Source: Cirrosporium novae-zelandiae
Lineage: Eukaryota
Length of the DNA: 64,000 nt
Assembly (NCBI GenBank): GCA_026023565.1
Contig: JAPETS010000008.1
Coordinates: forward strand, 682,001-746,000
Reading direction: 5' to 3'
A program made the position numbers and the translations under genes. This document shows, one piece after another, positions 1-64,000 of the stretch. Within the stretch, counting starts at the first letter, position 1, and each line of letters opens with the position of its first letter. The notes under the pieces were generated by a model. It searched no databases. It was not told the DNA's origin and saw only the letters and a list, made by a program, of their open reading frames with translations.

Positions 1-237
1 TTTTCATTTCTGATCAAAATCCCGTCTATCGGAGAACATGTGACTCGCTGACTAACATATCCTCCGCCACACTTTCGTTTGTGGCGGTGCATTGCAATTG
101 GGACAAACACCATCATTCTCATCATCATTTATTACGAATGAAGTAAGTACAAGTAAAACTCACTACTCCGTGATACGAAGATCCAAAGCCAAAAAACGAA
201 AAAGCCATCCAAGGTCTTGCCACTCACCACCTTGCTG

Positions 238-284
238 TGTGCATACTGCGTGCATACTACGTGCGTACTGTGTGCGTACTGTAC
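238..284. repeat. Degenerate 11-12 bp tandem repeat (TGCRTACTRYG)
   Basis: Sequence reads gtgcatactgc gtgcatactac gtgcgtactgt gtgcgtactgt. Confidence 0.75.
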
Positions 285-422
285 ACAAACTATATCTATT
301 CTCTTCTCAGCTCAACCAGGATCATCCATCTGACTTCGGTGCTTACTCTGACAAGTTACCTCCTCCACTCTTATAGGCTCCTCCCAGAAAAGAAAAACAT
401 CAAACATTGAAGCAACGTTACA

Positions 423-1098
423 ATGTCGCGAGCCAGGACATACCTAAAAATGATACTAGGGTAAGTAAGAAGAAACATCAACTCGAACTCCCCCTAACCC
501 CGACTTCAATTCTCTTCTATCTACCCCTGTCCCCGCCCTTCCCTCCGTGCCATGTATCCCTAACTCACCGCTCTCTCTCCAGCGGAACACTCCTCTGCGT
601 AGGCGGACCCGTGCTGGTCTCTTACATAACCCCCACCGAAGAGGAGCTCTTCCAGAAATACAACCCGGAGTTGCAAAAGAAATCCCTCGCAAACCGGGAG
701 CAGCGACAGCAGGATTTCGATGACTTTGCCACTAAGCTAAAGGAGTACTCCAAGAGTAATAAACCTAGTATGTTTTTTTTTAGTTGCTTTTTGTGTCTAT
801 TTCTTGTTATTCTTGTCATGGGTTGGTGTTTTTTTCTAGGTTTGAATAGGATAGATATATGTTTGCATTTCCATTCTATCCTAGCCTACCCCATCATAAT
901 TTCCTTCTTCCTCTCATCCCCATCCCCATCTCCAACGGACCCTAACATCCCCAACCAAATCCCACAGTCTGGACCGTCGCCGCAGAAGACCAAGAGCGCC
1001 AACGACAACTCCGAGCCGAGTCGGCCGCTTCCGAACAAGCAGCCCGAACGGCGGAGATAGAGAAGCAGAAGGAAGAGATTAGAAAGTCTATTAGTTAA
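423..1098 (+). CDS. CBP4: Cytochrome b (complex III) assembly factor Cbp4, 3 exons
   Basis: ATG at 423 ([13 protein letters not shown]). Introns are 461-582 and ~768-967 (GT..AG). The spliced protein reads [36 protein letters not shown]...[15 protein letters not shown], the Cbp4 pattern. Stop TAA at 1096-1098. Confidence 0.88.
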
Positions 1099-1838
1099 GA
1101 TGGTTGGATGGTGGTGTGGTTTAAGAGATAGCTAGGAGACTGGGGAGGTGGGGTGATTGAGCTATGCGTGTCTATGTGTGAGAGAAGAAAGGGAGGGAAG
1201 GGGGGTCCAGTCTGAGGCCGTGATATCATGCGTCTATATAATAATGTACAGCATGATATAATCGTGGTTCTGGTTGGATATTGGAAGTTTGACTGGTGGG
1301 TTGATTCCATTCCATCAACCAAGGAAGCCTAAAAAATAAAAAAAGGTGTGAAGTTATTTATTCTACAGACAGCTACTTATCCTACCTATCGATGATGATG
1401 TAGGATGTGACAAGATTGTTTATATCTGACTGTTATGGAGTGGCTAGCTTATACCTGATGTCTTTTTGGTTTGGCTGTCTCTACAGCGGGAGGGAGAATA
1501 AAAGCGGGTTTCAGAATTCATCAAACATTCCATATAATTATCTGATAATCCATTTCAGAAAGGGCTATATAGTTCTGAACTTGAATTGAGGAGGATAAAA
1601 TAAGTTGGTGCTGAAAAAAAAGAGTGATCAGATTCCAATGACCCATAATAATTCTTTCTCCGGCTACTACTTATATTATGACAATTTCCTTGTCCGGATT
1701 TCACTTTTCCTGGGAGTCCTTTGCCTTATTTCGCCGCGCCGTCCTGTTTTCCATCATTGCACATGTCAGCTCATTTCTAGTGTCAGTGTTGCATTTCCCT
1801 TCGCAGACATACATGATAGTATAGGAAGAGAAATAAAA

Positions 1839-3776
1839 CTACAATTTCGAGGCGGGGCCTACCGAGGTAATTTCGTTGTACAGCAACCTAGTTTTATGTA
1901 TTAGCAATTGATGATGCGGAGCAGTATTGTTTTCCATCACGGTTAGATTTTGTTTGAAGATAACTTACGATGTCAAAAAGTCCGCATAGGCTTCTCCTGT
2001 CACCTGGCCTGAGAAATACTGTGCTGCCAAGTGATACTTGTTCCCTTTCGGTGCGTTCGAGGCTAGTTGATCAGCCTGTTCGTTGAGAAGCTTGAGGGCG
2101 TAGGCCTTGTTGACCAGATTGCCCTCAGCAGTTGTGACTCCGTGCTTGCACCATTGCCAAAGCTGGCTGCGGCTCACTTCAGCGGTTGCAGCGTCCTCCT
2201 AAAATACTGGTTAGTAGAAACTCTATACGGTTGTTGTAGATCTTGAAGATAATCTTGAATATAAAAAGCGGGGGTGCATACCATAAGATAGTTAATGGGC
2301 ACGCAACCAACACCACGAAGCCAGCCTTCCATATAACCTAAGCCGATATTCAGGTTCTTCCTGATGCCTTCCTCGGAGACTGATCCTGGCATATTCATAT
2401 TAAGGAGATCATTCTGTGTAATCGTGACATCCTCCCTCCTAATAAACATTTGATTGGGTGTTGGCATATGCGCGTTGAATACATCCGAGGCAATCGCAGC
2501 AAGGGCTGGATGAGCAACCCAGGTGCCGTCATGTCCGGCACGTGCTTCACGGAGCTTATCGGCACGGACACCATCCATCGCTTTGTCGTTTGCTTCCTGG
2601 TTGTCCTTGATTGGAATTTGAGCTGCCATGCCTCCCTATAAAATATTAGTGTGATCCAAGGTAGGTGGTGATGAGATCTCTAACCATTGCATGCACCTGT
2701 CGTCGATGGCAGGTCTGGATCAAAAGCTTAACATAGGCATCCATAAAAGGAACGGTCATTGTCACGGCGGATCGGTCGGGAAGAATGAAGTTGGGGTTCT
2801 GGCGGAATTTCTTGATGACAGAAAAGATGTAATCCCAACGTCCACAGTTAAGACCAGAGCTGTGATCCCTAAGCTCATAGATAATCTGGACGCCGATTAG
2901 AAAAAATTAAAGAAATAAACATTGCATGGCTCACCTCGTCCATCTCAAACGCTGCGAGGATTGTTTCAATCAAGACAGTTCCTCGGATTGTTCCCCTCTG
3001 CATACCAATGTAGTCCTGGGCGACATTGAAAACATCATTCCAGAGACGTGCCTCGAGGTGGGATTCCATCTTTGGAAGATAGAAGTACGGCCCAGTGCCC
3101 CTCTTTACAAGTTCATGGGCATTGTGGAAAAAGTACAGACCGAAATCGAAAAGACTTCCTGAGATTGGCTCCCCATCAACGGTAAAATGCTTCTCCTCGA
3201 GATGCCAACCTCGAGGTCGAACAATTAGAGTAGGCAACACTCGGTCGGTTCGGAGCTTGTAATCCTTTGGTCCTTGCTTGAAATCGATCTGTCTTCGAAT
3301 CGCATCATAGAGGTTAACCTGGCCATTGATCATATTGTCCCAGGTAGGAGCACTCGAATCTGGAGCATTATTTCATCAGCATATGGGATCGAATTTGGCT
3401 GACTTTTGCACATACCTTCGAAATCCGCCATGTAGGTCCAAACATTGGAGTTCAAGGCGTTCACGACCATTTTTCTGTCGGTAGGACCTGTAATCTCCAC
3501 CCGTCTATCAACCAAACCCGGAGCGGGTGGTGCTCCTCTCCATGCATCATTCTCTCGAATGTGTTTGGTTTCGGGTAAAAAGTCGGGCAGGTGGCCTTTA
3601 TCAAGTTCGGCCTGACGGATGGCTCGGCGTTGAAGAAGAGCCTTGCGTGTAGAATTGAACGTTCGGTGGAGCAGGGCAATGAATGCGGTAGCATCCTTGG
3701 TGAGAATCTTGCTGGTGGAATCATTGACCGGTCCATGGACGGCAACGTCCTTGAGGAGGACATTAATATCAGACAT
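1839..3776 (-). CDS. acuE: Malate synthase (glyoxysomal), multi-exon, C-terminal PTS1 SKL
   Basis: Motifs include [57 protein letters not shown] and [17 protein letters not shown]. The last exon reads [15 protein letters not shown]. Confidence 0.97.
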
Positions 3777-4684
3777 GTTGATAGAGTGGAGATGTTAGCG
3801 AGAAATTTCAAACTGCTTCAACGGTTTCTGCAAAGCAATCAAAGAGTAGATATATAAAAGGAAAAGAAAGCTATAACGGTGGGAGTTGGCCTCATTAATA
3901 TTCCATAGTTTACCACGGCAATAGTAGGTTCCCTTGGATCGGTCGAGGGGAGCATGCCGTCATGTGTAGAGGGGCTAAGCTTGTGAATGCTGATGTGGGG
4001 AAGGAGCTGTTCATTGGCTGTTCATTGATCCAAGATGATGCATTCGGCGGTGACTTGGGTTTCTCAAAAGTTCCAGCCTTTCAAATAAACTTAAAGTCCA
4101 CATCTTGAACTCTTTCCAGTTCCCTTTGAGTTGTAGCATCAAGCTCACGAATTAATTCATGAAAGAACAATTCTGAAATCGAATCATAATTGAATTCTCC
4201 ATCTATATTATTGCTCTTTGACGACCTCGAAGCTGTTGTTGTTACAAAGCTCCATGTCTCTCTCAAATGTATATCGGAACTTTCACATTCAGTAGCTTGA
4301 CCTGACCTCGGTTGGCGGGAAATCCCGCCCCAGTCGGAACTTCTCGGTACGGATAAAGGGTACTTCCAAGGTACTTGACCGCCGATATCTAGGCTTCTTT
4401 TCTCAATAGAGCATTTTCTTAATCCGCTCATCATAGCTTCTATAATTGTCCTTGACAATATCATTAAATCTATTGGTTTTCGCTATCATTTCTACCCTAG
4501 AAGGACGTGACAAACCGACAAGTACTCAGTTCACTCCCGCTTTATCCGTTCGACATCCATCTCCGTGATAATCAAAGATTGGGATGACTCATTTCTCTAC
4601 CTAAGATTCAATTCCGAGTTTGTGTTTTTAAAAGTACATTGGAGAGGAAAGGAAGGGGAAACAGCAACTTCTATCCGTCTTATC

Positions 4685-6476
4685 CTACTCCACGATTGAT
4701 GCCTTTCGGTGCTCTGCTTCTATGACTTCTTGAATATGGTCATGACGAGAACCCTGTCCACGGAACTCTCTCTTGCCCCGAACGAACCAATCCGTAATTA
4801 GGATGATAACCACCACAGCATATACCGCCGAGACGTAATTCATGTTGCCGGGGGTCGCGGGATAGTACGTGGGGAAACTGTACATCACCAATGTGAACAC
4901 AGTCCACAATAGAAGTACAATGTTCGCAAATAATCCAACCGGGCCAAGCCAGAAGGGACCGTGCTTGATATTATTGCGGCCACGCAGCAAGAGACAGATG
5001 ACGGGAATAGCGTATGAGACATAAAGAAGGACAATGCATGCAGTTACCATACTAAATTTCTCGTTAGCCTCTTTCTTTCTACAAACCAAATATAAATCAG
5101 GGATAGTCCTAAATTGGACCTCTTTATGCCCTTACCTGTTGAATGCTGTCGAGGATCCGAGCCACAAAAGGCCAACCAGGGAAACAATCGCGCAGCTCAC
5201 AAAATGGGCTCTGAGAGGCACATCAAGCTTGGGCTCAATCTTAGACAAGAATTTAGATCCTGGAACACCTCCATCGCGTGCAAAGGACCAACAAATTCTT
5301 GATTGCCATGTGTGACAGGCGATCATGCAACCTAAACCTGTCACCATAATAAAGGATTCCAAAACAATAGCGCCAGCTTTGGTTTCAAGAGCTTGGTAGA
5401 AAAGCGTCAAGATTGGTACAGAGGCAGTTTGAAGCTCGTCAAGATCCTGCATGCTGAAGAACATGCTAATGGAGAAGAACCAGGAGGTGGTGAAACCAAT
5501 GGCGACGGTTCCCATAATCGAGATCGGAATCATCTTCTCCGGACGCAGAACCTCTTCCGCCATGTGTGTTGCGCAGTCTAGGCAAGCAAATGCCCAATTG
5601 GTATTAATCAACCCAACAATAAAGGCGATGCCGTCAGATTTCCATCCAGTGTTGTTTTGGAAATTTGCAAACACGAATTTCGCTTGCTGGTGGGTAGGCG
5701 CGGATGCAGGAATTGTAATCAGTATTACAATAAACGAGACTAGTGAGATCCAGAGGGTGGTTGTTGCAACATATGGGAGGACTTTTCCATAAGTGTTGAA
5801 GAAGAAGGCGAAAATGTTGATGATCTCATAAGCGACGAATCCGTGCCATGCTTTTATTTCACTGTCCCATCATTAGCAGTTGTTCCAGCGTCCAGGAGTT
5901 AGTATCATTACAAGTCAGGGTGAGTCAAGGCCCAGCATCCCACTCCAGCATTTCCAACAGCGAGGGCAACGCTAGCGGAGGTGAAAATCGACCCTGCCCA
6001 TGTGAACCATCCGGTCAAGTAAGAAGCGAAGTTGGCATATTTTTTGGACGCCAATTCATTTGCCCAGAAATACTGTCCACCAGCATTTGGCAAAGCGCTA
6101 GCTAGTTCGGATAGGGATATTCCAACACAGCTTGAGATGAAAGCAATGATCATGATACCGTAAACAATGAGGATAGGACCTCCCGAGTTGATACCAGTGA
6201 CTAAGGCTGAAGATACACCGAACCAAGAGTTGGTCAAGGAGAATCCGACACCCAGTACACCGAATACCGAGAAGGTACGCTTCATATCCTGGGTATAACC
6301 TAACGAAACTATCAGCAACAGATCTTCTTTACCCGCTAACTTCCGCCGATCAATCCAAGGTTTGGGATTTGGCACTAACCCATCTCAGCCAGCCGCAGAG
6401 CGTCTTCATTGGAAGCGCCGACTACATCGTCCGGCGAGGTCTGCCGGACGACCTCATCTTTTTTGTATTCCATCAT
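4685..6476 (-). CDS. APC-family amino acid/choline permease (Hnm1-like)
   Basis: Motifs LAEMGYTQDMKRTFS, ELASALPNAGGQYFWA, FACLDCATHMAEE and WSFARDGG, plus many TM segments. The exons join through GT-AG introns. Confidence 0.9.
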
Positions 6477-9429
6477 CAATGGTGTATCGGAAGAAATATC
6501 AGAGAGTTCAAAGGCCGTTGGAGCGGAGAGGTTGGGCTTGAAGATTGAGTGAATGATGGTAAAGTAAAAAGCCCACAAAGTTGCGAGGCTTCTATAATAA
6601 ATCAGTTAGCAAACAACAGGATGAGCGAGTTGGATCTCAGGCATCTTACATGATCGGCGCTCCTAACACTCCAACTATTCAGAACAGCGCTCAATGTTAC
6701 TCTCCAAGGTAAGGACCCGCGAGGGAGTTCGCCTAGAGCAGGAAGACCTGAGTAGAAATTTGGATCAGAGAATTGAAGACTAGAGTTGTGCAGAAAGTGT
6801 ATGAAACATTTTACTGGTAGGGCACCGAGACAAAAGTGAGTGATGAGTGGAGAGTCGGACACCAGAGGCAATATGGGTAGGAAGATATACGGCCTAGGCC
6901 ACTATGCAAGAAGAAAAACCTGGAGGTGCAGATGCAGATGGGGTTTTGAACTCACGAGAGGACCCTAAAACAATTCTTTAGTTTTGGAGATGACCTCAAT
7001 TGATGGGGGCAATGTTACTCCAAAATCTTAGCGTACCAGAAGAATCAAAACAACTTCAAGTGACTAAATTAAGAGATGCATGTAAGAATTGAATAAATAA
7101 ATAAATAAATAAAATTTCATTGAGTCGGACAGAGAAAAAGGGCAGAAGACATTGATATCAGTGGCCAGCCGCGGGAACATCTGCCACGAACGAGGCTCGA
7201 GATTATGGCATTTGGAAAATATGTAGACTCTAAGCCACTCCGGTATTAAGAAGAGAGGGAGGGGGGGGGAAAGAAACAACGGTTCATTTCCGGTCTAGGT
7301 AGTTAAATTGCGATAGTTGAATCTGACGGATTTCTGTTGTTTTTTTTCTTCTTCTTTTCCATTTGATGAATCTTACTACTGGACATTAGTGGGAGAAGTA
7401 TTTGGTACAACATTCGATGTGACCCCATTTGATTTTTGATCCAATCAGCTAGTACATATTGGGTGTCATCGGCCTCCAGAATTTTCGGGAGGCTTTTTTC
7501 AGCACGCCTAACATCTCTTAACTACTGGGTATAAATCATCATTTCAAACTTCTATCCAATCCACCGTTCACCTTCCGTAATCTACCGGCCCTTATCTTGC
7601 AGCAGCCCGTTCCACTGAAATCCACCTTGCCCGCCATTGCGTAACAGTAACTGAATCCTACTTTTTGCCCTAAATAATAACCAGCCAACTGTCGCAATCG
7701 CCTATATCAAGCACACTGTCCTCACCCCCCCCCCCCTCCCCCCCCCCCTCACTGATAAGATAGATACATTGTCCATGTATTCATCGTCTTTCTCCAGACT
7801 CCAGAACCATGTTCCAGATAGGAATATTCTCCATGGCCACTAAACCTAATATTCTTTGGCCTTTTCTATAGTCTGAAATAATTATGAGAACTTTGGTCAG
7901 GACAGTATCATCCAAGGTGGCGTCGGTGATATTTCTCTGTGTGGAATTGACTTTGGAATTGATACGAACTCGTACCACAGTACTCCTGATATTGTCGTTA
8001 GTCTTCTCGAAGGCGCTCAGAAGCCACGAGGATGATAAGATGGTTAAGTCTATACCCAATTCAGATACAGCTTCCCATGGGATCCCGACCGTGAAAAGTG
8101 CAACCAAGGTTTACATTCTCGACTTTATCGATGGTTTTGTGTGGGACGTGTGGAACGTCCAGGGGCTGACGAGGTTTTCCCTGATGAGGGTTGGAAAAGC
8201 TTGAAACCTTGAAAGACAAAAGGGTAATAACGGGAACATTGATGGACCAGGGTGATGCCGATCATGATGACGCTCACGAGTGATGAGAGGCCTGGTTTGG
8301 CCTATCTGAGAGAAATGCATGCATATCATCTAAAGTGGGCGTCTTTTATCTTTTTATCTTACACATTTTTGCATTTGTTAATCATCAAAACAGAAATATT
8401 ATCAATCATGATTTTTGATTTTTTTCAACTTTGATTTCATCGTCTTTCAAAACTTGCCCAGGGTTGATGATTTCAGATAAAGTTAGATAGCCACCATGGA
8501 CCAATTAAGTTCAAGATATTGCCAGTTATAGCAGCTGGAAAAAAAAGTGGAATAAAATATCTAGGAATGTTTCAATATCTTGGCCTAGATGTCTAGCCGG
8601 ACCCGCAGAGCCTCAGGAATCATCTGTCCCGTACTTCCGCTTTGAAACCATCTATCCCTTTTTACTTTTCCCCAGCTCCTCAGTTTGAAGGGATCCGTCT
8701 TCTCTGGGGTCCCTATATATCTTTACCCAACAGAGGCATTCATTCCTTGGTCGGATTCAATATCCCCCCTTTTCCTTTCGTTTCATTATCTTTCATCCTA
8801 CTTGTTGTATTATCGTCGTCAAGCGTCGCATATCATTATTTCCTGACATATCTCCGAACTTTGCTGCGACAGTATAACTATCCATCTCCCGTCCATCTAC
8901 TATGTAGGGCTAGTGCCATCATTACCTCAGCCCGACCGGGAATTGGCTTTCTTTCGAGGCTTTCGAGCTGTCTCGAGCATGCATATTCGGCCCTTGATAA
9001 GATAAGGTTGTTGTTTATCTCTCACTCATTACCTCAAACAATCAGCACGGCTGAGTACCCTCTTTTCGTTTCCAAGTCGCTTGAAGCTCCTATGATGAGC
9101 CTCGGATCATTTCACGTCTTCATAACCATTGAATAAATTAATGTCAGATATGAGCACAAGTACAAGGAGTTCGTCACTTGGTGGCCCAGATATGAAATTA
9201 TTATTCAGCCAAATGCATACAGTCTTAGTTATTCCTACTCAACACAAACAGGCTCAACATTCATCGTCCCAACCGTCTCTTCTCAAAACACCTAAGAGGT
9301 GGATACACTACTACTGCCGTCCGAGAGGCAGCAACAGATAGTTCCATCTACATCAATGTCAATTTATGTATGCTTGACCAGCCAGGGAAATTTCTTTTGA
9401 TACTCACATCTGCTCTCTCCTACCTATGC

Positions 9430-11100
9430 AGCAATTGGTCTCACATAATAGACCTAATACATGCACAAGATAGTGCCAATCCAACCTATCAAAAAGCTAG
9501 CTAGTGCTGCCAACCTAAGAGGCAATTTGCTCTTGCCATTCCAGACTTCTCAGTCGAAGTCTTCTCAATCCCACTTTTGAAAGATGAGATGTTTCTCCAG
9601 GGCCATTGCCATTCAGATAATGGTCCAGTAGCTAACTAGGGAGAGAAATTTGAGAAAGGTATCAAGTAAGAATACGCGTCCAGCAATTGCACAGATGATG
9701 TAGACGATGACTACAAAGGTCGACCAAACAAACCGAGGTATCCGCTAAGTTAACGAATAAGGAGCTGAAATGAAAGTGCCGTTGAATATGCATCTTGGGA
9801 CCAGTTAATTTGTTATCCAACGAGAGATACTAGAAAATATTACCTGGAATGCTGTTGCCTACAACACCCAATGGCATGATGACGGCTAAAGAATTTCCGA
9901 ACCCTCCTGGGGAGAAAGGCTCTCAACCATGAGATCTCCTATCGAAACATCAAATACTTAGACCCATGAAGGGTTTACGGAAAGCCCGCTCCCTATATTA
10001 GGATGCTAATCAGAGGAAATTCAACAAGAGCAAACATACGCAAGCCAATGTCAATGAACTCAACAAACATCTTCCCGAGACTGAAGCTAATAGTAGTTAT
10101 GAGAAAGATCCGCCATTTTGAGGTATTTTTCGGAAGATATACATAAAAGTCGGCAGCCGCAAGAGACCAGATATCCGGCGGGGTCAGACGTACGAGGGAC
10201 GAGTACTCGCAAATGTAGCACCGGTTCCAGTGCTTGGAGTCGTGGTGTCGAATAGAGGCAACGCATAGCCTATCATCATGAAAAGAATGCAAACTTAAGG
10301 TATCCAAACATATTTACTCGTACGACGGTTTAGGACCGACAGAGAGGTAAGAGGGGTCCGGGTAAGTACTTGCCTGGGATATCCGAATCCCAAACGTAAG
10401 AACAAACCAAGGAATGATCGCTAATATAACGACTCTCACAGTTGAAGTCGTACCACCACCATTGATGGCCGATAGCATAAGTCCCGCCACCAGCGAGTCC
10501 ACAAGGCTGAATCCTAACATACACCAAGTTCAACCTATTGACATCATTAGCACCACCCGCATCTCCATTTACATGTTTCTTGTAACACAGAAGGAGTCTG
10601 CACAAACTCGCAGTATGCAAAGAACCGCCGGGTAATACCCCATGGTATATCTCGCAATAATCACAGTCCAAACGTCGATACATAACCCGTACAAACAATT
10701 TCCAAAATGGCCCCAAAAAGACAGTACCTTAAAAATAGCAAACCCACAGAAGTCAGCTCAGCTATGCGCATCCAAAAAGCAAACCCCCCATCTTCCCCAA
10801 AAAATAAATAAATAATACCACCACCACCACCATCGTCACCACCCCCCCACCTCCAACCCCACGGGCCCCAAACCTCCAATTATCATCTCATTAACCATAT
10901 AATTTGCACCAAACCAATCCATCTACACACAATCCAGCAAAGCCACCTTTTGTAACCGCATCATCTCGAGCACTTTGTCGATCCCTCGCGCTTCCAGTCC
11001 CGCAAGTGCGTTTCAAATCCCATAAAACCAAACCAGGTGAAGCGAAAGAAACAAAAAAAAACCACTTACGATCACTGATATCAGATGGTAGTGGGATAGA
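9430..11100 (-). pseudogene. Decayed purine-cytosine permease (NCS1, Fcy2/Tpn1-like)
   Basis: Fragments lie in different frames: GLEARGIDKV, WFGAN..LGP, GYVSTFG, LGFSLVDSLVAGLMLSAINGG, WSLAAADFYVYLP, IPRFVWST and YWTII*MAM. There are multiple frameshifts and stops. Boundaries are approximate. Confidence 0.8.
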
Positions 11101-11362
11101 AGACAGTCCCAAAAATATAATTTTTGAACATAATCCTTTTCCTATCTACGCATTTACACATCTAACCAGGCGACTACTTAGCTACTTAGTCATCCCATGA
11201 GGTTCAGAGACGAAGAAACTAATCTCGATCTAGCGGAACAAAACATCTCTTTTCTCATTAAAAGCTTAAGAAAAAAGCCGTTTCTACATATAATGATATT
11301 GGGCATATACAGTACCCCCAATGAAAACATAGGCCCCCCTAAGGCTCTATGATATATATTCG

Positions 11363-12530
11363 TCAGACCCCTCTTCCCAAAAATGTCCTTTCCCCAAACT
11401 CCAATTCGGCAAGCTGGAAAATGGGTAATGCCATGACTAAAAAGAAATAACAACATTATTCATTAGCAATTTGTCTAAGGCATGAGTAACACGCCCCCAC
11501 CCCTCCCTCTCAGTAAGAAGAAGAAGAAGAAGAAGAAGAAAAACTTACAATACCCATTCCCACTCCTCCCCAAAGCCTCCCACGTACTCCTCGCCTCCAC
11601 CTCCCCAATCTCCACCAGCGGCACCCCCGACCCCGCAGCCGACGCATCCGCCTCCAGCTGAATATGGCAACACCGATCGAGCAGCTGAAACCAGAATACG
11701 ACTTCTTCGATTGTTTGGCCGGCGGTGAGGAGGCCATGGTTTCCGAGGAGGATTGCCTTTTTAGAGCCGAAGGTGGCGGCGATGTGCTTGCCTTCTTCGG
11801 CGGCGAGGACTACGCCTGCGAAGTTAGGGTAGAGGGCGTGGTCGTTGTGGAAGACGCAGTGGTCTTGGGTTAGCATTTGTAGTTTGCGGCCTATGGGGTA
11901 TGGTTAGGCTGAGTTGGTTTGGGTTAGAAGGGGGGGAGGATGTGAAAGACGAACCAGTGGCGCAAAAAGCGCGCCCATGAAGACTATGAGAATGCGCAGC
12001 ACAAAGAACATCAGGTCTCGCAGCATGAATTTCCGAATGTATCGCAAACGCCGCATAATTCAACAGACGATTTCTCCCCCCCTCAATAACCTTCCCATCG
12101 TGATTCACCAAGATAAGATCATCATCCGTAATCAGGGAAAAATGCATCCCAAATGGGTTGACCCAGAAGCTTGTTGGATCTACTGGATCTCTTAACCTAT
12201 AGATTCGCATATATCAATCATAGATTAGTACTTTTTGGGGGGGTGGTGGTAATAGTAGAGTAGTGGTGATAAGGTTACCTACGTGATATGTCCAGCAACC
12301 CCATCACAAAAGTCGAACTTCGCAAACACCCGAAAAGCCAACGCAAGTCTATGCTTCAGATACGCTCGCTGCTCATAAGGATCTGAGAATTGAGGTGGTC
12401 CCGTTGGAGTCTCGGAGGGAAAGGCGAGGTCGGGATTTCCGCTTGTGTAGACGTCTTCTTTAGCATGAGCATTTTTGACTTTATTGTCTGGTTCCGGCTG
12501 GGTAGTAGTAGTAGTAGCAATAGGTGCCAT
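11363..12530 (-). CDS. Class II aldolase/adducin-family protein
   Basis: Motifs GVAGHIT, RDPVDPTSFWVNPFGMHFS, AAFAIHSEIHAARPDV, AAHSHS and LLGNHGLLT carry the Zn-binding His residues. The final exon FMALPIFQ...GRGV* was inferred by hand. Confidence 0.9.
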
Positions 12531-12780
12531 TTTTAGGCGTATAAATGAATTCCTTAATTAATTTAATGAACCAAAGGCTCTGCTCGGAGTAGAGGAAAGA
12601 ATTCAAGAGATAGAACATATAAACACAAGCTTTAGGCCCCCTTTAGTCCACTTGACACAATTAATAAAAAAAGAAAAAATAGACGGACGAATCGATTCAA
12701 TATTATTACTAACTAACTACTCTCCAAATAAACAAAGCAACAATTAAAACATTTTTGTTGCGAACGAACATGTCCGAAAC

Positions 12781-13015
12781 AACTATCGTTATCGTTATCG
12801 GGATTTGGGATTTTGATAGATAGATAGGTAGCTAGGGTAGCTACCCCACCACCACTCACCACTCATCTCTTACCAACTGCACACTCTAATTCCAGGATAA
12901 GACAGGATAACAGCGCCACAAGGTACTTACAGTACTTACACTCTCTCTCCCCCCTCTCCTATCCCACAATGGGTTATCCGTTATAAAAAAAAAGGTTATC
13001 GGCCTCTTATCCGAA
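12781..13015. promoter_or_regulatory. GATA/CGG motif-dense divergent promoter (aldolase <- -> dehydrogenase)
   Basis: GTTATCGG at 12794 and 12995, GTTATCCG at 12973, CTTATCCG at 13006, and GGATAA twice near 12895-12910. Confidence 0.55.
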
Positions 13016-13433
13016 TCAATTGAGCTTAGGTTCATTCTTCAGAATTAAAGTTACGTCAAGTTCAATCCCCCCCTCCAACCCCTCTAAAATGAATCGGGGC
13101 CAATTTTTTTTTGTTAATTTGTGACTCCGTTATTATGTGTGGGTAGGTACCTATGTAAGTAGATAGCGTCACTTTTTTTGGTTCCACTCTGTGAGACCCA
13201 AAGGGCCTTTTTGCCAAGACTTGAAGGGCGTGTAGGATCTCCGTGTGTGACAGAACAAGGTTTCATCCAGAAAGATCTCATATCTAACAATTGACTTTTT
13301 TTCAAAAAAAAAAAAAATTTCCATTTGGTTTACTTGGTGTTTGTTTGTTGTATATTCATAACCAAAAGGCCCACCGAGGATATTTTGATATTTGAATTGA
13401 ACTTTTCATTTGTAACCTTGCTCCAAACAAAAC

Positions 13434-14411
13434 ATGACTGTCAAAAAACTTAAAATTGTCTGCCTAGACGGCTGTTACCTCCCTGTCCCGAGGCCCGATG
13501 TCGTGCACGAATATACCGAATATCCCAACACCAAGCCCTCCGAGGTGCTCTCGCGAGCCAAAAACGCCAACATCATCATCACCACCAAAGTGCCCCTCAC
13601 CGCCGAGACTATCAACGCATGCGCGCCGCTGGGGTTAGAGATGATCGCCATGATGGCTGCGGGAACGGAAAATGTGGATAAGGAGGCTTGTCATAAGAAT
13701 CATGTGCTTGTTACGAATGTACCCTCGGCCTCTGCGGAGTCGGTGGCTGAGCACGCGATTGCGCTTTACCTGGCTCGAAAGAGACGGATTGTGGAGCTGG
13801 ATGCTATGACGAAGCGGGGGGATGTTTGGAATATTAAGGGTACTATGACACATCATTTTGGTGGGCCGCCAACGGGACTGCGGTCGGACGTTATGGGGAT
13901 TATCGGGTACGGGGGATTGGGAAAGCGTATTGAAACGCTGGCACGGGCTTTGGGGTTGTCAGTACTCATTGCAGATCGTAAGGGAGCCAGACCAGAAGAG
14001 ACCCGAGAGGGACGAACCTCCTTCGCAGAAACAATTCAGCAGAGCACCGTTCTCGTTCTCGCCTGTCCGCTCAACAAGGACACCAGACACACGATCGGAG
14101 AACAGGAGCTGAGGGACATGCGCAAGGACGCCATCCTCATCAATGTTGCGAGGGGTGCCGTGGTGGACGAGCTCGCGCTCGCGATTGCATTGGAGGAACA
14201 CCAGATCGCGGGCGCAGCTACGGATGTCTTTGGAACGGAGCCAGCGACGATGGAATCGAGTCCGCTTCTGCAGAGGAAGCCGCCGAACCTGACGGTGTCA
14301 CCGCATATTGCGTGGTATGCGACGACGAGTATTGAATATCTGCAGGATACGGTTAAGGGAAATATTGAGGCGTGGGTTGCGGGGAAACCACGGAATATTG
14401 TGGTTGAGTGA
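13434..14411 (+). CDS. D-isomer-specific 2-hydroxyacid dehydrogenase (glycerate dehydrogenase/hydroxypyruvate reductase-like), intronless
   Basis: 325-aa ORF with the GIIGYGGLG Rossmann motif and the catalytic Arg/Glu/His in INVARG, DVFGTEP and SPHIAW. Confidence 0.93.
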   Translation: MTVKKLKIVCLDGCYLPVPRPDVVHEYTEYPNTKPSEVLSRAKNANIIITTKVPLTAETINACAPLGLEMIAMMAAGTENVDKEACHKNHVLVTNVPSASAESVAEHAIALYLARKRRIVELDAMTKRGDVWNIKGTMTHHFGGPPTGLRSDVMGIIGYGGLGKRIETLARALGLSVLIADRKGARPEETREGRTSFAETIQQSTVLVLACPLNKDTRHTIGEQELRDMRKDAILINVARGAVVDELALAIALEEHQIAGAATDVFGTEPATMESSPLLQRKPPNLTVSPHIAWYATTSIEYLQDTVKGNIEAWVAGKPRNIVVE

Positions 14412-15852
14412 GTTGGGGTTGGTGGTGGTGGTGGTGATGTATAAATTAAATTCTACTATTTAATGACCTAATAATCATAGATGACGTAGTAGTCGTGGAT
14501 CTATAATGAAAAAAGAAAGGCGTAAAAGCGTAAAGGGGGGGAAGAAAGGGGTGTGGGTGGGCAAAAAAAAAAGCAACTTTATACATAAAAAAGAAAGACA
14601 TTTAGTCTTTCTAAAGAAACATATATAAGTTCAGCAATGAATAGGATGGGATGGGATGTGACGAGTTAACGCTTACTGTATCTTTCTTCAATGGCAGATA
14701 AACTACCTTATATTAATAAGTTAATCTAGCCTACATAGGGGATATCAAGAATATTCAATTCAATTCAGAGCATGGAAGGATGCGACTATCTAACAATTGC
14801 ACTAGGTAGTCAAGTAAAGACACACACACACACATGATGCTAAAAGTAGCAATTTTAGTCCTCCCCGTGCCTCTTGTTATAAAGAGAGCCACGGGGGGGG
14901 GAGAGAGAGAGAGATGTGTTTCGACGAGTTGTTAAACTGCATCATGTAATAGCCGGGAGCCGGTATTTCGAGCAATGAGGAAAGGTTGGGTTCGTACTCA
15001 TGCTAAAAGGAAATGCAATACCGTATTGACTGCTCGGAACGACCATTCCAATGGCACCGAAGATGAAGTATTATACACCAATTACGTACGTGCCCGTCTT
15101 CTGCTAGGCTGACCTGAGACGGGAGATGCGATAACCGTCGCGATCATCTCCAAGATCGACTTCATTAAATCGACCTGACCTGACCTGATCTGGCTCGGCA
15201 CCATCATTAATAAACAACGAAGAAGAGCTAATAGGAAACACACTTGCATGTACATATCTAGCCTCATGAAATACGGATGCTTGCTTGATCCTGAAAGCTG
15301 GCACGAAGATGTTAAATTAACATGTTGCGATTTCTTTTGCTTGAAGGGAAGTTGAAGCGACTGAAAAAAAGCAAAAAAGTATCTATCATCCGACTCCTCT
15401 CTGTTGGAGCACAGAAGTGTAGAAAACTCAAAATAGAAGCATACATGCCTCCTAGTGGTCGCCTGATAAGCTAGATACTTGGGGCATCACAGCATTTACT
15501 CTTCTTTACGTATGCATCCTCTACGATAATTTTGCAAGATGCATTCTTCCCATCTTCCCGTTCTCTCCTTGATCAGTGCTACATATTCGTTATGCTGCAT
15601 GGACGGAATGTAGGTCGGAATGATGCTTCCTGAGTATTCTTATGGAAGCACAATGGTTGACTGTCTCCAGTAACTGGAGTATTATTTTCGTGTTGTGCTT
15701 CTACTAAGTGCCACCTGTGAAGATCTGGAGTTTACTGTTACTTTGCAAGGTCTTCTTCAGCTGTGTTTGGTAGATCCCGCTTCTATTAAAGAGAAGGTTT
15801 AACCCTTGACATCTAAAGCACTCTAGCTACAGACAAATAAGCAGAATCGATC

Positions 15853-17537
15853 ATGGATGATATTTCTGATCAGAGGTCCCGTCGATTAGACATCTCTCAA
15901 CTGATTGAAGAAAGCATCAATGCCCATACGCCCGCAATACAAAAGATAAATGACACAGTTCTTCTCTCCATTTTTTCTCTTAGTTAGAGAACATCGAATA
16001 ACTAATACTATTTGAGAGTAGATCTGGAGCAATCCCGAGGTGGCCTGGCATGAGAGAACAGCCCATGATACCATCTGCGACTACTTCGATTCTTTGGGCT
16101 CAGACTATAGCGTCCATCGACACGCATATGGGATCGAGACTAGCTTTTTGATCCAAGCCACCACGCTAGACTCTTCTATTCAGTCTAACCGCACTCGAAC
16201 GATAGTGTTTAATGCCGAGTATGATGCACTTCCCGACATGGTCCTTATACCGAATACCGATCCCCCCCAATACAAGCCGGCACATGCCTGCGGGCATAAT
16301 CTTATAGCTTCTGCATCTATTGCAGCCTTTATTGCTTGTTGGCAGGCGTTGAAAGAGACAACGTTCCAAGGCACGGTGAGACTTCTCGGTACTCCTGCAG
16401 AGGAGAGTGGCGGAGGAAAAATCAAATTGCTAGAAGCAGGTGCCTATAACAATGTCGATGCTTGCATGATGGTCCATCCGGGGCCGTTAACCTCCGATAA
16501 GAATCTGAGAGCAGTTTCTTTTACTACGAGCCTTGCCTCGCAAAGGGTAACAGCTGACTTTAAAGGGCTTGCTTCACACGCTGGATTCGCCCCTTGGAAA
16601 GGGAAAAACGCACTTGATGCTCTAGTGACCTCCTATGCCGCTATTTCAGCGCTCCGTCAGCAACTACACCCATCCCTCAGAGTATCTGGAATTATAACAA
16701 ACGGAGGGACCGTCGCAAATGTCATACCGGATCACACCGAGGCAGAGTACAGTATCCGAGCCGAATCCAGGAAAGAGTTGGAAGACCTCCTTGAAAAGAT
16801 CATCCATTGCTTTGAAGCGGGAGAACAAGCGGCAAACTGCACTGTGGATGTGGATGAGTGAGTGATTTCCCCTTCTCTTTTACCAAATCGCATGCGATTT
16901 ACATTATACTAACTCAACCTAGCACAAGACCCGCCTATTGGGAGATGATTTCCAATAAATGCCTTTGCCATGATTTCACACAACGCATGAATGAGTTCGG
17001 TGTCGATACGGTTTACGATCTACCCGAACTCACCAATGACGCGGGTGTATCCACAGACCAAGGCAAGATGAATGCACAATAGCATACCGAGGCGAGCCCA
17101 TTTTGGCTAACGTAGCAACTATAGGGAACGTATCTCATTTTATTCCGGCCATGCAGGCTGGGTTTTTCATCGACAGTGGAGATGCTATCAACCACATGCC
17201 CGCATTTGCAGATGCCGCTGGCACCATGGACGCATTTGAAAGAGCACTAGACTGTGGCAAGGGTCTGGCAGCTATGGGATTTGATGTATTAACCGATGCT
17301 GTGAAAGTCGCTCAAGTAAAGGATTCATATATGCTAGATATCTCTGCTAAGGCGGCTGCTGTTGCTCAAAATTATGGGAAAGAAGTCCCAACTCAAAAAC
17401 AGATTGACAATTTGCTGGCATCACCCCCATCCTTGTTTGAACCCCTACTTAAGAATCTTGAAATGGGAAGAGAACAGGTTATTGGAGCTCTAATGGCAGT
17501 CGATGCTTTCTTCAATCCAAAGAGAGGATTGCTGTAG
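15853..17537 (+). CDS. M20 amidohydrolase (Acy1L2/PM20D2-like)
   Basis: ATG at 15853; after intron 1 the protein reads IWSNPEVAWHE. Further motifs are NAEYDALP, HACGHNLI, GTPAEE, and STDQGNVSH, which is formed across a GC-AG intron at 17063-17124. Confidence 0.9.
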
Positions 17538-18053
17538 TCTAGTGCAGAGGACCTTATTCAGGATAAACTGCCAATGACTATGAGGCCAAGAGCAAAATGG
17601 AGGGTTCTAGTCTAAAACCAGTTTTCGTTAGAAAAAGAGTATTTAAGTGGCCGTTAGTGTTAGGTATTCACTAGTATTACCTTATATTTGAAAGATGGTG
17701 TTGATTTTTTATACTATTACCCTGATACTAAGTAAGTCCCCGAGCAATGTCCGCCATAGCTTAGAAGTGACATCCGGACAATAAAATGAGTTATCCTCAT
17801 CAAGGATAGAAGCGTTGGAGAATCGTAAAGAGTTAAAAGAGGTGGATAGGGGCCACGAAGGGGCTATCTACTGTACCTCGCTTATCTGATCAAGTTTTTC
17901 AAAGGAGCAAAAACCCTGGCACACTCTACTTCAATTCAACACCAGTCGACCAGAAATATATTATTGAAATTCTATTTCTATTTCTTATTTTTTTGATTCT
18001 TCAAATATATTCTTCCTATCAAACTCCGTGCTTTAGTATGTGTCACCAGTTGG

Positions 18054-19543
18054 CTAATTTCCATACTTTTTCTCCACCTGGATGTTGTACTTCAGGAACG
18101 CATTTAGCAGAATCTCAGCGCTGGTAACGCAATCTTCTGGTCGTGCGTATTCCGATGCTTTATATTTGTCAGCTTGGGTGTTCTTGAATCCTGATATTTA
18201 AATCAACTTACGATGATGGCTCACACCGTCTCTACACCTTGTGAATAGCATCGCCGTGGGAATTCTAGTCGATGTATTTACACTAATGGGTTTATAGGTT
18301 AGAGGGATATCCTCCAAATTTATTGAAAGAAGAAACTTACCTGTCATGACCAATAGCTGAGGTCAAATCAATGGTACATCCCTTATCCCGACAGCTCTCT
18401 CTCAAACATTGGACCATGGTGGGATCAAATACTAGTGCCGGTTGTGTCCATGAAACTTCAATGTCTATCTTCAATCCATGCTGGGCTGCGATATCCGCAA
18501 AGGTCGATCTGACCATTTTTTCAATATCATCAATATCCCCATCCTTTGGAGCTCGGACGTCGATGGTGAAATCTGCGCTCTCGGCAATGGTGTTGATACT
18601 TTGAGGTGCTGATTCGATAACTGCGACGGTGGCCTTTGCATTCAGCTGAGCAAGCTTTTTTGTTACTATTTCATTCGTTTCAACTATCATCTTGGCAGCA
18701 CCAAGCAGAGAATCTTTACGCTGATCCATTGGGGTTGAACCGGTATGCTGGCCTCGACCTTTGATGGTAACTTTTAACCATCTAATCGACTGTACACCCA
18801 TGACTGCTCCTGCTGCCTGTTGTGCCTGATCTAGGATTGGACCTTGTTCGATATGGACCTCGAAATGGGCGAGAAGAGGGTTCTTTTGATATGAACAAGG
18901 CACGTCGCCAAGATATCCTGCTCTCTCTAGTTCCTCCTTCATTGTCACACCAAAACGGTCAGCTAGGGCATGGCCATAGTCCTCCGTGTACTTTTCTATC
19001 CAGACTCCAGACCCATGCATAGCTTGAGGGAACCGAGCACCCTCTTCATCTGCCCAGTTGACAATCGCCAAAGGGGCATAAGTCTTGATATTATTTTCAT
19101 GGACGACGCGCAGGACCTCGAGAGCGCAAAGTATACCTAATATACCATCATATTTGCCTCCAGTTGGCTGTGTATCTAAATGCGATCCTAGTGCCACCGG
19201 GGCAAGGTCATTGTTAATACCGGGTCGGATGGCAAAAATATTGCCCATGGTATCGATCTGAGACTCGGTCAGAAGATATTGACTACTTTAATCAAATAGT
19301 GCAACTCACCTTATGGGAACAGCCGCATTTTTTGGTTTGTTCCATGAACCAGTCTCGGACCAATTTGTCATCGTCGTTCATTGCTACTCGGTTCATTCCC
19401 CCATCTGGCGTACTAATTATCCAATATTCTTAGTTTGATCTCATTTCTTAACTCTCCGTGTCTTCTTACCTTCCCCATTGGCAAGACTCATCAAAGCTGG
19501 CGAGCATACGCTCAGCATTTACTTTCACATCCGGTAATGCCAT
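18054..19543 (-). CDS. M20 hydantoinase/carbamoylase-family amidohydrolase (beta-alanine synthase/allantoate amidohydrolase-like)
   Basis: Motifs GGMNRVA, GSHLDTQPTGGKYDGILG, NWADEEGARF, HFEVHIEQGP, HTGSTPM, SAIGHD and GVSHH. It ends ...KKYGN*. Confidence 0.92.
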
Positions 19544-20200
19544 CGTTTGAACAATTGATTTGGAACCTTTTGTCGCTTCAATTGCGGGAGTCCCAGGTCC
19601 TATATTAACAGCTACCTCGACGGCCATGATTAGCCCTCTGTCGGAAATAGGATCCACTTGGCCGCTATCAGATTGCTTACCCGCTCATGACCCGGCCGTC
19701 CACAATATTTGAATTTGTGAAGAAACTTATAGAATTATTTTTGAAGGAGCTGGCTTGGGGCAACAAGGAGTTCTCCTTTCACTACTGTGTCCATCAACTT
19801 GCGCCAAGGCACTCCCCTCAACTTGGATATGTTACTCTACAATTTATTTGTTATTGTCCGAATTTTGGGCGATAATAATCTCGGGTCTAGATTGGAGTTG
19901 GTGTTACGTAGGTGGGGTCGACGGATAAGAGCGCCGCTAGTCCGCGTCCCACCAGGCCCACTACGCCCACCTACACCCCACCCCCATCTTTAATCCCCTG
20001 CAATTCTGGCAAGCTTTCCTGCTGTCCAGTTTCAGTATCAATTTCCATTCACCTATCGTTGGTACCTCAAACCCAGATATGAAGTTCAACATAAACTATT
20101 TGGGGGACAAGGCGTCCTCCGCATCTTGTTGTGGGTTCCCTCTGGAAGTAAAAACTGTTTTAGTGCTTCCGCTCTATTGTATCAATGATATTTTGGCGGA

Positions 20201-23200
20201 ATGGCTGAAGTCCGAAGAACGGTGTTGTCCTGTGCTAGATGTCGAAGACGGAAGATCAAGGTATTTTTTCTATTTTTTCGTAATATGTTAAGAAAAAGTC
20301 ATGAGACCAATAAACATTTGAGCGAAATCATAATCTATTCATCTGGAGCTCCTCCACAATACCATCCCCAGTTTTCGGACCTCGGCCATCTCTCTGCTCT
20401 AGTTCGAATGCGTGGTTCTGATGATGAACCGTGAATATGTTTAAGCTGACGGCCGAACTAGTGTGACCGTAGGCTTCCAGCCTGTTCCGCCTGCGTTACC
20501 TCAGGGTCAAGCTGTGTGGGATTCAACTCGAAAGGTACTACTGAAGTTCCAAGGAGTGTTGTTTTGCACCTGGAAGAGGAGATTGCTCGGATAGAGATTG
20601 AGCTGGGCCATTGCGTTGAACACCCAGACAAACCAGGAGTTCCTATAGAATCTCCAGATGGACAACTCGATACCGAGCAGGTTCCTACATCTAATGGGCT
20701 GTCAGCACCCACCGACGGCGGACCTCTGACAATGTTAACAGACTCCGTCAAGGAATGCGTGATGGCTTCCCCGGAACTTGAAGCCATGATTATGGCAACA
20801 AAGCCACCCGGCCCTTCTATCTCAGATTCGGTATCAAGGATTCGTATGGGTCTGACACCGTCCCGCCCAGTTGTTCCGGCAGCCACCAGTGATAAACAAG
20901 GCCATCGGGGGTCTATCACCGCCCGACCAGCCCAGACAGAGCCAGGAACTCCTCTACTTTGCAGCGTATGTTGAAAAAGTGGAATATCCTAACAATCGAG
21001 ACTAAAAGTTTGAACTAGATACCTGGTAGCATCATCCATGGTTTAGTAAAGAAATATGTGACCCATATTCTTCCTAGCTGGCCACTACTTTATGAGCCAA
21101 CAGTTTGGGCACAATTGGAAACAACCTTGCAGCTAATTGACAAAACCCGAGGTTCTCTAAATCAATGGGGAATATTGATGGAGCCCCCAAACTATGATGT
21201 TTTGGTAATTCATCTTATTCTTGCAATTTCTGTAACCCTAGGGAGTGCACAGAGTGCCCATGAATCTCGTTGCATGGCTCTTTCGGAATCACTTTTCAAA
21301 GAAGGAATCACTCATATGTCTAATAAGCTTTATTTCCCCAATGACCTTGCCAACTTGCAAGCGACGCTTTTGATATTACAATATGCTTGTATCAATCCAA
21401 AGGCTGCCTCTGTGTGGATTCTTTCAGGTGCCGCGATGAGTAAGCCACTTCTCAAACTCAATATGAACTCAGATCACTGATAGCACTAGGAACTTGTGTT
21501 GAATTAGGAATACACAGGGAGGCATCTGAAAGTAACAATATGTATATGGATCCGGTGACTATGGATTTAAGAAGAAGAGTATTCTGGTTTGCTTATTGCA
21601 TGGATCGCTCCATTTGCTCTGCCCTACAACGGCCTCTATCAATACCAGATTCGGCAATTGATGCTTGTTTCCCTTCACTACTAGGCGACCAAAGTATATC
21701 AGGATATGGCTTTGATCAGCGTGGAAGTATGAGCAAGATTTCAGCGTTCCGATGGATTGAATATTATCAATTACAATCTTCGATGATCGAAGTACACTTC
21801 CAAGGAAAGCCGCTAGAAACTGGCCAAAGCTGGGATGACTGGCTTCAGCTGATAGAACGCAGACTGCGCCAATGGTATCAAAATGATCCTGATAGTGATG
21901 AGGAAACAGAGTTTGCATTCTGGCATGGCCTTGCTATTCTACATCGGCCTTCCCCAAGAGTTCCATCCCCTTCTGCAGGGAGCCTCTTGACTGCTTTTGA
22001 AGCGGCCTCGGCATCTGCCAGGATATATCATAACCATCTTCTTTCTGGATTCTATCGACGTCCATGGCTTGCTGCCCACCATACCTTGGAGATGTCAATG
22101 GTTGTTCTGTACTGCCTTCGCAATGGGTTCGAACACATTTCTAAGAAATTCAAGGCTCACGAAATATTTGAAATGACCAAGCTATTTACCTCTAATTTTC
22201 TGACGATTTCTCAACAAGGATGGCCGGAAATTTCGGAATATGCAGCCATCTACGAGAGGTTACTAGGGCCTCTGTTGGAATCGGTATTTACAAGATCAAA
22301 TAATCCAAAAGCGATGGCATTTGGTCTAGCACAAGATGAAGAACTCTCCAGACTTCTATATCCCGGACCTGCTCACCTCGAAAAACTACGGTTTGGCACC
22401 ACAAAAGAACCATGTTTAGATATATTTCCTCCTTTCAACATCGAAATGTTTGATTTTGAAAGTGAGTATCATGATCTGATTGCTAGTACGAGAGAAGAAA
22501 TGTTTCACGCTATACCTACAGCCTTCCCAGCATCAACACCTGCGATCGTTATAGACGAAGGAAATAATTCTAAACTTTCCTCTCCTTCGTCCTCCACCCA
22601 AAGGGGTGATGTAGAAAATGAGCAAATTTATGCAGCATTAAAACTACTCCCAAGTTGCCTGAGATGCCGGAGACTAAGAAGGAAATGCGACCTTCGACTT
22701 CCAGGGTGCAAACACTGTATGCAGGTCGGGGTTAGCTGTAACTTCAAGGATCCAGCTCTGGAAGAGGATATTTCGAGAAGCTATGTTCACGCCTTGAAGC
22801 TGAGATACGAAGGCCTAGTTGCAAAGAAGGCTGCTAGCCTTGGTCCAGTCATTACATCAACTCTGCCTGGGAACGATAACTGTGAGATGAATGACACTAC
22901 AGCCGCAATGCTAATTGCTTCAATCAAATTACCTCCTGGGAGTTATAGGGCATCATTTGATGGACACTATCGCATTAGGGCTCCTTTTGGTCACCGATTC
23001 GCCTTCTTCGGTAAGAGCTCAACCTACGCGCTATGCACAGAAGTCCTTTCTCTAGCGTCTTTCAAGAACCCTACTCAGCGTGCCTATCCTTGGCTTCCAC
23101 CGCTGCCGAACCATTTTGGGTTCAATGATAGGCCTAGCATGATAGAGTTGCCACCAAATACCACGATATTAGATATGCTTACACTATTCCAATCCACTAT

Positions 23201-24452
23201 CAACGTTATATATCCTTTTATAAACGGAAGCAAAATCCAAGAGGACTTGGACGTTTATCTTACATTGCACAGCCAAAAGATGTTTAACCCTGCTTATTTA
23301 AGCCCAACTGAAGCTTATCAACACTTCCGAGTCACAATGATGTGTGCGATTGCATGTGTTATGGAATCACGACATGATCAGAGTTTTGCTGCTTGCGCTG
23401 ATACATTTTTCGCAGACGCTGAAAAATGCGTTGAATCTGTAACATCCGAGACCGCACCAGACTCATTACAAGCTCTGTTACTCCTTGTCGTATTTCATCT
23501 ATTTCAACCCCAACGGGGGGAGATATGGACGCTTCTGGATTTTGCCTGCCGCTTGGCTATCGAACTTGGATATCACACCGAACAAGCCCTACCATATGAC
23601 GAGAATCATGTGCAAGAATTACGTAGGGGAACTTTCTGGTCTTTGTATACTATAGAGCGCATAGTCGGACAACTCTACGGGCGCCCTTCCGATTTACCAG
23701 AACCTATAATCACTACGGGCTATCCTTCAATCCTGTCGTCTGTGCTTCCAACTGACCAGGAGACGGTACAAATGGTTTCATCCGCACATCATTATCGCCT
23801 TGTTTATCTACGTTCGGAGATTTACAAGGAAACATATCTTTCTGCTACCCCTATACATCATGATCTTTCATGGCTAGAGGAGCGTTACATACCACTACTA
23901 CGATGGCACGAAAATGCAAAGACCCGGGAGTCGCTGGAAGGTGTAGGCACTGTCACTTGCAATGTGGCATATCACTCTACCGTTATTTTTCTATTTCAGC
24001 CGTTGGTCCTTGAAACTCTAGCCGCTGCAAGAAAGACCAATTCACTATCGGGACCAAAAAGACAAATACCTGCTGATAGCTACTGGTCTGCTCGAGAATT
24101 GATTAGATGTTACGAGAGAGTAATTCGGGCCCCAAACCATTCACCCCTCGGAATTTATCCAATGACGTTTATGTCTGCGCATTATGTCGTTCTTGCAGCA
24201 GCGACACTTTTAGCTCACTGGCTCCTTGCGGTGGATAAACAGACAGAGCATCTGCAGCCTCTCTACGAAGTCATCAGACAACGAATACCCCAAAGCATTG
24301 TCGACTCTGAGATATTTGAACTTTCGCACTCGACTGTAGCTGTTCTTTCTTGGTGTGGGGAGCGATGGAAGGGCTTGTTGGGGATGCTGGACATCTATCG
24401 ACGGGTGTCCGAAGAGGTCTTGCCAGAGTTTATTCGAAATATGGGCGAATAA
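20201..24452 (+). CDS. Zn2Cys6 transcription factor with two tandem Zn-cluster + fungal TF-domain modules (~1315 aa)
   Basis: Exons are 20201-20260, 20462-20965, 21019-21439 and 21490-24452. Cluster 1 is CARCRRRKIK|CDRRLPACSACVTSGSSC; cluster 2 is CLRCRRLRRKCDLRLPGCKHCMQVGVSC at 22656-22739. The two MHR motifs are ELGIHR..LRRRVFWFAYCMDR and ELGYH..LRRGTFWSLYTIER. Confidence 0.9.
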
Positions 24453-25198
24453 GGGAGTATATGATGATTTAACTGCTGGGCTGGTTCAAGTCAAATATTT
24501 ATTATGTTATCTTCTTTTGTTATGAATTGTGTCGGTCGTGAACTACCGAAATCATGATTGATGAAAATAAAAGAGGGGGGTCTAGAAAAGGATAATACTC
24601 CAAGGAGGGTAAATTGCTATTTTTGCTTATCGAGACCGTTTTGATACTATGTGAAAATGCACAAGGTTATGCGAATTCAATAAAAATCTGCCATCAAAGA
24701 CTTACAAGTCGTAGATGCCTTGAATGTGATGGAATGATGTCATATCAGATAGCTACCCGAGTAGGGTTAGAATATCCCTGGCCCTTATCGTTCGCCAACG
24801 GAGGTGTTATCGGCCGGCGGCCCCCAACTTCAGTCTGACCTCTTAACAAAAGATCCACTCAAAGATCTCGATTCTCGACCTAATCCACGAGCTAGATCAT
24901 GTCCGCAAACCATGATCATATCCCCATTCCCCCAATATCCGTCAGGAACACCATGGTGGGGTCGATAAGCTTCCCTCTTTTTCCCTCGAAGAAGTCCGCT
25001 CAAAGCTACCAACGGAGAACCACGCTCTTTTTTTCTTATTGCCGTGTAACAACACCTGAACCATCAACCAACAATATGTATCGCATTAACTCTCTTGGTC
25101 TTCTTCATCAGAGGCGCTGGGGATTCCTCTTTCACTTGTTTTCTTTGTGGACCTGAATTCACCTCATCTCGTAGAAGACCCCTATCACCACGCCCAGC

Positions 25199-26565
25199 AT
25201 GACCGACAAAAAAATCGCCATCATAGGTGGTGGCCTCGGCGGCATGTCCTTTGCAAACGCAGCCCTGTACCACAACCTCACCAACATCGCCCTATACGAG
25301 CAAGCGCCCCAATTCAGCGAAGTCGGCGCCGGCGTCAACATCTCCAGCAACGCCCTCCGCATCCTAGACGCCTACGGCCTCAAAGACAGCATGACCCGGA
25401 GATCCTCACACGATCCTCCCTGCTGGATGGACTACCGGCACTACAAAACAGGAGAGTTTCTAGGCCAGATTGACGAGCTCGGGGAGCCCACCAGCCGGCA
25501 GATTCACCGGGCGCATCTGCTAGACACTCTAAAGGAGCGGGTTCCCTCGAGCGCAATCCACACCGGGAAAAAACTCATAAACATGCGGAGCCTAGAATCC
25601 TCCGGTGGGGGCTACGAGCTCCAGTTCGCAGATGGCACAACCGCAAATGCAGATCTCGTTGTCGGGTGCGACGGTATTAAAAGCAAAGTACGACAATACA
25701 TGGGCATTACCGACCACCCAGACTACTCGGGCCAATGCGTATACCGCGGCTTCGTCCAGTACGAACACCTGCCCTCAGCCACGGCAGCCCTCTTAAGAAA
25801 AACCGTCAACTTCCGTGGCCCGCGCCGCCACGTACTGACGCTCCCCGTCGGAAACGAGGAATCCAACACCGCCCAGGTTGGCATCATCGTCTTCGTGACA
25901 GAGTCTCTGGATTCCTGGAAATCGGAAAGCTGGATGGCCCGTGCGAGTATTGGATCTCTGGAAGCGCATCTTGATGGCTGGTGTCAGGAGGTGCAGGATA
26001 TTCTGGAGGGGCTGAAAAGGGGGTCGGGGGATGGGATGGTGCTGAAGCAAACGCTGTATGTGAGAAGTCCAGTGGAGAAGTGGTTCGAGGTTCAAGAGAC
26101 GCATCCCGAGTGTGGGGTCGTGCTGGTGGGCGACTCGGTGCATTCGACACTACCACATCAAGGCAAGTGAACCTAACTTTCTCTCTTCCATCCCTTCAAC
26201 CTAATCCAACCATATTTCACAAAACTAACAAACCACCCACAGGTCAAGGCACCTGCATGGCCATCGAATCCGGCGCCTGCCTAGCCCGAATCCTCTCCCA
26301 CTTTTTCTCCCACTCCCCCTCTCCATCCCTCCACGCCCCCCTATCCCTCTACAAATCCATCCGAAAACCCCGCACAGATCGTCAAACCCTGACGTCATTC
26401 CAAACCGGAAAACTGGCTTCTGCGGAAATTATGGAGGGAGAGGAGGAGAGCGGGATTGGGATCGACTCGGAGGCTTTGAGGGAGAGGATGAGGTGGCTGA
26501 TGGAATATGATTTGTTTAGGGATGTAGATGAGAGGGTTGGTGGGGGGGGCGAAGCGAGGTTGTAG
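25199..26565 (+). CDS. FAD-dependent aromatic monooxygenase (salicylate hydroxylase/6-hydroxynicotinate 3-monooxygenase-like, group A)
   Basis: Motifs IAIIGGGLGG, EVGAGV, IHRAHL, VGCDGIKS and LVGDSVHSTLPHQG|QGTCMAIES. GC-AG intron at 26163-26242. It ends EARL*. Confidence 0.93.
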
Positions 26566-27591
26566 GTAGGTAGTAGTGGTAGTACGTAGTGGTGTTTGTC
26601 AATCTATAGATCTAACCACGAGGATTTGGAATAAAACTGGGTAGGATTGAATGAATGAAGGGGGGAAGGAAGGGAGGGGAGGAGTTGGGTTTAATCTAGA
26701 ACTTATCCTATATCCATAATCTACATCCCATTCGATATCCCATCAAATCAAAATTAACAGCGTCCCCTCCCCTTCCCCTTCTCCCAAAAAAAATAATGAA
26801 AATAATATATGACTACGGTTGCACAGTCTAAGGAATCATCAAGATGTATGGAAGCGATGGAGGTTTGAAGTTGAGTGACATTGAGATTGACAACACAAGC
26901 TTTTTGTAGACCACAACTAATTATATTTTCATTACTGGTACACGGGAAAGATATAACCAGGTACCTAGCTAGGTAGTCGTGGATTATTTCATCATAGCGA
27001 GGTGTTTCGTGCCGCGCGTGTAACAACAATAGGCTTGAACTACTCGGGGAAATAGATTTTATTTCTGCTCTATGGGTTCAGGGCTTCCAGCTTAACTGAA
27101 TTTTCCGATTATTTTACTCTTTAGAGATATATCTACGCGAATTTCAGGACTTCCATAGTTAGCTATGTCTACCCTAAGACGAGCATAGAAATAACACAGC
27201 AATAGAGAACTAGAGAAGCTAGCATGTTAATATATAAAGCGAATGACTGAAGTCTTGTTCCTGGGATATATCACGAAGTAGAATTCGAGCTTTTAAAGGG
27301 TTGTAAGCTAACAGAAGTCGTGAGTGTACAATGGCCAAATGAAAAGGGTCGTCTCTCGCATTTTTCATTTCGGATTCGTTATCAAGGAATGGCAAGGAAA
27401 GTATAGGCTTGGCATGTGTAACAAAATACCGAGTATAAAATCTATGCGAATAATGTGGCTAATATATACTCTAGTATAATAACAATAGTGATATATTTTT
27501 TTTATTTTGACGGAGAAGAAAAAATCGAGCCAGTTGCAAGATACGCGCTCGCATACACACCATCCTCTCCCCTACCATCCCTCCCTTCCTC

Positions 27592-28945
27592 TCACTTCTT
27601 TTTACTAAATTCAATAGCAATCCCCACCGCCTCCTCCAACCTATCCGTCCCCTTCCCCCCCTCCCCCACGCCCAAACCCAAAACCCCTTCATCCCACCCC
27701 CCTTTCTCATCATATAACGTCCTCCCCTCAGTCCAAATCCTCCTCAACGAATACACCGCCGCCAATGGCTCCCCACCTTTCCAAGCCCTCTCCTCCAACT
27801 CCCGCAGATGATCTAGGGAAGTATATTTGATGGACCAGGGGGAAGATGTTTGGCGCTCGAACTCGGCGACGATTTCTAGGGGTGTGGTGATGAAGGAGTG
27901 AAGTTTTAGGATGTGGGATTTGGTGGTGGGGGGTTGGGAGAGGAGGGTCTGGAGGAGGAAGTTTGCTACGCTATGTGTTTTTTGGGTTTGGTTAGGTGGC
28001 TGTTTGGAAGGGGGTGGGGGTAGGGAAAGGAAGGGATAAGAAAGGAAAAAAAAAAAAAGGACTTACTCCCGACAAGTACAAAACGCAACCCTCCCCTTTC
28101 CATCCCCCAAAACCACCGCCTCCCTTCTGTGCACATCAAACGACCCCGCCTCCACCGCCGCCCTTCCACTCATATCCGAAAAATACATCGGCGGCCTCGG
28201 ATCCGCATACGGCCCCGTAACCAAATACCAATACTCCAACCTCCTTCCATTCTCCCCCGTGGTAGCAGCAGCGACCTCGGCGGATTTCTGCTCCAGCCAC
28301 GCGCGCACTTTCAGTTTGGCTTGGTGGGGTTTTTCGTGTGCGGAGGTCGCATCGAAGGCGATGTCGGTGCCGTATTCGGAGGGGATGAAGCGGTGGATAG
28401 TGGGGGTTTGGGCGGCGAGGGTTATTAGGGGAATTTGGGCGAGGAGGGCGTCACGGCCGAGGGCGCTAATTATGGTGTCGATTCCTGGGGGGGGGGGGTT
28501 AGTTTTTCGTTTTTTTTTTTGGCAAAAGGGGATGGGATGGGAACGGGGAATGGGTGATTTATATATCTCCCTCTTCCTCCCTTCCTCCCTCCTCCTCCCC
28601 CTACAGCAACCCTGAACAACCACCACCACCAAAAAAGCATCCCCAACAAACAAAACAAAACCAAAAAAAAACCCACAAACCTCTATAGGCCGCCCCTACA
28701 CTCTCCAAATCCCCCAAATCCCCCACAAGAATCTCCGCCCCCTTCCCCTTAAACCCTTCAATCACCTCTTTCTTCCTCTCAGCCGTATCCTGTGAAGTGA
28801 AAATAGCAATGCGCTTGAAGGGGGGCGGGGTTGCGTTTAGGAGAGCAGTGGTGATGTAAGATCCGATTTTTCCGGTTGCGCCTAAGATTAGGATGTTTTG
28901 GACTGGGGAGGTCGGGACGGGTGGAGAGGGGGAGGAGGAGGACAT
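27592..28945 (-). CDS. NmrA-like/isoflavone reductase-family atypical SDR
   Basis: Motifs ILILGATGKIG, GIDTIISALGR, RFIPSEYGTD, HQAKLKVR, YLVTGPYAD and YSLRRIWTEG. Two introns inferred. Confidence 0.88.
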
Positions 28946-30498
28946 TGTTGTGGGTCTGGTTGTGGTTGTAGTTGTGGTGGTGGGGTTTTTGATGGTAGCA
29001 GTGGGGGGAGAAAAAGAAGAAGAGGGGGAATAAGAAGCAGCAGCTGTAGGATCTGGGGGGAAAGGAAATTGAGAGAAGCAGTAGGGTTTTGAATTGTACA
29101 TTTTGTGGCTGGAGGGTTTGAAGTTATATAGACCATATATGAGTGAAGTATTTACTGGTTAGGTTGTAAGGTATTTTTCTTTTTCTTCTATTAAGACGTT
29201 ATAATTACGTGCTTACTTACAAAGGGCGTACCCTTGCATGTGGCATGTATTTCCGTATGTAGGTAGATATGGTAATCTATGTTTTTAATCAATCAATTAA
29301 TATCGCTCGGGGAATACGCGTTAATGAGGTTATGGTTATGATTATAGTGGGGAGGGGAGTGGGGGGGATGTTGGCTTCCTTCACCCTCCAACCGACCAAC
29401 CTCATAAGTTCATAAGTTCATAACTTACTGTGTATATGTCACAATAGAAGAACATTGATACCAATGTGACCAATCACTAACCTGGTATTTATGGCATCGG
29501 ATAACAATGTAGATATCTATATGAAAAAAAAAGATACTGTAAGTTAGACTAGTTTGTTACGGATTTGCATAATTACATGTTTGCATCGTTTGCTGTATTA
29601 TATTTTATCAAGAAGTCTTTAATTACTTAGTCTAAATAATTCAACTATAGCTAAGTAAGTGTACAAACAGGTATCTAGTTATACGAATTGCTAATGTTCA
29701 TGTTCTCTCCCACAGTAACCCAGTCTTAGACCGAAGGACGGACATCAACGCCTCCTCTGGTCCCCTCTTTCTTATTCGCAAGAACCAACGATCGATCTCT
29801 TATCCAAACTGCCCCACCATCGCCCCTGCACCCCCACTTTCCTAGCTATCTTCTTCCATAAACAAAAACAAGCTAACCCTTGCCTGATAATATTCGAGGA
29901 TGGCCTATGGCCTGCGCTTTGTGGAGAGAGAGAGGGGGTTGTGACAGGGAAGAGGTAAGCTAATTACTAGGAGGAAAGAGTGGGAGGGAAGAGCAAGAGG
30001 GGAAGGCCGTTTAGATCTTCTCCGACGTGGATCTCCGATGGAAGGTCTATGTGTGTATATGCATGCACGCATGTATCCAATGACCAATAGCCCATTTCTG
30101 ATTGATCCATTAATCAAAAGAAGAACCTGATTAGCTACAGTACCTAGCTAGTTAGCTAGGACATCTCCATCTGCTCCCCTCTGTCTTCAAGAAAGATGCG
30201 GAAGAACCTTGGCTTTTTTTTTATATTTTAGATGAAAGAAAGAGAGGGTTTGCTTTCTTAAGGGATAATATATACTAGTCTCTCTCCTCATTTTTTTGGA
30301 GGGTTTTTGAAACTTCAAGTTTCTATACACATACACATGCAGTAAAGGGGGATGTTATATCATTATTTAGGTCGTTCGTGATATAAGATATATAGCTCCT
30401 ATTTCAGAAAGGCCTTCTTCTTCTTCTTCTTCTTCTCCAAATCGAAACGAACACCCACCCCCTCTCTCAACTCCAACCATATCAACACTCCAACCACC

Positions 30499-31635
30499 AT
30501 GGGCAAAGTCGTCGCCGCAGTAGGCATGTCACACGCCCCCGGCGCCCTCGCCTTCCCCGAAACCTGCAACGCTCCCCAACGCACCGCAACCGAAAAAGCA
30601 TCCGCCGCCCTGGGCAAGACCCTCACGGACTCAAAGCCCGACGTCATCTTCGCGTTCCTGGACGACCACTTCGAGAACTTCTACCGGAACCTGATGCCGA
30701 ATATTAGTATTAGCGTGGCGGAGACGCACGAGGGCCCCGCAGATCAGTGGATGGAGACGCTGAGGATTCCTAGGAAATACCAGTTTCCGGGGTGTCCTGA
30801 GGTTGCGGAGATGGTGCTAGAGAGTGTGGTGGAGCAGGGATTTGACTGGTTTGTTTGGATCCTTTTTTTGTTGTTGTCTCGGCTTGATGTTTAGGAAGAA
30901 AAGGATGTCCAAGGAAGTAGAGCTTGTCTTGCAGATTGACTAATTAGCTAACTATTCCCCTCCCTTAGTGCTCGCACCGGTCCCGTCGAATACGGCAACA
31001 ATCTCCTAATGCCCTGGCTGCTAATGAACCCCACCCTCCCCCAAACCACACCCATAATCCCCATCTTTATCAACGTCTTCACGCCACCCCTAATCAAATA
31101 CTCACGCGCCTACGACTTTGGTCTCGCGATACGGCACGCGATCGAAACGGCCCTCCCACCCACCCTCCGCTGTGCCCTCCTGTGCACGGGCGGTCTCTCC
31201 CACTGGCCCCCCTACTGGAACGAGCACCAAGCCAACCCCGCCGACACCTTCCTGAACCGCATGAAAGCGTACCAAACCCTCGGAAAGCCCTACCTAAAAA
31301 CCGACCCGAACCTCTTTGTCGATTTCGATAACTATGAGATCGAGATGGCCGCCAAGAATGAGTATCCGTTGAACTCGAAACATCCGCTTGTGAATGAGGA
31401 GTGGGATCGTATGTTCATGGAGAAGCTTTGTGGAGGGGATAAGGCGTTTTTGAGGGGAATGACGTATCAGGAGGTGGAAGAGCAGGCGGGGCATGGCGGG
31501 CATGAGGTGCTGAATTGGGTTGCGTTAGCCGGGGCCATGAGGGGAGAGTCGGCGAAACTGCTGTGCTATGAGCCTGTTGTGGAGTGGATTTGTGGAATGA
31601 CTTATGTGGATTTTGAGGTGCCGACTGTGGAGTGA
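30499..31635 (+). CDS. Class III (LigB-fold) extradiol ring-cleavage dioxygenase, PydA-like
   Basis: Motifs VGMSHAPG, FLDDHFENF, EYGNNLLMPW, TGGLSHWPPYW and GHGGHEVLNW supply the Fe ligands His/His/Glu and the catalytic His. One intron at 30849-30968. The PydA-subfamily assignment is from recall of the family signature and needs an HMM check. Confidence 0.85.
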
Positions 31636-32964
31636 GTGAGGGGGATGGGGGGCGAGGGACGGGGGAGGGGGGGATTGTTTAGAAGGCAAGCCAACACTCC
31701 TTACCTAACTAAGCCAAAAAGGACATGGGATATCTATCCGCGACTTGAGCGGATACTTGATATCAGGATAGCTATATAACCTCGCTACGCCGTGATAGTT
31801 TATTAGTTGTTATACTCAGAGAGAGAGAGCGAGACAGAAGAAAAAAAAAGCCAAATCCATATTTCCCTATCACACAATAAACATCCACCACCTATATCCC
31901 ATATCCCATATTCCCCTAAATAAAACCTCCGCCTCCACAATAACAACTATTACATCTTTTTTTCTTTTTTTAAACAACAACAAAAAAAAAGGTCAAGAAT
32001 CACTTCCCCCCCATTTCTATTTCTACTTCAATTTCTATTTTTCCCCCAAGGAAAGGAAAGGAGAAAAAAAAATCCAATTATTTATCCAAGTTTGAATAAA
32101 CAAAAACAAGGTCAAGAAGAAAAAGAAGAAAAAAAGGAGAGAGAAAGAAGAAAAACAGAAGAGAAAAAAATTTGCTACTGGATGGATGAGAGGGGAGGGG
32201 GTTCCTATATATATATATATTTGTACGTATGTACGTATATATAAAGAAGTCCCTCCCACGGGCCAATAATGATGCTGTCTCGGGCATAGAGACAGATAGA
32301 TAACCCTCCAGTCTAATGATTTAGATATCCGAATTAGATATCCCCCCCCTTTGCGCAATTAACTCTTCTTTCATAGTACTCGATGATGTTGATGAAAGAA
32401 ACCCTAGTACGTACTTATATGGCATTCTCAGAAGAAAAAAAAGGCATCGTTAAAAAATCACTTTTTTTGTTTCTATATAAAGCAAAAACGAAAAAGAAAA
32501 ATCTATCTTTTCTCTCTCGGACACATACATATATACATACATGAGTGAGGTCTGATTTAGATTAATTTTTCAAGAGTGTGTTCCTCTGAGCTGAGAGAAG
32601 AAGCATGGGAGAAGAAGGAGAAAAAAAAAAGAGATGGCGCACATGATGAAACCCACATATAATTTCAATCATAAAAAAACTATGAAAAAAAACCAAAGAT
32701 CATAAATTCTCCTTCTCATCTCATCTTGCCTATTCCAATTCAGAACGTTGGGAGCCCGTAATAAGAATCATGGTATTAACGGATTTTTGCAAGCGTTATT
32801 GTGTCCGAACTCCTTGCTGACGTTCTAAGTAATCCCATGCCCAAGTCTATTCGATTTATTGGAGAACAAAATAATAACCTTCTATAAGTATAACGCCGTG
32901 GTATCCTGTCATGTTGTGGTACTGTCATGGCTTTGCTATTCATGCAACATTCCGAGGCATGTTA

Positions 32965-35900
32965 TCATGCTTCATCATCTGAATCAGGTGGGTGAGGGGT
33001 GCCCTTTGGTGAGTTAAGCCTATCGTGCGCTAGTTAGCAAAGTTCCCTCTTGGGAATGAGAAGTCAGTCATACCATTCAATGTGCCTTAGCCTCCTCCTC
33101 ACTTCCCTCTCTTTCAACTGTGCCCTCGTCAACTTCTTCTTCTTCTTAGCCCTGAATTTCATTTCCGAGTTATCTTCAACGCCAGAATTGACGGCCGAAG
33201 CGGTGGCACTCGAGACGGCAGTGCTGGGGACGCTGCTTCCGGGTCGGCTGCTATCCTCAAATCGGTCTAGAGCAACACCGGCGTGTGTCTTCTGGGTGAG
33301 TTTTCCGTCGGCGACATGCCATTGCTCGGGACACAGAGCGCCCACAAATTCTTCGTTGTGGGAAATCATAACCACACCACCTTTATAATCGCGAATGGCA
33401 ACGGCAAGACCACCAAGAGAATCACGATCCAAGAAATTGGTGGGTTCGTCGAGGACGAGGCTGTCCTGTATTAGTTTCTAGTTCCAAGGATATAGCTCAA
33501 GACGCTTACAGATGAGGGTTATTCCACATAGCTCCTGCCAAAACAACCTTGACCTTTTGACCTCCCGAGAGACCAGATATTTCGTTATGGTTGGCAATTT
33601 CGGGGTCGAGACCAATATCCTCAAAATGCTTCGAGATTATCTTTGGTTCCAACTGTCTGTATCCAAGACCTTCTCGCGAAGCCTCATGGTCATCAAATTC
33701 CTGGACAAGCTTTTGGAATCCCCACTCCAGCAGTGTCTCTCTAGAAACCATGGTATTGAATTTTGGTAGCCAATCTCTCCATTGCCTAGTACATGTTAGT
33801 ACAATGAAACCATGTATCAACATCTCAAGCGAAACTCACACTTCGTATTGGAAGGATTTCTTATATTTTTGTCGGCCTATCAATGCCTCGACTTTCCTGG
33901 AACCACGGCCATCACCTAAATCTATAGGCTTCTCCATCTGGGCTTTATCCTCTGGGGTAAGAATTCTCGTCTTCTTGAGCAACACTTCTCTATCATCTCC
34001 ATTAGCATATCGCCATTGCAAATACTGATTCGGAGTCTTTTCCATGTGCATTTCAACGTGTTCGAGTGCATGTTGTTTGATGTAACCAATACGAAGATTA
34101 GGGTGTTTCTCAACTTTCCCATCCTGAGGAATCACTTCTCCGGTGAGAACCTTGATTAGCGTGGACTTGCCAGCACCATTGGCGCCAATAATGGCGACCC
34201 TGGATGAAAGCGTTAATTGGCAGGAAACGTTGTACAACGAAGGCTTTGAAGAACCTGGGTACGTGAAGCTGCAATTGGTCATGCGAAGGATAGACCGAGT
34301 TAAGGACTTGACACCGCTCAGTATTCCAGGTGGAGGGAATTTGAATTGAGCATGGGCCGCTGATAGAGTGTAGTAACTCTTCGCTTCAGGCTTAACCTTG
34401 ACAAAAGCAGCAAGATTACCATGGTAATGGACCAGTCTTTTGTGCTCATAATGCAAAATATCCGTGCAAACTTCATCTAAGAAGCCCGAGTCGTGACTGA
34501 CGATCAAACTCGTGATTTCAGTATGTTTCTTAAGATATTCCTGGAGCCATTTGACGTTGGCGACATCGAGATGATTGGTAGGTTCGTCAAGCAAGAACAC
34601 GTCGGCTTTCATTAGCATAGCTCTTGCAAGGGCAAGTTTCATTTTCCAACCACCGGACAAAGATCCAACTTTCTCCTGCTGCCGTCCCTCTGGGCCAGCA
34701 GTAAATCCAACATACTCCAAAACCTTGGAGATCTCTTCACGACCTTGCGAAGCAAGCTCGGGATCTTTGGCCGCGAAATCCAGGATTGTAAGATCTGCAT
34801 CTTCGCCTTGATTGTGCTCTACAAAGCAGGTCCTTAATTCGTCTTTGCTTGGAAATCCTTCAAGTTTTCCTGACGCAATACTTCGCATCAGGGTCGACTT
34901 TCCTGCACCATTACGCCCACAAAGACCATAGCGGTGGCCTTTGAGAAGTCTTAGATTCGTGTGCGAAAGAAGAAGCATTCCTCCATAAGCCAGGGAGAAA
35001 TCGGTATTGACTATTTCGACTTCACCATCGTCCTCTTTGACAGGCTGGCCAAACTTCCGGTGATCTTCTTCAATAAAGAACTTCTGAACTTCGTTACCTA
35101 CGGCAGTCGCACTCCCAGCAGCCATGAGAGGTGTCAGATATGGCCCAATGCAGAGGGAAACCCGTTCAACGGCACGGAAATTGATATCTTCGGTTGCCAT
35201 CTGAGCAGCATATTTGAGCGCCGTATTTCTAAAGGCCGTTGATGCTGGATCTTCAACAAATCCGCCATGGGCCTTGATTTGCTCATTAAGAACCTTCAGT
35301 ACGTCTTCAACAGTCGTTGGAGCGATTTGACCTTCAACAACGCTCCCATCATCCTCCCCCATTGCTTTCTTGATGACGTTGACAGCCCTGGTGGCTATTT
35401 CACGCACTTCAGGAAGCGATGCGCCATTCTTCACCCGTTCCACACCAGGCTTCAATCTTGGAAGGAATGCTCGAGCTTCTACGGGATCATGAACCAGCTT
35501 GGTCAGGTTTTCCACAACAACTACCGTTTGGCGAAGAACCTCCTGGGAGGTGCTGGGGTTATTCAAGGACCGTTCAAGTAATGGAGTAAGCAGCGCGAGT
35601 ACCGGAGACGTGACAATTGCGACAAAGGTTGTCTGCGAAAGTGCATGGATTGCCTTTTGCAGAGTGGTTAACGAAGGATGGTGCATGGTATCGACTAGAA
35701 GCGGGATTCGGGGAGCGACATCATCGTTCGAGAGAAGAGTAGTCAAAGCATTCATAGTCTTAACGGCTTGGCGAGCGACCTGGTTGTTTATCAGTAAGCA
35801 ATCCTAGGGCCAAGGATGGTATAGAAACATACTTCGTTTTTCAGATCGTGCATCCCGTCCTCAACGACAGGTATTAGACTTGACAGCCTTTTACCCATTA

Positions 35901-36522
35901 TTTCGCGCAAGAGATCCTTTGCTTCTTCTTCCTCCTTACTACCCATGCCCATTTCAGCTTTATTCGCCATTTTTTCAAGCATCTGCAGTGCTCCAACTGT
36001 GCCTTGCCATTTACCAGTTCTCTTGCCGAGATAATTTAGTAATGCGGGAAGCAAGGCAACCACCATTGCCTCGGGCTTGAGGTTTTGGAAGATTGCATCG
36101 AGGGCATACTGGGCAGACTCTCGGACGATCGGGCCTTTGTCATGAAGAGCATCAAGGGCAGCAGCCAACATGCCATGGTCTTCGACCAAGAAAATAACTT
36201 CACTAATCGGATGCTTTGGTGGAAATCTTTCGACCAAGGCACCAAGCAAAATTTGGGCACTTTCCCTTCGAGCCCCATTCTTCTTGTCGGCTGCAGCTTT
36301 TTTTATTTCTGGCAGTATGCCATAATTCTGCAGACCTCGGAAGCCGATGGAATTGTTTAGCAAATCGGTCAGGGCATAAGCCGTATCCAGAGATTGTTGG
36401 GATGTCTTGGCCGTGAAGATGGTTGTCATGAGCGAGGCAACATCTTCAGGTGCAGGAGCAACCTCAGAAGAGTTCTTAGCGACCATGACAGGGGCCAGAG
36501 ATGGTGAGACGTGATGTGGCAT
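32965..36522 (-). CDS. NEW1: eEF3-like ABC-F protein New1/Elf1
   Basis: N-terminal HEAT-like region and two ABC cassettes (GRNGAGKST/LSGGWKMK and GANGAGKST/LSGGQKVK). The C-terminus KKKKKLTRAQLKEREVRRRLRHIEW..SPKGTP is typical of New1/Elf1. Confidence 0.9.
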
Positions 36523-37300
36523 TACTGGTGAGAAGATGCGAAGAGCAAGGTGAAGAGGTTGGACTGTATGAACAGTGCGGTCAGTTATCGATTATCGCCG
36601 TAAGATGGCTGTGAGCAGATGTGAGCAGATATGGACATGCACAAAGCGATATGATGATTCAAATCCAAGCGGTACACTCGCAAACTGCGAGTAAGTACCG
36701 ACAGAAGAAGCCTGATGAAATAAATGAATGAATGAGAGAAAATATGGAATTTGCCCTTTATTTGTGTGGGTGAGTGAGCGATGGCAAGTTTGGAGGGAGG
36801 AATGAACTTTTTTTTTCAAAGATTACGGTACGGTGCGCTAATAATCATAATTGACCACCAACTCGTCTTAAGCGGGCGCTGCGGCACTGCGGCCCCAATC
36901 CAAGTCCAGCCTGAGTGCCAAGCCTCGGGCGTTGGGGACCGGAGGATAAGACTTTGGACTGGCTTTTCAGCCCCAGAGGTTCCTATCTCAAGTATCTCAA
37001 GTAGACTACCAACCCCAACCCAACTACTCTGTACACTCTAATCTTTGCTACTAGGATCTTCAATCGAACTGAAACTTTGTTTTTTTTTGTGAGGTATTCC
37101 TTACTGGTGCCCTGACGTGCCTGAATATGTAGTGCTGGATACGCCAAAATATAATCTTTGGAAAGGGCCAGCCATTGGCAGAGGCTTGCCCTCAAATCCA
37201 ATATGTCCTCCATATAACCATCTGAACTCCTACGCCTGGAGAATATCCCTAAATGATAACTGCTTAACTAGAATAAATCACGAAATTAAGCTGGATGGAA

Positions 37301-38786
37301 TCATGAAACCATCCACCAGCACCCTCCGATAACACCAACAAGAACTACAGTGGTTAAGAAGCCAGCACCAACCTTATCTCCCGTGGTTACTGTCGTTGTC
37401 GTTGTGCTGGATGATGAACTGCTACTAGTACCGGCCGTATTATCTCCTTTACTCGTGCCACCGGTAGTGTTCGTAACAGGTCCATCGACTTCGGTGATGA
37501 GCATCGCTTGAATGACTTCGAGAGCACTCATCTGTTGGCCAACCCCGGTGTTGCTGTCGTAAGTTGAACCCTTTGTCCATTGAAGACCGCAAGAGGTCCC
37601 ATCATCACCTCCAGAACATTGAAGGGCGGCCGCAGCAGCAGAAGGTTGGAGTTTGGCCATGATGGCGTCATAGGTAAACGGGGCCACTTTAATGGTAGCA
37701 GCCATCCAACGCGACAAGTAGGCTTTGAAGGAACATTGATCTGTATCGCATTTGGAATTCGGTTCACATGCGGCCTCATACATAATACCATTTTTGAAGA
37801 AGACGTCTGTAGCATTCAGAATCCCCTCAACCCTGGTCTTCCATTTATCGGCACCGTCTGTCTGAGCACGGGGGTCAGCCATGTTTTTACCAAATTAGGC
37901 CCGGGAATGACTTACATAGTTATACATGGTGGCAGCTCCCAGTAAGTACACACCGGCATTGTAAGACCATTGAATGTGATTCATGGTGGTGCAGTTATTG
38001 GTGGCACTGGTACCATCATAAAAATGATACGTATCGCTCATAAGGCCAACCGAAGCAACCCAGTCCCACATCTTCTCTGCCCAGTCAGCATAGGTGTCGT
38101 TGCTCGTGTACCTTGCTAGCCTGGAAGCCATGTTGAAAAAACAGCCGTTGGAAATGGTGTTTTTGTAGTTATAACCATTATTGAACGTAAAAATCTGCCA
38201 CCTCAAGCCTCCAGAACAGGTTGCACTATCCCAACGGGCGGCCTGGGAATTGAAGACACCCTGGGCCATGGCGAGCCACTGCGGCTCATCCGAATCTGGA
38301 TTAGGGAAATTCGTCTCTGCCGCTGACATTGCGGCCAGACCCCAGAAAGACTGATCGTCGTTACCCTCGGTTTTTGTCTGATTGTCGGGCATGAAATTGT
38401 CGTCGTCGCCAACTTGCCATAGCATGGCTTGCTTGGTAATTTTGTTGTATGAATCGTCGCCAGTATAATAATAATAATCTATGAGAGAGCCAAACATAGC
38501 ACCGGCTTCCCACCAGTAATATGGATCTGGCAAATTGCCGGGAACATCTCCGGTGTTGTTACCAGTGTAATAGGACACCATACCATATGCTATAGTGGCA
38601 GCGGCGCTCTTAATAGATGCTGGATATTTCTTAGCAATACAACAGATAAAGTGGTACTTCCAACATACCCGTATCGTTCAAGTCGAGGTCGATTGCTTGC
38701 ACTGCCTGCCCACCGAGCAAAGCGAGTCCGGCAACAGCTCTCCATGGGCTCCAGGCCTTGGAGGCAGCACGCGAACAGAGTCGCAT
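37301..38786 (-). CDS. DCW1: GH76 alpha-1,6-mannanase/transglycosidase (Dcw1/Dfg5-like), GPI-anchored
   Basis: Signal peptide, [17 protein letters not shown] (catalytic DD), [17 protein letters not shown], a Ser/Thr linker and a hydrophobic GPI tail. Confidence 0.93.
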
Positions 38787-39426
38787 ATTCAACTTTAAAA
38801 TATGTTACCGAATTTCCAAAAGAATTAGCACTCAAGGTTACAAGAATTGATTGATGGATAGTTGACGTCTTGATGGAAGGACTAATGGTGGATGAATGGA
38901 AAGATGGTCGACTCCAAGAGTAATGTTGGGTTTATGATATTCCTTGGCGTACTCGTATTCTCTTTTAAATAGCTAAATGGGTCAAATAACTCGAAAGAGT
39001 GGAAGGTTGTTGTTTTATTTGATAGATGGATATTGATGTCGTCGAATGAGAGTGAGGAGGCCGGGAAGCCAAGTTCAGATGGATGACGGCGATGAAGCCG
39101 TCTTGGATGAACAAGAAAACAGCAAAGGGAACAAACGAGCTTGAACCGACAAGCGGTAGAAAGAATGTAGGTCGTTAATCAAGCAATGGTTTGGGTAGAT
39201 TATTTGAGATGGGGGGGGGGGTGTTTTTTTTGATGATGGAAATTGAGTGCAGGTGTATTAGTTAGTTCCTGGGGGTCTGGAGTGTCAGTAGGAGGTAATT
39301 GCGTGTCGTCGGGGGCTCAGGTTCGGATCAGCCGCCAGCAAGGGATTTGATGAGAGATTGATGGATTAAAGCTTCTTTCAAGCTTTTGTGTGGCCCGTCA
39401 GGGTTTTTTCACTAGTAGTTTAAAAA

Positions 39427-39495
39427 GTACTGTATGTACTGTATGTACTGTATGTACTGGGCGTACTGTGTGTACTTTGTGTACTGTACTGTGTA
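39427..39495. repeat. Degenerate 9-bp tandem repeat (GTACTGTAT)n
   Basis: gtactgtat x3, followed by gtactgggc, gtactgtgt, gtactttgt and gtactgtactgt. Confidence 0.8.
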
Positions 39496-40098
39496 ATGTA
39501 TCGAGAATTAAGATGAGCAAGGAATATTTACACAATGACTGATGACCTGCTTGTTTATTGTGTCTGGTGTCGAATATGGGGGGATCCCTCTTCCTCCTCG
39601 TAATGGGCTCTCAAACTTGGTCCGTGGCCTTATGCCTTTATCCGCATCTGGCTCACTCTTTGTCTCACACCCTTCTTGGCTTGACATCTGCGACGCATCC
39701 ACCAAACTCGTATTACCCAAACATGCCCCTGACACCATCCTTGGCTAAACACTTTAATTCTTCTATTTTTAATTTCTTACATGTCCACACGATTCCTCCT
39801 TCTATCATCCCGGTGCCGTACCTGTACGGTACATGTACATGATGGTTCCCCCACAACCACAACTTCTGTTTACATATATTCATTCAGCCATCTTGCATAT
39901 CAATTAATTTATAACTAGTTAAATATGACATACGTACCTAGTTATCTCTATATACATCTATCTGGCTTTTAATTTTCCCCATAATGCGCCATGCAATAAC
40001 CAAAACCCCATTTCTACTCAACACCATGCTTTTAACACAGGAAGAGCCAAAATCAATTTTATATCAGAATATCAAATAAATAAAAAAGAGCGGACGCA

Positions 40099-42225
40099 TT
40101 ACAAATCTTTAAATTCATAATGCGTCCGTAAATATTCTCCATAACGATTGAATAGGATCGGAATCGGAAGAAGCGCCACACCAACAAATGCCAAGATCGA
40201 GTTACCCCAGCCATAGCCGAGGGCGTCGTACATGGTCTCGCCGGCAAGAGGGAGAACTGCGCCGACCACACTTCGGAGGATTGTATTTGCTGCGAGAGCC
40301 GATGCAGCCCAAACGGTGAAGGCGTCGACAAGATATGCTTGGACGCATAAAAACACAATGATATTACCAAGTCCTACCCAAAATGTCCCGATCTTACATT
40401 CATGTTAGCTAGGGGCTCTGTTCACTAGGGACTAAGGAAATAACTTACCATCGGGAGAATCCAATGGCAATGATACTCGGCGGTCCAGCCATACCAGAAA
40501 AGACCAATAGGAAGTCCAAATGCGGAGATGACCATTGGAGGGAGACGATACTCGGGTTTCAATACTCCATCTGCCCCCGCTCGTTTCTTCAGGATTCGAT
40601 CTGAAATACGTCCATTGATCAAAACACCCATCATAGAGCCTATTCCCATCGCGATGTATGCGAGGCCTGCAATTGACGTTATGACCACTTCTTTTCATGT
40701 CAGAGAATTTGTACTTACCAACAACAGTATCAGAGAAGTGATATGTACCCTGGAAGACCAAAGTAAATGTCGTAAATAGAAGATACAGTATGCCATAGCA
40801 GACGGCAATATAGATGGACAAAAGACAGACAATAGGGGAAAGCACTAGAAGTTTCAAAGGTCTCCAGATGGCACGCTTAAAGAGGTCCTTGGAGCTAAGA
40901 CCGACATCGAGTCTGGAATGAATGGCGGGATTGTTCTGCTCCTTACGGAGCTTCCTTGCCTTCCGCTCTAGAATAGTAACTGCGCTTGTTTCTCGCATGA
41001 AAACGAGGCACAACACAGTCAAGATACCAGAGATGATGGTGAGAAGCCAGAACACCCATCTCCAACCTGCGGCCGCATTCAAAAACCCTCCAATGATGGG
41101 TCCCACAATGGGGCCAATCATGGGGCCCATGGAGAAGATTGCCAGGGCCCTGCCTCGCTCTCGCTGAGTGATGAGGTCAGCGACAGTGCCACCACCATTA
41201 GCGATAGGTGCAGCACCAAACCAGCCTTGGCAGAATCGGAATACAATAAGCATATTGAGACTCGTGGCCTCTGCACAGGCAATACTAAATGCTGCATACC
41301 CAAGATTACAGATGTGATAAATAGGTACACGTCCAAACATCTCCGACAGAGGCGCGAGCACGATAGGACCAGCAGCAAATCCAAGGACGTAGACTGACAC
41401 GACAAATTCACTAAGAGTAGTAGAAGATGATCCAAATTCCCTCATCAGGGTGGGAACACCAGGGGCGAAAGCCGATGACCCTAAAGGACTAATTGGATAG
41501 GACCGTTAGCAGAGAACTCGGATGGGAAAATTACGGAAGCCTACGTTAAAAAAGTCAAGCACTATATCTACATTAGCATTACAGCGGACGATGCATATCA
41601 ATGCGGCACTTACAGAAACAAGAGCAATGTTAATCCATTTTATTTTAATAGTCCAATTTAATGGGTTTTCGGGGTCATCAGGACCGTCCCACCAGACTTC
41701 ATCAGGGTCAACTACTTCAACAGCTGTCTTGCTGGATCCATGGCTCGCTACACGAGCCGCCAATACACCTTGCGATTTCTCACTGGCTGCCAAGGAAGGC
41801 CGACGGTTTCCGGCTTGGCTTCGCCGACGTGATACTGACTGCCGTCGAACTTTTTCACCTTCGGCCGTAAGGATATAGCCCTCATTAGAAGGAATATCGG
41901 CGTCATGACCCTCACATGCAGCTAATTCTGATAAAGTTCGTTCAAGTGGTTGCAGTCTCTCATGAGTGCGGGAAGGGGTAGGCTGTAGCGGAGGAAGGTC
42001 GTCCTCCTCGTCTGGTGAATGGGCTCCGGTGAGAGGCCGCTGGCCCTCTCCTGATGATTCACTACGTCGACCGGTAATGGATTGGAATTTAGCGGCCTCG
42101 TACTCTTTACTTGGTGTTCCATGATCGCTATCGCTAGAAGTGGCGTCTGTATTATGTTCATCCCACGAGGGGAACCCCTGCTTTTCTATATCTTGATCTT
42201 TGGGGTCTTGCATTGTCCCACCCAT
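40099..42225 (-). CDS. MFS drug:H+ antiporter (DHA1 family)
   Basis: Motifs WDGPDDPENPLNW, APLSEMFGR, GGGTVADL, GPMIGPIVGPIIGG, PEYRLP and YLVDAF..AASALAA. Confidence 0.93.
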
Positions 42226-44120
42226 GGTTGTGGATATAGGTAGCTGGAAGTTGCACCAACGTTAGCACGGCGGAATTCATTATGTTGAACAAGCTAATGT
42301 TCTTGCTACATATAGTGTCTACAGAGCAGTCACCTCGGCTCTATCCAACAAGGGATAGTTATAGAGTGAGACCTCAAGTCAGATATCAGGTATCCCAACC
42401 CCATATTTGGTGGAGAGACATAAGATCCTAACCGTACATACTCGCAGACTGCGTCACTTGAGTTATGTTGCCGGATATGGCATCTAGTTGTTGATAGTGG
42501 AAAGGGACCGTACCTTGGATGATGGGCTTGAAATATATGCAGTTCACACCAGCGGCTGTACCCACTGGCTGGGCGGCGGAATAGCGGAACACTGAACGAT
42601 CTGCGGTAGTTTCTCTTCGTCTGGATATTAAACTCGAAGTGGTTGCAATGTCAACAAACGTGGATAGCAAGTAGCATTAAAAGCTATGAGAATATGAATA
42701 CCTAGGGAATGGTAGTTGAGGGAAGAAGTTTAGAAAAGAGAGAAGAAAAGAAAAGAAAAGGTTGGAACAGCCATATCTGTGGCCATGACCATCTACAGAT
42801 TTCATTCAATTTCAAAGATGTGCGCCTGATGGGTTAGAGACCGGCTCCGGTGTCTACTGAGTAGATGGTGCCATTATGCCGGGTCCTCGAGGTTGAGTTG
42901 TGCAAAACGGTGAAAAATATCAAACAGTTATGATGTGGGAGTAACTGTTATTGGAGATCGGGATTTGAGGGCGGTAGAATTGACAGCTGTACCATATAGA
43001 AATAGCCATATCGAGTATCAGAGCCGAGCTTCAAGGCTATGTAGAAGTGTCCATAAGGTCCATAAAGTCCATAGTGTCCCTATCACCGCCAGGGGAATTT
43101 CTTGGCTTTTTGGACGGCATCATCTCCGTGGACCTTTAGAACGACGTTTGAGTCATTGTACGGTTACAGTTTGACAGCTTGCCTTGACGACCGTTCATCA
43201 ATTGGGCTTGCATCTCGTGATAATTCTTCTCTCTAGAGTGGGCGAATGTCCATCGAACCAATGAAAACCTCTCTTCGCGCCGTTCGAGCCGACTTCCGCC
43301 ACCCTGGTTCAGCGCGGTGTCTGGGGGAGAATCAAGGGGGGTTTTTTTAAGGATGTTGTTTGATCTGGGAATTTTTTATTTTCGAGAAGATCTGAGATAA
43401 TTCCATCTGAAATAAAAACAATTAATTAATTATACCGGTAAGGATTACTTTTTCCAGTTCCATCTGTTCTGCTGAGGAATCTAAATCTCTAGGCGGAATT
43501 CTCCCGCTCTCGCTTCAACCCCCACGTGATCCTCCAAGCTTTCCGTCCTCTCAACTTCCGTTCGGCACGGGGTCCTACAGACACCGCTAGAATCGTGATT
43601 GCAAATCAAATCACGTATTTTTCAATCCTTGCAATTCCGGCCATTTCTATTCGACGACCAAGCATATCTTTCTCTTAACCTCCTATTTGCTGACCAAAGG
43701 CTGACAACCTCCACAACCTCCACGATTTACAATGATTGTGTAAATATTTCCATCTCATTTATAATCTAGCAAGGACATCAACAATAACAATAATAACAAC
43801 GGAACTGAATGACTTAATCATAAAATAATACTTCGTAAATAAGTACCATAGGCTTTAGTTTATTTCCTTGAAATACAGCCCTCCTCATCCTCCATGAATC
43901 CTATTGAAGACACACAAAATCATAGAGAGCTTCCCGCCTCTAGTACAATATTGAGCAAAACTACTCTTCTAGCATTGACAATCCCACTGTGGCGTCTATC
44001 CGAAGGATCATCCCCTCACTGTTGAACCATCATCCATCACCTCAAGTCGCCAAGCCACCTTCGCCATCAGCGGATAACTCCAAATTATCTACATTATCGT
44101 CTAGTTTATCAGCTCAGTCA

Positions 44121-45273
44121 ATGGCCCTGCCTGTCTATTTCGTGGGTCATGGAGGCCCAAATGTCATGTACGAGACAGATCATCCCGCCTATAGCAAACT
44201 GGGGGAGATTGGCCGAGAAATTACTACCAAGGTAAAGCCAAATGCCATTGTTGTCGTGAGTGCGCATTGGCAAGCAGGTGGATCAATGGGCCTCGGTGGA
44301 AGTGGCCAGGGTGCAAGGGTACAGGTAAATGTTGGAGATGGAAAAGAGGGGTTGATCTATGAGTGAGTCCAAATTGTCCTGCTCTTGATATGAATCCAAA
44401 TTGAGAGTCCCATATCCCTTCACCTTATTCAAAGGGGCACATATTATAGCCGGAGCGTAGTGGTCCGATACATATATCCCTATTTCCTATATGGTATCTT
44501 GTTCGATTGTAAAGTTATTGCTTTATTGCTTGTCTTTTGCCTAGAATGGAGAGGAGTCATGAGCTAATCAGTCAAATTCTAGCTTTTATGGTTTTCCAAA
44601 ACATTATTATGAGGAAAAATTCCCCTATGTTGGCAGTACCGAGGTTGCTGGAGAAGTTATGACCAAGCTGCAAAAAGCTGGCTTTAGTGTCGAACCCACC
44701 AAGAGAGGTTTGGATCATGGAGTCTGGGCTAGTTTCAAATGCCGTAAGTTTACTATCAGATCTCCAAGGGAAAATGTAACAAAGCATGAACCTGAATTCA
44801 CCATTTTAGTCTTTGATCTCGAGAGGAATCCCATCAAAGTTCCAATCGTCCAAGTTTCTCTTCCCTCCACCACTACAGATCCAACAACCCATTACGCCAT
44901 GGGAAAGGCCCTTGCTAGCCTCCGAGCTCCACCCTATAACTATCTCATTGTCGGCTCAGGAATGGCTGTACATAATCTGAGAGATTATATGTATGCCTTA
45001 TCCGATGAGCCCATGCCGTATACCAAATCTTTTGACAAGGCACTCAAGAATGCATGCGAAATAGATCCAGCTCAGAGGGAAGAGGCAATGGGTAAGCTGC
45101 TTGATAGGCCTGACACAAGAAAGGCGCATCCCATTCTAGACCATTTGTGGCCCATTTATTTTGCAGCTGGTGCTGCAGATGGGGAGAAGGGAAAGAGAAT
45201 CTGGACCTTCCAGGAGGGATCTATGAGTTGGGCGCAGTACAGATTTGGAAATCTAAATTCGAGTACATTGTAG
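44121..45273 (+). CDS. LigB-fold aromatic ring-opening dioxygenase (DODA/YgiD-type)
   Basis: Motifs VYFVGHGGP, VSAHW, FYGFP, RGLDHGVW, GSGMAVHNL and AHPILDHLWP. Introns at ~44363-44582 and 44744-44809. Confidence 0.9.
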
Positions 45274-45367
45274 ACCGATAGCAAATGGCAAATAAAAATA
45301 TGAACCATGACAAATAAATTTCGATCTCTGTACAATCCTTTTTGTTGATGGGTATTCCTCGAGAGGA

Positions 45368-45926
45368 CTATGCCTGATGGACTAGGGTCTTGATTTTCTC
45401 TTCTATTTCCTTATCCGATAGTCCTGCATCAGAATTAGCATGATTTCGGGAGCCACCCACTATATCGTACGGGATGTTCAGAAAAATTAGTGTGACTAAC
45501 CAATCAAGCTCTCTTTTTTCTCCTTCCCGAGCTCTGCCGGTTCAACAAAAAGTTGTTAGCTTGACCAAATATCAAGATTTAGTTGCTATTTTTGATCTCT
45601 AATATAAACATATCCTTTCAGATATCCAGGCTTACCATATCTAGCGTATACCGTTGGCGGCGTGTCCACTGCTTCCCGGAGCATGATAGGTGTATATGGG
45701 TTGTTCTTCTTCATTATGGGATAAACACGGGTCAGGAATGATCTATAGTCATACTTTATCAGTCGGTGGTTTCAATTGAGATGGCGATAGAGATATGTAG
45801 GGGAAAAAAGGCAGGGGCAAAAGGTGACATTTCCTACCTCGTTGCGGCGCTGGGCTCTGAAGTCTGGCAGAAGAGAAAGCGGAGCTCTTTGAGAGATTTT
45901 GTGAAGGCGTATTTCCCGGCAGCCAT
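45368..45926 (-). CDS. NDUFA2: NADH:ubiquinone oxidoreductase 10.5 kDa (B8/NDUFA2) subunit, 4 exons, not recovered in the correct frame by the ORF track
   Basis: Hand-spliced sequence: MAAGKYAFTKSLKELRFLFCQTSEPSAATR|SFLTRVYPIMKKNNPYTPIMLREAVDTPPTVYARY|ELGKEKKESLI|GLSDKEIEEKIKTLVHQA*. Confidence 0.92.
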
Positions 45927-46413
45927 GGTGAATGAATTTTCCAATTTAATTTCTTGGAATTCAAAGAGTGGAGATATATTTCGTGGAAATAATGAGAGGA
46001 GCAATAAGAGTGCTGAATGAACAATGTCGTCGATGTTGAAGCTTCAGAGAAGTCGACGGCCGGAGCCACTAAACCCTAAAAAAATAGTTTCGGAGATAAA
46101 GTAACTGAACGGTCTACGATGAAGTCAATGAGAGCTTAATTGACACAGATAAATCATAAATGCACAATTCTCATTATCTCATTTTCCATCGTCATTGTCA
46201 CCTTATAATATATCCCAAATCATCTTCATCTGCGAGCTTCCCCTCTACCCCGGAGGTTGCTGTATCAATAATCCCCGATTCCTCCGCAATTCAATCTCCA
46301 CTTACTCCCCGAGCTGAAGCTCAACCCCAACATAATCTTCTCCTTGCCCCACCCTAGTAGTCCTCTATATCACCGACCAATTCTCCCGAAAAATTCTCAA
46401 CCATCTTTCCATC

Positions 46414-47178
46414 ATGTCATTCTCACGAACCGGTATCCGTCTTCTCTCTTCCACCACCCCCCGCGCCTCTACCTCAGCGTTCCGCTCTACATTCCTCCGG
46501 CAAGCAAAGCCAATCGGTCGCCGATATGCTGCTACAGATTCCACGGCCACACCTGCAAAGCGGAATATATTCCAGAAGCTGTGGGACAGTCCTGTTGGCT
46601 TCAAAACGGTGCATTTCTGGTAAGTAGTTGAATTTCCCGAATGAATGGAAAGAGGGATGTATCTCTTGTCATACAATGGATGTGATCTTTGATTTCTTAT
46701 AATGTTCCCCCGATGAAGCCATGGCTAATATTTCCGGATCTTACTCTAGGGCTCCTGTGATGAAGGTATAATTTATCCCAGTTCTTCCCCTTCCTTCCAG
46801 GCATTCCGGAATATATTTTCCTTGCGATATGCTCAATGCGTTAACCATATATAATAGTGGGCGCTCGTTCTTGCTGGAATCAGCGATTTCTACCGTCCCG
46901 CCGATAAACTATCCCTCACACAAAACCTTGCCCTTACTGCTACAGGCACTATCTGGACTCGCTGGTGCTTCGTGATCAGGCCCCAGAATATGCTGTATGT
47001 AGATTTGTCTGTATTTTTCCAAGCACCATGACTCACGTTTCACAGTCTTGCCGCAGTCAACTTTTTCCTCGCTTGTGTTGGTGTCACCCAGTGCTCGCGC
47101 ATTTTCCTCTACCGCTACAGCCAGAAAAACAAGCGACAGCCGGGGACTGTAGATGAATCCTTAGTGCAGACAAAGTAA
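46414..47178 (+). CDS. MPC2: Mitochondrial pyruvate carrier subunit (Mpc2/Mpc3 type)
   Basis: Presequence-like N-terminus, then WDSPVGFKTVHFW|APVMK|WALVLAGISD..RPADKLS, IWTRWCFVIRP and LAAVNFFL. It includes a 16-nt exon at 46750-46765. Confidence 0.92.
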
Positions 47179-47950
47179 GCTATCAAGAAGGCGTCTGCTT
47201 CTTGAAGTGCTAGCTCTATACTACACTTAAGAACTATCACTACTACTACGAGTTGATCCATGGGAGGAAATCAAGACTCTGTCATTCATAATACAAGGTC
47301 GAATCTAGACGGGCACAAGCTAGAGCTTTGGTTTTCGGTTCCTTCTTTTTGTCATGAACGGAATTATTTTTTCCAAGTTTGTACAACGTACTTCACGGGC
47401 AGCTGTGGGAATTAAGATTTGCTCTAGGGATATTGGATTTAAAAGAAAGAATTGAGAAGATGCGGTTTAATAATATATGCGGCTCTTTTCTGCTTTCGCT
47501 CACATTATTCCGAGATTATTTTATGAGCGTGCTTCGATTCTCACAACGGGTGATGTCACCGTTTGACACGTGGGTCGTATTTATTTTTCCATGGAGCATA
47601 TACAAAAAACCTTTATGCTGGATGGAAAAATAGGCAGGAAATTATATCCGGTTTGTTATGTAGACTATGCTCAACCCCTCTCATACATGTGAGAAATTGG
47701 GGACATTTCGGCTCTTCGACTGTATAATTCAGTCCTATTCAAAGTTTTGCGGCATTACTCAGTATATGCACACACGAGATTTCCCGATAATGAATGATAC
47801 ACAATCTGATACAAAAGTAATCCGCAACTTATATTCTTCGATGCCATGAACAGTGATCCGGGGAAACGGGCACCGCAAAGCATCAATTGACCAAGGTATT
47901 TACATTCAGCAACTAATGTAGGTAAGGGATAAAGACTGCACCAAGATGAA

Positions 47951-48607
47951 TTAGAATCCCTCCTTGCCCCACTTGTTGTATTTGTCATGCAAATGCTATC
48001 ATCTTTAGTTAGCCGGGTCCTAGAATCTCTAGAAAGCTATATATTTTGAGATGGGAGGGGCTTCTTGCCTTCGGTAGGGTGACATTAGGAACAACAACGC
48101 TGTTCAAAGCGCTGGGAGCCTCCCTGGGAGGAGCGTTCTTGTCACCACCTGGGTGGTACTGATACTTGCCCTCTCCGGCACCTTCACGGTTCCAGGGCAT
48201 GCTCTTGTCTGCCACAGCGACACTGGTTTCAGAGGTAGCGGATGTTGGCTTCTGGCCTGAAGAGATGAATTGGTCAGAGTGATATAATCTCTATACGGAC
48301 GAGATAAGAAAGAAATACCAAAGTAGAATCCCGCCAGACCGAAGGCACCGGTCATGATTGCCAGAAGGACCTGGAAGAAGGCGGAGTTATTGTTAGTTCA
48401 GTTGGTGGCTTCCACCATCAAATTTGGCGAAAAAATATTGATTGAATATTATCATCGACGCACATAGAGCTCGGGATCTTTCTTGGCTCCCTTCTTGAGA
48501 GGCTCGGAGGCCTTTGCTTCCGCGGCGAAACGGCGTGTGGATTGAGAAAAGGCACGGGTTGAAATACGCGACGGAGCGCGGGTGGCAATTCGAGCCAGCA
48601 TAGACAT
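47951..48607 (-). CDS. Small uncharacterised single-TM protein, probably mitochondrial
   Basis: MSMLARIATRAPSRISTRAFSQSTRRFA (presequence-like), KKDPELY|VLLAIMTGAFGLAGFYF (TM), GKYQYHPGGD and VTLPK|HLHDKYNKWGKEGF*. The last intron (47996-48068) is GC-AG. Confidence 0.8.
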
Positions 48608-49582
48608 TTTGATAGAGCGGAGATGTTGTTCTGTAGAGAAGAGGTTTGATGTGTTAGATAGTTAGATTGGGAGGGGGAAGGTTGAATGTTAATAGAGGTG
48701 AATTAAGAAAGCTGTGAATGGTGGTGGTACGACCCGAAGGTTTCCTTAAGGCTGAGATCCAATTAACTTAAGGCACCAAAGTACTCGAGTACTAAGCAAG
48801 GCAGGCAAACAGTAGCAAACAGCAGCAAACAGTGCAAAGTGTTACTGTAAGTGTTCGAGAAGAAGCAAACATTCAAGGTGTGAGGTGGCAGGGGGTGGTA
48901 GGTGGGAGGTGGGTGGATGGAATGGGCCGACACAATCTTATTGCACGTGATGGCAATATAACCGAAAAAGTAAGAGATCAGTCCCAGAAGGGAAAAAGGG
49001 AAAAGACAGGGAAAAAAAAATGGTGGAAAAATGCAGGACAGGTACGACAGGAACTAGTAAACCCAGATAGTGCCTGAGGCTACTTTGCGTCACTCCCCCC
49101 TGGAGTCCTGGACATCAAACACATCTCTTTTGAACTTTATTATACTCAAGTACTCTTCTTCAGCCTTCAAACAAGAGGTTCGAACAACCAAGCTTGTCGT
49201 CCCATCCTTCATCACTCTTTTTAGCCCTACTCCAATTTAATTTCGCCTTCTTCTCTTCATTTCTCTTTTGTGGCGTTATCACTGTCGAAAATCTGTCTGA
49301 TATTGGGTCTGCTTGCCGCTCATTTGGACGATAATTAAAGAAATACCAGAATACCCAAAATACCAATATGAAATCTTGGAGTCAATTAATTCGCCCTTTC
49401 AACGACAACTCATCCAATTTACTTTGACCATATCGAATCCTTTTCTTTCCTCTTCTTCGCAATCGAGCCCCTCAAAACCCTTCCCATCCTCTTTCAATAT
49501 ATTCGCCAAACAACATCGCGCCTCTTCATCTCCACCACCTTCCGAATAATACTTACGATAATACCCAAACATTGCTTGCGCA

Positions 49583-51555
49583 ATGACTACCCCCACCTTA
49601 CCCAACGATCGACCGCTTTCAACCGCTAGCTCAATTGCCGCACCCTTGCAACCAGTCTCCGAATCCCATCCACCACCACCACAGAGAGCGGATGACGAAG
49701 GTCATGCCCGAGCTGGTAGTCTTTCACGTCCGCCATCTGCGCTTTCGTCGCAGCGAGGATATTGGTCTCAAGGGCGACGGAGCTTCCACCCTCCTAGTAG
49801 TCGCAGTGGCCCAATTTGGCCTCCAATTGTGCCCAGTGCAAGACCGTCGAGTTCATCCAGCAAACTCAGCAGAACACATGTTCCTTCCCTCACCGCTCAG
49901 GGCTTCTTTAGGCCTATGAGCTCGCAACGGTTACAAGCGCAGCGCAGTACGAAACCCAATACCATGAGCCAGTCTGTGGTAGACCAAGATGGAGAAAATG
50001 AGGTTGTGCATCGCGCAAATAGAGAAAGTCTGCAATCACTGTCTACATCACGTCCGACTGGTCCCGCTACTGTTCAGGAATCAGAAAGGTCTCCGCCTTC
50101 AAGAGGTACAGACTATACAGAACAACAAAATGCCACCGATCGAACTACATCAAATGCTAGTCCCACGAATAACGGCACGGTTCGAAGTCTAGGAGAAAGT
50201 GTCAGACTTCTACAAGATCGCACGAATTCTAAAAAGCCAGCTCATTTAGACCTTTCTAAAGTCCAGAAACCAACCACCAGTCATCCTTCGCCGCTACCAA
50301 AATCTCCACGATCACTTTCAACCCTTCTTATCCCAGGTCGAGCCAGCGCAAATGGTTTAGGCAGCAGAGATCGAGCAGAGCACGAGAGGTTATCCTCTGA
50401 AGCATCTTCGCCGAAATCTGCTGTTACTAAACCGTATCAGCAGCAACCAAATGCCAGTCTTGGGAAAAACTGGGAATACTTTTCTGGTAATACCGTGTTT
50501 TGTCTGGGTGGAAGACTACAAAACTCTCGGGATAGACCAATAAACATAGCAACGGGGATACTTGTGGTACTTCCGTCTGTTTTATTCTTTGCTTATTCGT
50601 GAGTTCCAACGTTAGTTCCGAAGGACCGGAACTCTGAGGCTAATATCTTCTAGGGCGCCATGGTTGTGGATGCATGTTTCACCAGCGATACCCATTTTGT
50701 TTGCTTATCTTTTCTTAATATGTATATCTTCTTTCATTCATGCTTCTGTGACGGATTCCGGGGTATGTATGCCTTACCAGAATGTATTTTGGGTTTCGCT
50801 TATACGTCACACAGATCCTTCCCAGAAATCTTCATCCGATGCCAACTCCGGATCCGACTGAGGACCCTCTAACGTTGGGACCACCAATGACAGAATGGAC
50901 AATGGTCAAACTGGCGACCTCGGAAACGGCTGCCATGGATGTGCCTACGAAATATTGCAAGACTTGCAACATATGGCGACCACCTCGGTGTTATCATTGT
51001 CGGGTATGCGATAACTGCGTTGAGACCCAGGACCATCATTGTGTCTGGCTCAATAATTGTGTCGGGCGCCGAAATTATCGATACTTCTTTACCTTTGTCA
51101 GCTCCGCCACAATACTTGGCTTGTTTTTACTAGGAGCAAGCCTCGGACACATTCTGGCGTACGCATCGAAGCACAATATTTCCTTTGGCGATTCCATCCG
51201 TCACTTACAGGTCCCATTTGCTATGTTCATATATGGCATTCTTTCCTCCCCTTACCCTGCATCCTTATGGGCATACCATCTCTTCCTCACTGGCCGAGGC
51301 GAGACGACACGAGAGTATCTCAATTCCCACAAGTTTGCGAAGCAAGACCGACATCGCCCATTCACCCAAGGAACCGTCGTCAGGAATTGGCTCGCAGTTC
51401 TAGCTAGACCACGACCGCCAACCTACCTTCACTTCAAGAAGCGATACGAGGAGGGTGATCAGCGGTTCGGACCTAAGAGAGGGACGCGCACAGCTCCACC
51501 TGCGCCGGAACAGCAGGGCGGAGGGATGGAGATGCATGATGTCGAGAATCCATGA
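49583..51555 (+). CDS. ERF2: DHHC palmitoyltransferase Erf2
   Basis: Long S/P/R-rich N-terminus, GKNWEYFSGNTVFCLGGR, KYCKTCNIWRPPRCYHCRVCDNCVETQDHHCVWLNNCVGRRNYRYF and the TTRE motif. Confidence 0.93.
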
Positions 51556-52022
51556 ATTAAGGTACACCTTTTTGCTTTTGTGATTTTTTCTAGTTAGAAA
51601 AAGGAGTCTTTGGAGTGCAGCAAGCAAAGCTAGCTACTTTGCAAAGTAATGATGGTCAACAGCAACAACAGTAACAACAACAAACACACCGGTGCTCTTC
51701 CAAAGGATGGGCTTTCCCCCCCTTCCCCTCTCTTTTGGAACCTACACCTCCCAACTTCCCAAACCACAGTTTTTTACATACCTATAATTTTTTGTAATAT
51801 AAATGGTGTTAACTTTCTTTTTCTTTTTTCTTTTTTCTTTTCGGAGGAACTTGCACTTTTTTGATGATATACCAAACCTTAGTTTACTTTTACTTTATTC
51901 CCTATCCACTAAACCTTTTCTCTATTTTATCTCTCTAGCTCTGGCTCTCGCTCTCTCTCGATGCCACACACAAATAAATAAACACCCTCTCTCTTTTTTT
52001 GTCTATAAGTTTATAACTACAC

Positions 52023-52365
52023 GTATGTATGTATGTATGTACGTATGTATGTATGTATATAAGAATCTGAAATCTGGTATCTGAATGGAATGAAAGAAGC
52101 AGAGGAAAAATGGGGGACGGGTAGTGTTTAAGTATACATACATCGAACAAAACATACATCTAACAAAACATACATCTAACAAAACATACATCTAACAAAA
52201 AACCCCTTCCACTTCCATTTTCACCACCCCAAACCAAAACCAGGAGCTGGAGCAGTGCGCCCCCTTCCCCCCACGCCCATAGCAACCTCAAGCCACCCAA
52301 GCCACCCAAGCCACCACAACCACCACAACCAAACAAACAACCAAACAAACAACCAAACAAACAAA
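52023..52365. repeat. Simple/tandem repeat patch
   Basis: (GTAT)n at ~52023-52058; a 16-bp unit AACATACATCTAACAA ~4x at ~52135-52200; (AAGCCACCC)n and (ACCAAACAAACA)n at ~52290-52365. Confidence 0.9.
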
Positions 52366-52369
52366 TCCT

Positions 52370-53530
52370 AATACCGCATCACAGCTGGTGGAGAAATTGG
52401 CAATTAAAAATTTGACCTTGCTGAAGACGACAATATTTAACATTCAATAAGCACCAAATGTTACGATGCTGGTATAGTAGCATTAAATGCAAAAAACGAA
52501 CTAACAAAAGCAGACATCATGTCTCACAGAACCGATTTTCGAGCTGAATATCTCGACAATTATCTGATAGTAAACGGAAAACCAGTGGGACCTCTTCACA
52601 GACTACCGGTGTGCCTTAAGGTATTATAAACCTCCTAGATTATCTTTATGAATTTGGTTCTTATTGTATGGTATAGGATAGCTTTTCCTTGGATGGGGTA
52701 GAGGCCACTCTTGGCTATTATCTCCTTCTTAGATTACCCAACGGAAACGCAAAACTCATCTCTGGTGAGTTTATTAATTGATTTGGGTGCTGTGCCCCAT
52801 ATCAAGACCAACCTACCACAAACCTTGATGGTGAGTCAAAATATAGAGAAAGCCTGATCAAGGATTTATTTGGCTATTAACAACCTCTAAACCGGGGATT
52901 CAGAAAGCAACTTTTTTGGTCGCACTCTCAATCTCTATAACATTAAGGTTTTATCCGCATTCCATCACTTCGCTGCCATATGTACAGCTTTAAGCTCACA
53001 GCAGATCGCATTCCTTTTGGCGGACATATTTCTCCAACATGAAAAAGTTTTCCGAGAATTATTCCTAGTGCTGGCCCGTTAGCAAACTCAATAGAGGATA
53101 TTGGCCTCTTCCTGAAGATCATCTTGAATGGAAAGCCCTGGGACTACGACGGTACTGCTCTTGTAGTTCCATAGAGAAATTTAGATAAGAAAGCGGAATA
53201 TTACATCGTCTCTCAACGATTTGTATCGTGGCGGAATATCCAAGGTGTCCATTGCATCCACCCTAATTCGCTGTGCCTCGTCTAACGTAGTTGAAGCTTT
53301 ACGGGCCGCTAACCATACACTTGTCCAGCTTTCATACCATACTATCCAGACACGAGCATACTTTCTGCTTATTGCTTGGCCTTTTACTTCTTTTGTATAG
53401 GTTCACATGAGTTGTCAATCCAATATATCCTGGATAGCGATGAGCCGATGATTAAATTTGTCAAAGCTAAATGTAGGAGAGCATTTACAATCGAAGCCTT
53501 ACCTGACAAGTAGGCCGCGCAAATGCTCTG
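52370..53530 (+). pseudogene. Amidase-signature (acetamidase AmdS-like) pseudogene
   Basis: Fragments TASQLVEKLA, TSCLTE, NGKPVGPLHRLPVCLK|D, GAVPHIKTNLPQTLM, DSESNFFGRTLN, SAGPLANSIED and KPWDYDGTALVVP*R. It has a premature stop and frameshifts, and the GGSSGG/GTDIGGS catalytic block is missing. Confidence 0.85.
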
Positions 53531-54513
53531 TCGGATATCTATATCAGAACCGAAAAAAATTACCCAGCAAGGTTCATGGAACATGAATTCTCAAGGCAGT
53601 TTCGAGCCAGCAAGCTCAGGCAGTTCCTGGTGGACCCCAAAATTTTAATTAGCAATAATCTTAGCATTGAACCTCCGGATTGGACTAATTCCAGAACGCC
53701 AACTTTGATGGGCTCGCAGCTCTTAGGCCCTTATAAATGACGATTTTGATATCCAGCCTATGGATTATATTGGATCTAGGAGCTCAGGTCTTAGTGAGCT
53801 ACAAATCTCCGAACCGAATCCGCCGCAACCCAGATGCCGAATCTACGGATTAGTTGACTTCAGGGTACCCCAGTTTCCATAAATTATGAAGCCATATGTG
53901 GAGGTAGACTAACCTTTTGGGGGGGGTGGATATTGTTGGGATATTTCTTTTAAGCACATATTTATGTTCAACAGTCCCTAACTTGTACGACGGCATGATG
54001 TAAGTATGAGCTTGGATCCTCTTATTGCTCCCCTCGCCGGTTCGCAAACCGCTCACATGGGTGGCCATGCATATCTCGACTGGCAGTAAATAGAATCTGC
54101 TGGGAGACAGGCTTGGGACCGCAATCAAGCCTGTTGCCATCTACCCCGCGTTTTGATCACCCTCAGACCTGCAAAATTGTTTTCCTCCACCCCTCCACCA
54201 CATCAAATACGGTTGGTTCATCGTCTGAGGCAAACTACGTTGGAAACGTCATCCAGACAACACCTTCGCTGGTAAGAAGACTGTATAATCATGGTCAATT
54301 CAGAATCCATGCTCACTACTATTCCAGGCATTGTTGATACTGAGCCTTGCATTTCCTGTTGAACGAGAGCAATTCTTCATCCATTTATTACTAGTAGGGT
54401 GAAAACTGACCCAGTATGAATCTCATTTGGGTCTCGTGTACCATGGTGTGCTAATTTACAATATACTATAGGCTTCAAGTTCTTTTCTTTAATCACTATC
54501 TGGACAGTCCATC

Positions 54514-54897
54514 ATGTCCTACAACACCTACCTTATGCGTTCGGCTGGGATGCCTCGAGATCATCTTTCCATCTTTGTAGAAACCCATGAAGATGGGTTT
54601 GAGACTGGGTACATATACCAGGTCACGGGGAACATTCAGACAGGTATGACACATGGCCACAGGAAATCTGATCAAAATCCGGAACGATCAGAGACGTTTC
54701 TGAGCAAAGAATTGATCGGAAAAGTTCCTATCGAAAAATATCTGCACGTCAAAGAGATCTGCGACAGTATTGCACCACCAAAGAAGCAATTTGAACGAAA
54801 TACGCGCCTTTACCCTTCGGAGCCTCTCAGACGTTGTCAGGAGTGGACGAAAGAGGCTATTCAAAAGTTGAAAACTGCAGAAGTTATACAGCAGTAG
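54514..54897 (+). CDS. Small fungal protein, DUF6540-like
   Basis: Intronless 127-aa ORF with RDHLSIFVET, YQVTGNIQTGM, PPKKQF and RRCQEWT motifs. The family name is from recall. Confidence 0.7.
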   Translation: MSYNTYLMRSAGMPRDHLSIFVETHEDGFETGYIYQVTGNIQTGMTHGHRKSDQNPERSETFLSKELIGKVPIEKYLHVKEICDSIAPPKKQFERNTRLYPSEPLRRCQEWTKEAIQKLKTAEVIQQ

Positions 54898-55254
54898 TAG
54901 TGCTTGTAATATCCTACACAATAAGGCAGCTGATCGAGGATGACTGAGGGGGAGCTATGTCGGTATTTGTTGTATTCGGTAACCGTTCCTACCTTTTTGG
55001 AGAAAAGAAGCCTTAGGGTAGCGTTAGATTTCGCTTGCATGAAGGTAAACCATTTCATGTCCATAGATCTGGTTTATATATCTTGCCCATAGCTTCGTTC
55101 ATCGCATTTTTAGTGTCGAAAGGACGACTGGTGGAGAGAGAAATGACTCCATTACCAGGAAAAAAATAACAGATTAAGAAAAGACCGCTTATGAAGGCTC
55201 CCGAAATATTTAGGGGAAGAAAAATTGCATAGTTGATCCCAGATGATTTTTAAT

Positions 55255-55480
55255 TTATTTGAGATGAGTTTTTTCGTTTTCTGCTTCATGAATGCCATTC
55301 TGCAGCAAGGGTATTTTTCCTGCAATATTTTCCATCACGATATATTTTTTATCGGATTGAAGGTCCGAGTATATCGCATAAACCTGTGGTACTAGGGTGC
55401 TAGGAGGGACTTGATATCCGCAAAGTAAGGTAGTCGGATGGCGTCCATTATCAGGGTTGACAATGTTGGCTATCGACACG
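55255..55480 (-). pseudogene. Remnant of APH/phosphotransferase-family kinase
   Basis: VPQVYAIY...KKYIVMENIAG resembles the N-lobe of fungal APH-family kinases. No HGDL or DWE motif follows. Confidence 0.45.
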
Positions 55481-56313
55481 CAACCCGATGAAAAAAATTA
55501 TAAGGCTTGAGTCTGAATGGAGGTCATCATGGAAATGTTGGCTGACAGACGCATAAATCCACCGAGAGGTCTGATAGAAGCGATTTTGACTTAAAATTGA
55601 ATCATGATAGAGCGGCAATAGAGATTGGATCTCAGGTACCTAGATTAGGCAGAAATGGCCTAGCACTTGGAGCTAATTGATTATGATGTTTTGAGACAAC
55701 CGTGTTGGAGAAGTGATGGTAGATCATCAGAAGAGTATTCCTGATAGCCACGTCGAGATACCGTAAGAAGGTGTGCAGGTGGAGAACCCCTGTCTAACGA
55801 TGTACAACCACCCTTTGCCAAGTACACTTTTGCAAATCATTCAAGATGGATGAGTAGATCCTGCTCAGCTCTTCTAATTAATTTATAATTAAGATATTTC
55901 AACCTTTCCAGAGTTCTTTTTGTGATATATAAATATACTCCATCTCTCCATCTTTAGACCTTCAAATATGTCACATGTGATCTGCTATTTGACTTTATGA
56001 TATTCCTTGATACACACAGACCACAAGATAATTCAAAAAAGAAAATCACCATGATATTGCTAAAGATTTGACTCTTGATTTTACCTAATTAGGTAAAAGG
56101 GATAGTTAAGCTGTTTGCTGCTCCACAAATTTTCTACCTAGGCACGTCCACCTGGATCGAAGTGGTTTCTTCTCCACATCCTTTACGATCCCACCCATCT
56201 GATAAAGAGCTATGTTTTATTCTGCTCTTGTGGTGATCAAAGAAGCAGCATATCATATTCCTTTTTTAAATTCATAGCACCAGGGCCCAACCGTTATATG
56301 TATTACATAGACG

Positions 56314-57897
56314 ATGACCCATCCTCCTGGCCATGATAATGCAGTTGTCAGTCTTTCCGCATCCTTGCCCTTTGCTGGTCAAGACAACCTGGACTAATAC
56401 CCTTTTTCATCTTGCAGGAAGCGGCCGAGACCGATTCCGCAATCGGAGATGATACTTCTTCGTATGGAGCTCTATGTCTTCTTGACATTCAACTTGATCA
56501 AAGGGAATACTGATGTTGTGCAATTTTTTCCAGTGTGACCAGAACACTAGACAGCGAGGCCACCAGATATGAGTTTGAAAACGGCCGGAGATATCATTCA
56601 TATAAGGCTGGAAGTGAGTTCGCTTATACATGCACCATGCGCCTAGGTTTGGAAAATATACTCTTACTGACTCATGGATGGTTGTAAAAAGGATATGATC
56701 TGCCCAATGACGGTAATTATCACCATCAACAGAATATTTTGAGTATTATTGACAAGCTCTATAGAAGTAAGCGATACGCTTTAGTTTGCAGAAGCTTTTA
56801 TTTTTATCCTTGACATCATCTCATCTATGGCTAAGCTGATGCATGGCAATGTCCCACATGAGTAGAGTGAACAAGACCGACTACGTATGGATGATACTTT
56901 CCTATGGTAGCCGTTTCCAAACTTACCCATTTTTATGTAGGTATCCAACATCATATATGGTTAGAAAAGCTGGACGGCAAACTACAAGCTGCCCCCATTT
57001 CAGAAGATGTTCAAGACGTCCTTGATATTGGAACCGGAACAGGAAATTGGGCTATAGATTTTGCAGATGAATACCCGTCGGCTCGTGTTATTGGGGTGGA
57101 CCTGAGGTATTGCTTATTCTTACTGGACCATAATTTTGATTGGCCACGTTATGCTAACTGAACTGCATCTCCAGCCCTATCCAACCCACATGGTTAGTTT
57201 TATCCCCCTTTGCCTATTCGTAGAATTAACAAGCTAAGTGCAAGGGTTCCCCCCAACTGCTTTTTCGAGGTTGATGACTGCGAAGCCGACTGGACCTATA
57301 ATCATAAATTCGATTTCATTCATGGTCGTATGTTGACAATTGGATGGAGAAACTGGGATAAATTATGCGAACAAGCTTTTGACTATCTCAATCCTGGAGG
57401 TTGGTTCGAACTCCAAGAGTTCGCTTTCCCCTTGACCTGTGAATGTCCCCCCGACACACACCCAGAACCATTACCTTGCGAGTATTTTCGACTGGTCAAA
57501 GAAGCAGCTGAGAAGCGGGGTGTTAAATTGCAAGACCCCGATATCATGGCTGAACGCCTAAAAGCTTTCGGCTTCACCAATGTCCATACAGACCGCCACA
57601 AATGGATGCTCTCAGACCCAAAGGTCAAAAGAAATGCATTAACGGGCTTAGAGGGGATTGCGATGTCCTTGTACACTAAACAACTAGGATGGAGCCGAGA
57701 AGAAGTTCTTGTGTATATTGCTGGTGTGAGGAAAGCGATTAAAGCAGATAAACCAGACCATCTTTCTTTTCCTACGTAAGTATGCTTTTTTTTTATCTTC
57801 TCCGGGTTCGTGCTTTGGCCATTTAACTGACTGAGCCTATAATTGCAGGTGGGTATTATATGGGCAAAAGCCTAATCCTGGAATAGAGAATGAATAA
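56314..57897 (+). CDS. SAM-dependent methyltransferase (LaeA-like family), many short exons
   Basis: Spliced sequence includes ENGRRYHSYKAGRYDLPNDESEQDRLRIQHH, VLDIGTGTGNWA, GVDLSPIQPTWVPPN, FDFIHGR, LNPGGWFELQE and WVLYGQKP. Confidence 0.9.
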
Positions 57898-58916
57898 ATA
57901 CAATTCCTTAGGCTTGGGAAGGGTTGATTTTGATCCGTTGACATCATCGACGTGACATTTCATTCAAGACAGATATTTAATACTAGAAGTGCATATAGTG
58001 ATATTCCTTACTTTTATATATAGCGTTTAGCACCTGGGCTGCACGAGGATAATGCCGTGACTCGAGGAAGTGGACGGACTGTTTATTATTTTCATGGTTT
58101 CGCTAAAGGATTATAATATCTCAGTGTCAGAAATAAATCAAATTGAGGAGTGACCAGTTTCAACCAAAATTTTGTACAGGCCTCAAAGGTCAGTTATCCA
58201 AGGTAGGTTGCTAGTCGTTATATATAACGATTCAACGCATGCCAGGCAATAACTCGCATTTCTCATTATACATATCCCACCTGGTATAGCATAAATATCA
58301 TAGCTAGATGCCGTTTGATGCTGGTGCAAGACCTATTTTATTCAGTCTACGTTATTATCTCATCCGACTTCATCCTCAAAGCATCCGCCTTTTGTCTAAG
58401 CTGTACTATTTTTTCAACTCCAACTCTATGCGTACACTTTTTTCATAGGGAATTATCTGGCGGGTATCTACTTTCAATAATGACTTCTAGTCTCGCTATA
58501 CATGCCCCCCCCACAAGTGGTTGGATTCATTTTATAATAGATAATCTCATTCTACGTGCATACCTAAGAACCACTTTCGAGATATAGCTCATTTACTGAC
58601 ACAAAGGGAAGATAGCTAGAAGTTCATGGTGATCTCTGAGAAGCCCATATGAGGTTCCAACTCATGTATAAAGTGGTCCCTTCCTCCACTGGGACCAAAT
58701 CGCTCCTTCTGAAGATAAATGTCTCTTGAATCTCGGGTTCAGTGAGGAGGTTGACCTCTGCAACTTTCATTTATCAAACACATATCAGACACACAAAGAT
58801 ATTTACATCAGCAAAGAAAGCCAATCAGTGATTTCTTCGCAAGCCCCAAGGCTAATTTATCTCCATTACTTCTATAAACTTCTTTCTATCCGTTAAGGGG
58901 TGTCTCTATCTTCATA

Positions 58917-59882
58917 ATGGGTGCTGCCAAAACATTTCGCCAGCTCACGAGCATCAGATATTTGAGCCAAGAGGAGACCCAACTACTGCATGTGCAAATA
59001 CATGACAAGTATAGACCCACATGGAACAACAAGGTCAGTGTCCCCGATGCTCATCACAACATGCGCAGGGGAATGCGCGATCTCCCGCCTGAGCTCTTCC
59101 ATATCATCTTCGAGCTTCTCCCTGTTTCAGCCATACAATCATTCCGTCTTGTTGCAAAAGCATTGGGCCAAATTGGAGCCCAATATTTGTTCACTGAAAT
59201 CAAATCGCAATTCACATCTCGAAGCTTTGAGCGCTTGCTGGAAATAGCTCGTGATCCAATCTACAGTAATTACGTAAAGACTATATGGTTTAGCATTGAA
59301 ACCCTTCCAGAGCCAGGAGAGTTTGTATTGTTCAGGGCCTATCAGAGTTGGGTTTCAATGTACGTTAAAGCCCTCCAGGAGATGAGATTCTTGCCACGCC
59401 AGTTTTCGGTGGAAGAGGATGATCCAATCATAGGATCTCGCGAGATTATGATGGCTCTCGAAGCTGTTGGGGTGTTTCCTGTCGAGGGGCTAAAAAGAAG
59501 TAGGACGTCCGCAGCTGGGTCAAGATTTAAAAACGTCTTTAAGCGATTCCCAAAGCTACAAACCGTGGTCATCCCCCTTGGTCGGAAAGATATTGGTACA
59601 GCAGCGGAGTGTTCCTATATTTGTACCAGCGGCCCTTCTCGGCGAGCAGAAGTTATCGAACGAGCCTTTAGATCCTATGGATTATGGTCCTGTGACGAAT
59701 GCAACTATAGTCCTGATGTTTCGCGGGATTTATACACATTCTTGGTGGTTCATCTCGCCAGATCTACATACTCGAGAGTGTTAGTTGTTACTCCACATAG
59801 AGAAGAGGGCCTGTCTGAGAAAAATCCTTTGCTTTTTGAGTCTTGTGACTATCATCCGATCTGGTATTGGCTTCGCTCTTGA
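58917..59882 (+). CDS. F-box domain protein
   Basis: The 321-aa ORF contains an F-box-like segment, MRDLPPELFHIIFELLPVSAIQSFRLVAKAL, followed by LF...SFERLLEIA..P..YVKTI. Confidence 0.7.
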   Translation: MGAAKTFRQLTSIRYLSQEETQLLHVQIHDKYRPTWNNKVSVPDAHHNMRRGMRDLPPELFHIIFELLPVSAIQSFRLVAKALGQIGAQYLFTEIKSQFTSRSFERLLEIARDPIYSNYVKTIWFSIETLPEPGEFVLFRAYQSWVSMYVKALQEMRFLPRQFSVEEDDPIIGSREIMMALEAVGVFPVEGLKRSRTSAAGSRFKNVFKRFPKLQTVVIPLGRKDIGTAAECSYICTSGPSRRAEVIERAFRSYGLWSCDECNYSPDVSRDLYTFLVVHLARSTYSRVLVVTPHREEGLSEKNPLLFESCDYHPIWYWLRS

Positions 59883-60444
59883 TGTCTTATTTTAGAGCAA
59901 GGGAGTTGTTTGCTCACCCAGAACCGTATATGCGAGGAGGTTCTGGATTTTGTTTTGGATGTACGGCTACCTTGGACGCGATTACATACGTATTGTACCT
60001 GGGTACTGTACATAGATGAGTTATTGAATGTTTTTGTTCAGTTGCTCAACTTGCTTGTGTCTCTTCTCTTGGCTTGCCTTATCGCCTGTTGGGAGTGTTT
60101 GGACTCTAAAATCCCAAATGACGATAAAAATATGTAAAGAAAGAAGTATCCTAACGAATTCCTGTTTCGTCGATATTACATCAACTAGGATTTGATGATG
60201 AGTTGTGGGAATGAAATTAATGAGTGGGTGGATGAAGGGCGAACTTTACCAGGGAAGTCAATAGGTCGCAACCTTAAACAAGGGACATGACCTGCTTTCT
60301 CGTTCAAACTTACGTTGATCGCTGATACTACATCACAATTACTGTTCTGTATATAAAAATATGAAGACCAGAACAATTTTATGCTTTGGCACATATCTTC
60401 CATTGCAACTGAAATCTTCAGCGATTCCCTTGATTATATGAACA

Positions 60445-62504
60445 ATGACTGCTACCGCCACGGACCTGATTAAGGAGACCCCGGTAACAACTTTGACTAA
60501 GGATAGCTCCAGCACCCTTCTTGCGCCTGGTGCGCCCAACGTACCAGTTCGCCTTCGATCAAGCTGCGAAACATGTCGAGCCTCGAAGACTCGATGTCTT
60601 CCCGATAAGGGTGGTGGAGGTCACTGTGAGCGGTGTACAAGATTGAAAAGGGATTGTATCTTCAAGGAAACCCAAGCTCGAATAACAAAACCGAGGCCGA
60701 AACAGAGAAAGGCGCGTGTCGCTGAGATGGAACAGAAGCTAGATTCTATCGTCAACATGCTAGCAGCAGGAAATCATGGAAATCAGATATCATCCACTCG
60801 GAACCCGTTTCCTTCTGCCTTGAAAGACGATTCTCAGAGAACATCGACTCTAACCCCAAGTCCTTCTTACACGCCACCAACGTCGTCCTGCAACATATCT
60901 AGAGCTGAGGAATTTCATACTTCTGGCCCCTCACCGGAAATCAGTGACACGATATTACGTCCCCCGCTTCCTTCGCTATTTGAAGAAGATGTTATACAGA
61001 AAGGCATCATCAATTTTGAAAGTGCGAATCTTCTCCTCCAGATGTTTCACCTGGAGAGCACAAACTTCCCATTTATTTTACTTCCTCCAAATACTTCTTT
61101 GCAATCGCTTCGAATCGAAAAACCGTTCCTATTACTCTCGATACTGGCAATGGCCTCACAAGACAAACCAAACCTGCATGCTTTACTCGAATCGGAGCTA
61201 CGACGAGTTCTTGGTACAAAAGTCATAGTGAAAGGAGAAAAGAGCTTGGATCTACTACAAGGTCTGATGGTTTACCTTGCTTGGTACCATTACCACTTTA
61301 CATTACAACATCAACAACTTTACCAGCTAATGCAGCTAGCTGTGGCCATGTGCGTGGATCTAGAGATTGGCAAACCTCGTAATGCTTCGATCGCGGTACA
61401 AGAAACTCCTTATGAAATCGAGACGAAAAGGACCTTTATAGGGTGTTACTACATCTCGTCATGTCTGTCAATAGCACTGAGGAGGGCAAACACCATGCAA
61501 TATACTAAGTACCTGGAAGATTGCTGTCGTTCCTTTTCCCGTATTGAGTCCACCGTATTTCCGTTTCAGGCTTGACATGTACTAATTATTACGTAGAAGC
61601 ACCACAGGTGCCTTCGGATAAACTATTAATCCACTACATCCGTCTACAGAACCTGGCGAGTGAGATTGCACGAACATTTGGCTACGATGGATCTGAAGTA
61701 CCCCTCATCATCGGCCGGTCAAGGATTAAGCTTCTTGTCAACAATTTCAGATCACAATTGCGACAATTACAAGATTCCTTTCCACCAGAAGCCTCTGTTT
61801 CTGTTCCATTGATGACGGCTCACCACAACGTCTGCATTTACGTCCATGAAATCGGTCTCCACGTCGAGGAGGATGCTCCGCATATATTTGCTCCCAGGCA
61901 CGATCTTGGGGATCCAGACTCATGGGATTCATCGACGGAGCGGCTAGAAGTGCTCATTGATTGTCTCGAGTCCGTTAAACGCTGTCTAGACTACTTTCTG
62001 AGTCTTAATCTAGCCGAGGTCCGCCGGCTAACAATGATGGATGCATTAAGGCTTACTTATTCCATTATAGCTTTAGCAAAAATCTCTGGCGGCACTGTTA
62101 CACAACCATTTGATAGCGCCCAGCTTCAGAAGAGTGCAAATTTTACGTACTATCTAGATGCTCTCATCCTTCGCATGACCAATCTTGTCGACCCAGCTGT
62201 AAAAATGGGCGATCTACCAAAAGATATCTTCTGGCGTTTGAAATCAATATTCGAGCTAACAAAGCTTAAATATGAGCAGCAGTTGCTTGGTGGGGGTAGC
62301 AGCTCTTCGTTATTGACCGCTGATGGGCAGCCTCATCCAAAGGACTTTTCTCCCTTTCAGCTTGTCCGTAAAGGGGAGGATGGTCTTTCTTCGGACGACG
62401 AGAACTTGCCAGACTTTCTGTCGTGCTCAACTGATGCCTTCTGGTCAGAATTCCTAGCTGGCTGGCCGACGTCATTGGATGGATTTGTTTCTCAAAGTGG
62501 ATAA
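60445..62504 (+). CDS. Zn2Cys6 transcription factor
   Basis: Zn cluster CETCRASKTRCLPDKGGGGHCERCTRLKRDC, then KSLDLLQGLMVYLAW and KRTFIGCYYIS. One intron lies near 61540-61596. Confidence 0.92.
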
Positions 62505-63314
62505 ATGTCTCGACATTAATAATACAATTCATGGTCCTAGGAAATTATTCGACTCTAATGGAAAAATGAAATGTTGGGAAGATCATCAACTGCCGGCTAA
62601 TTGGCTTGTGTGGTTGAATATGTGGTTTAATGCCATAAATTCACGTTCGGGGCTTTAATGCATTACATTCGATATCAACTTGAAAATTGGAATTGCACCG
62701 CGGAGGCTACTTGGTGGTTGTATTTCTATTAACTTTGCTAATGTCTCCGGGTAGCAATTCCCAAGCGGTTGAAGAACAGCTTTTGCAGTACAAGGTACTC
62801 GGCTCGTGAGATCGGAGCAATTAGACTTGGTATGGTTCTAAAGCAGACAAGACGATTGCTTCATGAACGTGCAGCCTTGGATCCTTTATGAACTAAACCA
62901 TTATCCAGATTTCTTGTGATGTTCTTCAAGCTGATGTCCACTGCCATTATCAGCGATGCTCCCCAATGGATTCTGTCGTGCTAATATTGCGCAATTATAA
63001 CAATCTAAACCTGGCATTGGAATCGGTTTGCATGAAAGAATATTCGTGCGGCTTGAGATGTGAAGCAAAAGAGGATATGATGTACAGGTAAAAGGTGCTT
63101 CTAGACGCGACATGTCCAAGCGAGGAGCACGCGTTCTCCCTACATCTATGTCATACTTCGGTACAACATCTCCTTGCTTAAAGACCTGATTCTTACTAGT
63201 CACCAATAAAGCAAGGTATTCGTACTTGTTCGTATTGTGTTAGATCTGTCCATATATTCAAGTTCATCATTCCCCGTTTCTGCTATTCTAATTTTCCACG
63301 ACATTTCTATTAGT

Positions 63315-64000
63315 ATGTATCATCATAATCTTCTATCAACAGTGTCCCTCCAATTGAACACTGCGCCTTCATCCACTACTCTTCCCTCCAAACCCTTCAA
63401 TAGCATCTACAATCCGCCTGATCCCCAGCAAAAATTATGGTCTTCTGCAACTACAGACCAAATATTCAGTGGTCCCAAACTACGACGCAGTTTGCGACGG
63501 CCTACTCGATCGCCATCCTTTTTGTCTAGACAGCGGAAGGGGGGAGTATATAAGTGCGAAGTGGTGGAAGGTTGCAAGAGCTCACCTAATTTGCCCTCTT
63601 CTCCCTTCCGCTCAGTCAAGTGTATGAAGGAACCATTTTCCTTCTTGCTTTCTTCTGCCTCTGCCTCATCGCGACCAGAGACTAATGATTTTGAAGTGAG
63701 GGAAGATAGTACTCCGGCTACAACTGATCATCCATTTGATGGCGTTTGTCATACTCTAGAACCTTTTGAGCTATCCCAAATGAACTTGGGACATCGAACA
63801 ATCAATCGTTCTATTTCTTCCACACATCTAGGTATGTACAGTGGTAAGCTGGACTCTTTAGATATCCATCGACCCGTGGAGTTTGATGGAAAAGGAAGGA
63901 AGCCAAGGCGTTCACAATCCTCATTTGAGCTATTCTACGACGAGCTAGATATCGTTGCCTCTTATGAAGAATACTCCCGACAACTTGAGCAATGCAATGG
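63315..64000 (+). CDS. Hypothetical protein, 5' part; reading frame runs off the window
   Basis: The frame from ATG 63315 is stop-free to the window end (~228 codons, S/P-rich, MYHHNLLS...PFRSVKCMKEPF...). It is absent from the ORF track, presumably because it has no stop. Confidence 0.55.
   Translation, partial: MYHHNLLSTVSLQLNTAPSSTTLPSKPFNSIYNPPDPQQKLWSSATTDQIFSGPKLRRSLRRPTRSPSFLSRQRKGGVYKCEVVEGCKSSPNLPSSPFRSVKCMKEPFSFLLSSASASSRPETNDFEVREDSTPATTDHPFDGVCHTLEPFELSQMNLGHRTINRSISSTHLGMYSGKLDSLDIHRPVEFDGKGRKPRRSQSSFELFYDELDIVASYEEYSRQLEQCN

Follow-up and report, generated by a model that had tools for sequence, protein, structure and literature searches.

The 9.8-31.6 kb region of the window, a 64,000-nucleotide stretch from a MAG of Cirrosporium novae-zelandiae, raises the question of whether its metabolic genes form a single pathway and, if so, on which compound that pathway acts. 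When 76 stop-to-stop ORF translations (8597-32358) were scanned against Pfam, 11 gave matches, and their families were exactly those named in an earlier sequence-only reading of this DNA: Aldolase_II (minus strand, 11478-12213), 2-Hacid_dh (plus, 13416-14408), Peptidase_M20 with M20_dimer twice (plus, 16022-16858, and minus, 18340-19287), Zn_clus/Fungal_trans with two Zn_clus domains (plus, 20462-24449), FAD_binding_3 (plus, 25175-26167), NmrA (minus, 28604-29158) and LigB (plus, 30382-31632). Every family on its gene list was thus recovered in the region by Pfam or homology, and strands and ORF positions agreed with the three divergent pairs that it had described, namely aldolase-fold gene/2-hydroxyacid dehydrogenase, M20 carbamoylase/transcription factor, and NmrA/LigB. 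The region is flanked on the left by an amino-acid permease and ORFs without a family, followed by malate synthase, and on the right by EF3. A promoter motif common to the cluster genes was searched for and none was found. Our preferred interpretation, held with moderate confidence, is that this is an uncharacterised catabolic cluster drawing nitrogen or carbon from an N-heterocycle of the 3-hydroxy-4-pyridone/3,4-dihydroxypyridine type or from one of its precursors, for example a 4-pyridone.

Each family is common in fungi (for example, 7997 relatives of the carbamoylase-type M20 at E<=1e-20), as would be expected if metabolic genes without any relation had come to lie together by chance. However, eight of the nine families recurred in a different order on a metagenomic fungal contig (L003), where the flavin monooxygenase, two transcription factors, LigB, the aldolase-fold protein, the 2-hydroxyacid dehydrogenase, the carbamoylase-type M20, the NmrA-like protein and an apparently intact NCS1 permease lie within 17 kb. 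A further locus, L004, carries the aldolase-fold, NmrA-like and LigB genes. Homologues of LigB and the carbamoylase-type M20 were present on equal-sized contigs in 11 species or assemblies, and their accession numbers or locus tags were 2-5 apart in 13 other genomes, comprising all 11 species pairs checked by accession (preselected for equal-sized contigs) and two checked by locus tag. These 13 genomes belong to four ascomycete classes besides that of the window, the cluster hosts being Xylobotryomycetes, Leotiomycetes, Sordariomycetes, Eurotiomycetes and Dothideomycetes. The aldolase-fold gene was numbered among the LigB and M20 genes in 8 of the 13; it adjoins the set in Rhinocladiella (Z518_10677/10678), and it is merged with LigB in one gene model of Diplodia seriata. 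The grouping is far beyond chance, and a coincidental neighbourhood is hardly credible; this is a genuine catabolic-type cluster, conserved in patches across Pezizomycotina.

The dioxygenase gene (30499..31635, plus strand; exons 30499-30848 and 30969-31635; M1834_009326, P0001, 338 aa; PF02900) had been likened to the class III extradiol dioxygenase PydA, and several results support this assignment. Its top NCBIfam model was NF009913, on which it scored 416.9 bits as compared with 427.7 for PydA of Rhizobium CB3060, to which it is 48% identical. The alignment of 16 fungal and bacterial sequences contained 79 invariant columns, and H12, H57, H195 and E296 aligned with H12 of gallate dioxygenase and H61, H195 and E242 of LigB, the metal-binding and catalytic positions thus being retained. 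The published pydA primer motifs, given as DDHFENH and EWICGM in PMC3637104, appear in the window protein as DDHFENF and EWICGM. In the tree, the 23 fungal rows grouped together with an SH-aLRT support of 98, and this single clade lay within sequences from Pseudomonadota, indicating that the fungal enzyme has a bacterial ancestry. A second, DODA-like LigB gene is located elsewhere in the window (44563-45270), separate from the cluster dioxygenase.

These comparisons also bear on the alternative that the substrate is a plant aromatic without nitrogen, of the catechol, gallate or dihydroxyphenylpropionate type, which would fit the computationally defined "aromatic ring dioxygenase" (ARD) phenylpropanoid class. 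Homologues of the dioxygenase bear database names such as "protocatechuate dioxygenase subunit beta" and "2,3-dihydroxyphenylpropionate 1,2-dioxygenase", the cluster monooxygenase is nearest to salicylate hydroxylases, and the ARD cluster models are described as enriched in plant-associated fungi in bioRxiv 10.1101/184242. However, on the models for MhpB, gallate and protocatechuate enzymes the dioxygenase reached only 66-109 bits, and its matches to MhpB, gallate and LigB enzymes of solved structure had E-values of only 1e-13 to 2e-18. Nor is it obvious what the conserved amidase and the NCS1 permease would do in a pathway free of nitrogen. The grouping with PydA rather than with these enzymes is therefore supported by the sequence comparison, and we regard a nitrogen-free substrate as rather improbable. 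Since identity to PydA is 48%, the substrate of the fungal enzyme is not fixed by this grouping. The only genetically defined member of the clade described in PMC7356986 and PMC3637104 acts on 3-hydroxy-4-pyridone; as the latter account has it, PydA was never purified, so that the reference activity is based on genetics.

The monooxygenase (25199..26565, plus strand; PF01494), a group A FAD-dependent enzyme of salicylate-hydroxylase/NicC-like type, matched salicylate hydroxylase (6.5e-32), NicC (2.7e-26) and MHPCO (5e-14) in the PDB, and its homologue in L003 is 64% identical. In 12 bacterial loci, the gene that immediately follows the PydA-like one downstream encodes a homologue of this protein (about 30% identity), a pairing that fits the order of hydroxylation and then cleavage proposed earlier. 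We detected no homologues of the aldolase-fold, carbamoylase-type M20, NmrA or transcription factor genes in 89 non-fungal loci, consisting of 2 plasmid records, 59 bacterial genome loci and 28 metagenome loci (about 35-55% identity, taken to be bacterial). The bacterial contexts of PydA-like genes varied, with an alpha/beta hydrolase in 6 of 10 loci, RidA in 5 and FAH in 4, suggesting that the PydA-like family may act on several substrates.

The carbamoylase-type M20 gene (18054..19627, minus strand, five exons; M1834_009322, P0121, 450 aa) scored 339 bits on TIGR01879 (cutoff 204), and its top NCBIfam models were of the allantoate amidohydrolase/carbamoylase type. The other M20 gene (15853..17537, plus strand; Pfam M20 and M20_dimer), resembling PM20D2 Xaa-Arg dipeptidase, scored 167 bits on TIGR01891 (cutoff 153.75) and matched PDB entry 7yh4 at 1.3e-47. 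Both M20s of the sequence-only reading are present, and the first is conserved near the dioxygenase; the second has no homologue in the 21 kb of L003 examined, nor in L004, and its absence from L003 makes its membership of the cluster uncertain.

The closest solved relatives of the carbamoylase-type M20 are N-carbamoyl amidohydrolases (4wjb, 8e-70; beta-alanine synthase, 8e-64), and such an enzyme would be no less suited to a product with an N-carbamoyl group, as might come from a pyrimidine-like ring, than to one with an N-formyl group. This raises the alternative that a pyrimidine-like or other diazine/ureido heterocycle (e.g., hydroxylated uracil) is hydroxylated and opened by LigB, the N-carbamoyl group then being removed by the M20 as CO2 and NH3. 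NCS1 permeases often carry nucleobases; moreover, a xanthine/uracil permease and an isochorismatase-family hydrolase stand beside the PydA-like gene of an Enterobacterales-type metagenome locus (L009), and another locus carries an NCS1. However, we are aware of no pyrimidine-opening enzyme of LigB type, the genetically defined activity in the clade is that on 3-hydroxy-4-pyridone, and domains of dihydropyrimidinase, dihydropyrimidine dehydrogenase and barbiturase were all missing from the window by Pfam. We thus consider a pyrimidine-like substrate unlikely, and prefer a hydroxypyridone-type compound.

The permease of the window itself (9839..10730, minus strand; purine-cytosine/pyridoxine type) was located by tblastx/tblastn homology to L003 19966-20948, an ORF that the protein atlas assigns to PF02133 Transp_cyt_pur (feature score 0.93; structure TM 0.87), whereas the window fragments gave no Pfam match. 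What is one continuous ORF in L003 is interrupted in the window by a stop codon in frame, near 10300, and by a shift of frame that falls within 12 bases, between 10190 and 10178. The permease had rightly been called dead, and its loss suggests that the pathway may be decaying in this genome. The cluster also carries its own regulators. The ORF at 20201..24452 (plus strand; our model P0338, 1315 aa) contains two Zn_clus and two Fungal_trans stretches with no stop at the junction, and had been read as a double Zn2Cys6 factor. Although both domains do lie in one ORF, its halves share a mere 27% identity over 132 aa and are separate adjacent ORFs in L003; nearly all library relatives are likewise separate, about 600-670 aa long, and match query residues 11-340 or 374-998. 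Two different regulators in tandem are thus fused in one frame here.

The gene labelled an aldolase (11363..12530, minus strand; exons 12530-12282, 12195-11953, 11888-11550 and 11434-11366 plus stop; M1834_009319, P0261, 301 aa; PF00596) has the Aldolase_II fold and belongs to NF004855/PRK06208 (NF004855, 307.8 bits; cutoff 255). Its top PDB match, 4xxf (1.4e-69), was deposited as fuculose-1-phosphate aldolase, but the closest named solved relatives are the decarboxylase NovR (6e-61) and TqaM (9e-52), and it retains the H-x-H ... H pattern in blocks aligned with them; the match to the HMPDC decarboxylase 2z7b was weak (1.5e-16). CloR/NovR are described as oxidatively decarboxylating alpha-keto and alpha-hydroxy acids at a three-His iron site (PMC13111500), and TqaM as NovR/CloR-like (PMC12006828). 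A true aldolase role thus appears doubtful. The divergent single-exon gene (13434..14411, plus strand; PF02826, PF00389) encodes a D-isomer-specific 2-hydroxyacid dehydrogenase resembling glyoxylate/hydroxypyruvate reductases (5tx7, 1.4e-43; glyoxylate reductases, about 1e-35), and the pair is also present in L003. The NmrA-like gene (27592..29101, minus strand; start codon at 29101 or 28948; PF05368), which encodes an atypical short-chain reductase of PCBER type, matched phenylcoumaran benzylic ether reductase in the PDB, though weakly (1.9e-5); it recurs in L003, and also in L004, where it is again paired divergently with the dioxygenase.

DOPA dioxygenases of the LigB family serve in biosynthesis. 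In the accounts cited (PMC13111500, PMC12006828), the NovR/CloR and TqaM enzymes that have been characterised likewise act in antibiotic or amino-acid biosynthesis, and one might suppose that the cluster produces a small metabolite instead of breaking one down, its extradiol product recyclising in the manner of betalamic acid or muscaflavin-type chemistry and then undergoing NovR/TqaM-like tailoring. We consider this very improbable: within 9.4-32 kb Pfam detected neither a PKS nor an NRPS, and no terpene synthase, prenyltransferase or exporter; the cluster dioxygenase differs from the DODA type, the DODA-like gene lying apart; and amidohydrolases and, in L003, a permease of the uptake type accompany a NovR-like protein that sits in a catabolic-type setting.

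In the hydroxypyridone pathway that we infer, as to substrate, every reaction and their order, the compound would be imported by the NCS1 permease (decayed in this genome), and the group A flavin monooxygenase would install a hydroxyl next to the ring oxygen, maybe with loss of a carboxyl. The PydA-like Fe(II) dioxygenase would then cleave the ring and so give an N-formyl enamine alpha-keto acid, comparable to the N-formyl alpha-keto acid 3-(N-formyl)-formiminopyruvate reported for bacterial cleavage of 3,4-dihydroxypyridine (PMC7356986). The steps after ring opening are guesses, because the PydB/KpiB-type alpha/beta hydrolase, RidA and FAH were all missing from the window by Pfam. The NovR/CloR-like three-His metalloenzyme, the 2-hydroxyacid dehydrogenase and the NmrA-type reductase may shorten and reduce the alpha-keto acid chain, and the carbamoylase-type M20 may remove the N-formyl (or N-carbamoyl) group to leave a small amino acid and formate, probably under the control of the two Zn2Cys6 factors.

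The pyd locus of Rhizobium sp. TAL1145, which we take to be equal to CB3060, comprises the pydA dioxygenase, the pydB hydrolase and the pydCDE transporter, and acts on 3-hydroxy-4-pyridone from mimosine. Its dioxygenase falls into the same LigB subfamily as the fungal enzyme, and both loci have regulators and a transporter of their own. However, the alpha/beta hydrolase, ABC transporter, FAH, RidA and GntR regulators of the Rhizobium plasmid locus are replaced in the fungal cluster by the NovR-like enzyme, 2-hydroxyacid dehydrogenase, M20 carbamoylase, NmrA-like protein, flavin monooxygenase, NCS1 and Zn2Cys6 factors. A similar logic, in which a flavin monooxygenase (KpiA) yields 3,4-dihydroxypyridine, followed by extradiol cleavage (KpiC) and deformylation, is described for the kpi 4-hydroxypyridine pathway of Arthrobacter sp. 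IN13, which includes the hydrolase KpiB and the FAH KpiD (PMC7356986). It differs in that KpiC has an amidohydrolase fold rather than that of LigB, and that KpiB, an alpha/beta hydrolase, and KpiD have no counterparts in the fungal cluster.

The hxn cluster of Aspergillus nidulans reportedly contains group A flavin monooxygenases, amide hydrolases and permeases, as does the window cluster, and to our knowledge it has no LigB dioxygenase. The window, on the other hand, lacks a cyclic imidase and a 2OG dioxygenase, and Pfam found neither a Mo-hydroxylase nor a C2H2 domain among its ORFs, in agreement with the earlier view that the two systems are different. According to PMC9304392, hxn is likewise a fungal, transcription factor-controlled cluster for catabolism of an N-heterocycle, nicotinate. 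Finally, the ARD models of Gluck-Thaler and Slot, as outlined in bioRxiv 10.1101/184242, are also unexpectedly conserved clusters anchored on a ring-cleaving dioxygenase, with an enrichment in plant-associated Pezizomycotina, and may already include the present cluster; unlike our hydroxypyridone interpretation, they were predicted to degrade phenylpropanoids.

A Pfam scan of 76 stop-to-stop ORF translations from 8.6-32.4 kb gave a match for 11, all of them to families named in the sequence-only reading, and every catabolic-type gene family listed there was recovered. Gene models were derived from the exact mapping of three database proteins and from ORF reading. They comprise an aldolase-fold gene (11363-12530, minus strand, four exons), a 2-hydroxyacid dehydrogenase gene (13434-14411, plus strand, single exon), an M20 amidohydrolase gene (about 15853-17537, plus strand), a carbamoylase-type M20 gene (M20c; 18054-19627, minus strand, five exons), a Zn2Cys6 regulator ORF holding two fused transcription factors (20201-24452, plus strand), a flavin monooxygenase gene (25199-26565, plus strand), an NmrA-like gene (27592-29101, minus strand) and a LigB dioxygenase gene (two exons, 30499-30848 and 30969-31635, plus strand). 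The arrangement in three divergent pairs described earlier was seen again in these models. The cluster is flanked by CBP4, malate synthase, amino-acid permease, EF3 and GH76 genes, and its host, Cirrosporium novae-zelandiae, is a member of the Xylobotryomycetes. The last intron of the aldolase-fold gene (11435-11549, minus strand) contains a long homopolymer-rich run, which reads as poly-F, poly-L and poly-K in the frames; in a MAG, runs of this kind may give rise to assembly slips. Elsewhere in the window (54493-62501), a DUF6540 gene, a split methyltransferase gene and a Fungal_trans regulator gene lie near one another and may constitute another small metabolic cluster.

The exon of the window dioxygenase was 100% identical to M1834_009326, a hypothetical protein of the C. 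novae-zelandiae MAG, and PF02900 was matched in both exons, identifying the protein as a class III (LigB-type) member. Residues H57, H195 and E296 aligned with H61, H195 and E242 of LigB, and H12 with H12 of gallate dioxygenase; all four were invariant in an alignment of 16 fungal and bacterial sequences containing 79 invariant columns. In the numbering of the LigAB structure, we take the LigB metal ligands to be His12, His61 and Glu242, with His195 as the catalytic residue. The best NCBIfam model was NF009913 (PRK13373, "putative dioxygenase"), on which the window protein scored 416.9 bits as compared with 427.7 for P0074, a PydA-like plasmid protein of Rhizobium sp. CB3060, both scores being below the curated cutoff of 462; the runner-up models (MhpB, gallate, protocatechuate) gave 66-109 bits on the window protein. 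The two proteins shared 48% identity. The P0074 locus, on a plasmid of a Leucaena isolate, carries two GntR regulators, an alpha/beta hydrolase, an ABC transporter, FAH and RidA, and it matches the published pydA-pydB-pydCDE locus, whose gene arrangement, like the identity of CB3060 with TAL1145, we presume here. PydA is described as a PF02900 3,4-dihydroxypyridine dioxygenase (PMC7356986, PMC3637104), and the motifs DDHFENH and EWICGM are given as the basis of pydA primers (PMC3637104); the fungal proteins read DDHFENF, the last residue being changed from H to F, and retain EWICGM unchanged. The window also has, at 44563-45270 (plus strand), another LigB-family gene, which is of a different type, DODA/YgiD, and scores 84 bits on NF007914 ("4,5-DOPA-extradiol-dioxygenase"), below the cutoff of 233, and an MFS transporter gene (40435-41505, minus strand) lies about 3 kb upstream of it.

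A maximum-likelihood tree of 62 rows, built quickly and with a Chloroflexota sequence as the root, was used to examine the relationship to bacterial enzymes; the solved MhpB, gallate and LigB enzymes, which match the window dioxygenase only at 1e-13 to 2e-18, were left out of it. The fungal dioxygenases formed one clade of 23 rows (SH-aLRT 98). The rows nearest to it were a Bordetella MAG and two other proteins, and its sister group was a 22-row Pseudomonadota set containing PydA; these, together with one further row, were united with the fungal clade at a node of 49 rows (SH-aLRT 97), with Actinomycetota, Dormibacterota and Chloroflexota branching outside. This pattern fits a bacterial origin of the fungal dioxygenase gene, a direction that would hang on the root. 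Within the fungi, the branching in this quick tree ignored class boundaries, placing Pseudocercospora with Thozetella and Sporothrix (Sordariomycetes), and Paecilomyces with Botryosphaeriales, which hints at fungus-to-fungus transfer of the cluster, a lead rather than a result. The bacterial locus nearest to the fungal clade, that of the Bordetella MAG (L066), has LysR, TctC, aminotransferase and N-formylglutamate amidohydrolase genes nearby, and none of the fungal partner genes was found in its neighborhood.

The surroundings of the bacterial genes were then compared with the window. Among the neighbors at 10 bacterial loci, an alpha/beta hydrolase was present at six, RidA at five and an FAH-family hydrolase at four. 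The downstream set of the pyd/kpi type is described as converting 3-(N-formyl)-formiminopyruvate to formylpyruvate, pyruvate and formate (PMC7356986). None of its members, namely the alpha/beta deformylase (PydB/KpiB), the FAH acylpyruvate hydrolase and RidA, was detected by Pfam among the window ORFs. The proposal of an N-heterocycle catabolic cluster is partly supported: a conserved catabolic cluster with a PydA-type dioxygenase is present. When all window gene pieces were searched by tblastn against 89 non-fungal loci (2 plasmid records, 28 metagenome loci and 59 bacterial genome loci), no homologues of the aldolase-fold protein, M20c, the first M20, the NmrA-like protein or the transcription factors were found in these loci. 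Weak matches to the 2-hydroxyacid dehydrogenase occurred in 6 loci, and matches to the monooxygenase in 18. A monooxygenase of about 30% identity was encoded directly downstream of the dioxygenase in 12 loci (Erwinia, Raoultella, Klebsiella, Sodalis and relatives, Martelella and one metagenome locus), making the hydroxylase-dioxygenase pair a recurrent one. The rest of the fungal cluster, judged from these searches, appears to be a eukaryotic invention. A larger pyd-like operon was also noticed in Enterobacterales and relatives (L009, L033, L034, L037-L041, L045, L049, L053 and L067). At L009, the sole such locus annotated with Pfam, the order is GntR, alpha/beta hydrolase, ABC transporter, RidA, FAH, PydA-like protein, flavin monooxygenase, xanthine/uracil permease and isochorismatase-family hydrolase, a set that points to a pyridone with an amide or carboxyl group as the true substrate in these bacteria.

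A scan of metagenome contigs with the fungal dioxygenase alignment returned 30 loci, two of which were fungal: L003, covered over 21 kb of a 46-kb contig, and L004, covered over 4.5 kb. L003 encodes, in order, the monooxygenase (64% identity), two tandem Zn2Cys6 transcription factors, the dioxygenase (66%), the aldolase-fold protein (about 70%), the 2-hydroxyacid dehydrogenase (35-44%), the M20 carbamoylase (61%), the NmrA-like protein (45%), a 2OG-Fe(II) oxygenase and an NCS1 permease, an order different from that of the window. L004 contains the aldolase-fold, NmrA-like and dioxygenase genes. The divergent pairs aldolase/dehydrogenase and NmrA/dioxygenase are preserved across L003 and L004, and no counterpart of the first M20 (ORF 16022-17534) was found in the 21 kb of L003 or the 4.5 kb of L004. 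The 2OG-Fe(II) oxygenase gene of L003 (17617-18871, minus strand) lies between the NmrA-like and permease genes; no remnant of it or of the L003 flanking ORFs was found in the window.

To extend this comparison to other fungi, homologue lists of the dioxygenase (best 120 of 237) and M20c (best 120 of 7997) were compared, and among the matches listed at least 11 species or assemblies had the same "longest contig" value in both. In 11 of 11 species pairs looked up, preselected for this shared value, the dioxygenase and M20c accession numbers were 2-5 apart, adjacent numbers serving as a proxy for gene adjacency in place of a reading of the contigs themselves. The species were Coleophoma cylindrospora, C. 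crateriformis, Whalleya, Phaeomoniella, Lophiostoma, Mytilinidion, Lophium, Lophiotrema, Thozetella, Mollisia and Phialocephala; locus tags gave further pairs in Sporothrix curviconia (000275/000270) and Neonectria punicea (007847/007842). The aldolase-fold gene was numbered between or beside the two in 8 of these genomes, and in Rhinocladiella the aldolase-fold gene Z518_10678 adjoins the dioxygenase gene Z518_10677. The cluster hosts belong to five ascomycete classes. A 544-aa protein of Diplodia seriata (P0284) combines aldolase-fold (PF00596) and LigB (PF02900) domains in one gene model, representing either a true fusion or two merged neighbors. Taken together, four lines of evidence show that the grouping of these genes is more than chance, and we consider it highly probable that they form a co-inherited catabolic cluster.

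The dead NCS1 permease of the sequence-only reading proved to be real by homology. Bacterial NCS1 and NCS2 proteins used as tblastn probes detected nothing in the window, and Pfam at E<=0.01 gave no match on the remnant fragments (9.4-11.4 kb) or on the NCS1 ORF of L003. The window stretch 9842-10729 (minus strand) matches L003 19966-20877 (plus strand) by homology in successive segments, which lie in a single frame in L003 and in alternating frames in the window. The 207-aa L003 ORF was assigned to PF02133 (NCS1) in a protein atlas (sequence features 0.93, structure TM 0.87), and relative to it the window copy is broken by an in-frame stop and a change of frame, both within 12 bases. Since the L003 ORF is NCS1 and the window copy carries these disruptions, we regard the pseudogene as real, although an error in the MAG assembly may lie behind them.

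The double Zn2Cys6 regulator was likewise found as one ORF in the window; it consists of two different regulators, which are separate in L003 and in nearly all relatives. The 1002-aa ORF at 21444-24449 contains no stop from the end of the first Zn2Cys6/Fungal_trans protein into the second, and the two halves share 27% identity over 132 aa. Among 1.84 billion representatives searched, the matches were the window's own 1315-aa model and, otherwise, proteins mostly of 600-670 aa that covered residues 11-340 or 374-998 of the query; one 1550-aa protein matched the second half alone. In L003, the two factors are encoded by separate, adjacent ORFs. Their separation in L003 and in relatives indicates a cluster with two dedicated regulators, and the fusion, by this comparison, is confined to this genome or arose in its assembly or annotation. 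A genuine gene fusion, the loss of a stop codon or an artifact of assembly or annotation could explain it. Gapped CGG/CCG pairs showed nothing consistent across five window and five L003 promoter regions, the best pattern occurring in 4 of the 10, and ungapped 7- and 8-mers in the promoter regions did not exceed 30 shuffles.

As to the partner enzymes, the aldolase-fold protein scored 307.8 bits on NF004855/PRK06208 (cutoff 255), and its PDB matches were 4xxf (1.4e-69), deposited as fuculose-1-phosphate aldolase, the NovR decarboxylase (6e-61), an unnamed class II aldolase-fold protein (2e-53) and TqaM (9e-52). CloR and NovR are reported to be three-His non-heme iron enzymes that oxidatively decarboxylate an alpha-keto acid and then an alpha-hydroxy acid (PMC13111500), and TqaM to be a NovR/CloR-like enzyme carrying out an oxidative decarboxylation (PMC12006828). 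By these matches, the window protein is a NovR/CloR-like member of the class II aldolase fold with a putative role in oxidative decarboxylation. Its gene is paired, in a conserved divergent arrangement, with one for a 2-hydroxyacid dehydrogenase that resembles glyoxylate/hydroxypyruvate reductases, and the NmrA-family reductase is PCBER-like. M20c scored 339.3 bits on TIGR01879 (cutoff 204), placing it in the hydantoinase/carbamoylase family, and beta-alanine synthase and N-carbamoyl amidohydrolases are among the solved enzymes closest to it. The nearest solved enzymes of the monooxygenase were salicylate hydroxylase (6.5e-32) and NicC. Pyridoxine degradation pathway I was considered and rejected: the 2z7b decarboxylase (Mlr6791) matched the aldolase-fold protein only at 1.5e-16, as compared with 6e-61 for NovR, and MHPCO matched the monooxygenase at 5e-14, as compared with 6.5e-32 for salicylate hydroxylase.

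From these likenesses we infer the roles of the partners. The monooxygenase could hydroxylate the ring, either directly or with decarboxylation, and M20c would remove an N-formyl or N-carbamoyl group. Because the expected product of a PydA-type enzyme is an alpha-keto acid and the conserved divergent partner is a 2-hydroxyacid dehydrogenase, we propose that the NovR-like protein, this dehydrogenase and the NmrA-family reductase may trim and reduce the cleavage product. A fuller and less probable scheme would lead to beta-alanine. Opening of the 3-hydroxy-4-pyridone ring would yield an N-formyl enamine alpha-keto acid, which the O2-dependent NovR/CloR-like enzyme, together with the 2-hydroxyacid dehydrogenase, would oxidatively decarboxylate; the NmrA-type reductase would next saturate the product, and the beta-alanine-synthase-like M20 would release beta-alanine and formate.

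These data confirm a real, conserved and uncharacterized catabolic cluster with a PydA-type dioxygenase at its center. We hold it as likely as not that the cluster acts on a hydroxypyridone-type ring, and the whole scenario, in which Pezizomycotina took up a bacterial pydA-type gene once and a eukaryotic pyridone-to-beta-alanine route was built around it, is speculative and rather improbable. If true, it would represent a new pyridone-to-beta-alanine route without a bacterial counterpart, and might serve 4-pyridone NAD catabolites, 4-hydroxypyridine or plant mimosine-derived pyridones. The cluster itself offers a clear example of genes gathered around one that was apparently transferred, with chemistry downstream that differs, and it bears on the catabolic role that a NovR/CloR-type non-heme iron enzyme may have. 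Its conservation extends over at least five ascomycete classes, with endophytes, black yeasts and pathogens of wood and trunks among the carriers. Its key enzyme is apparently of bacterial origin, and its one dioxygenase, one monooxygenase and two regulators offer a testable entry point to the fungal removal of plant and microbial pyridones.

No fungal PydA-type or hydroxypyridone pathway was found in the literature searched. Gluck-Thaler and Slot present computational "ARD" fungal cluster models anchored on a ring dioxygenase (bioRxiv 10.1101/184242), and these models may already include the present cluster under a phenylpropanoid heading. The Fusarium FDB1/FDB2 lactam clusters were considered and set aside, their ring-opening dioxygenase FVEG_06463 not being listed in a cluster with the gene content seen here (PMC10512309). 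A pathway of the hxn type was also rejected: as had been noted, the domains of the HxnS-type Mo-hydroxylase and the C2H2 regulator HxnR were absent by Pfam from 184 ORF translations across the window. The hxn nicotinate cluster of Aspergillus nidulans is, to our knowledge, the sole N-heterocycle catabolic cluster worked out in any eukaryote; the present cluster would be the second, unrelated to hxn, with which it has only a general style in common. As compared with the bacterial pyd and kpi pathways, the fungal cluster lacks their downstream enzymes, whereas its presumed first steps are like theirs.

Follow-up and report, generated by a model that had tools for sequence, protein, structure and literature searches.

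A putative PydA-type ring-cleavage dioxygenase encoded in a conserved catabolic gene cluster of the fungus Cirrosporium novae-zelandiae

The region 30499-31635 (+) of a 64,000-nucleotide stretch of contig JAPETS010000008.1 of Cirrosporium novae-zelandiae (the whole stretch analysed, hereafter referred to as the window) is best explained as an intron-bearing fungal gene of the expressed type for a class III (LigB-fold) Fe(II) extradiol dioxygenase of the PydA subfamily, an explanation that, taken as a whole, is regarded as probable. The enzyme would most likely catalyse extradiol cleavage of a 3-hydroxy-4-pyridone-type substrate made by the monooxygenase encoded nearby. What is known of PydA-type enzymes comes, to our knowledge, solely from a small number of genetic studies on bacteria, and no description of a fungal PydA-like enzyme was found in literature searches. 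A conserved fungal cluster with a PydA-type gene offers a testable entry to the degradation of plant, microbial and agrochemical pyridones and hydroxypyridines by moulds, and may provide a clean case for the wiring of a bacterial ring-cleavage enzyme into a eukaryotic regulon.

Gene structure and product

The gene consists of two exons and one intron (Table 1), the spliced product being 338 amino acids long. When left unspliced, the reading frame of exon 1 runs into a stop codon at 30892-30894, and the GC content of the intron is 0.40 as compared to 0.56-0.60 for the exons. Both exons match the Pfam LigB family PF02900 (28.1 bits for exon 1 and 68 bits for exon 2; cut-off 26.3), and the splice is confirmed by their colinear alignment on the NCBIfam model NF009913, in which exon 1 occupies profile positions 1-116 and exon 2 positions 118-330. 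The spliced product is identical to the database protein P0003 of Cirrosporium novae-zelandiae, with exon 2 matching it at 100% identity. The single spliceosomal intron predicted in the preliminary description of the region is therefore upheld. The suggestion made there that the gene had been domesticated by intron gain is retained in part, as the site is uninterrupted in the two fungal loci L081 and L103, which fits a lineage-specific intron gained later but provides no evidence of domestication.

The presence of an intron also bears on the reliability of the assembly. The source record is labelled as a metagenome-assembled genome, and the sole sequencing run containing this sequence may be that of the source sample, so that an origin of the gene from contaminating bacteria, or from a chimeric join made during assembly of the fungal genome, has to be considered. 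The probability of such an artefact is judged negligible in view of the fungal splice signals within the gene, its location on an 882,684-bp contig amid fungal genes (Zn2Cys6 transcription factor, EF3, GH76) and the recurrence of the gene order both in independent contigs and in named genomes of other fungi.

Table 1. Features of the dioxygenase gene and of its surroundings in the window
Feature	Position	Strand	Remarks
Class II aldolase/adducin-family protein, two ORF pieces	11478..12213	-	61-73% identity to L081 and L103 copies
D-2-hydroxyacid dehydrogenase	13416..14411	+	35-44% identity to L081 copy
Second M20 amidohydrolase, TIGR01891-type, aminoacylase/hippurate-hydrolase-like	16022..17537	+	No L081 counterpart
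M20 hydantoinase/carbamoylase-family amidase (P0402, 450 aa)	18337..19287	-	Main ORF; N-terminal exon lies upstream of the mapped span; 61% identity to L081 copy
Zn2Cys6/Fungal_trans transcription factor	21444..24452	+	38-50% identity to two L081 transcription factor ORFs
FAD_binding_3 flavoprotein monooxygenase (P0282, 428 aa)	25175..26565	+	64% identity to L081 copy
NmrA-like (isoflavone-reductase-like) gene with introns	27592..29158	-	Divergent from the dioxygenase gene; 43-48% identity to L081 and L103 copies
Exon 1, PydA-type dioxygenase	30499..30848	+	ATG at 30499; codons 1-116 and two bases of codon 117; bears Fe ligands H12 and H57
Spliceosomal intron, 120 nt	30849..30968	+	5' GTTTGT, GCTAAC branch-like site, 3' TAG
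Exon 2, PydA-type dioxygenase	30969..31635	+	Bears EYGNN (N127), GGLSH195, MhpB-like insert, E296 and EWICGM; TGA stop
Second LigB gene, DODA-type	43944-45273		PF02900

Assignment to the PydA subfamily

The preliminary description had placed the protein in the PydA subfamily, and a profile search pointed, below the curated threshold, in the same direction. NF009913 (PRK13373), employed here as the PydA-type profile and itself named just 'putative dioxygenase', was the top match at 416.9 bits; this score and that of the Rhizobium CB3060 protein (427.7 bits) both lie under the curated cut-off of 462. The next best matches, at 109 bits or less, were the MhpB models, whose scores of 72-109 bits against cut-offs of 286-549 place the protein outside the MhpB family.

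Identity to the dioxygenase encoded on plasmid pCB3060_4 of Rhizobium sp. CB3060 (P0076) is 48% end to end, over 333 amino acids with 3 gaps. We take CB3060 to be the same as TAL1145, the strain of PydA, a dioxygenase for 3-hydroxy-4-pyridone, and P0076, whose gene context is identical, accordingly serves as the proxy for PydA of the TAL1145 pyd cluster. The two proteins fall in the same narrow clade and are alike in the level of their NF009913 scores, in the replacement of a DHG motif by GNN (see below) and in the motifs EWICGM and DDHFEN. Of the two PydA primer motifs published in PMC3637104 (as given in its accessible text), EWICGM is present exactly in the window protein and DDHFENH at 6/7 positions, as DDHFENF, with Phe as the last residue in the fungal members compared.

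A search of representatives clustered at 50% identity returned 1072 matches at E<=1e-3 and 31 at E<=1e-30, with identity falling from 49% to 40% beyond the PydA group, indicating a narrow family. The ingroup containing P0076 and the window protein was separated from the outgroups with an SH-aLRT value of 99, and 94 in a second tree. Sequence comparisons thus support a grouping with PydA-type enzymes and not with MhpB or LigB.

The second LigB gene of the window, 13 kb off, belongs to the DOPA-type (DODA) dioxygenases of fungi and shares the Pfam family with the PydA-type gene. A BLASTP comparison of the two proteins found no significant similarity (best E 0.086), in keeping with the earlier remark that they are quite unlike each other. 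The DOPA-type is the only LigB clade reported for fungi in the accessible text of a 2025 cross-kingdom survey (PMC12420386).

Active site and predicted fold

The protein carries the motifs GMSH12AP, LDDH57FENF, EYGN127N128, TGGLSH195WPPYW and GHGGHE296. In HMMER alignments, the 2-His-1-Glu iron site (H12, H57, E296) and the catalytic H195 correspond to their counterparts in DesB and MhpB, and G126-N127-N128 stand against D-H-G of the same two enzymes; the intact iron ligands and catalytic GGLSH, and the replacement of DHG by EYGNN, had both been read correctly from the sequence. The second catalytic His of LigB, DesB and MhpB, an acid/base residue, is hence represented here by Asn127. H12, H57, H195, E296, N127 and N128 are invariant in 19/19 aligned fungal and bacterial members of the family. 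Position 127 is Gln in a subgroup of Paecilomyces and Botryosphaeria, and His is kept in the nearest outgroups (P0125-P0127, P0130, P0138 and P0144). GNN in place of DHG as a trait of the PydA clade is derived from the present analysis and not from a published definition.

A long insert following SHWPPYW had also been noted and associated with PydA. Such an insert exists relative to DesB, in which a stretch of about 50 residues after GGLSH (within 197-257) has no counterpart; MhpB, however, aligns straight through it, so that the insert is common to MhpB-type enzymes and not special to PydA.

The AlphaFold2 model of the 338-residue protein (pLDDT 88, pTM 0.90) predicts a LigB fold, its best Foldseek matches being LigB (1bou_B, E 2.8e-19), MhpB (8k04_A, TM 0.78/0.83) and DesB. 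The best identity to any PDB entry is about 22%. MhpB (2,3-dihydroxyphenylpropionate 1,2-dioxygenase, PDB 8k04) has the LigB fold and shares the helical insert that follows GGLSH; it is ~21% identical to the window protein and differs in its DHG His. The top PDB sequence matches are LigB and DesB (protocatechuate 4,5- and gallate dioxygenases; 1bou, 3wku), which share the iron ligands and the GGLSH His but lack the insert and carry the DHG His. LigB (302 aa in the PDB chain) needs a separate alpha subunit and DesB (418 aa) has a C-terminal extension. PydA-type enzymes are without a solved structure, and the substitution of Asn for His offers a handle on how the LigB fold may adapt to a pyridone substrate.

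Organisation of the gene cluster

The dioxygenase gene is part of a catabolic cluster of the Zn2Cys6 type, the synteny of which is conserved across other Pezizomycotina; the gene had been proposed to anchor a cluster, and its membership of a real, conserved one is established by this synteny. The fungal metagenome contig L081 bears FAD_binding_3, two transcription factors, LigB, Aldolase_II, 2-Hacid_dh, M20 and NmrA genes, while L103 bears Aldolase_II, NmrA and LigB, with identities of 35-73% between these cluster genes and the window copies. The divergent pair of the NmrA-like and dioxygenase genes recurs in L103. Judged by locus tags, the monooxygenase and/or an M20 gene lies 2-12 genes from the dioxygenase in Cirrosporium as well as in seven further named species (Exophiala spinifera, Verruconis, Sporothrix curviconia, Rhinocladiella, Stachybotrys, Neonectria and Phialocephala). 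A wide occurrence of the monooxygenase/M20 cluster independently of the dioxygenase became less plausible, since the latter is present in Exophiala spinifera, Cytospora, Stachybotrys and Neonectria too; no dioxygenase member from Penicillium was found among the matches listed.

The nearest solved structures of the monooxygenase are salicylate hydroxylase and 6-hydroxynicotinate 3-monooxygenase, and those of the aldolase-like protein are the decarboxylase NovR and TqaM. The Zn2Cys6 factor is likely to be the regulator of the cluster. A search of seven intergenic regions for a shared regulator site, in the form of CGG-N-CCG pairs and shared 9-mers, gave nothing consistent. One candidate, CGGATAAGAG, has exact copies in two promoters of the cluster, yet was rejected, as allowing one mismatch gave 4 occurrences against 3.3 expected by chance, a number reached in 44/100 shuffles.

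The surroundings of the gene differ from those of its bacterial counterpart. In Rhizobium CB3060, the dioxygenase gene is followed by genes for an alpha/beta hydrolase, a binding protein, an ABC ATPase, a permease and a FAH-family protein, the pyd gene order being taken from the CB3060 annotation and the accessible text of PMC3637104. In a Pfam scan of window ORFs of at least 110 amino acids, no pydB-type alpha/beta hydrolase, FAH or ABC importer came up in the vicinity of the fungal gene, which is accompanied instead by the monooxygenase, M20, aldolase-like, NmrA-like, 2-hydroxyacid dehydrogenase and regulator genes. The window gene differs from PydA further in its eukaryotic host, its intron and the fungal signature residues DDHFENF and SHWPPYW. 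The other genes of the fungal cluster are not the bacterial pydB-E set, and the pyd operon is a trait of context and not a defining one.

Fifteen ORF pieces from neighbouring genes of the window were compared by tblastn with 60 bacterial and 57 metagenome loci. Matches were obtained for the FAD monooxygenase (12 and 2 loci, respectively), the 2-hydroxyacid dehydrogenase (4 loci) and an MFS protein (2 loci), whereas the aldolase-like, M20, NmrA and transcription factor genes had no match in these loci. A bacterial origin of the cluster as a whole was dropped for this reason. The FAD_binding_3 gene, present in 12/60 bacterial loci, lies directly downstream of pydA in the best six matches, the bacterial pydA-linked monooxygenases being ~30% identical to that of the window. 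The Erwinia locus L004 has the order ABC transporter, FAH, PydA, monooxygenase, and such loci thus combine PydA with a monooxygenase of this kind and a FAH hydrolase.

Probable function

Catabolism of 4-hydroxypyridine, as described in the accessible text of PMC7356986, proceeds through an FAD monooxygenase yielding 3,4-dihydroxypyridine, a dioxygenase that opens the ring, and a hydrolase. By analogy, the FAD monooxygenase of the fungal cluster would hydroxylate, perhaps decarboxylatively, a compound of the 4-pyridone/hydroxypyridine type to a vicinal diol resembling 3-hydroxy-4-pyridone (3,4-dihydroxypyridine). The dioxygenase would bind this diol bidentately on Fe(II) and cleave next to it, giving an N-acyl or formimino open-chain acid, which the M20 amidases, the class II aldolase-like (decarboxylase-type) protein, the NmrA-like reductase and the 2-hydroxyacid dehydrogenase could convert to central metabolites. 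This pathway as a whole, from the monooxygenase through PydA-type cleavage to the amidase, aldolase and reductase steps, is put forward tentatively and given slightly less than an even chance. The same logic, in which a Pfam01494 FAD monooxygenase supplies the substrate of a ring-opening dioxygenase, operates in the kpi cluster of Arthrobacter sp. IN13 and in Agrobacterium NCIB 10413; however, the ring opener KpiC of IN13 is of the amidohydrolase fold and not LigB-type (PMC7356986, accessible text). The alpha/beta hydrolase and FAH that act downstream in the bacteria are without equivalents among the scanned ORFs of the fungal cluster. The Rhizobium and Agrobacterium ring-opening enzymes had not been purified according to the accessible text of PMC3637104, so that 'PydA activity' rests on genetics.

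Some members of the cluster agree less well with this scheme. The carbamoylase-type M20 amidase would match a ureido product rather than one of the N-formyl kind, and the substrates of the closest solved relatives of the monooxygenase include hydroxybenzoates along with 6-hydroxynicotinate. Alternatively, the enzyme may perform a catechol-type meta-cleavage (of 2,3-dihydroxyphenylpropionate, protocatechuate or gallate) or act on another non-nitrogen diol such as 3-hydroxy-4-pyrone; on this view, the cluster would degrade a plant phenolic acid. Homologues are automatically named 'protocatechuate-dioxygenase subunit beta' or '2,3-dihydroxyphenylpropionate 1,2-dioxygenase', MhpB is the best structural match by TM-score and shares the insert, and the enzymes most similar to the monooxygenase are salicylate hydroxylase and decarboxylative hydroxybenzoate and vanillate hydroxylases, all of which would suit such an activity. 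The MhpB, gallate and PCA-4,5 models, however, score just 66-109 bits against cut-offs of 286-837, as against the 417 bits of NF009913; Asn replaces the DHG His of DesB and MhpB in the protein and, apart from the Gln subgroup, in its clade; the sole genetically studied member of the clade is a hydroxypyridone enzyme; and the two amidases of the cluster suggest a nitrogen-containing product. Cleavage of a non-nitrogen diol is hence considered unlikely.

The occurrence of a PydA-type gene in a cluster common to many ascomycete moulds points to an unstudied fungal route for the breakdown of pyridone-like compounds. The broader proposition, that many Pezizomycotina carry a Zn2Cys6-controlled pathway mineralising 4-pyridone/3-hydroxy-4-pyridone-type metabolites, a bacterial PydA having been recruited into a fungal cluster with a separate set of downstream enzymes (carbamoylase-type M20 amidase, class II aldolase-like decarboxylase, NmrA-like and 2-hydroxyacid reductases), is possible though somewhat doubtful. 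If the pyridone reading were true, the candidate substrates would include 4-hydroxypyridine derivatives or mimosine-type allelochemicals, LigB-type cleavage of an N-heteroaromatic ring would be described for the first time in a eukaryote, and the route would be the second fungal pathway for the pyridine ring, beside the nicotinate (hxn) route of Aspergillus nidulans.

Distribution and evolution

The preliminary description had proposed an old horizontal acquisition from bacteria. All the named fungal sequences form a single clade (97 SH-aLRT, 98 and 100/98 in three trees), and in rooted maximum likelihood trees this clade is nested in bacterial lineages (Pseudomonadota, Actinomycetota, Dormibacterota). 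An AU test, however, did not reject a tree in which the 57 named bacterial sequences are monophyletic (delta lnL 12.6, p 0.265), and a bacterial origin is therefore not statistically secured. The three nearest neighbours of the fungal clade (P0050, P0052 and P0053) carry no organism label, show at most 62% identity to the loci compared and fall in generic LigB clusters only in the ESM Atlas. An old bacterial origin of the fungal dioxygenase is thus likely but not proven.

Homologues are not rare among fungi, being present in ~45 named Pezizomycotina genera of five classes among the matches listed, and they group largely by order or class with few clear exceptions; a transfer, if any, would therefore be old. 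The gene would have passed from a bacterium to an early ancestor of the Pezizomycotina (leotiomyceta) and then descended for the most part vertically, accompanied by many losses and by a few moves between fungi, the Cirrosporium intron being gained after the acquisition. This course of events is held with fairly good confidence. The rival view, that no transfer from bacteria to fungi took place and that an old eukaryotic or fungal gene was kept only in Pezizomycotina, or that bacteria obtained the gene from fungi, could draw on the bacterial monophyly left unrejected by the AU test, on the spread over five classes with grouping mostly by order or class, and on the long branches of the outgroups. 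It is considered improbable, since no named homologue outside Pezizomycotina occurs among the matches listed, the bacterial members belong to at least three phyla and diverge more deeply than the entire fungal clade, the remoter relatives that come from named genomes are bacterial (Rokubacteria and Methylomirabilota at 28-31%, for example), the fungi are nested inside bacteria in both maximum likelihood trees, and an identity of 48-55% to bacterial proteins would be high had the gene split when bacteria and eukaryotes diverged.

The fungi carrying the gene, among the ~45 genera, include black yeasts, wood saprobes, endophytes and tree pathogens.

Gene model and family assignment

The dioxygenase gene proposed in the preliminary description exists as a two-exon gene, as read from the DNA and the stop-to-stop frames (see table), the translation of each exon separately matching Pfam LigB and the 338-aa product being 100% identical to 'MAG: hypothetical protein M1834_009326 [Cirrosporium novae-zelandiae]', which is encoded on a contig of 882,684 bp. 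The exons correspond to positions 1-116 and 118-330 of the NCBIfam model NF009913 ('putative dioxygenase'), and this colinearity confirms the splice. Cirrosporium is an ascomycete of Pezizomycotina, class Xylobotryomycetes. The intron site is uninterrupted in two fungal contigs, L081 (10348 to 10352) and L103 (3017 to 3021), and the Cirrosporium intron is thus lineage-specific.

Features of the window, with genes called by Pfam scans of long frames
Feature	Position	Strand	Basis or signals
Malate synthase	2177-3794	-	
Amino-acid permease	4688-6384	-	
Class II aldolase-like	11478-12213	-	Pfam
D-2-hydroxyacid dehydrogenase	13416-14411	+	Pfam
M20 amidohydrolase	16022-17537	+	Pfam
M20 carbamoylase-type amidase	18337-19287	-	Pfam
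Zn2Cys6 factor	21444-24452	+	Pfam
FAD_binding_3 monooxygenase	25175-26565	+	Pfam
NmrA-like gene	27592-29158	-	Pfam
PydA-type dioxygenase	30499-31635	+	Pfam LigB
Exon 1	30499-30848	+	ATG at 30499
Intron, 120 nt	30849-30968	+	5' GTTTGT, GCTAAC branch-like site, 3' TAG
Exon 2	30969-31635	+	TGA at 31633-31635
MFS transporter	40435-42261	-	
DODA-type LigB gene	43944-45273	+	

The window protein scored 416.9 bits on NF009913 (cut-off 462) and only 66-109 bits on the MhpB, gallate and PCA-4,5 models of NCBIfam. The plasmid dioxygenase of Rhizobium sp. CB3060, a strain from Leucaena which we take to be the same as TAL1145, likewise falls below the cut-off (427.7 bits) and aligns with the window protein over 333 residues at 48% identity, with three gaps; its gene is followed by those for an alpha/beta hydrolase, a binding protein, an ABC ATPase, a permease, an FAH-family hydrolase and RidA. 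At the conserved PydA regions, given as DDHFENH and EWICGM in PMC3637104, the window protein reads DDHFENF and EWICGM. Taken together, the model scores, the identity to CB3060 and the motifs favour PydA over MhpB or LigB, as first suggested, and the PydA-type assignment is supported. A full HMMER pass for the family over 1.84 billion representatives gave 1072 matches at E<=1e-3 and only 31 at <=1e-30, with identity falling from the 49% of the bacterial PydA representative to no more than 40%, which indicates a narrow family. The DODA-type LigB gene, from which the dioxygenase had been set apart, lacks significant pairwise similarity to it; that gene adjoins the MFS transporter gene.

Full-text literature searches turned up no report of a PydA-type enzyme from a fungus, and a 2025 survey gives the DOPA-type clade as the only LigB clade identified in fungi (PMC12420386).

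Active site and fold

All the motifs initially noted were found (SH12, DDH57, GGLSH195, GHE296, EYGN127N128), and HMMER alignment with solved structures places D-H-G of DesB and MhpB against G126-N127-N128. Residues H12, H57, N127, N128, H195 and E296 are unchanged across 19 aligned fungal and bacterial members, while the nearest outgroups keep His at position 127. One fungal subgroup, comprising Paecilomyces, Botryosphaeria, Massarina and unnamed sequences (P0026, P0036, P0037, P0048, P0049), carries Gln for Asn at 127 (EFGQN or EYGQN). The long insert described after SHWPPYW holds relative to DesB, which has no counterpart of residues 197-257, but this region aligns through MhpB and is therefore a trait in common with that enzyme. 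The AlphaFold model (pLDDT 88, pTM 0.90) matched LigB, MhpB (TM 0.78/0.83) and DesB; no solved PydA-type structure was found among its PDB matches, all of which are at 22% identity or less.

Gene cluster and its conservation in fungi

Beyond the dioxygenase lie EF3, GH76, MFS transporter and DODA-type genes. The nearest solved relatives of the monooxygenase are salicylate hydroxylase and 6-hydroxynicotinate 3-monooxygenase, those of the aldolase-like protein NovR decarboxylase and TqaM, and those of the carbamoylase-type amidase beta-alanine synthase and carbamoylases.

The 46-kb metagenome contig L081 encodes an intronless dioxygenase 66% identical to the window protein, together with FAD_binding_3, two fungal transcription factors, Aldolase_II, 2-Hacid_dh, M20 and NmrA, all families of the window cluster, and additionally a 2OG oxygenase, and L103 carries Aldolase_II, NmrA (-) and LigB (+). 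Identities of the window copies to those of the two contigs are 64% for the monooxygenase, 61% for M20, 61-73% for the aldolase-like protein, 43-48% for NmrA, 35-44% for the dehydrogenase and 38-50% for the transcription factor. In named fungi, linkage was judged by locus-tag proximity, from monooxygenase and M20 amidase searches and cluster-member lists. The tags lie few genes apart in Cirrosporium (009322/009324/009326), Exophiala spinifera (PV08_03970/03972/03973), Verruconis (PV09_08199/08203/08205), Sporothrix curviconia (_000263/_000270/_000275), Rhinocladiella (Z518_10674/10677), Stachybotrys (S40288_09050/09055), Neonectria (QQX98_007842/007847) and Phialocephala (PAC_18079/18086), indicating conservation across classes. 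This recurrence in L081, L103 and named genomes upholds the view that the dioxygenase belongs to a cluster, which is real and conserved.

Malate synthase and amino-acid permease genes lie just upstream of the cluster, and uptake of an amino-acid-type substrate, for example mimosine, could be a role of the permease. Third-position GC is high in the dioxygenase (0.71-0.75), aldolase-like (0.70), monooxygenase (0.69), dehydrogenase (0.62) and NmrA (0.61) genes and low in the M20 amidase (0.43), EF3 (0.46), MFS (0.47) and DODA-type (0.42) genes, against a window GC of 0.45. Possible causes are a codon bias tied to expression, or a part of the cluster having come later from a fungus richer in GC. 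An exact 10-mer, CGGATAAGAG, occurs in the divergent aldolase/dehydrogenase (13004-13013) and M20/transcription factor (19922-19931) promoters; its count in the window is at chance level once one mismatch is allowed.

Proposed mechanism and substrate

In LigAB, DesB and MhpB, two histidines serve as acid/base catalysts for the hydroxyls of the substrate and for the oxygen adduct. The PydA-type family retains the LigB-type iron site and the catalytic His, with Asn replacing the second His family-wide; a DesB H124F entry is present in the PDB. As 3-hydroxy-4-pyridone would bind as a mono-anionic O,O-chelate with one hydroxyl proton to lose, the second His would be dispensable. The linkage of the dioxygenase to a flavoprotein hydroxylase and amidases is conserved. 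In the proposed scheme the neighbouring monooxygenase would make a diol, the dioxygenase would cleave the ring beside that diol, and the nitrogen-bearing fragment would be freed by the amidases. Given the carbamoylase-type amidase and the decarboxylase-like aldolase homologue, a substituted or carboxylated pyridone, rather than plain 3,4-dihydroxypyridine, may be the true substrate.

Bacterial relatives

A scan of 185,579 species genomes found 445 stretches encoding relatives, the best 80 of which were kept as 79 loci. Among these, 60 nearly all full-length loci (L002-L061), from Alpha-, Beta- and Gammaproteobacteria, Actinomycetota and Dormibacterota by record titles, share 44-55% identity with the window protein. 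In 12 of the 60 there is an FAD_binding_3 monooxygenase with about 30% identity to its fungal counterpart, directly downstream of pydA in the best six of those matches. This pairing mirrors a published 4-hydroxypyridine route in which an FAD monooxygenase yields 3,4-dihydroxypyridine for a ring-opening dioxygenase and then hydrolases (PMC7356986). No other genes of the fungal cluster were found in the 60 loci except the dehydrogenase (4 loci) and MFS (2 loci).

One tight PydA subclade unites Enterobacterales (Erwinia, Klebsiella, Raoultella, Sodalis, Acerihabitans) with Martelella (L004, L005, L008-L013, L053, L025). The order in Erwinia (L004), ABC transporter, FAH, PydA and FAD monooxygenase, looks like an undescribed 4-hydroxypyridine-type operon. 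Zavarzinia marina has two divergent PydA-type copies of different subclades, separated by about 10 kb of a single contig (L007, L038).

Phylogeny and origin

A first tree (LG+G4, quick search, 96 rows) included 88 of the 120 listed matches (>=310 aa, both terminal motifs) and eight more distant representatives, and placed every named fungal row in one 23-row clade (97 SH-aLRT) within a succession of sequences that are bacterial or unnamed. A second tree (LG+C20+F+G4 PMSF, quick search, 90 rows) comprised 56 of the 60 bacterial loci, those whose clean HSP spanned 310 aa or more, the CB3060 protein (P0076), 20 named fungi, L081, seven unnamed sequences and five outgroups, leaving out L103 and N-terminally truncated proteins. 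The fungal clade received a support of 98, rising to 100 with P0050, P0052 and P0053 added; a Bordetella MAG and two alphaproteobacterial MAGs formed the sister of this larger group (89), all nested among bacteria. These three 332-aa metagenome proteins, which make up the lineage(s) sister to the fungal clade, mix a fungal-like DDHFENF with a bacterial-like SHWPPVW.

The bacterial origin envisaged in the preliminary description is thus favoured by the nesting in both trees, but bacterial monophyly stands as an alternative, since holding the 57 named bacterial rows together was not rejected by the AU test (delta lnL 12.6, p 0.265); a bacterial origin of the dioxygenase is considered probable.

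A careful tree of 46 fungal and eight outgroup rows recovered fungal monophyly at 100/98 and the groups Chaetothyriales/Phaeomoniella, Leotiomycetes, Pleosporales and Sordariomycetes, with the exceptions of Eurotiales joining Botryosphaeriales and Pseudocercospora lying within Sordariomycetes. Class labels, assigned by us for fungal rows other than Cirrosporium, change 7 times against a minimum of 4. Monophyly of Dothideomycetes, a group chosen for the constraint after a tree had been viewed and including the contributing Elasticomyces row, was rejected (delta lnL 336, p-AU 7e-78). No named homologue outside Pezizomycotina was found among the matches listed. Quite likely, the gene was acquired once and long ago from a bacterium, close to the base of leotiomyceta, and thereafter descended for the most part vertically, with many losses and a few later moves.

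The protein labelled Elasticomyces elasticus (Dothideomycetes) pairs with that of Exophiala viscosa at 100/99 (P0571, P0576) and shares a 90% cluster with Rhinocladiella and Exophiala proteins; its assembly may be mislabelled or mixed, or the gene may have been transferred very recently.
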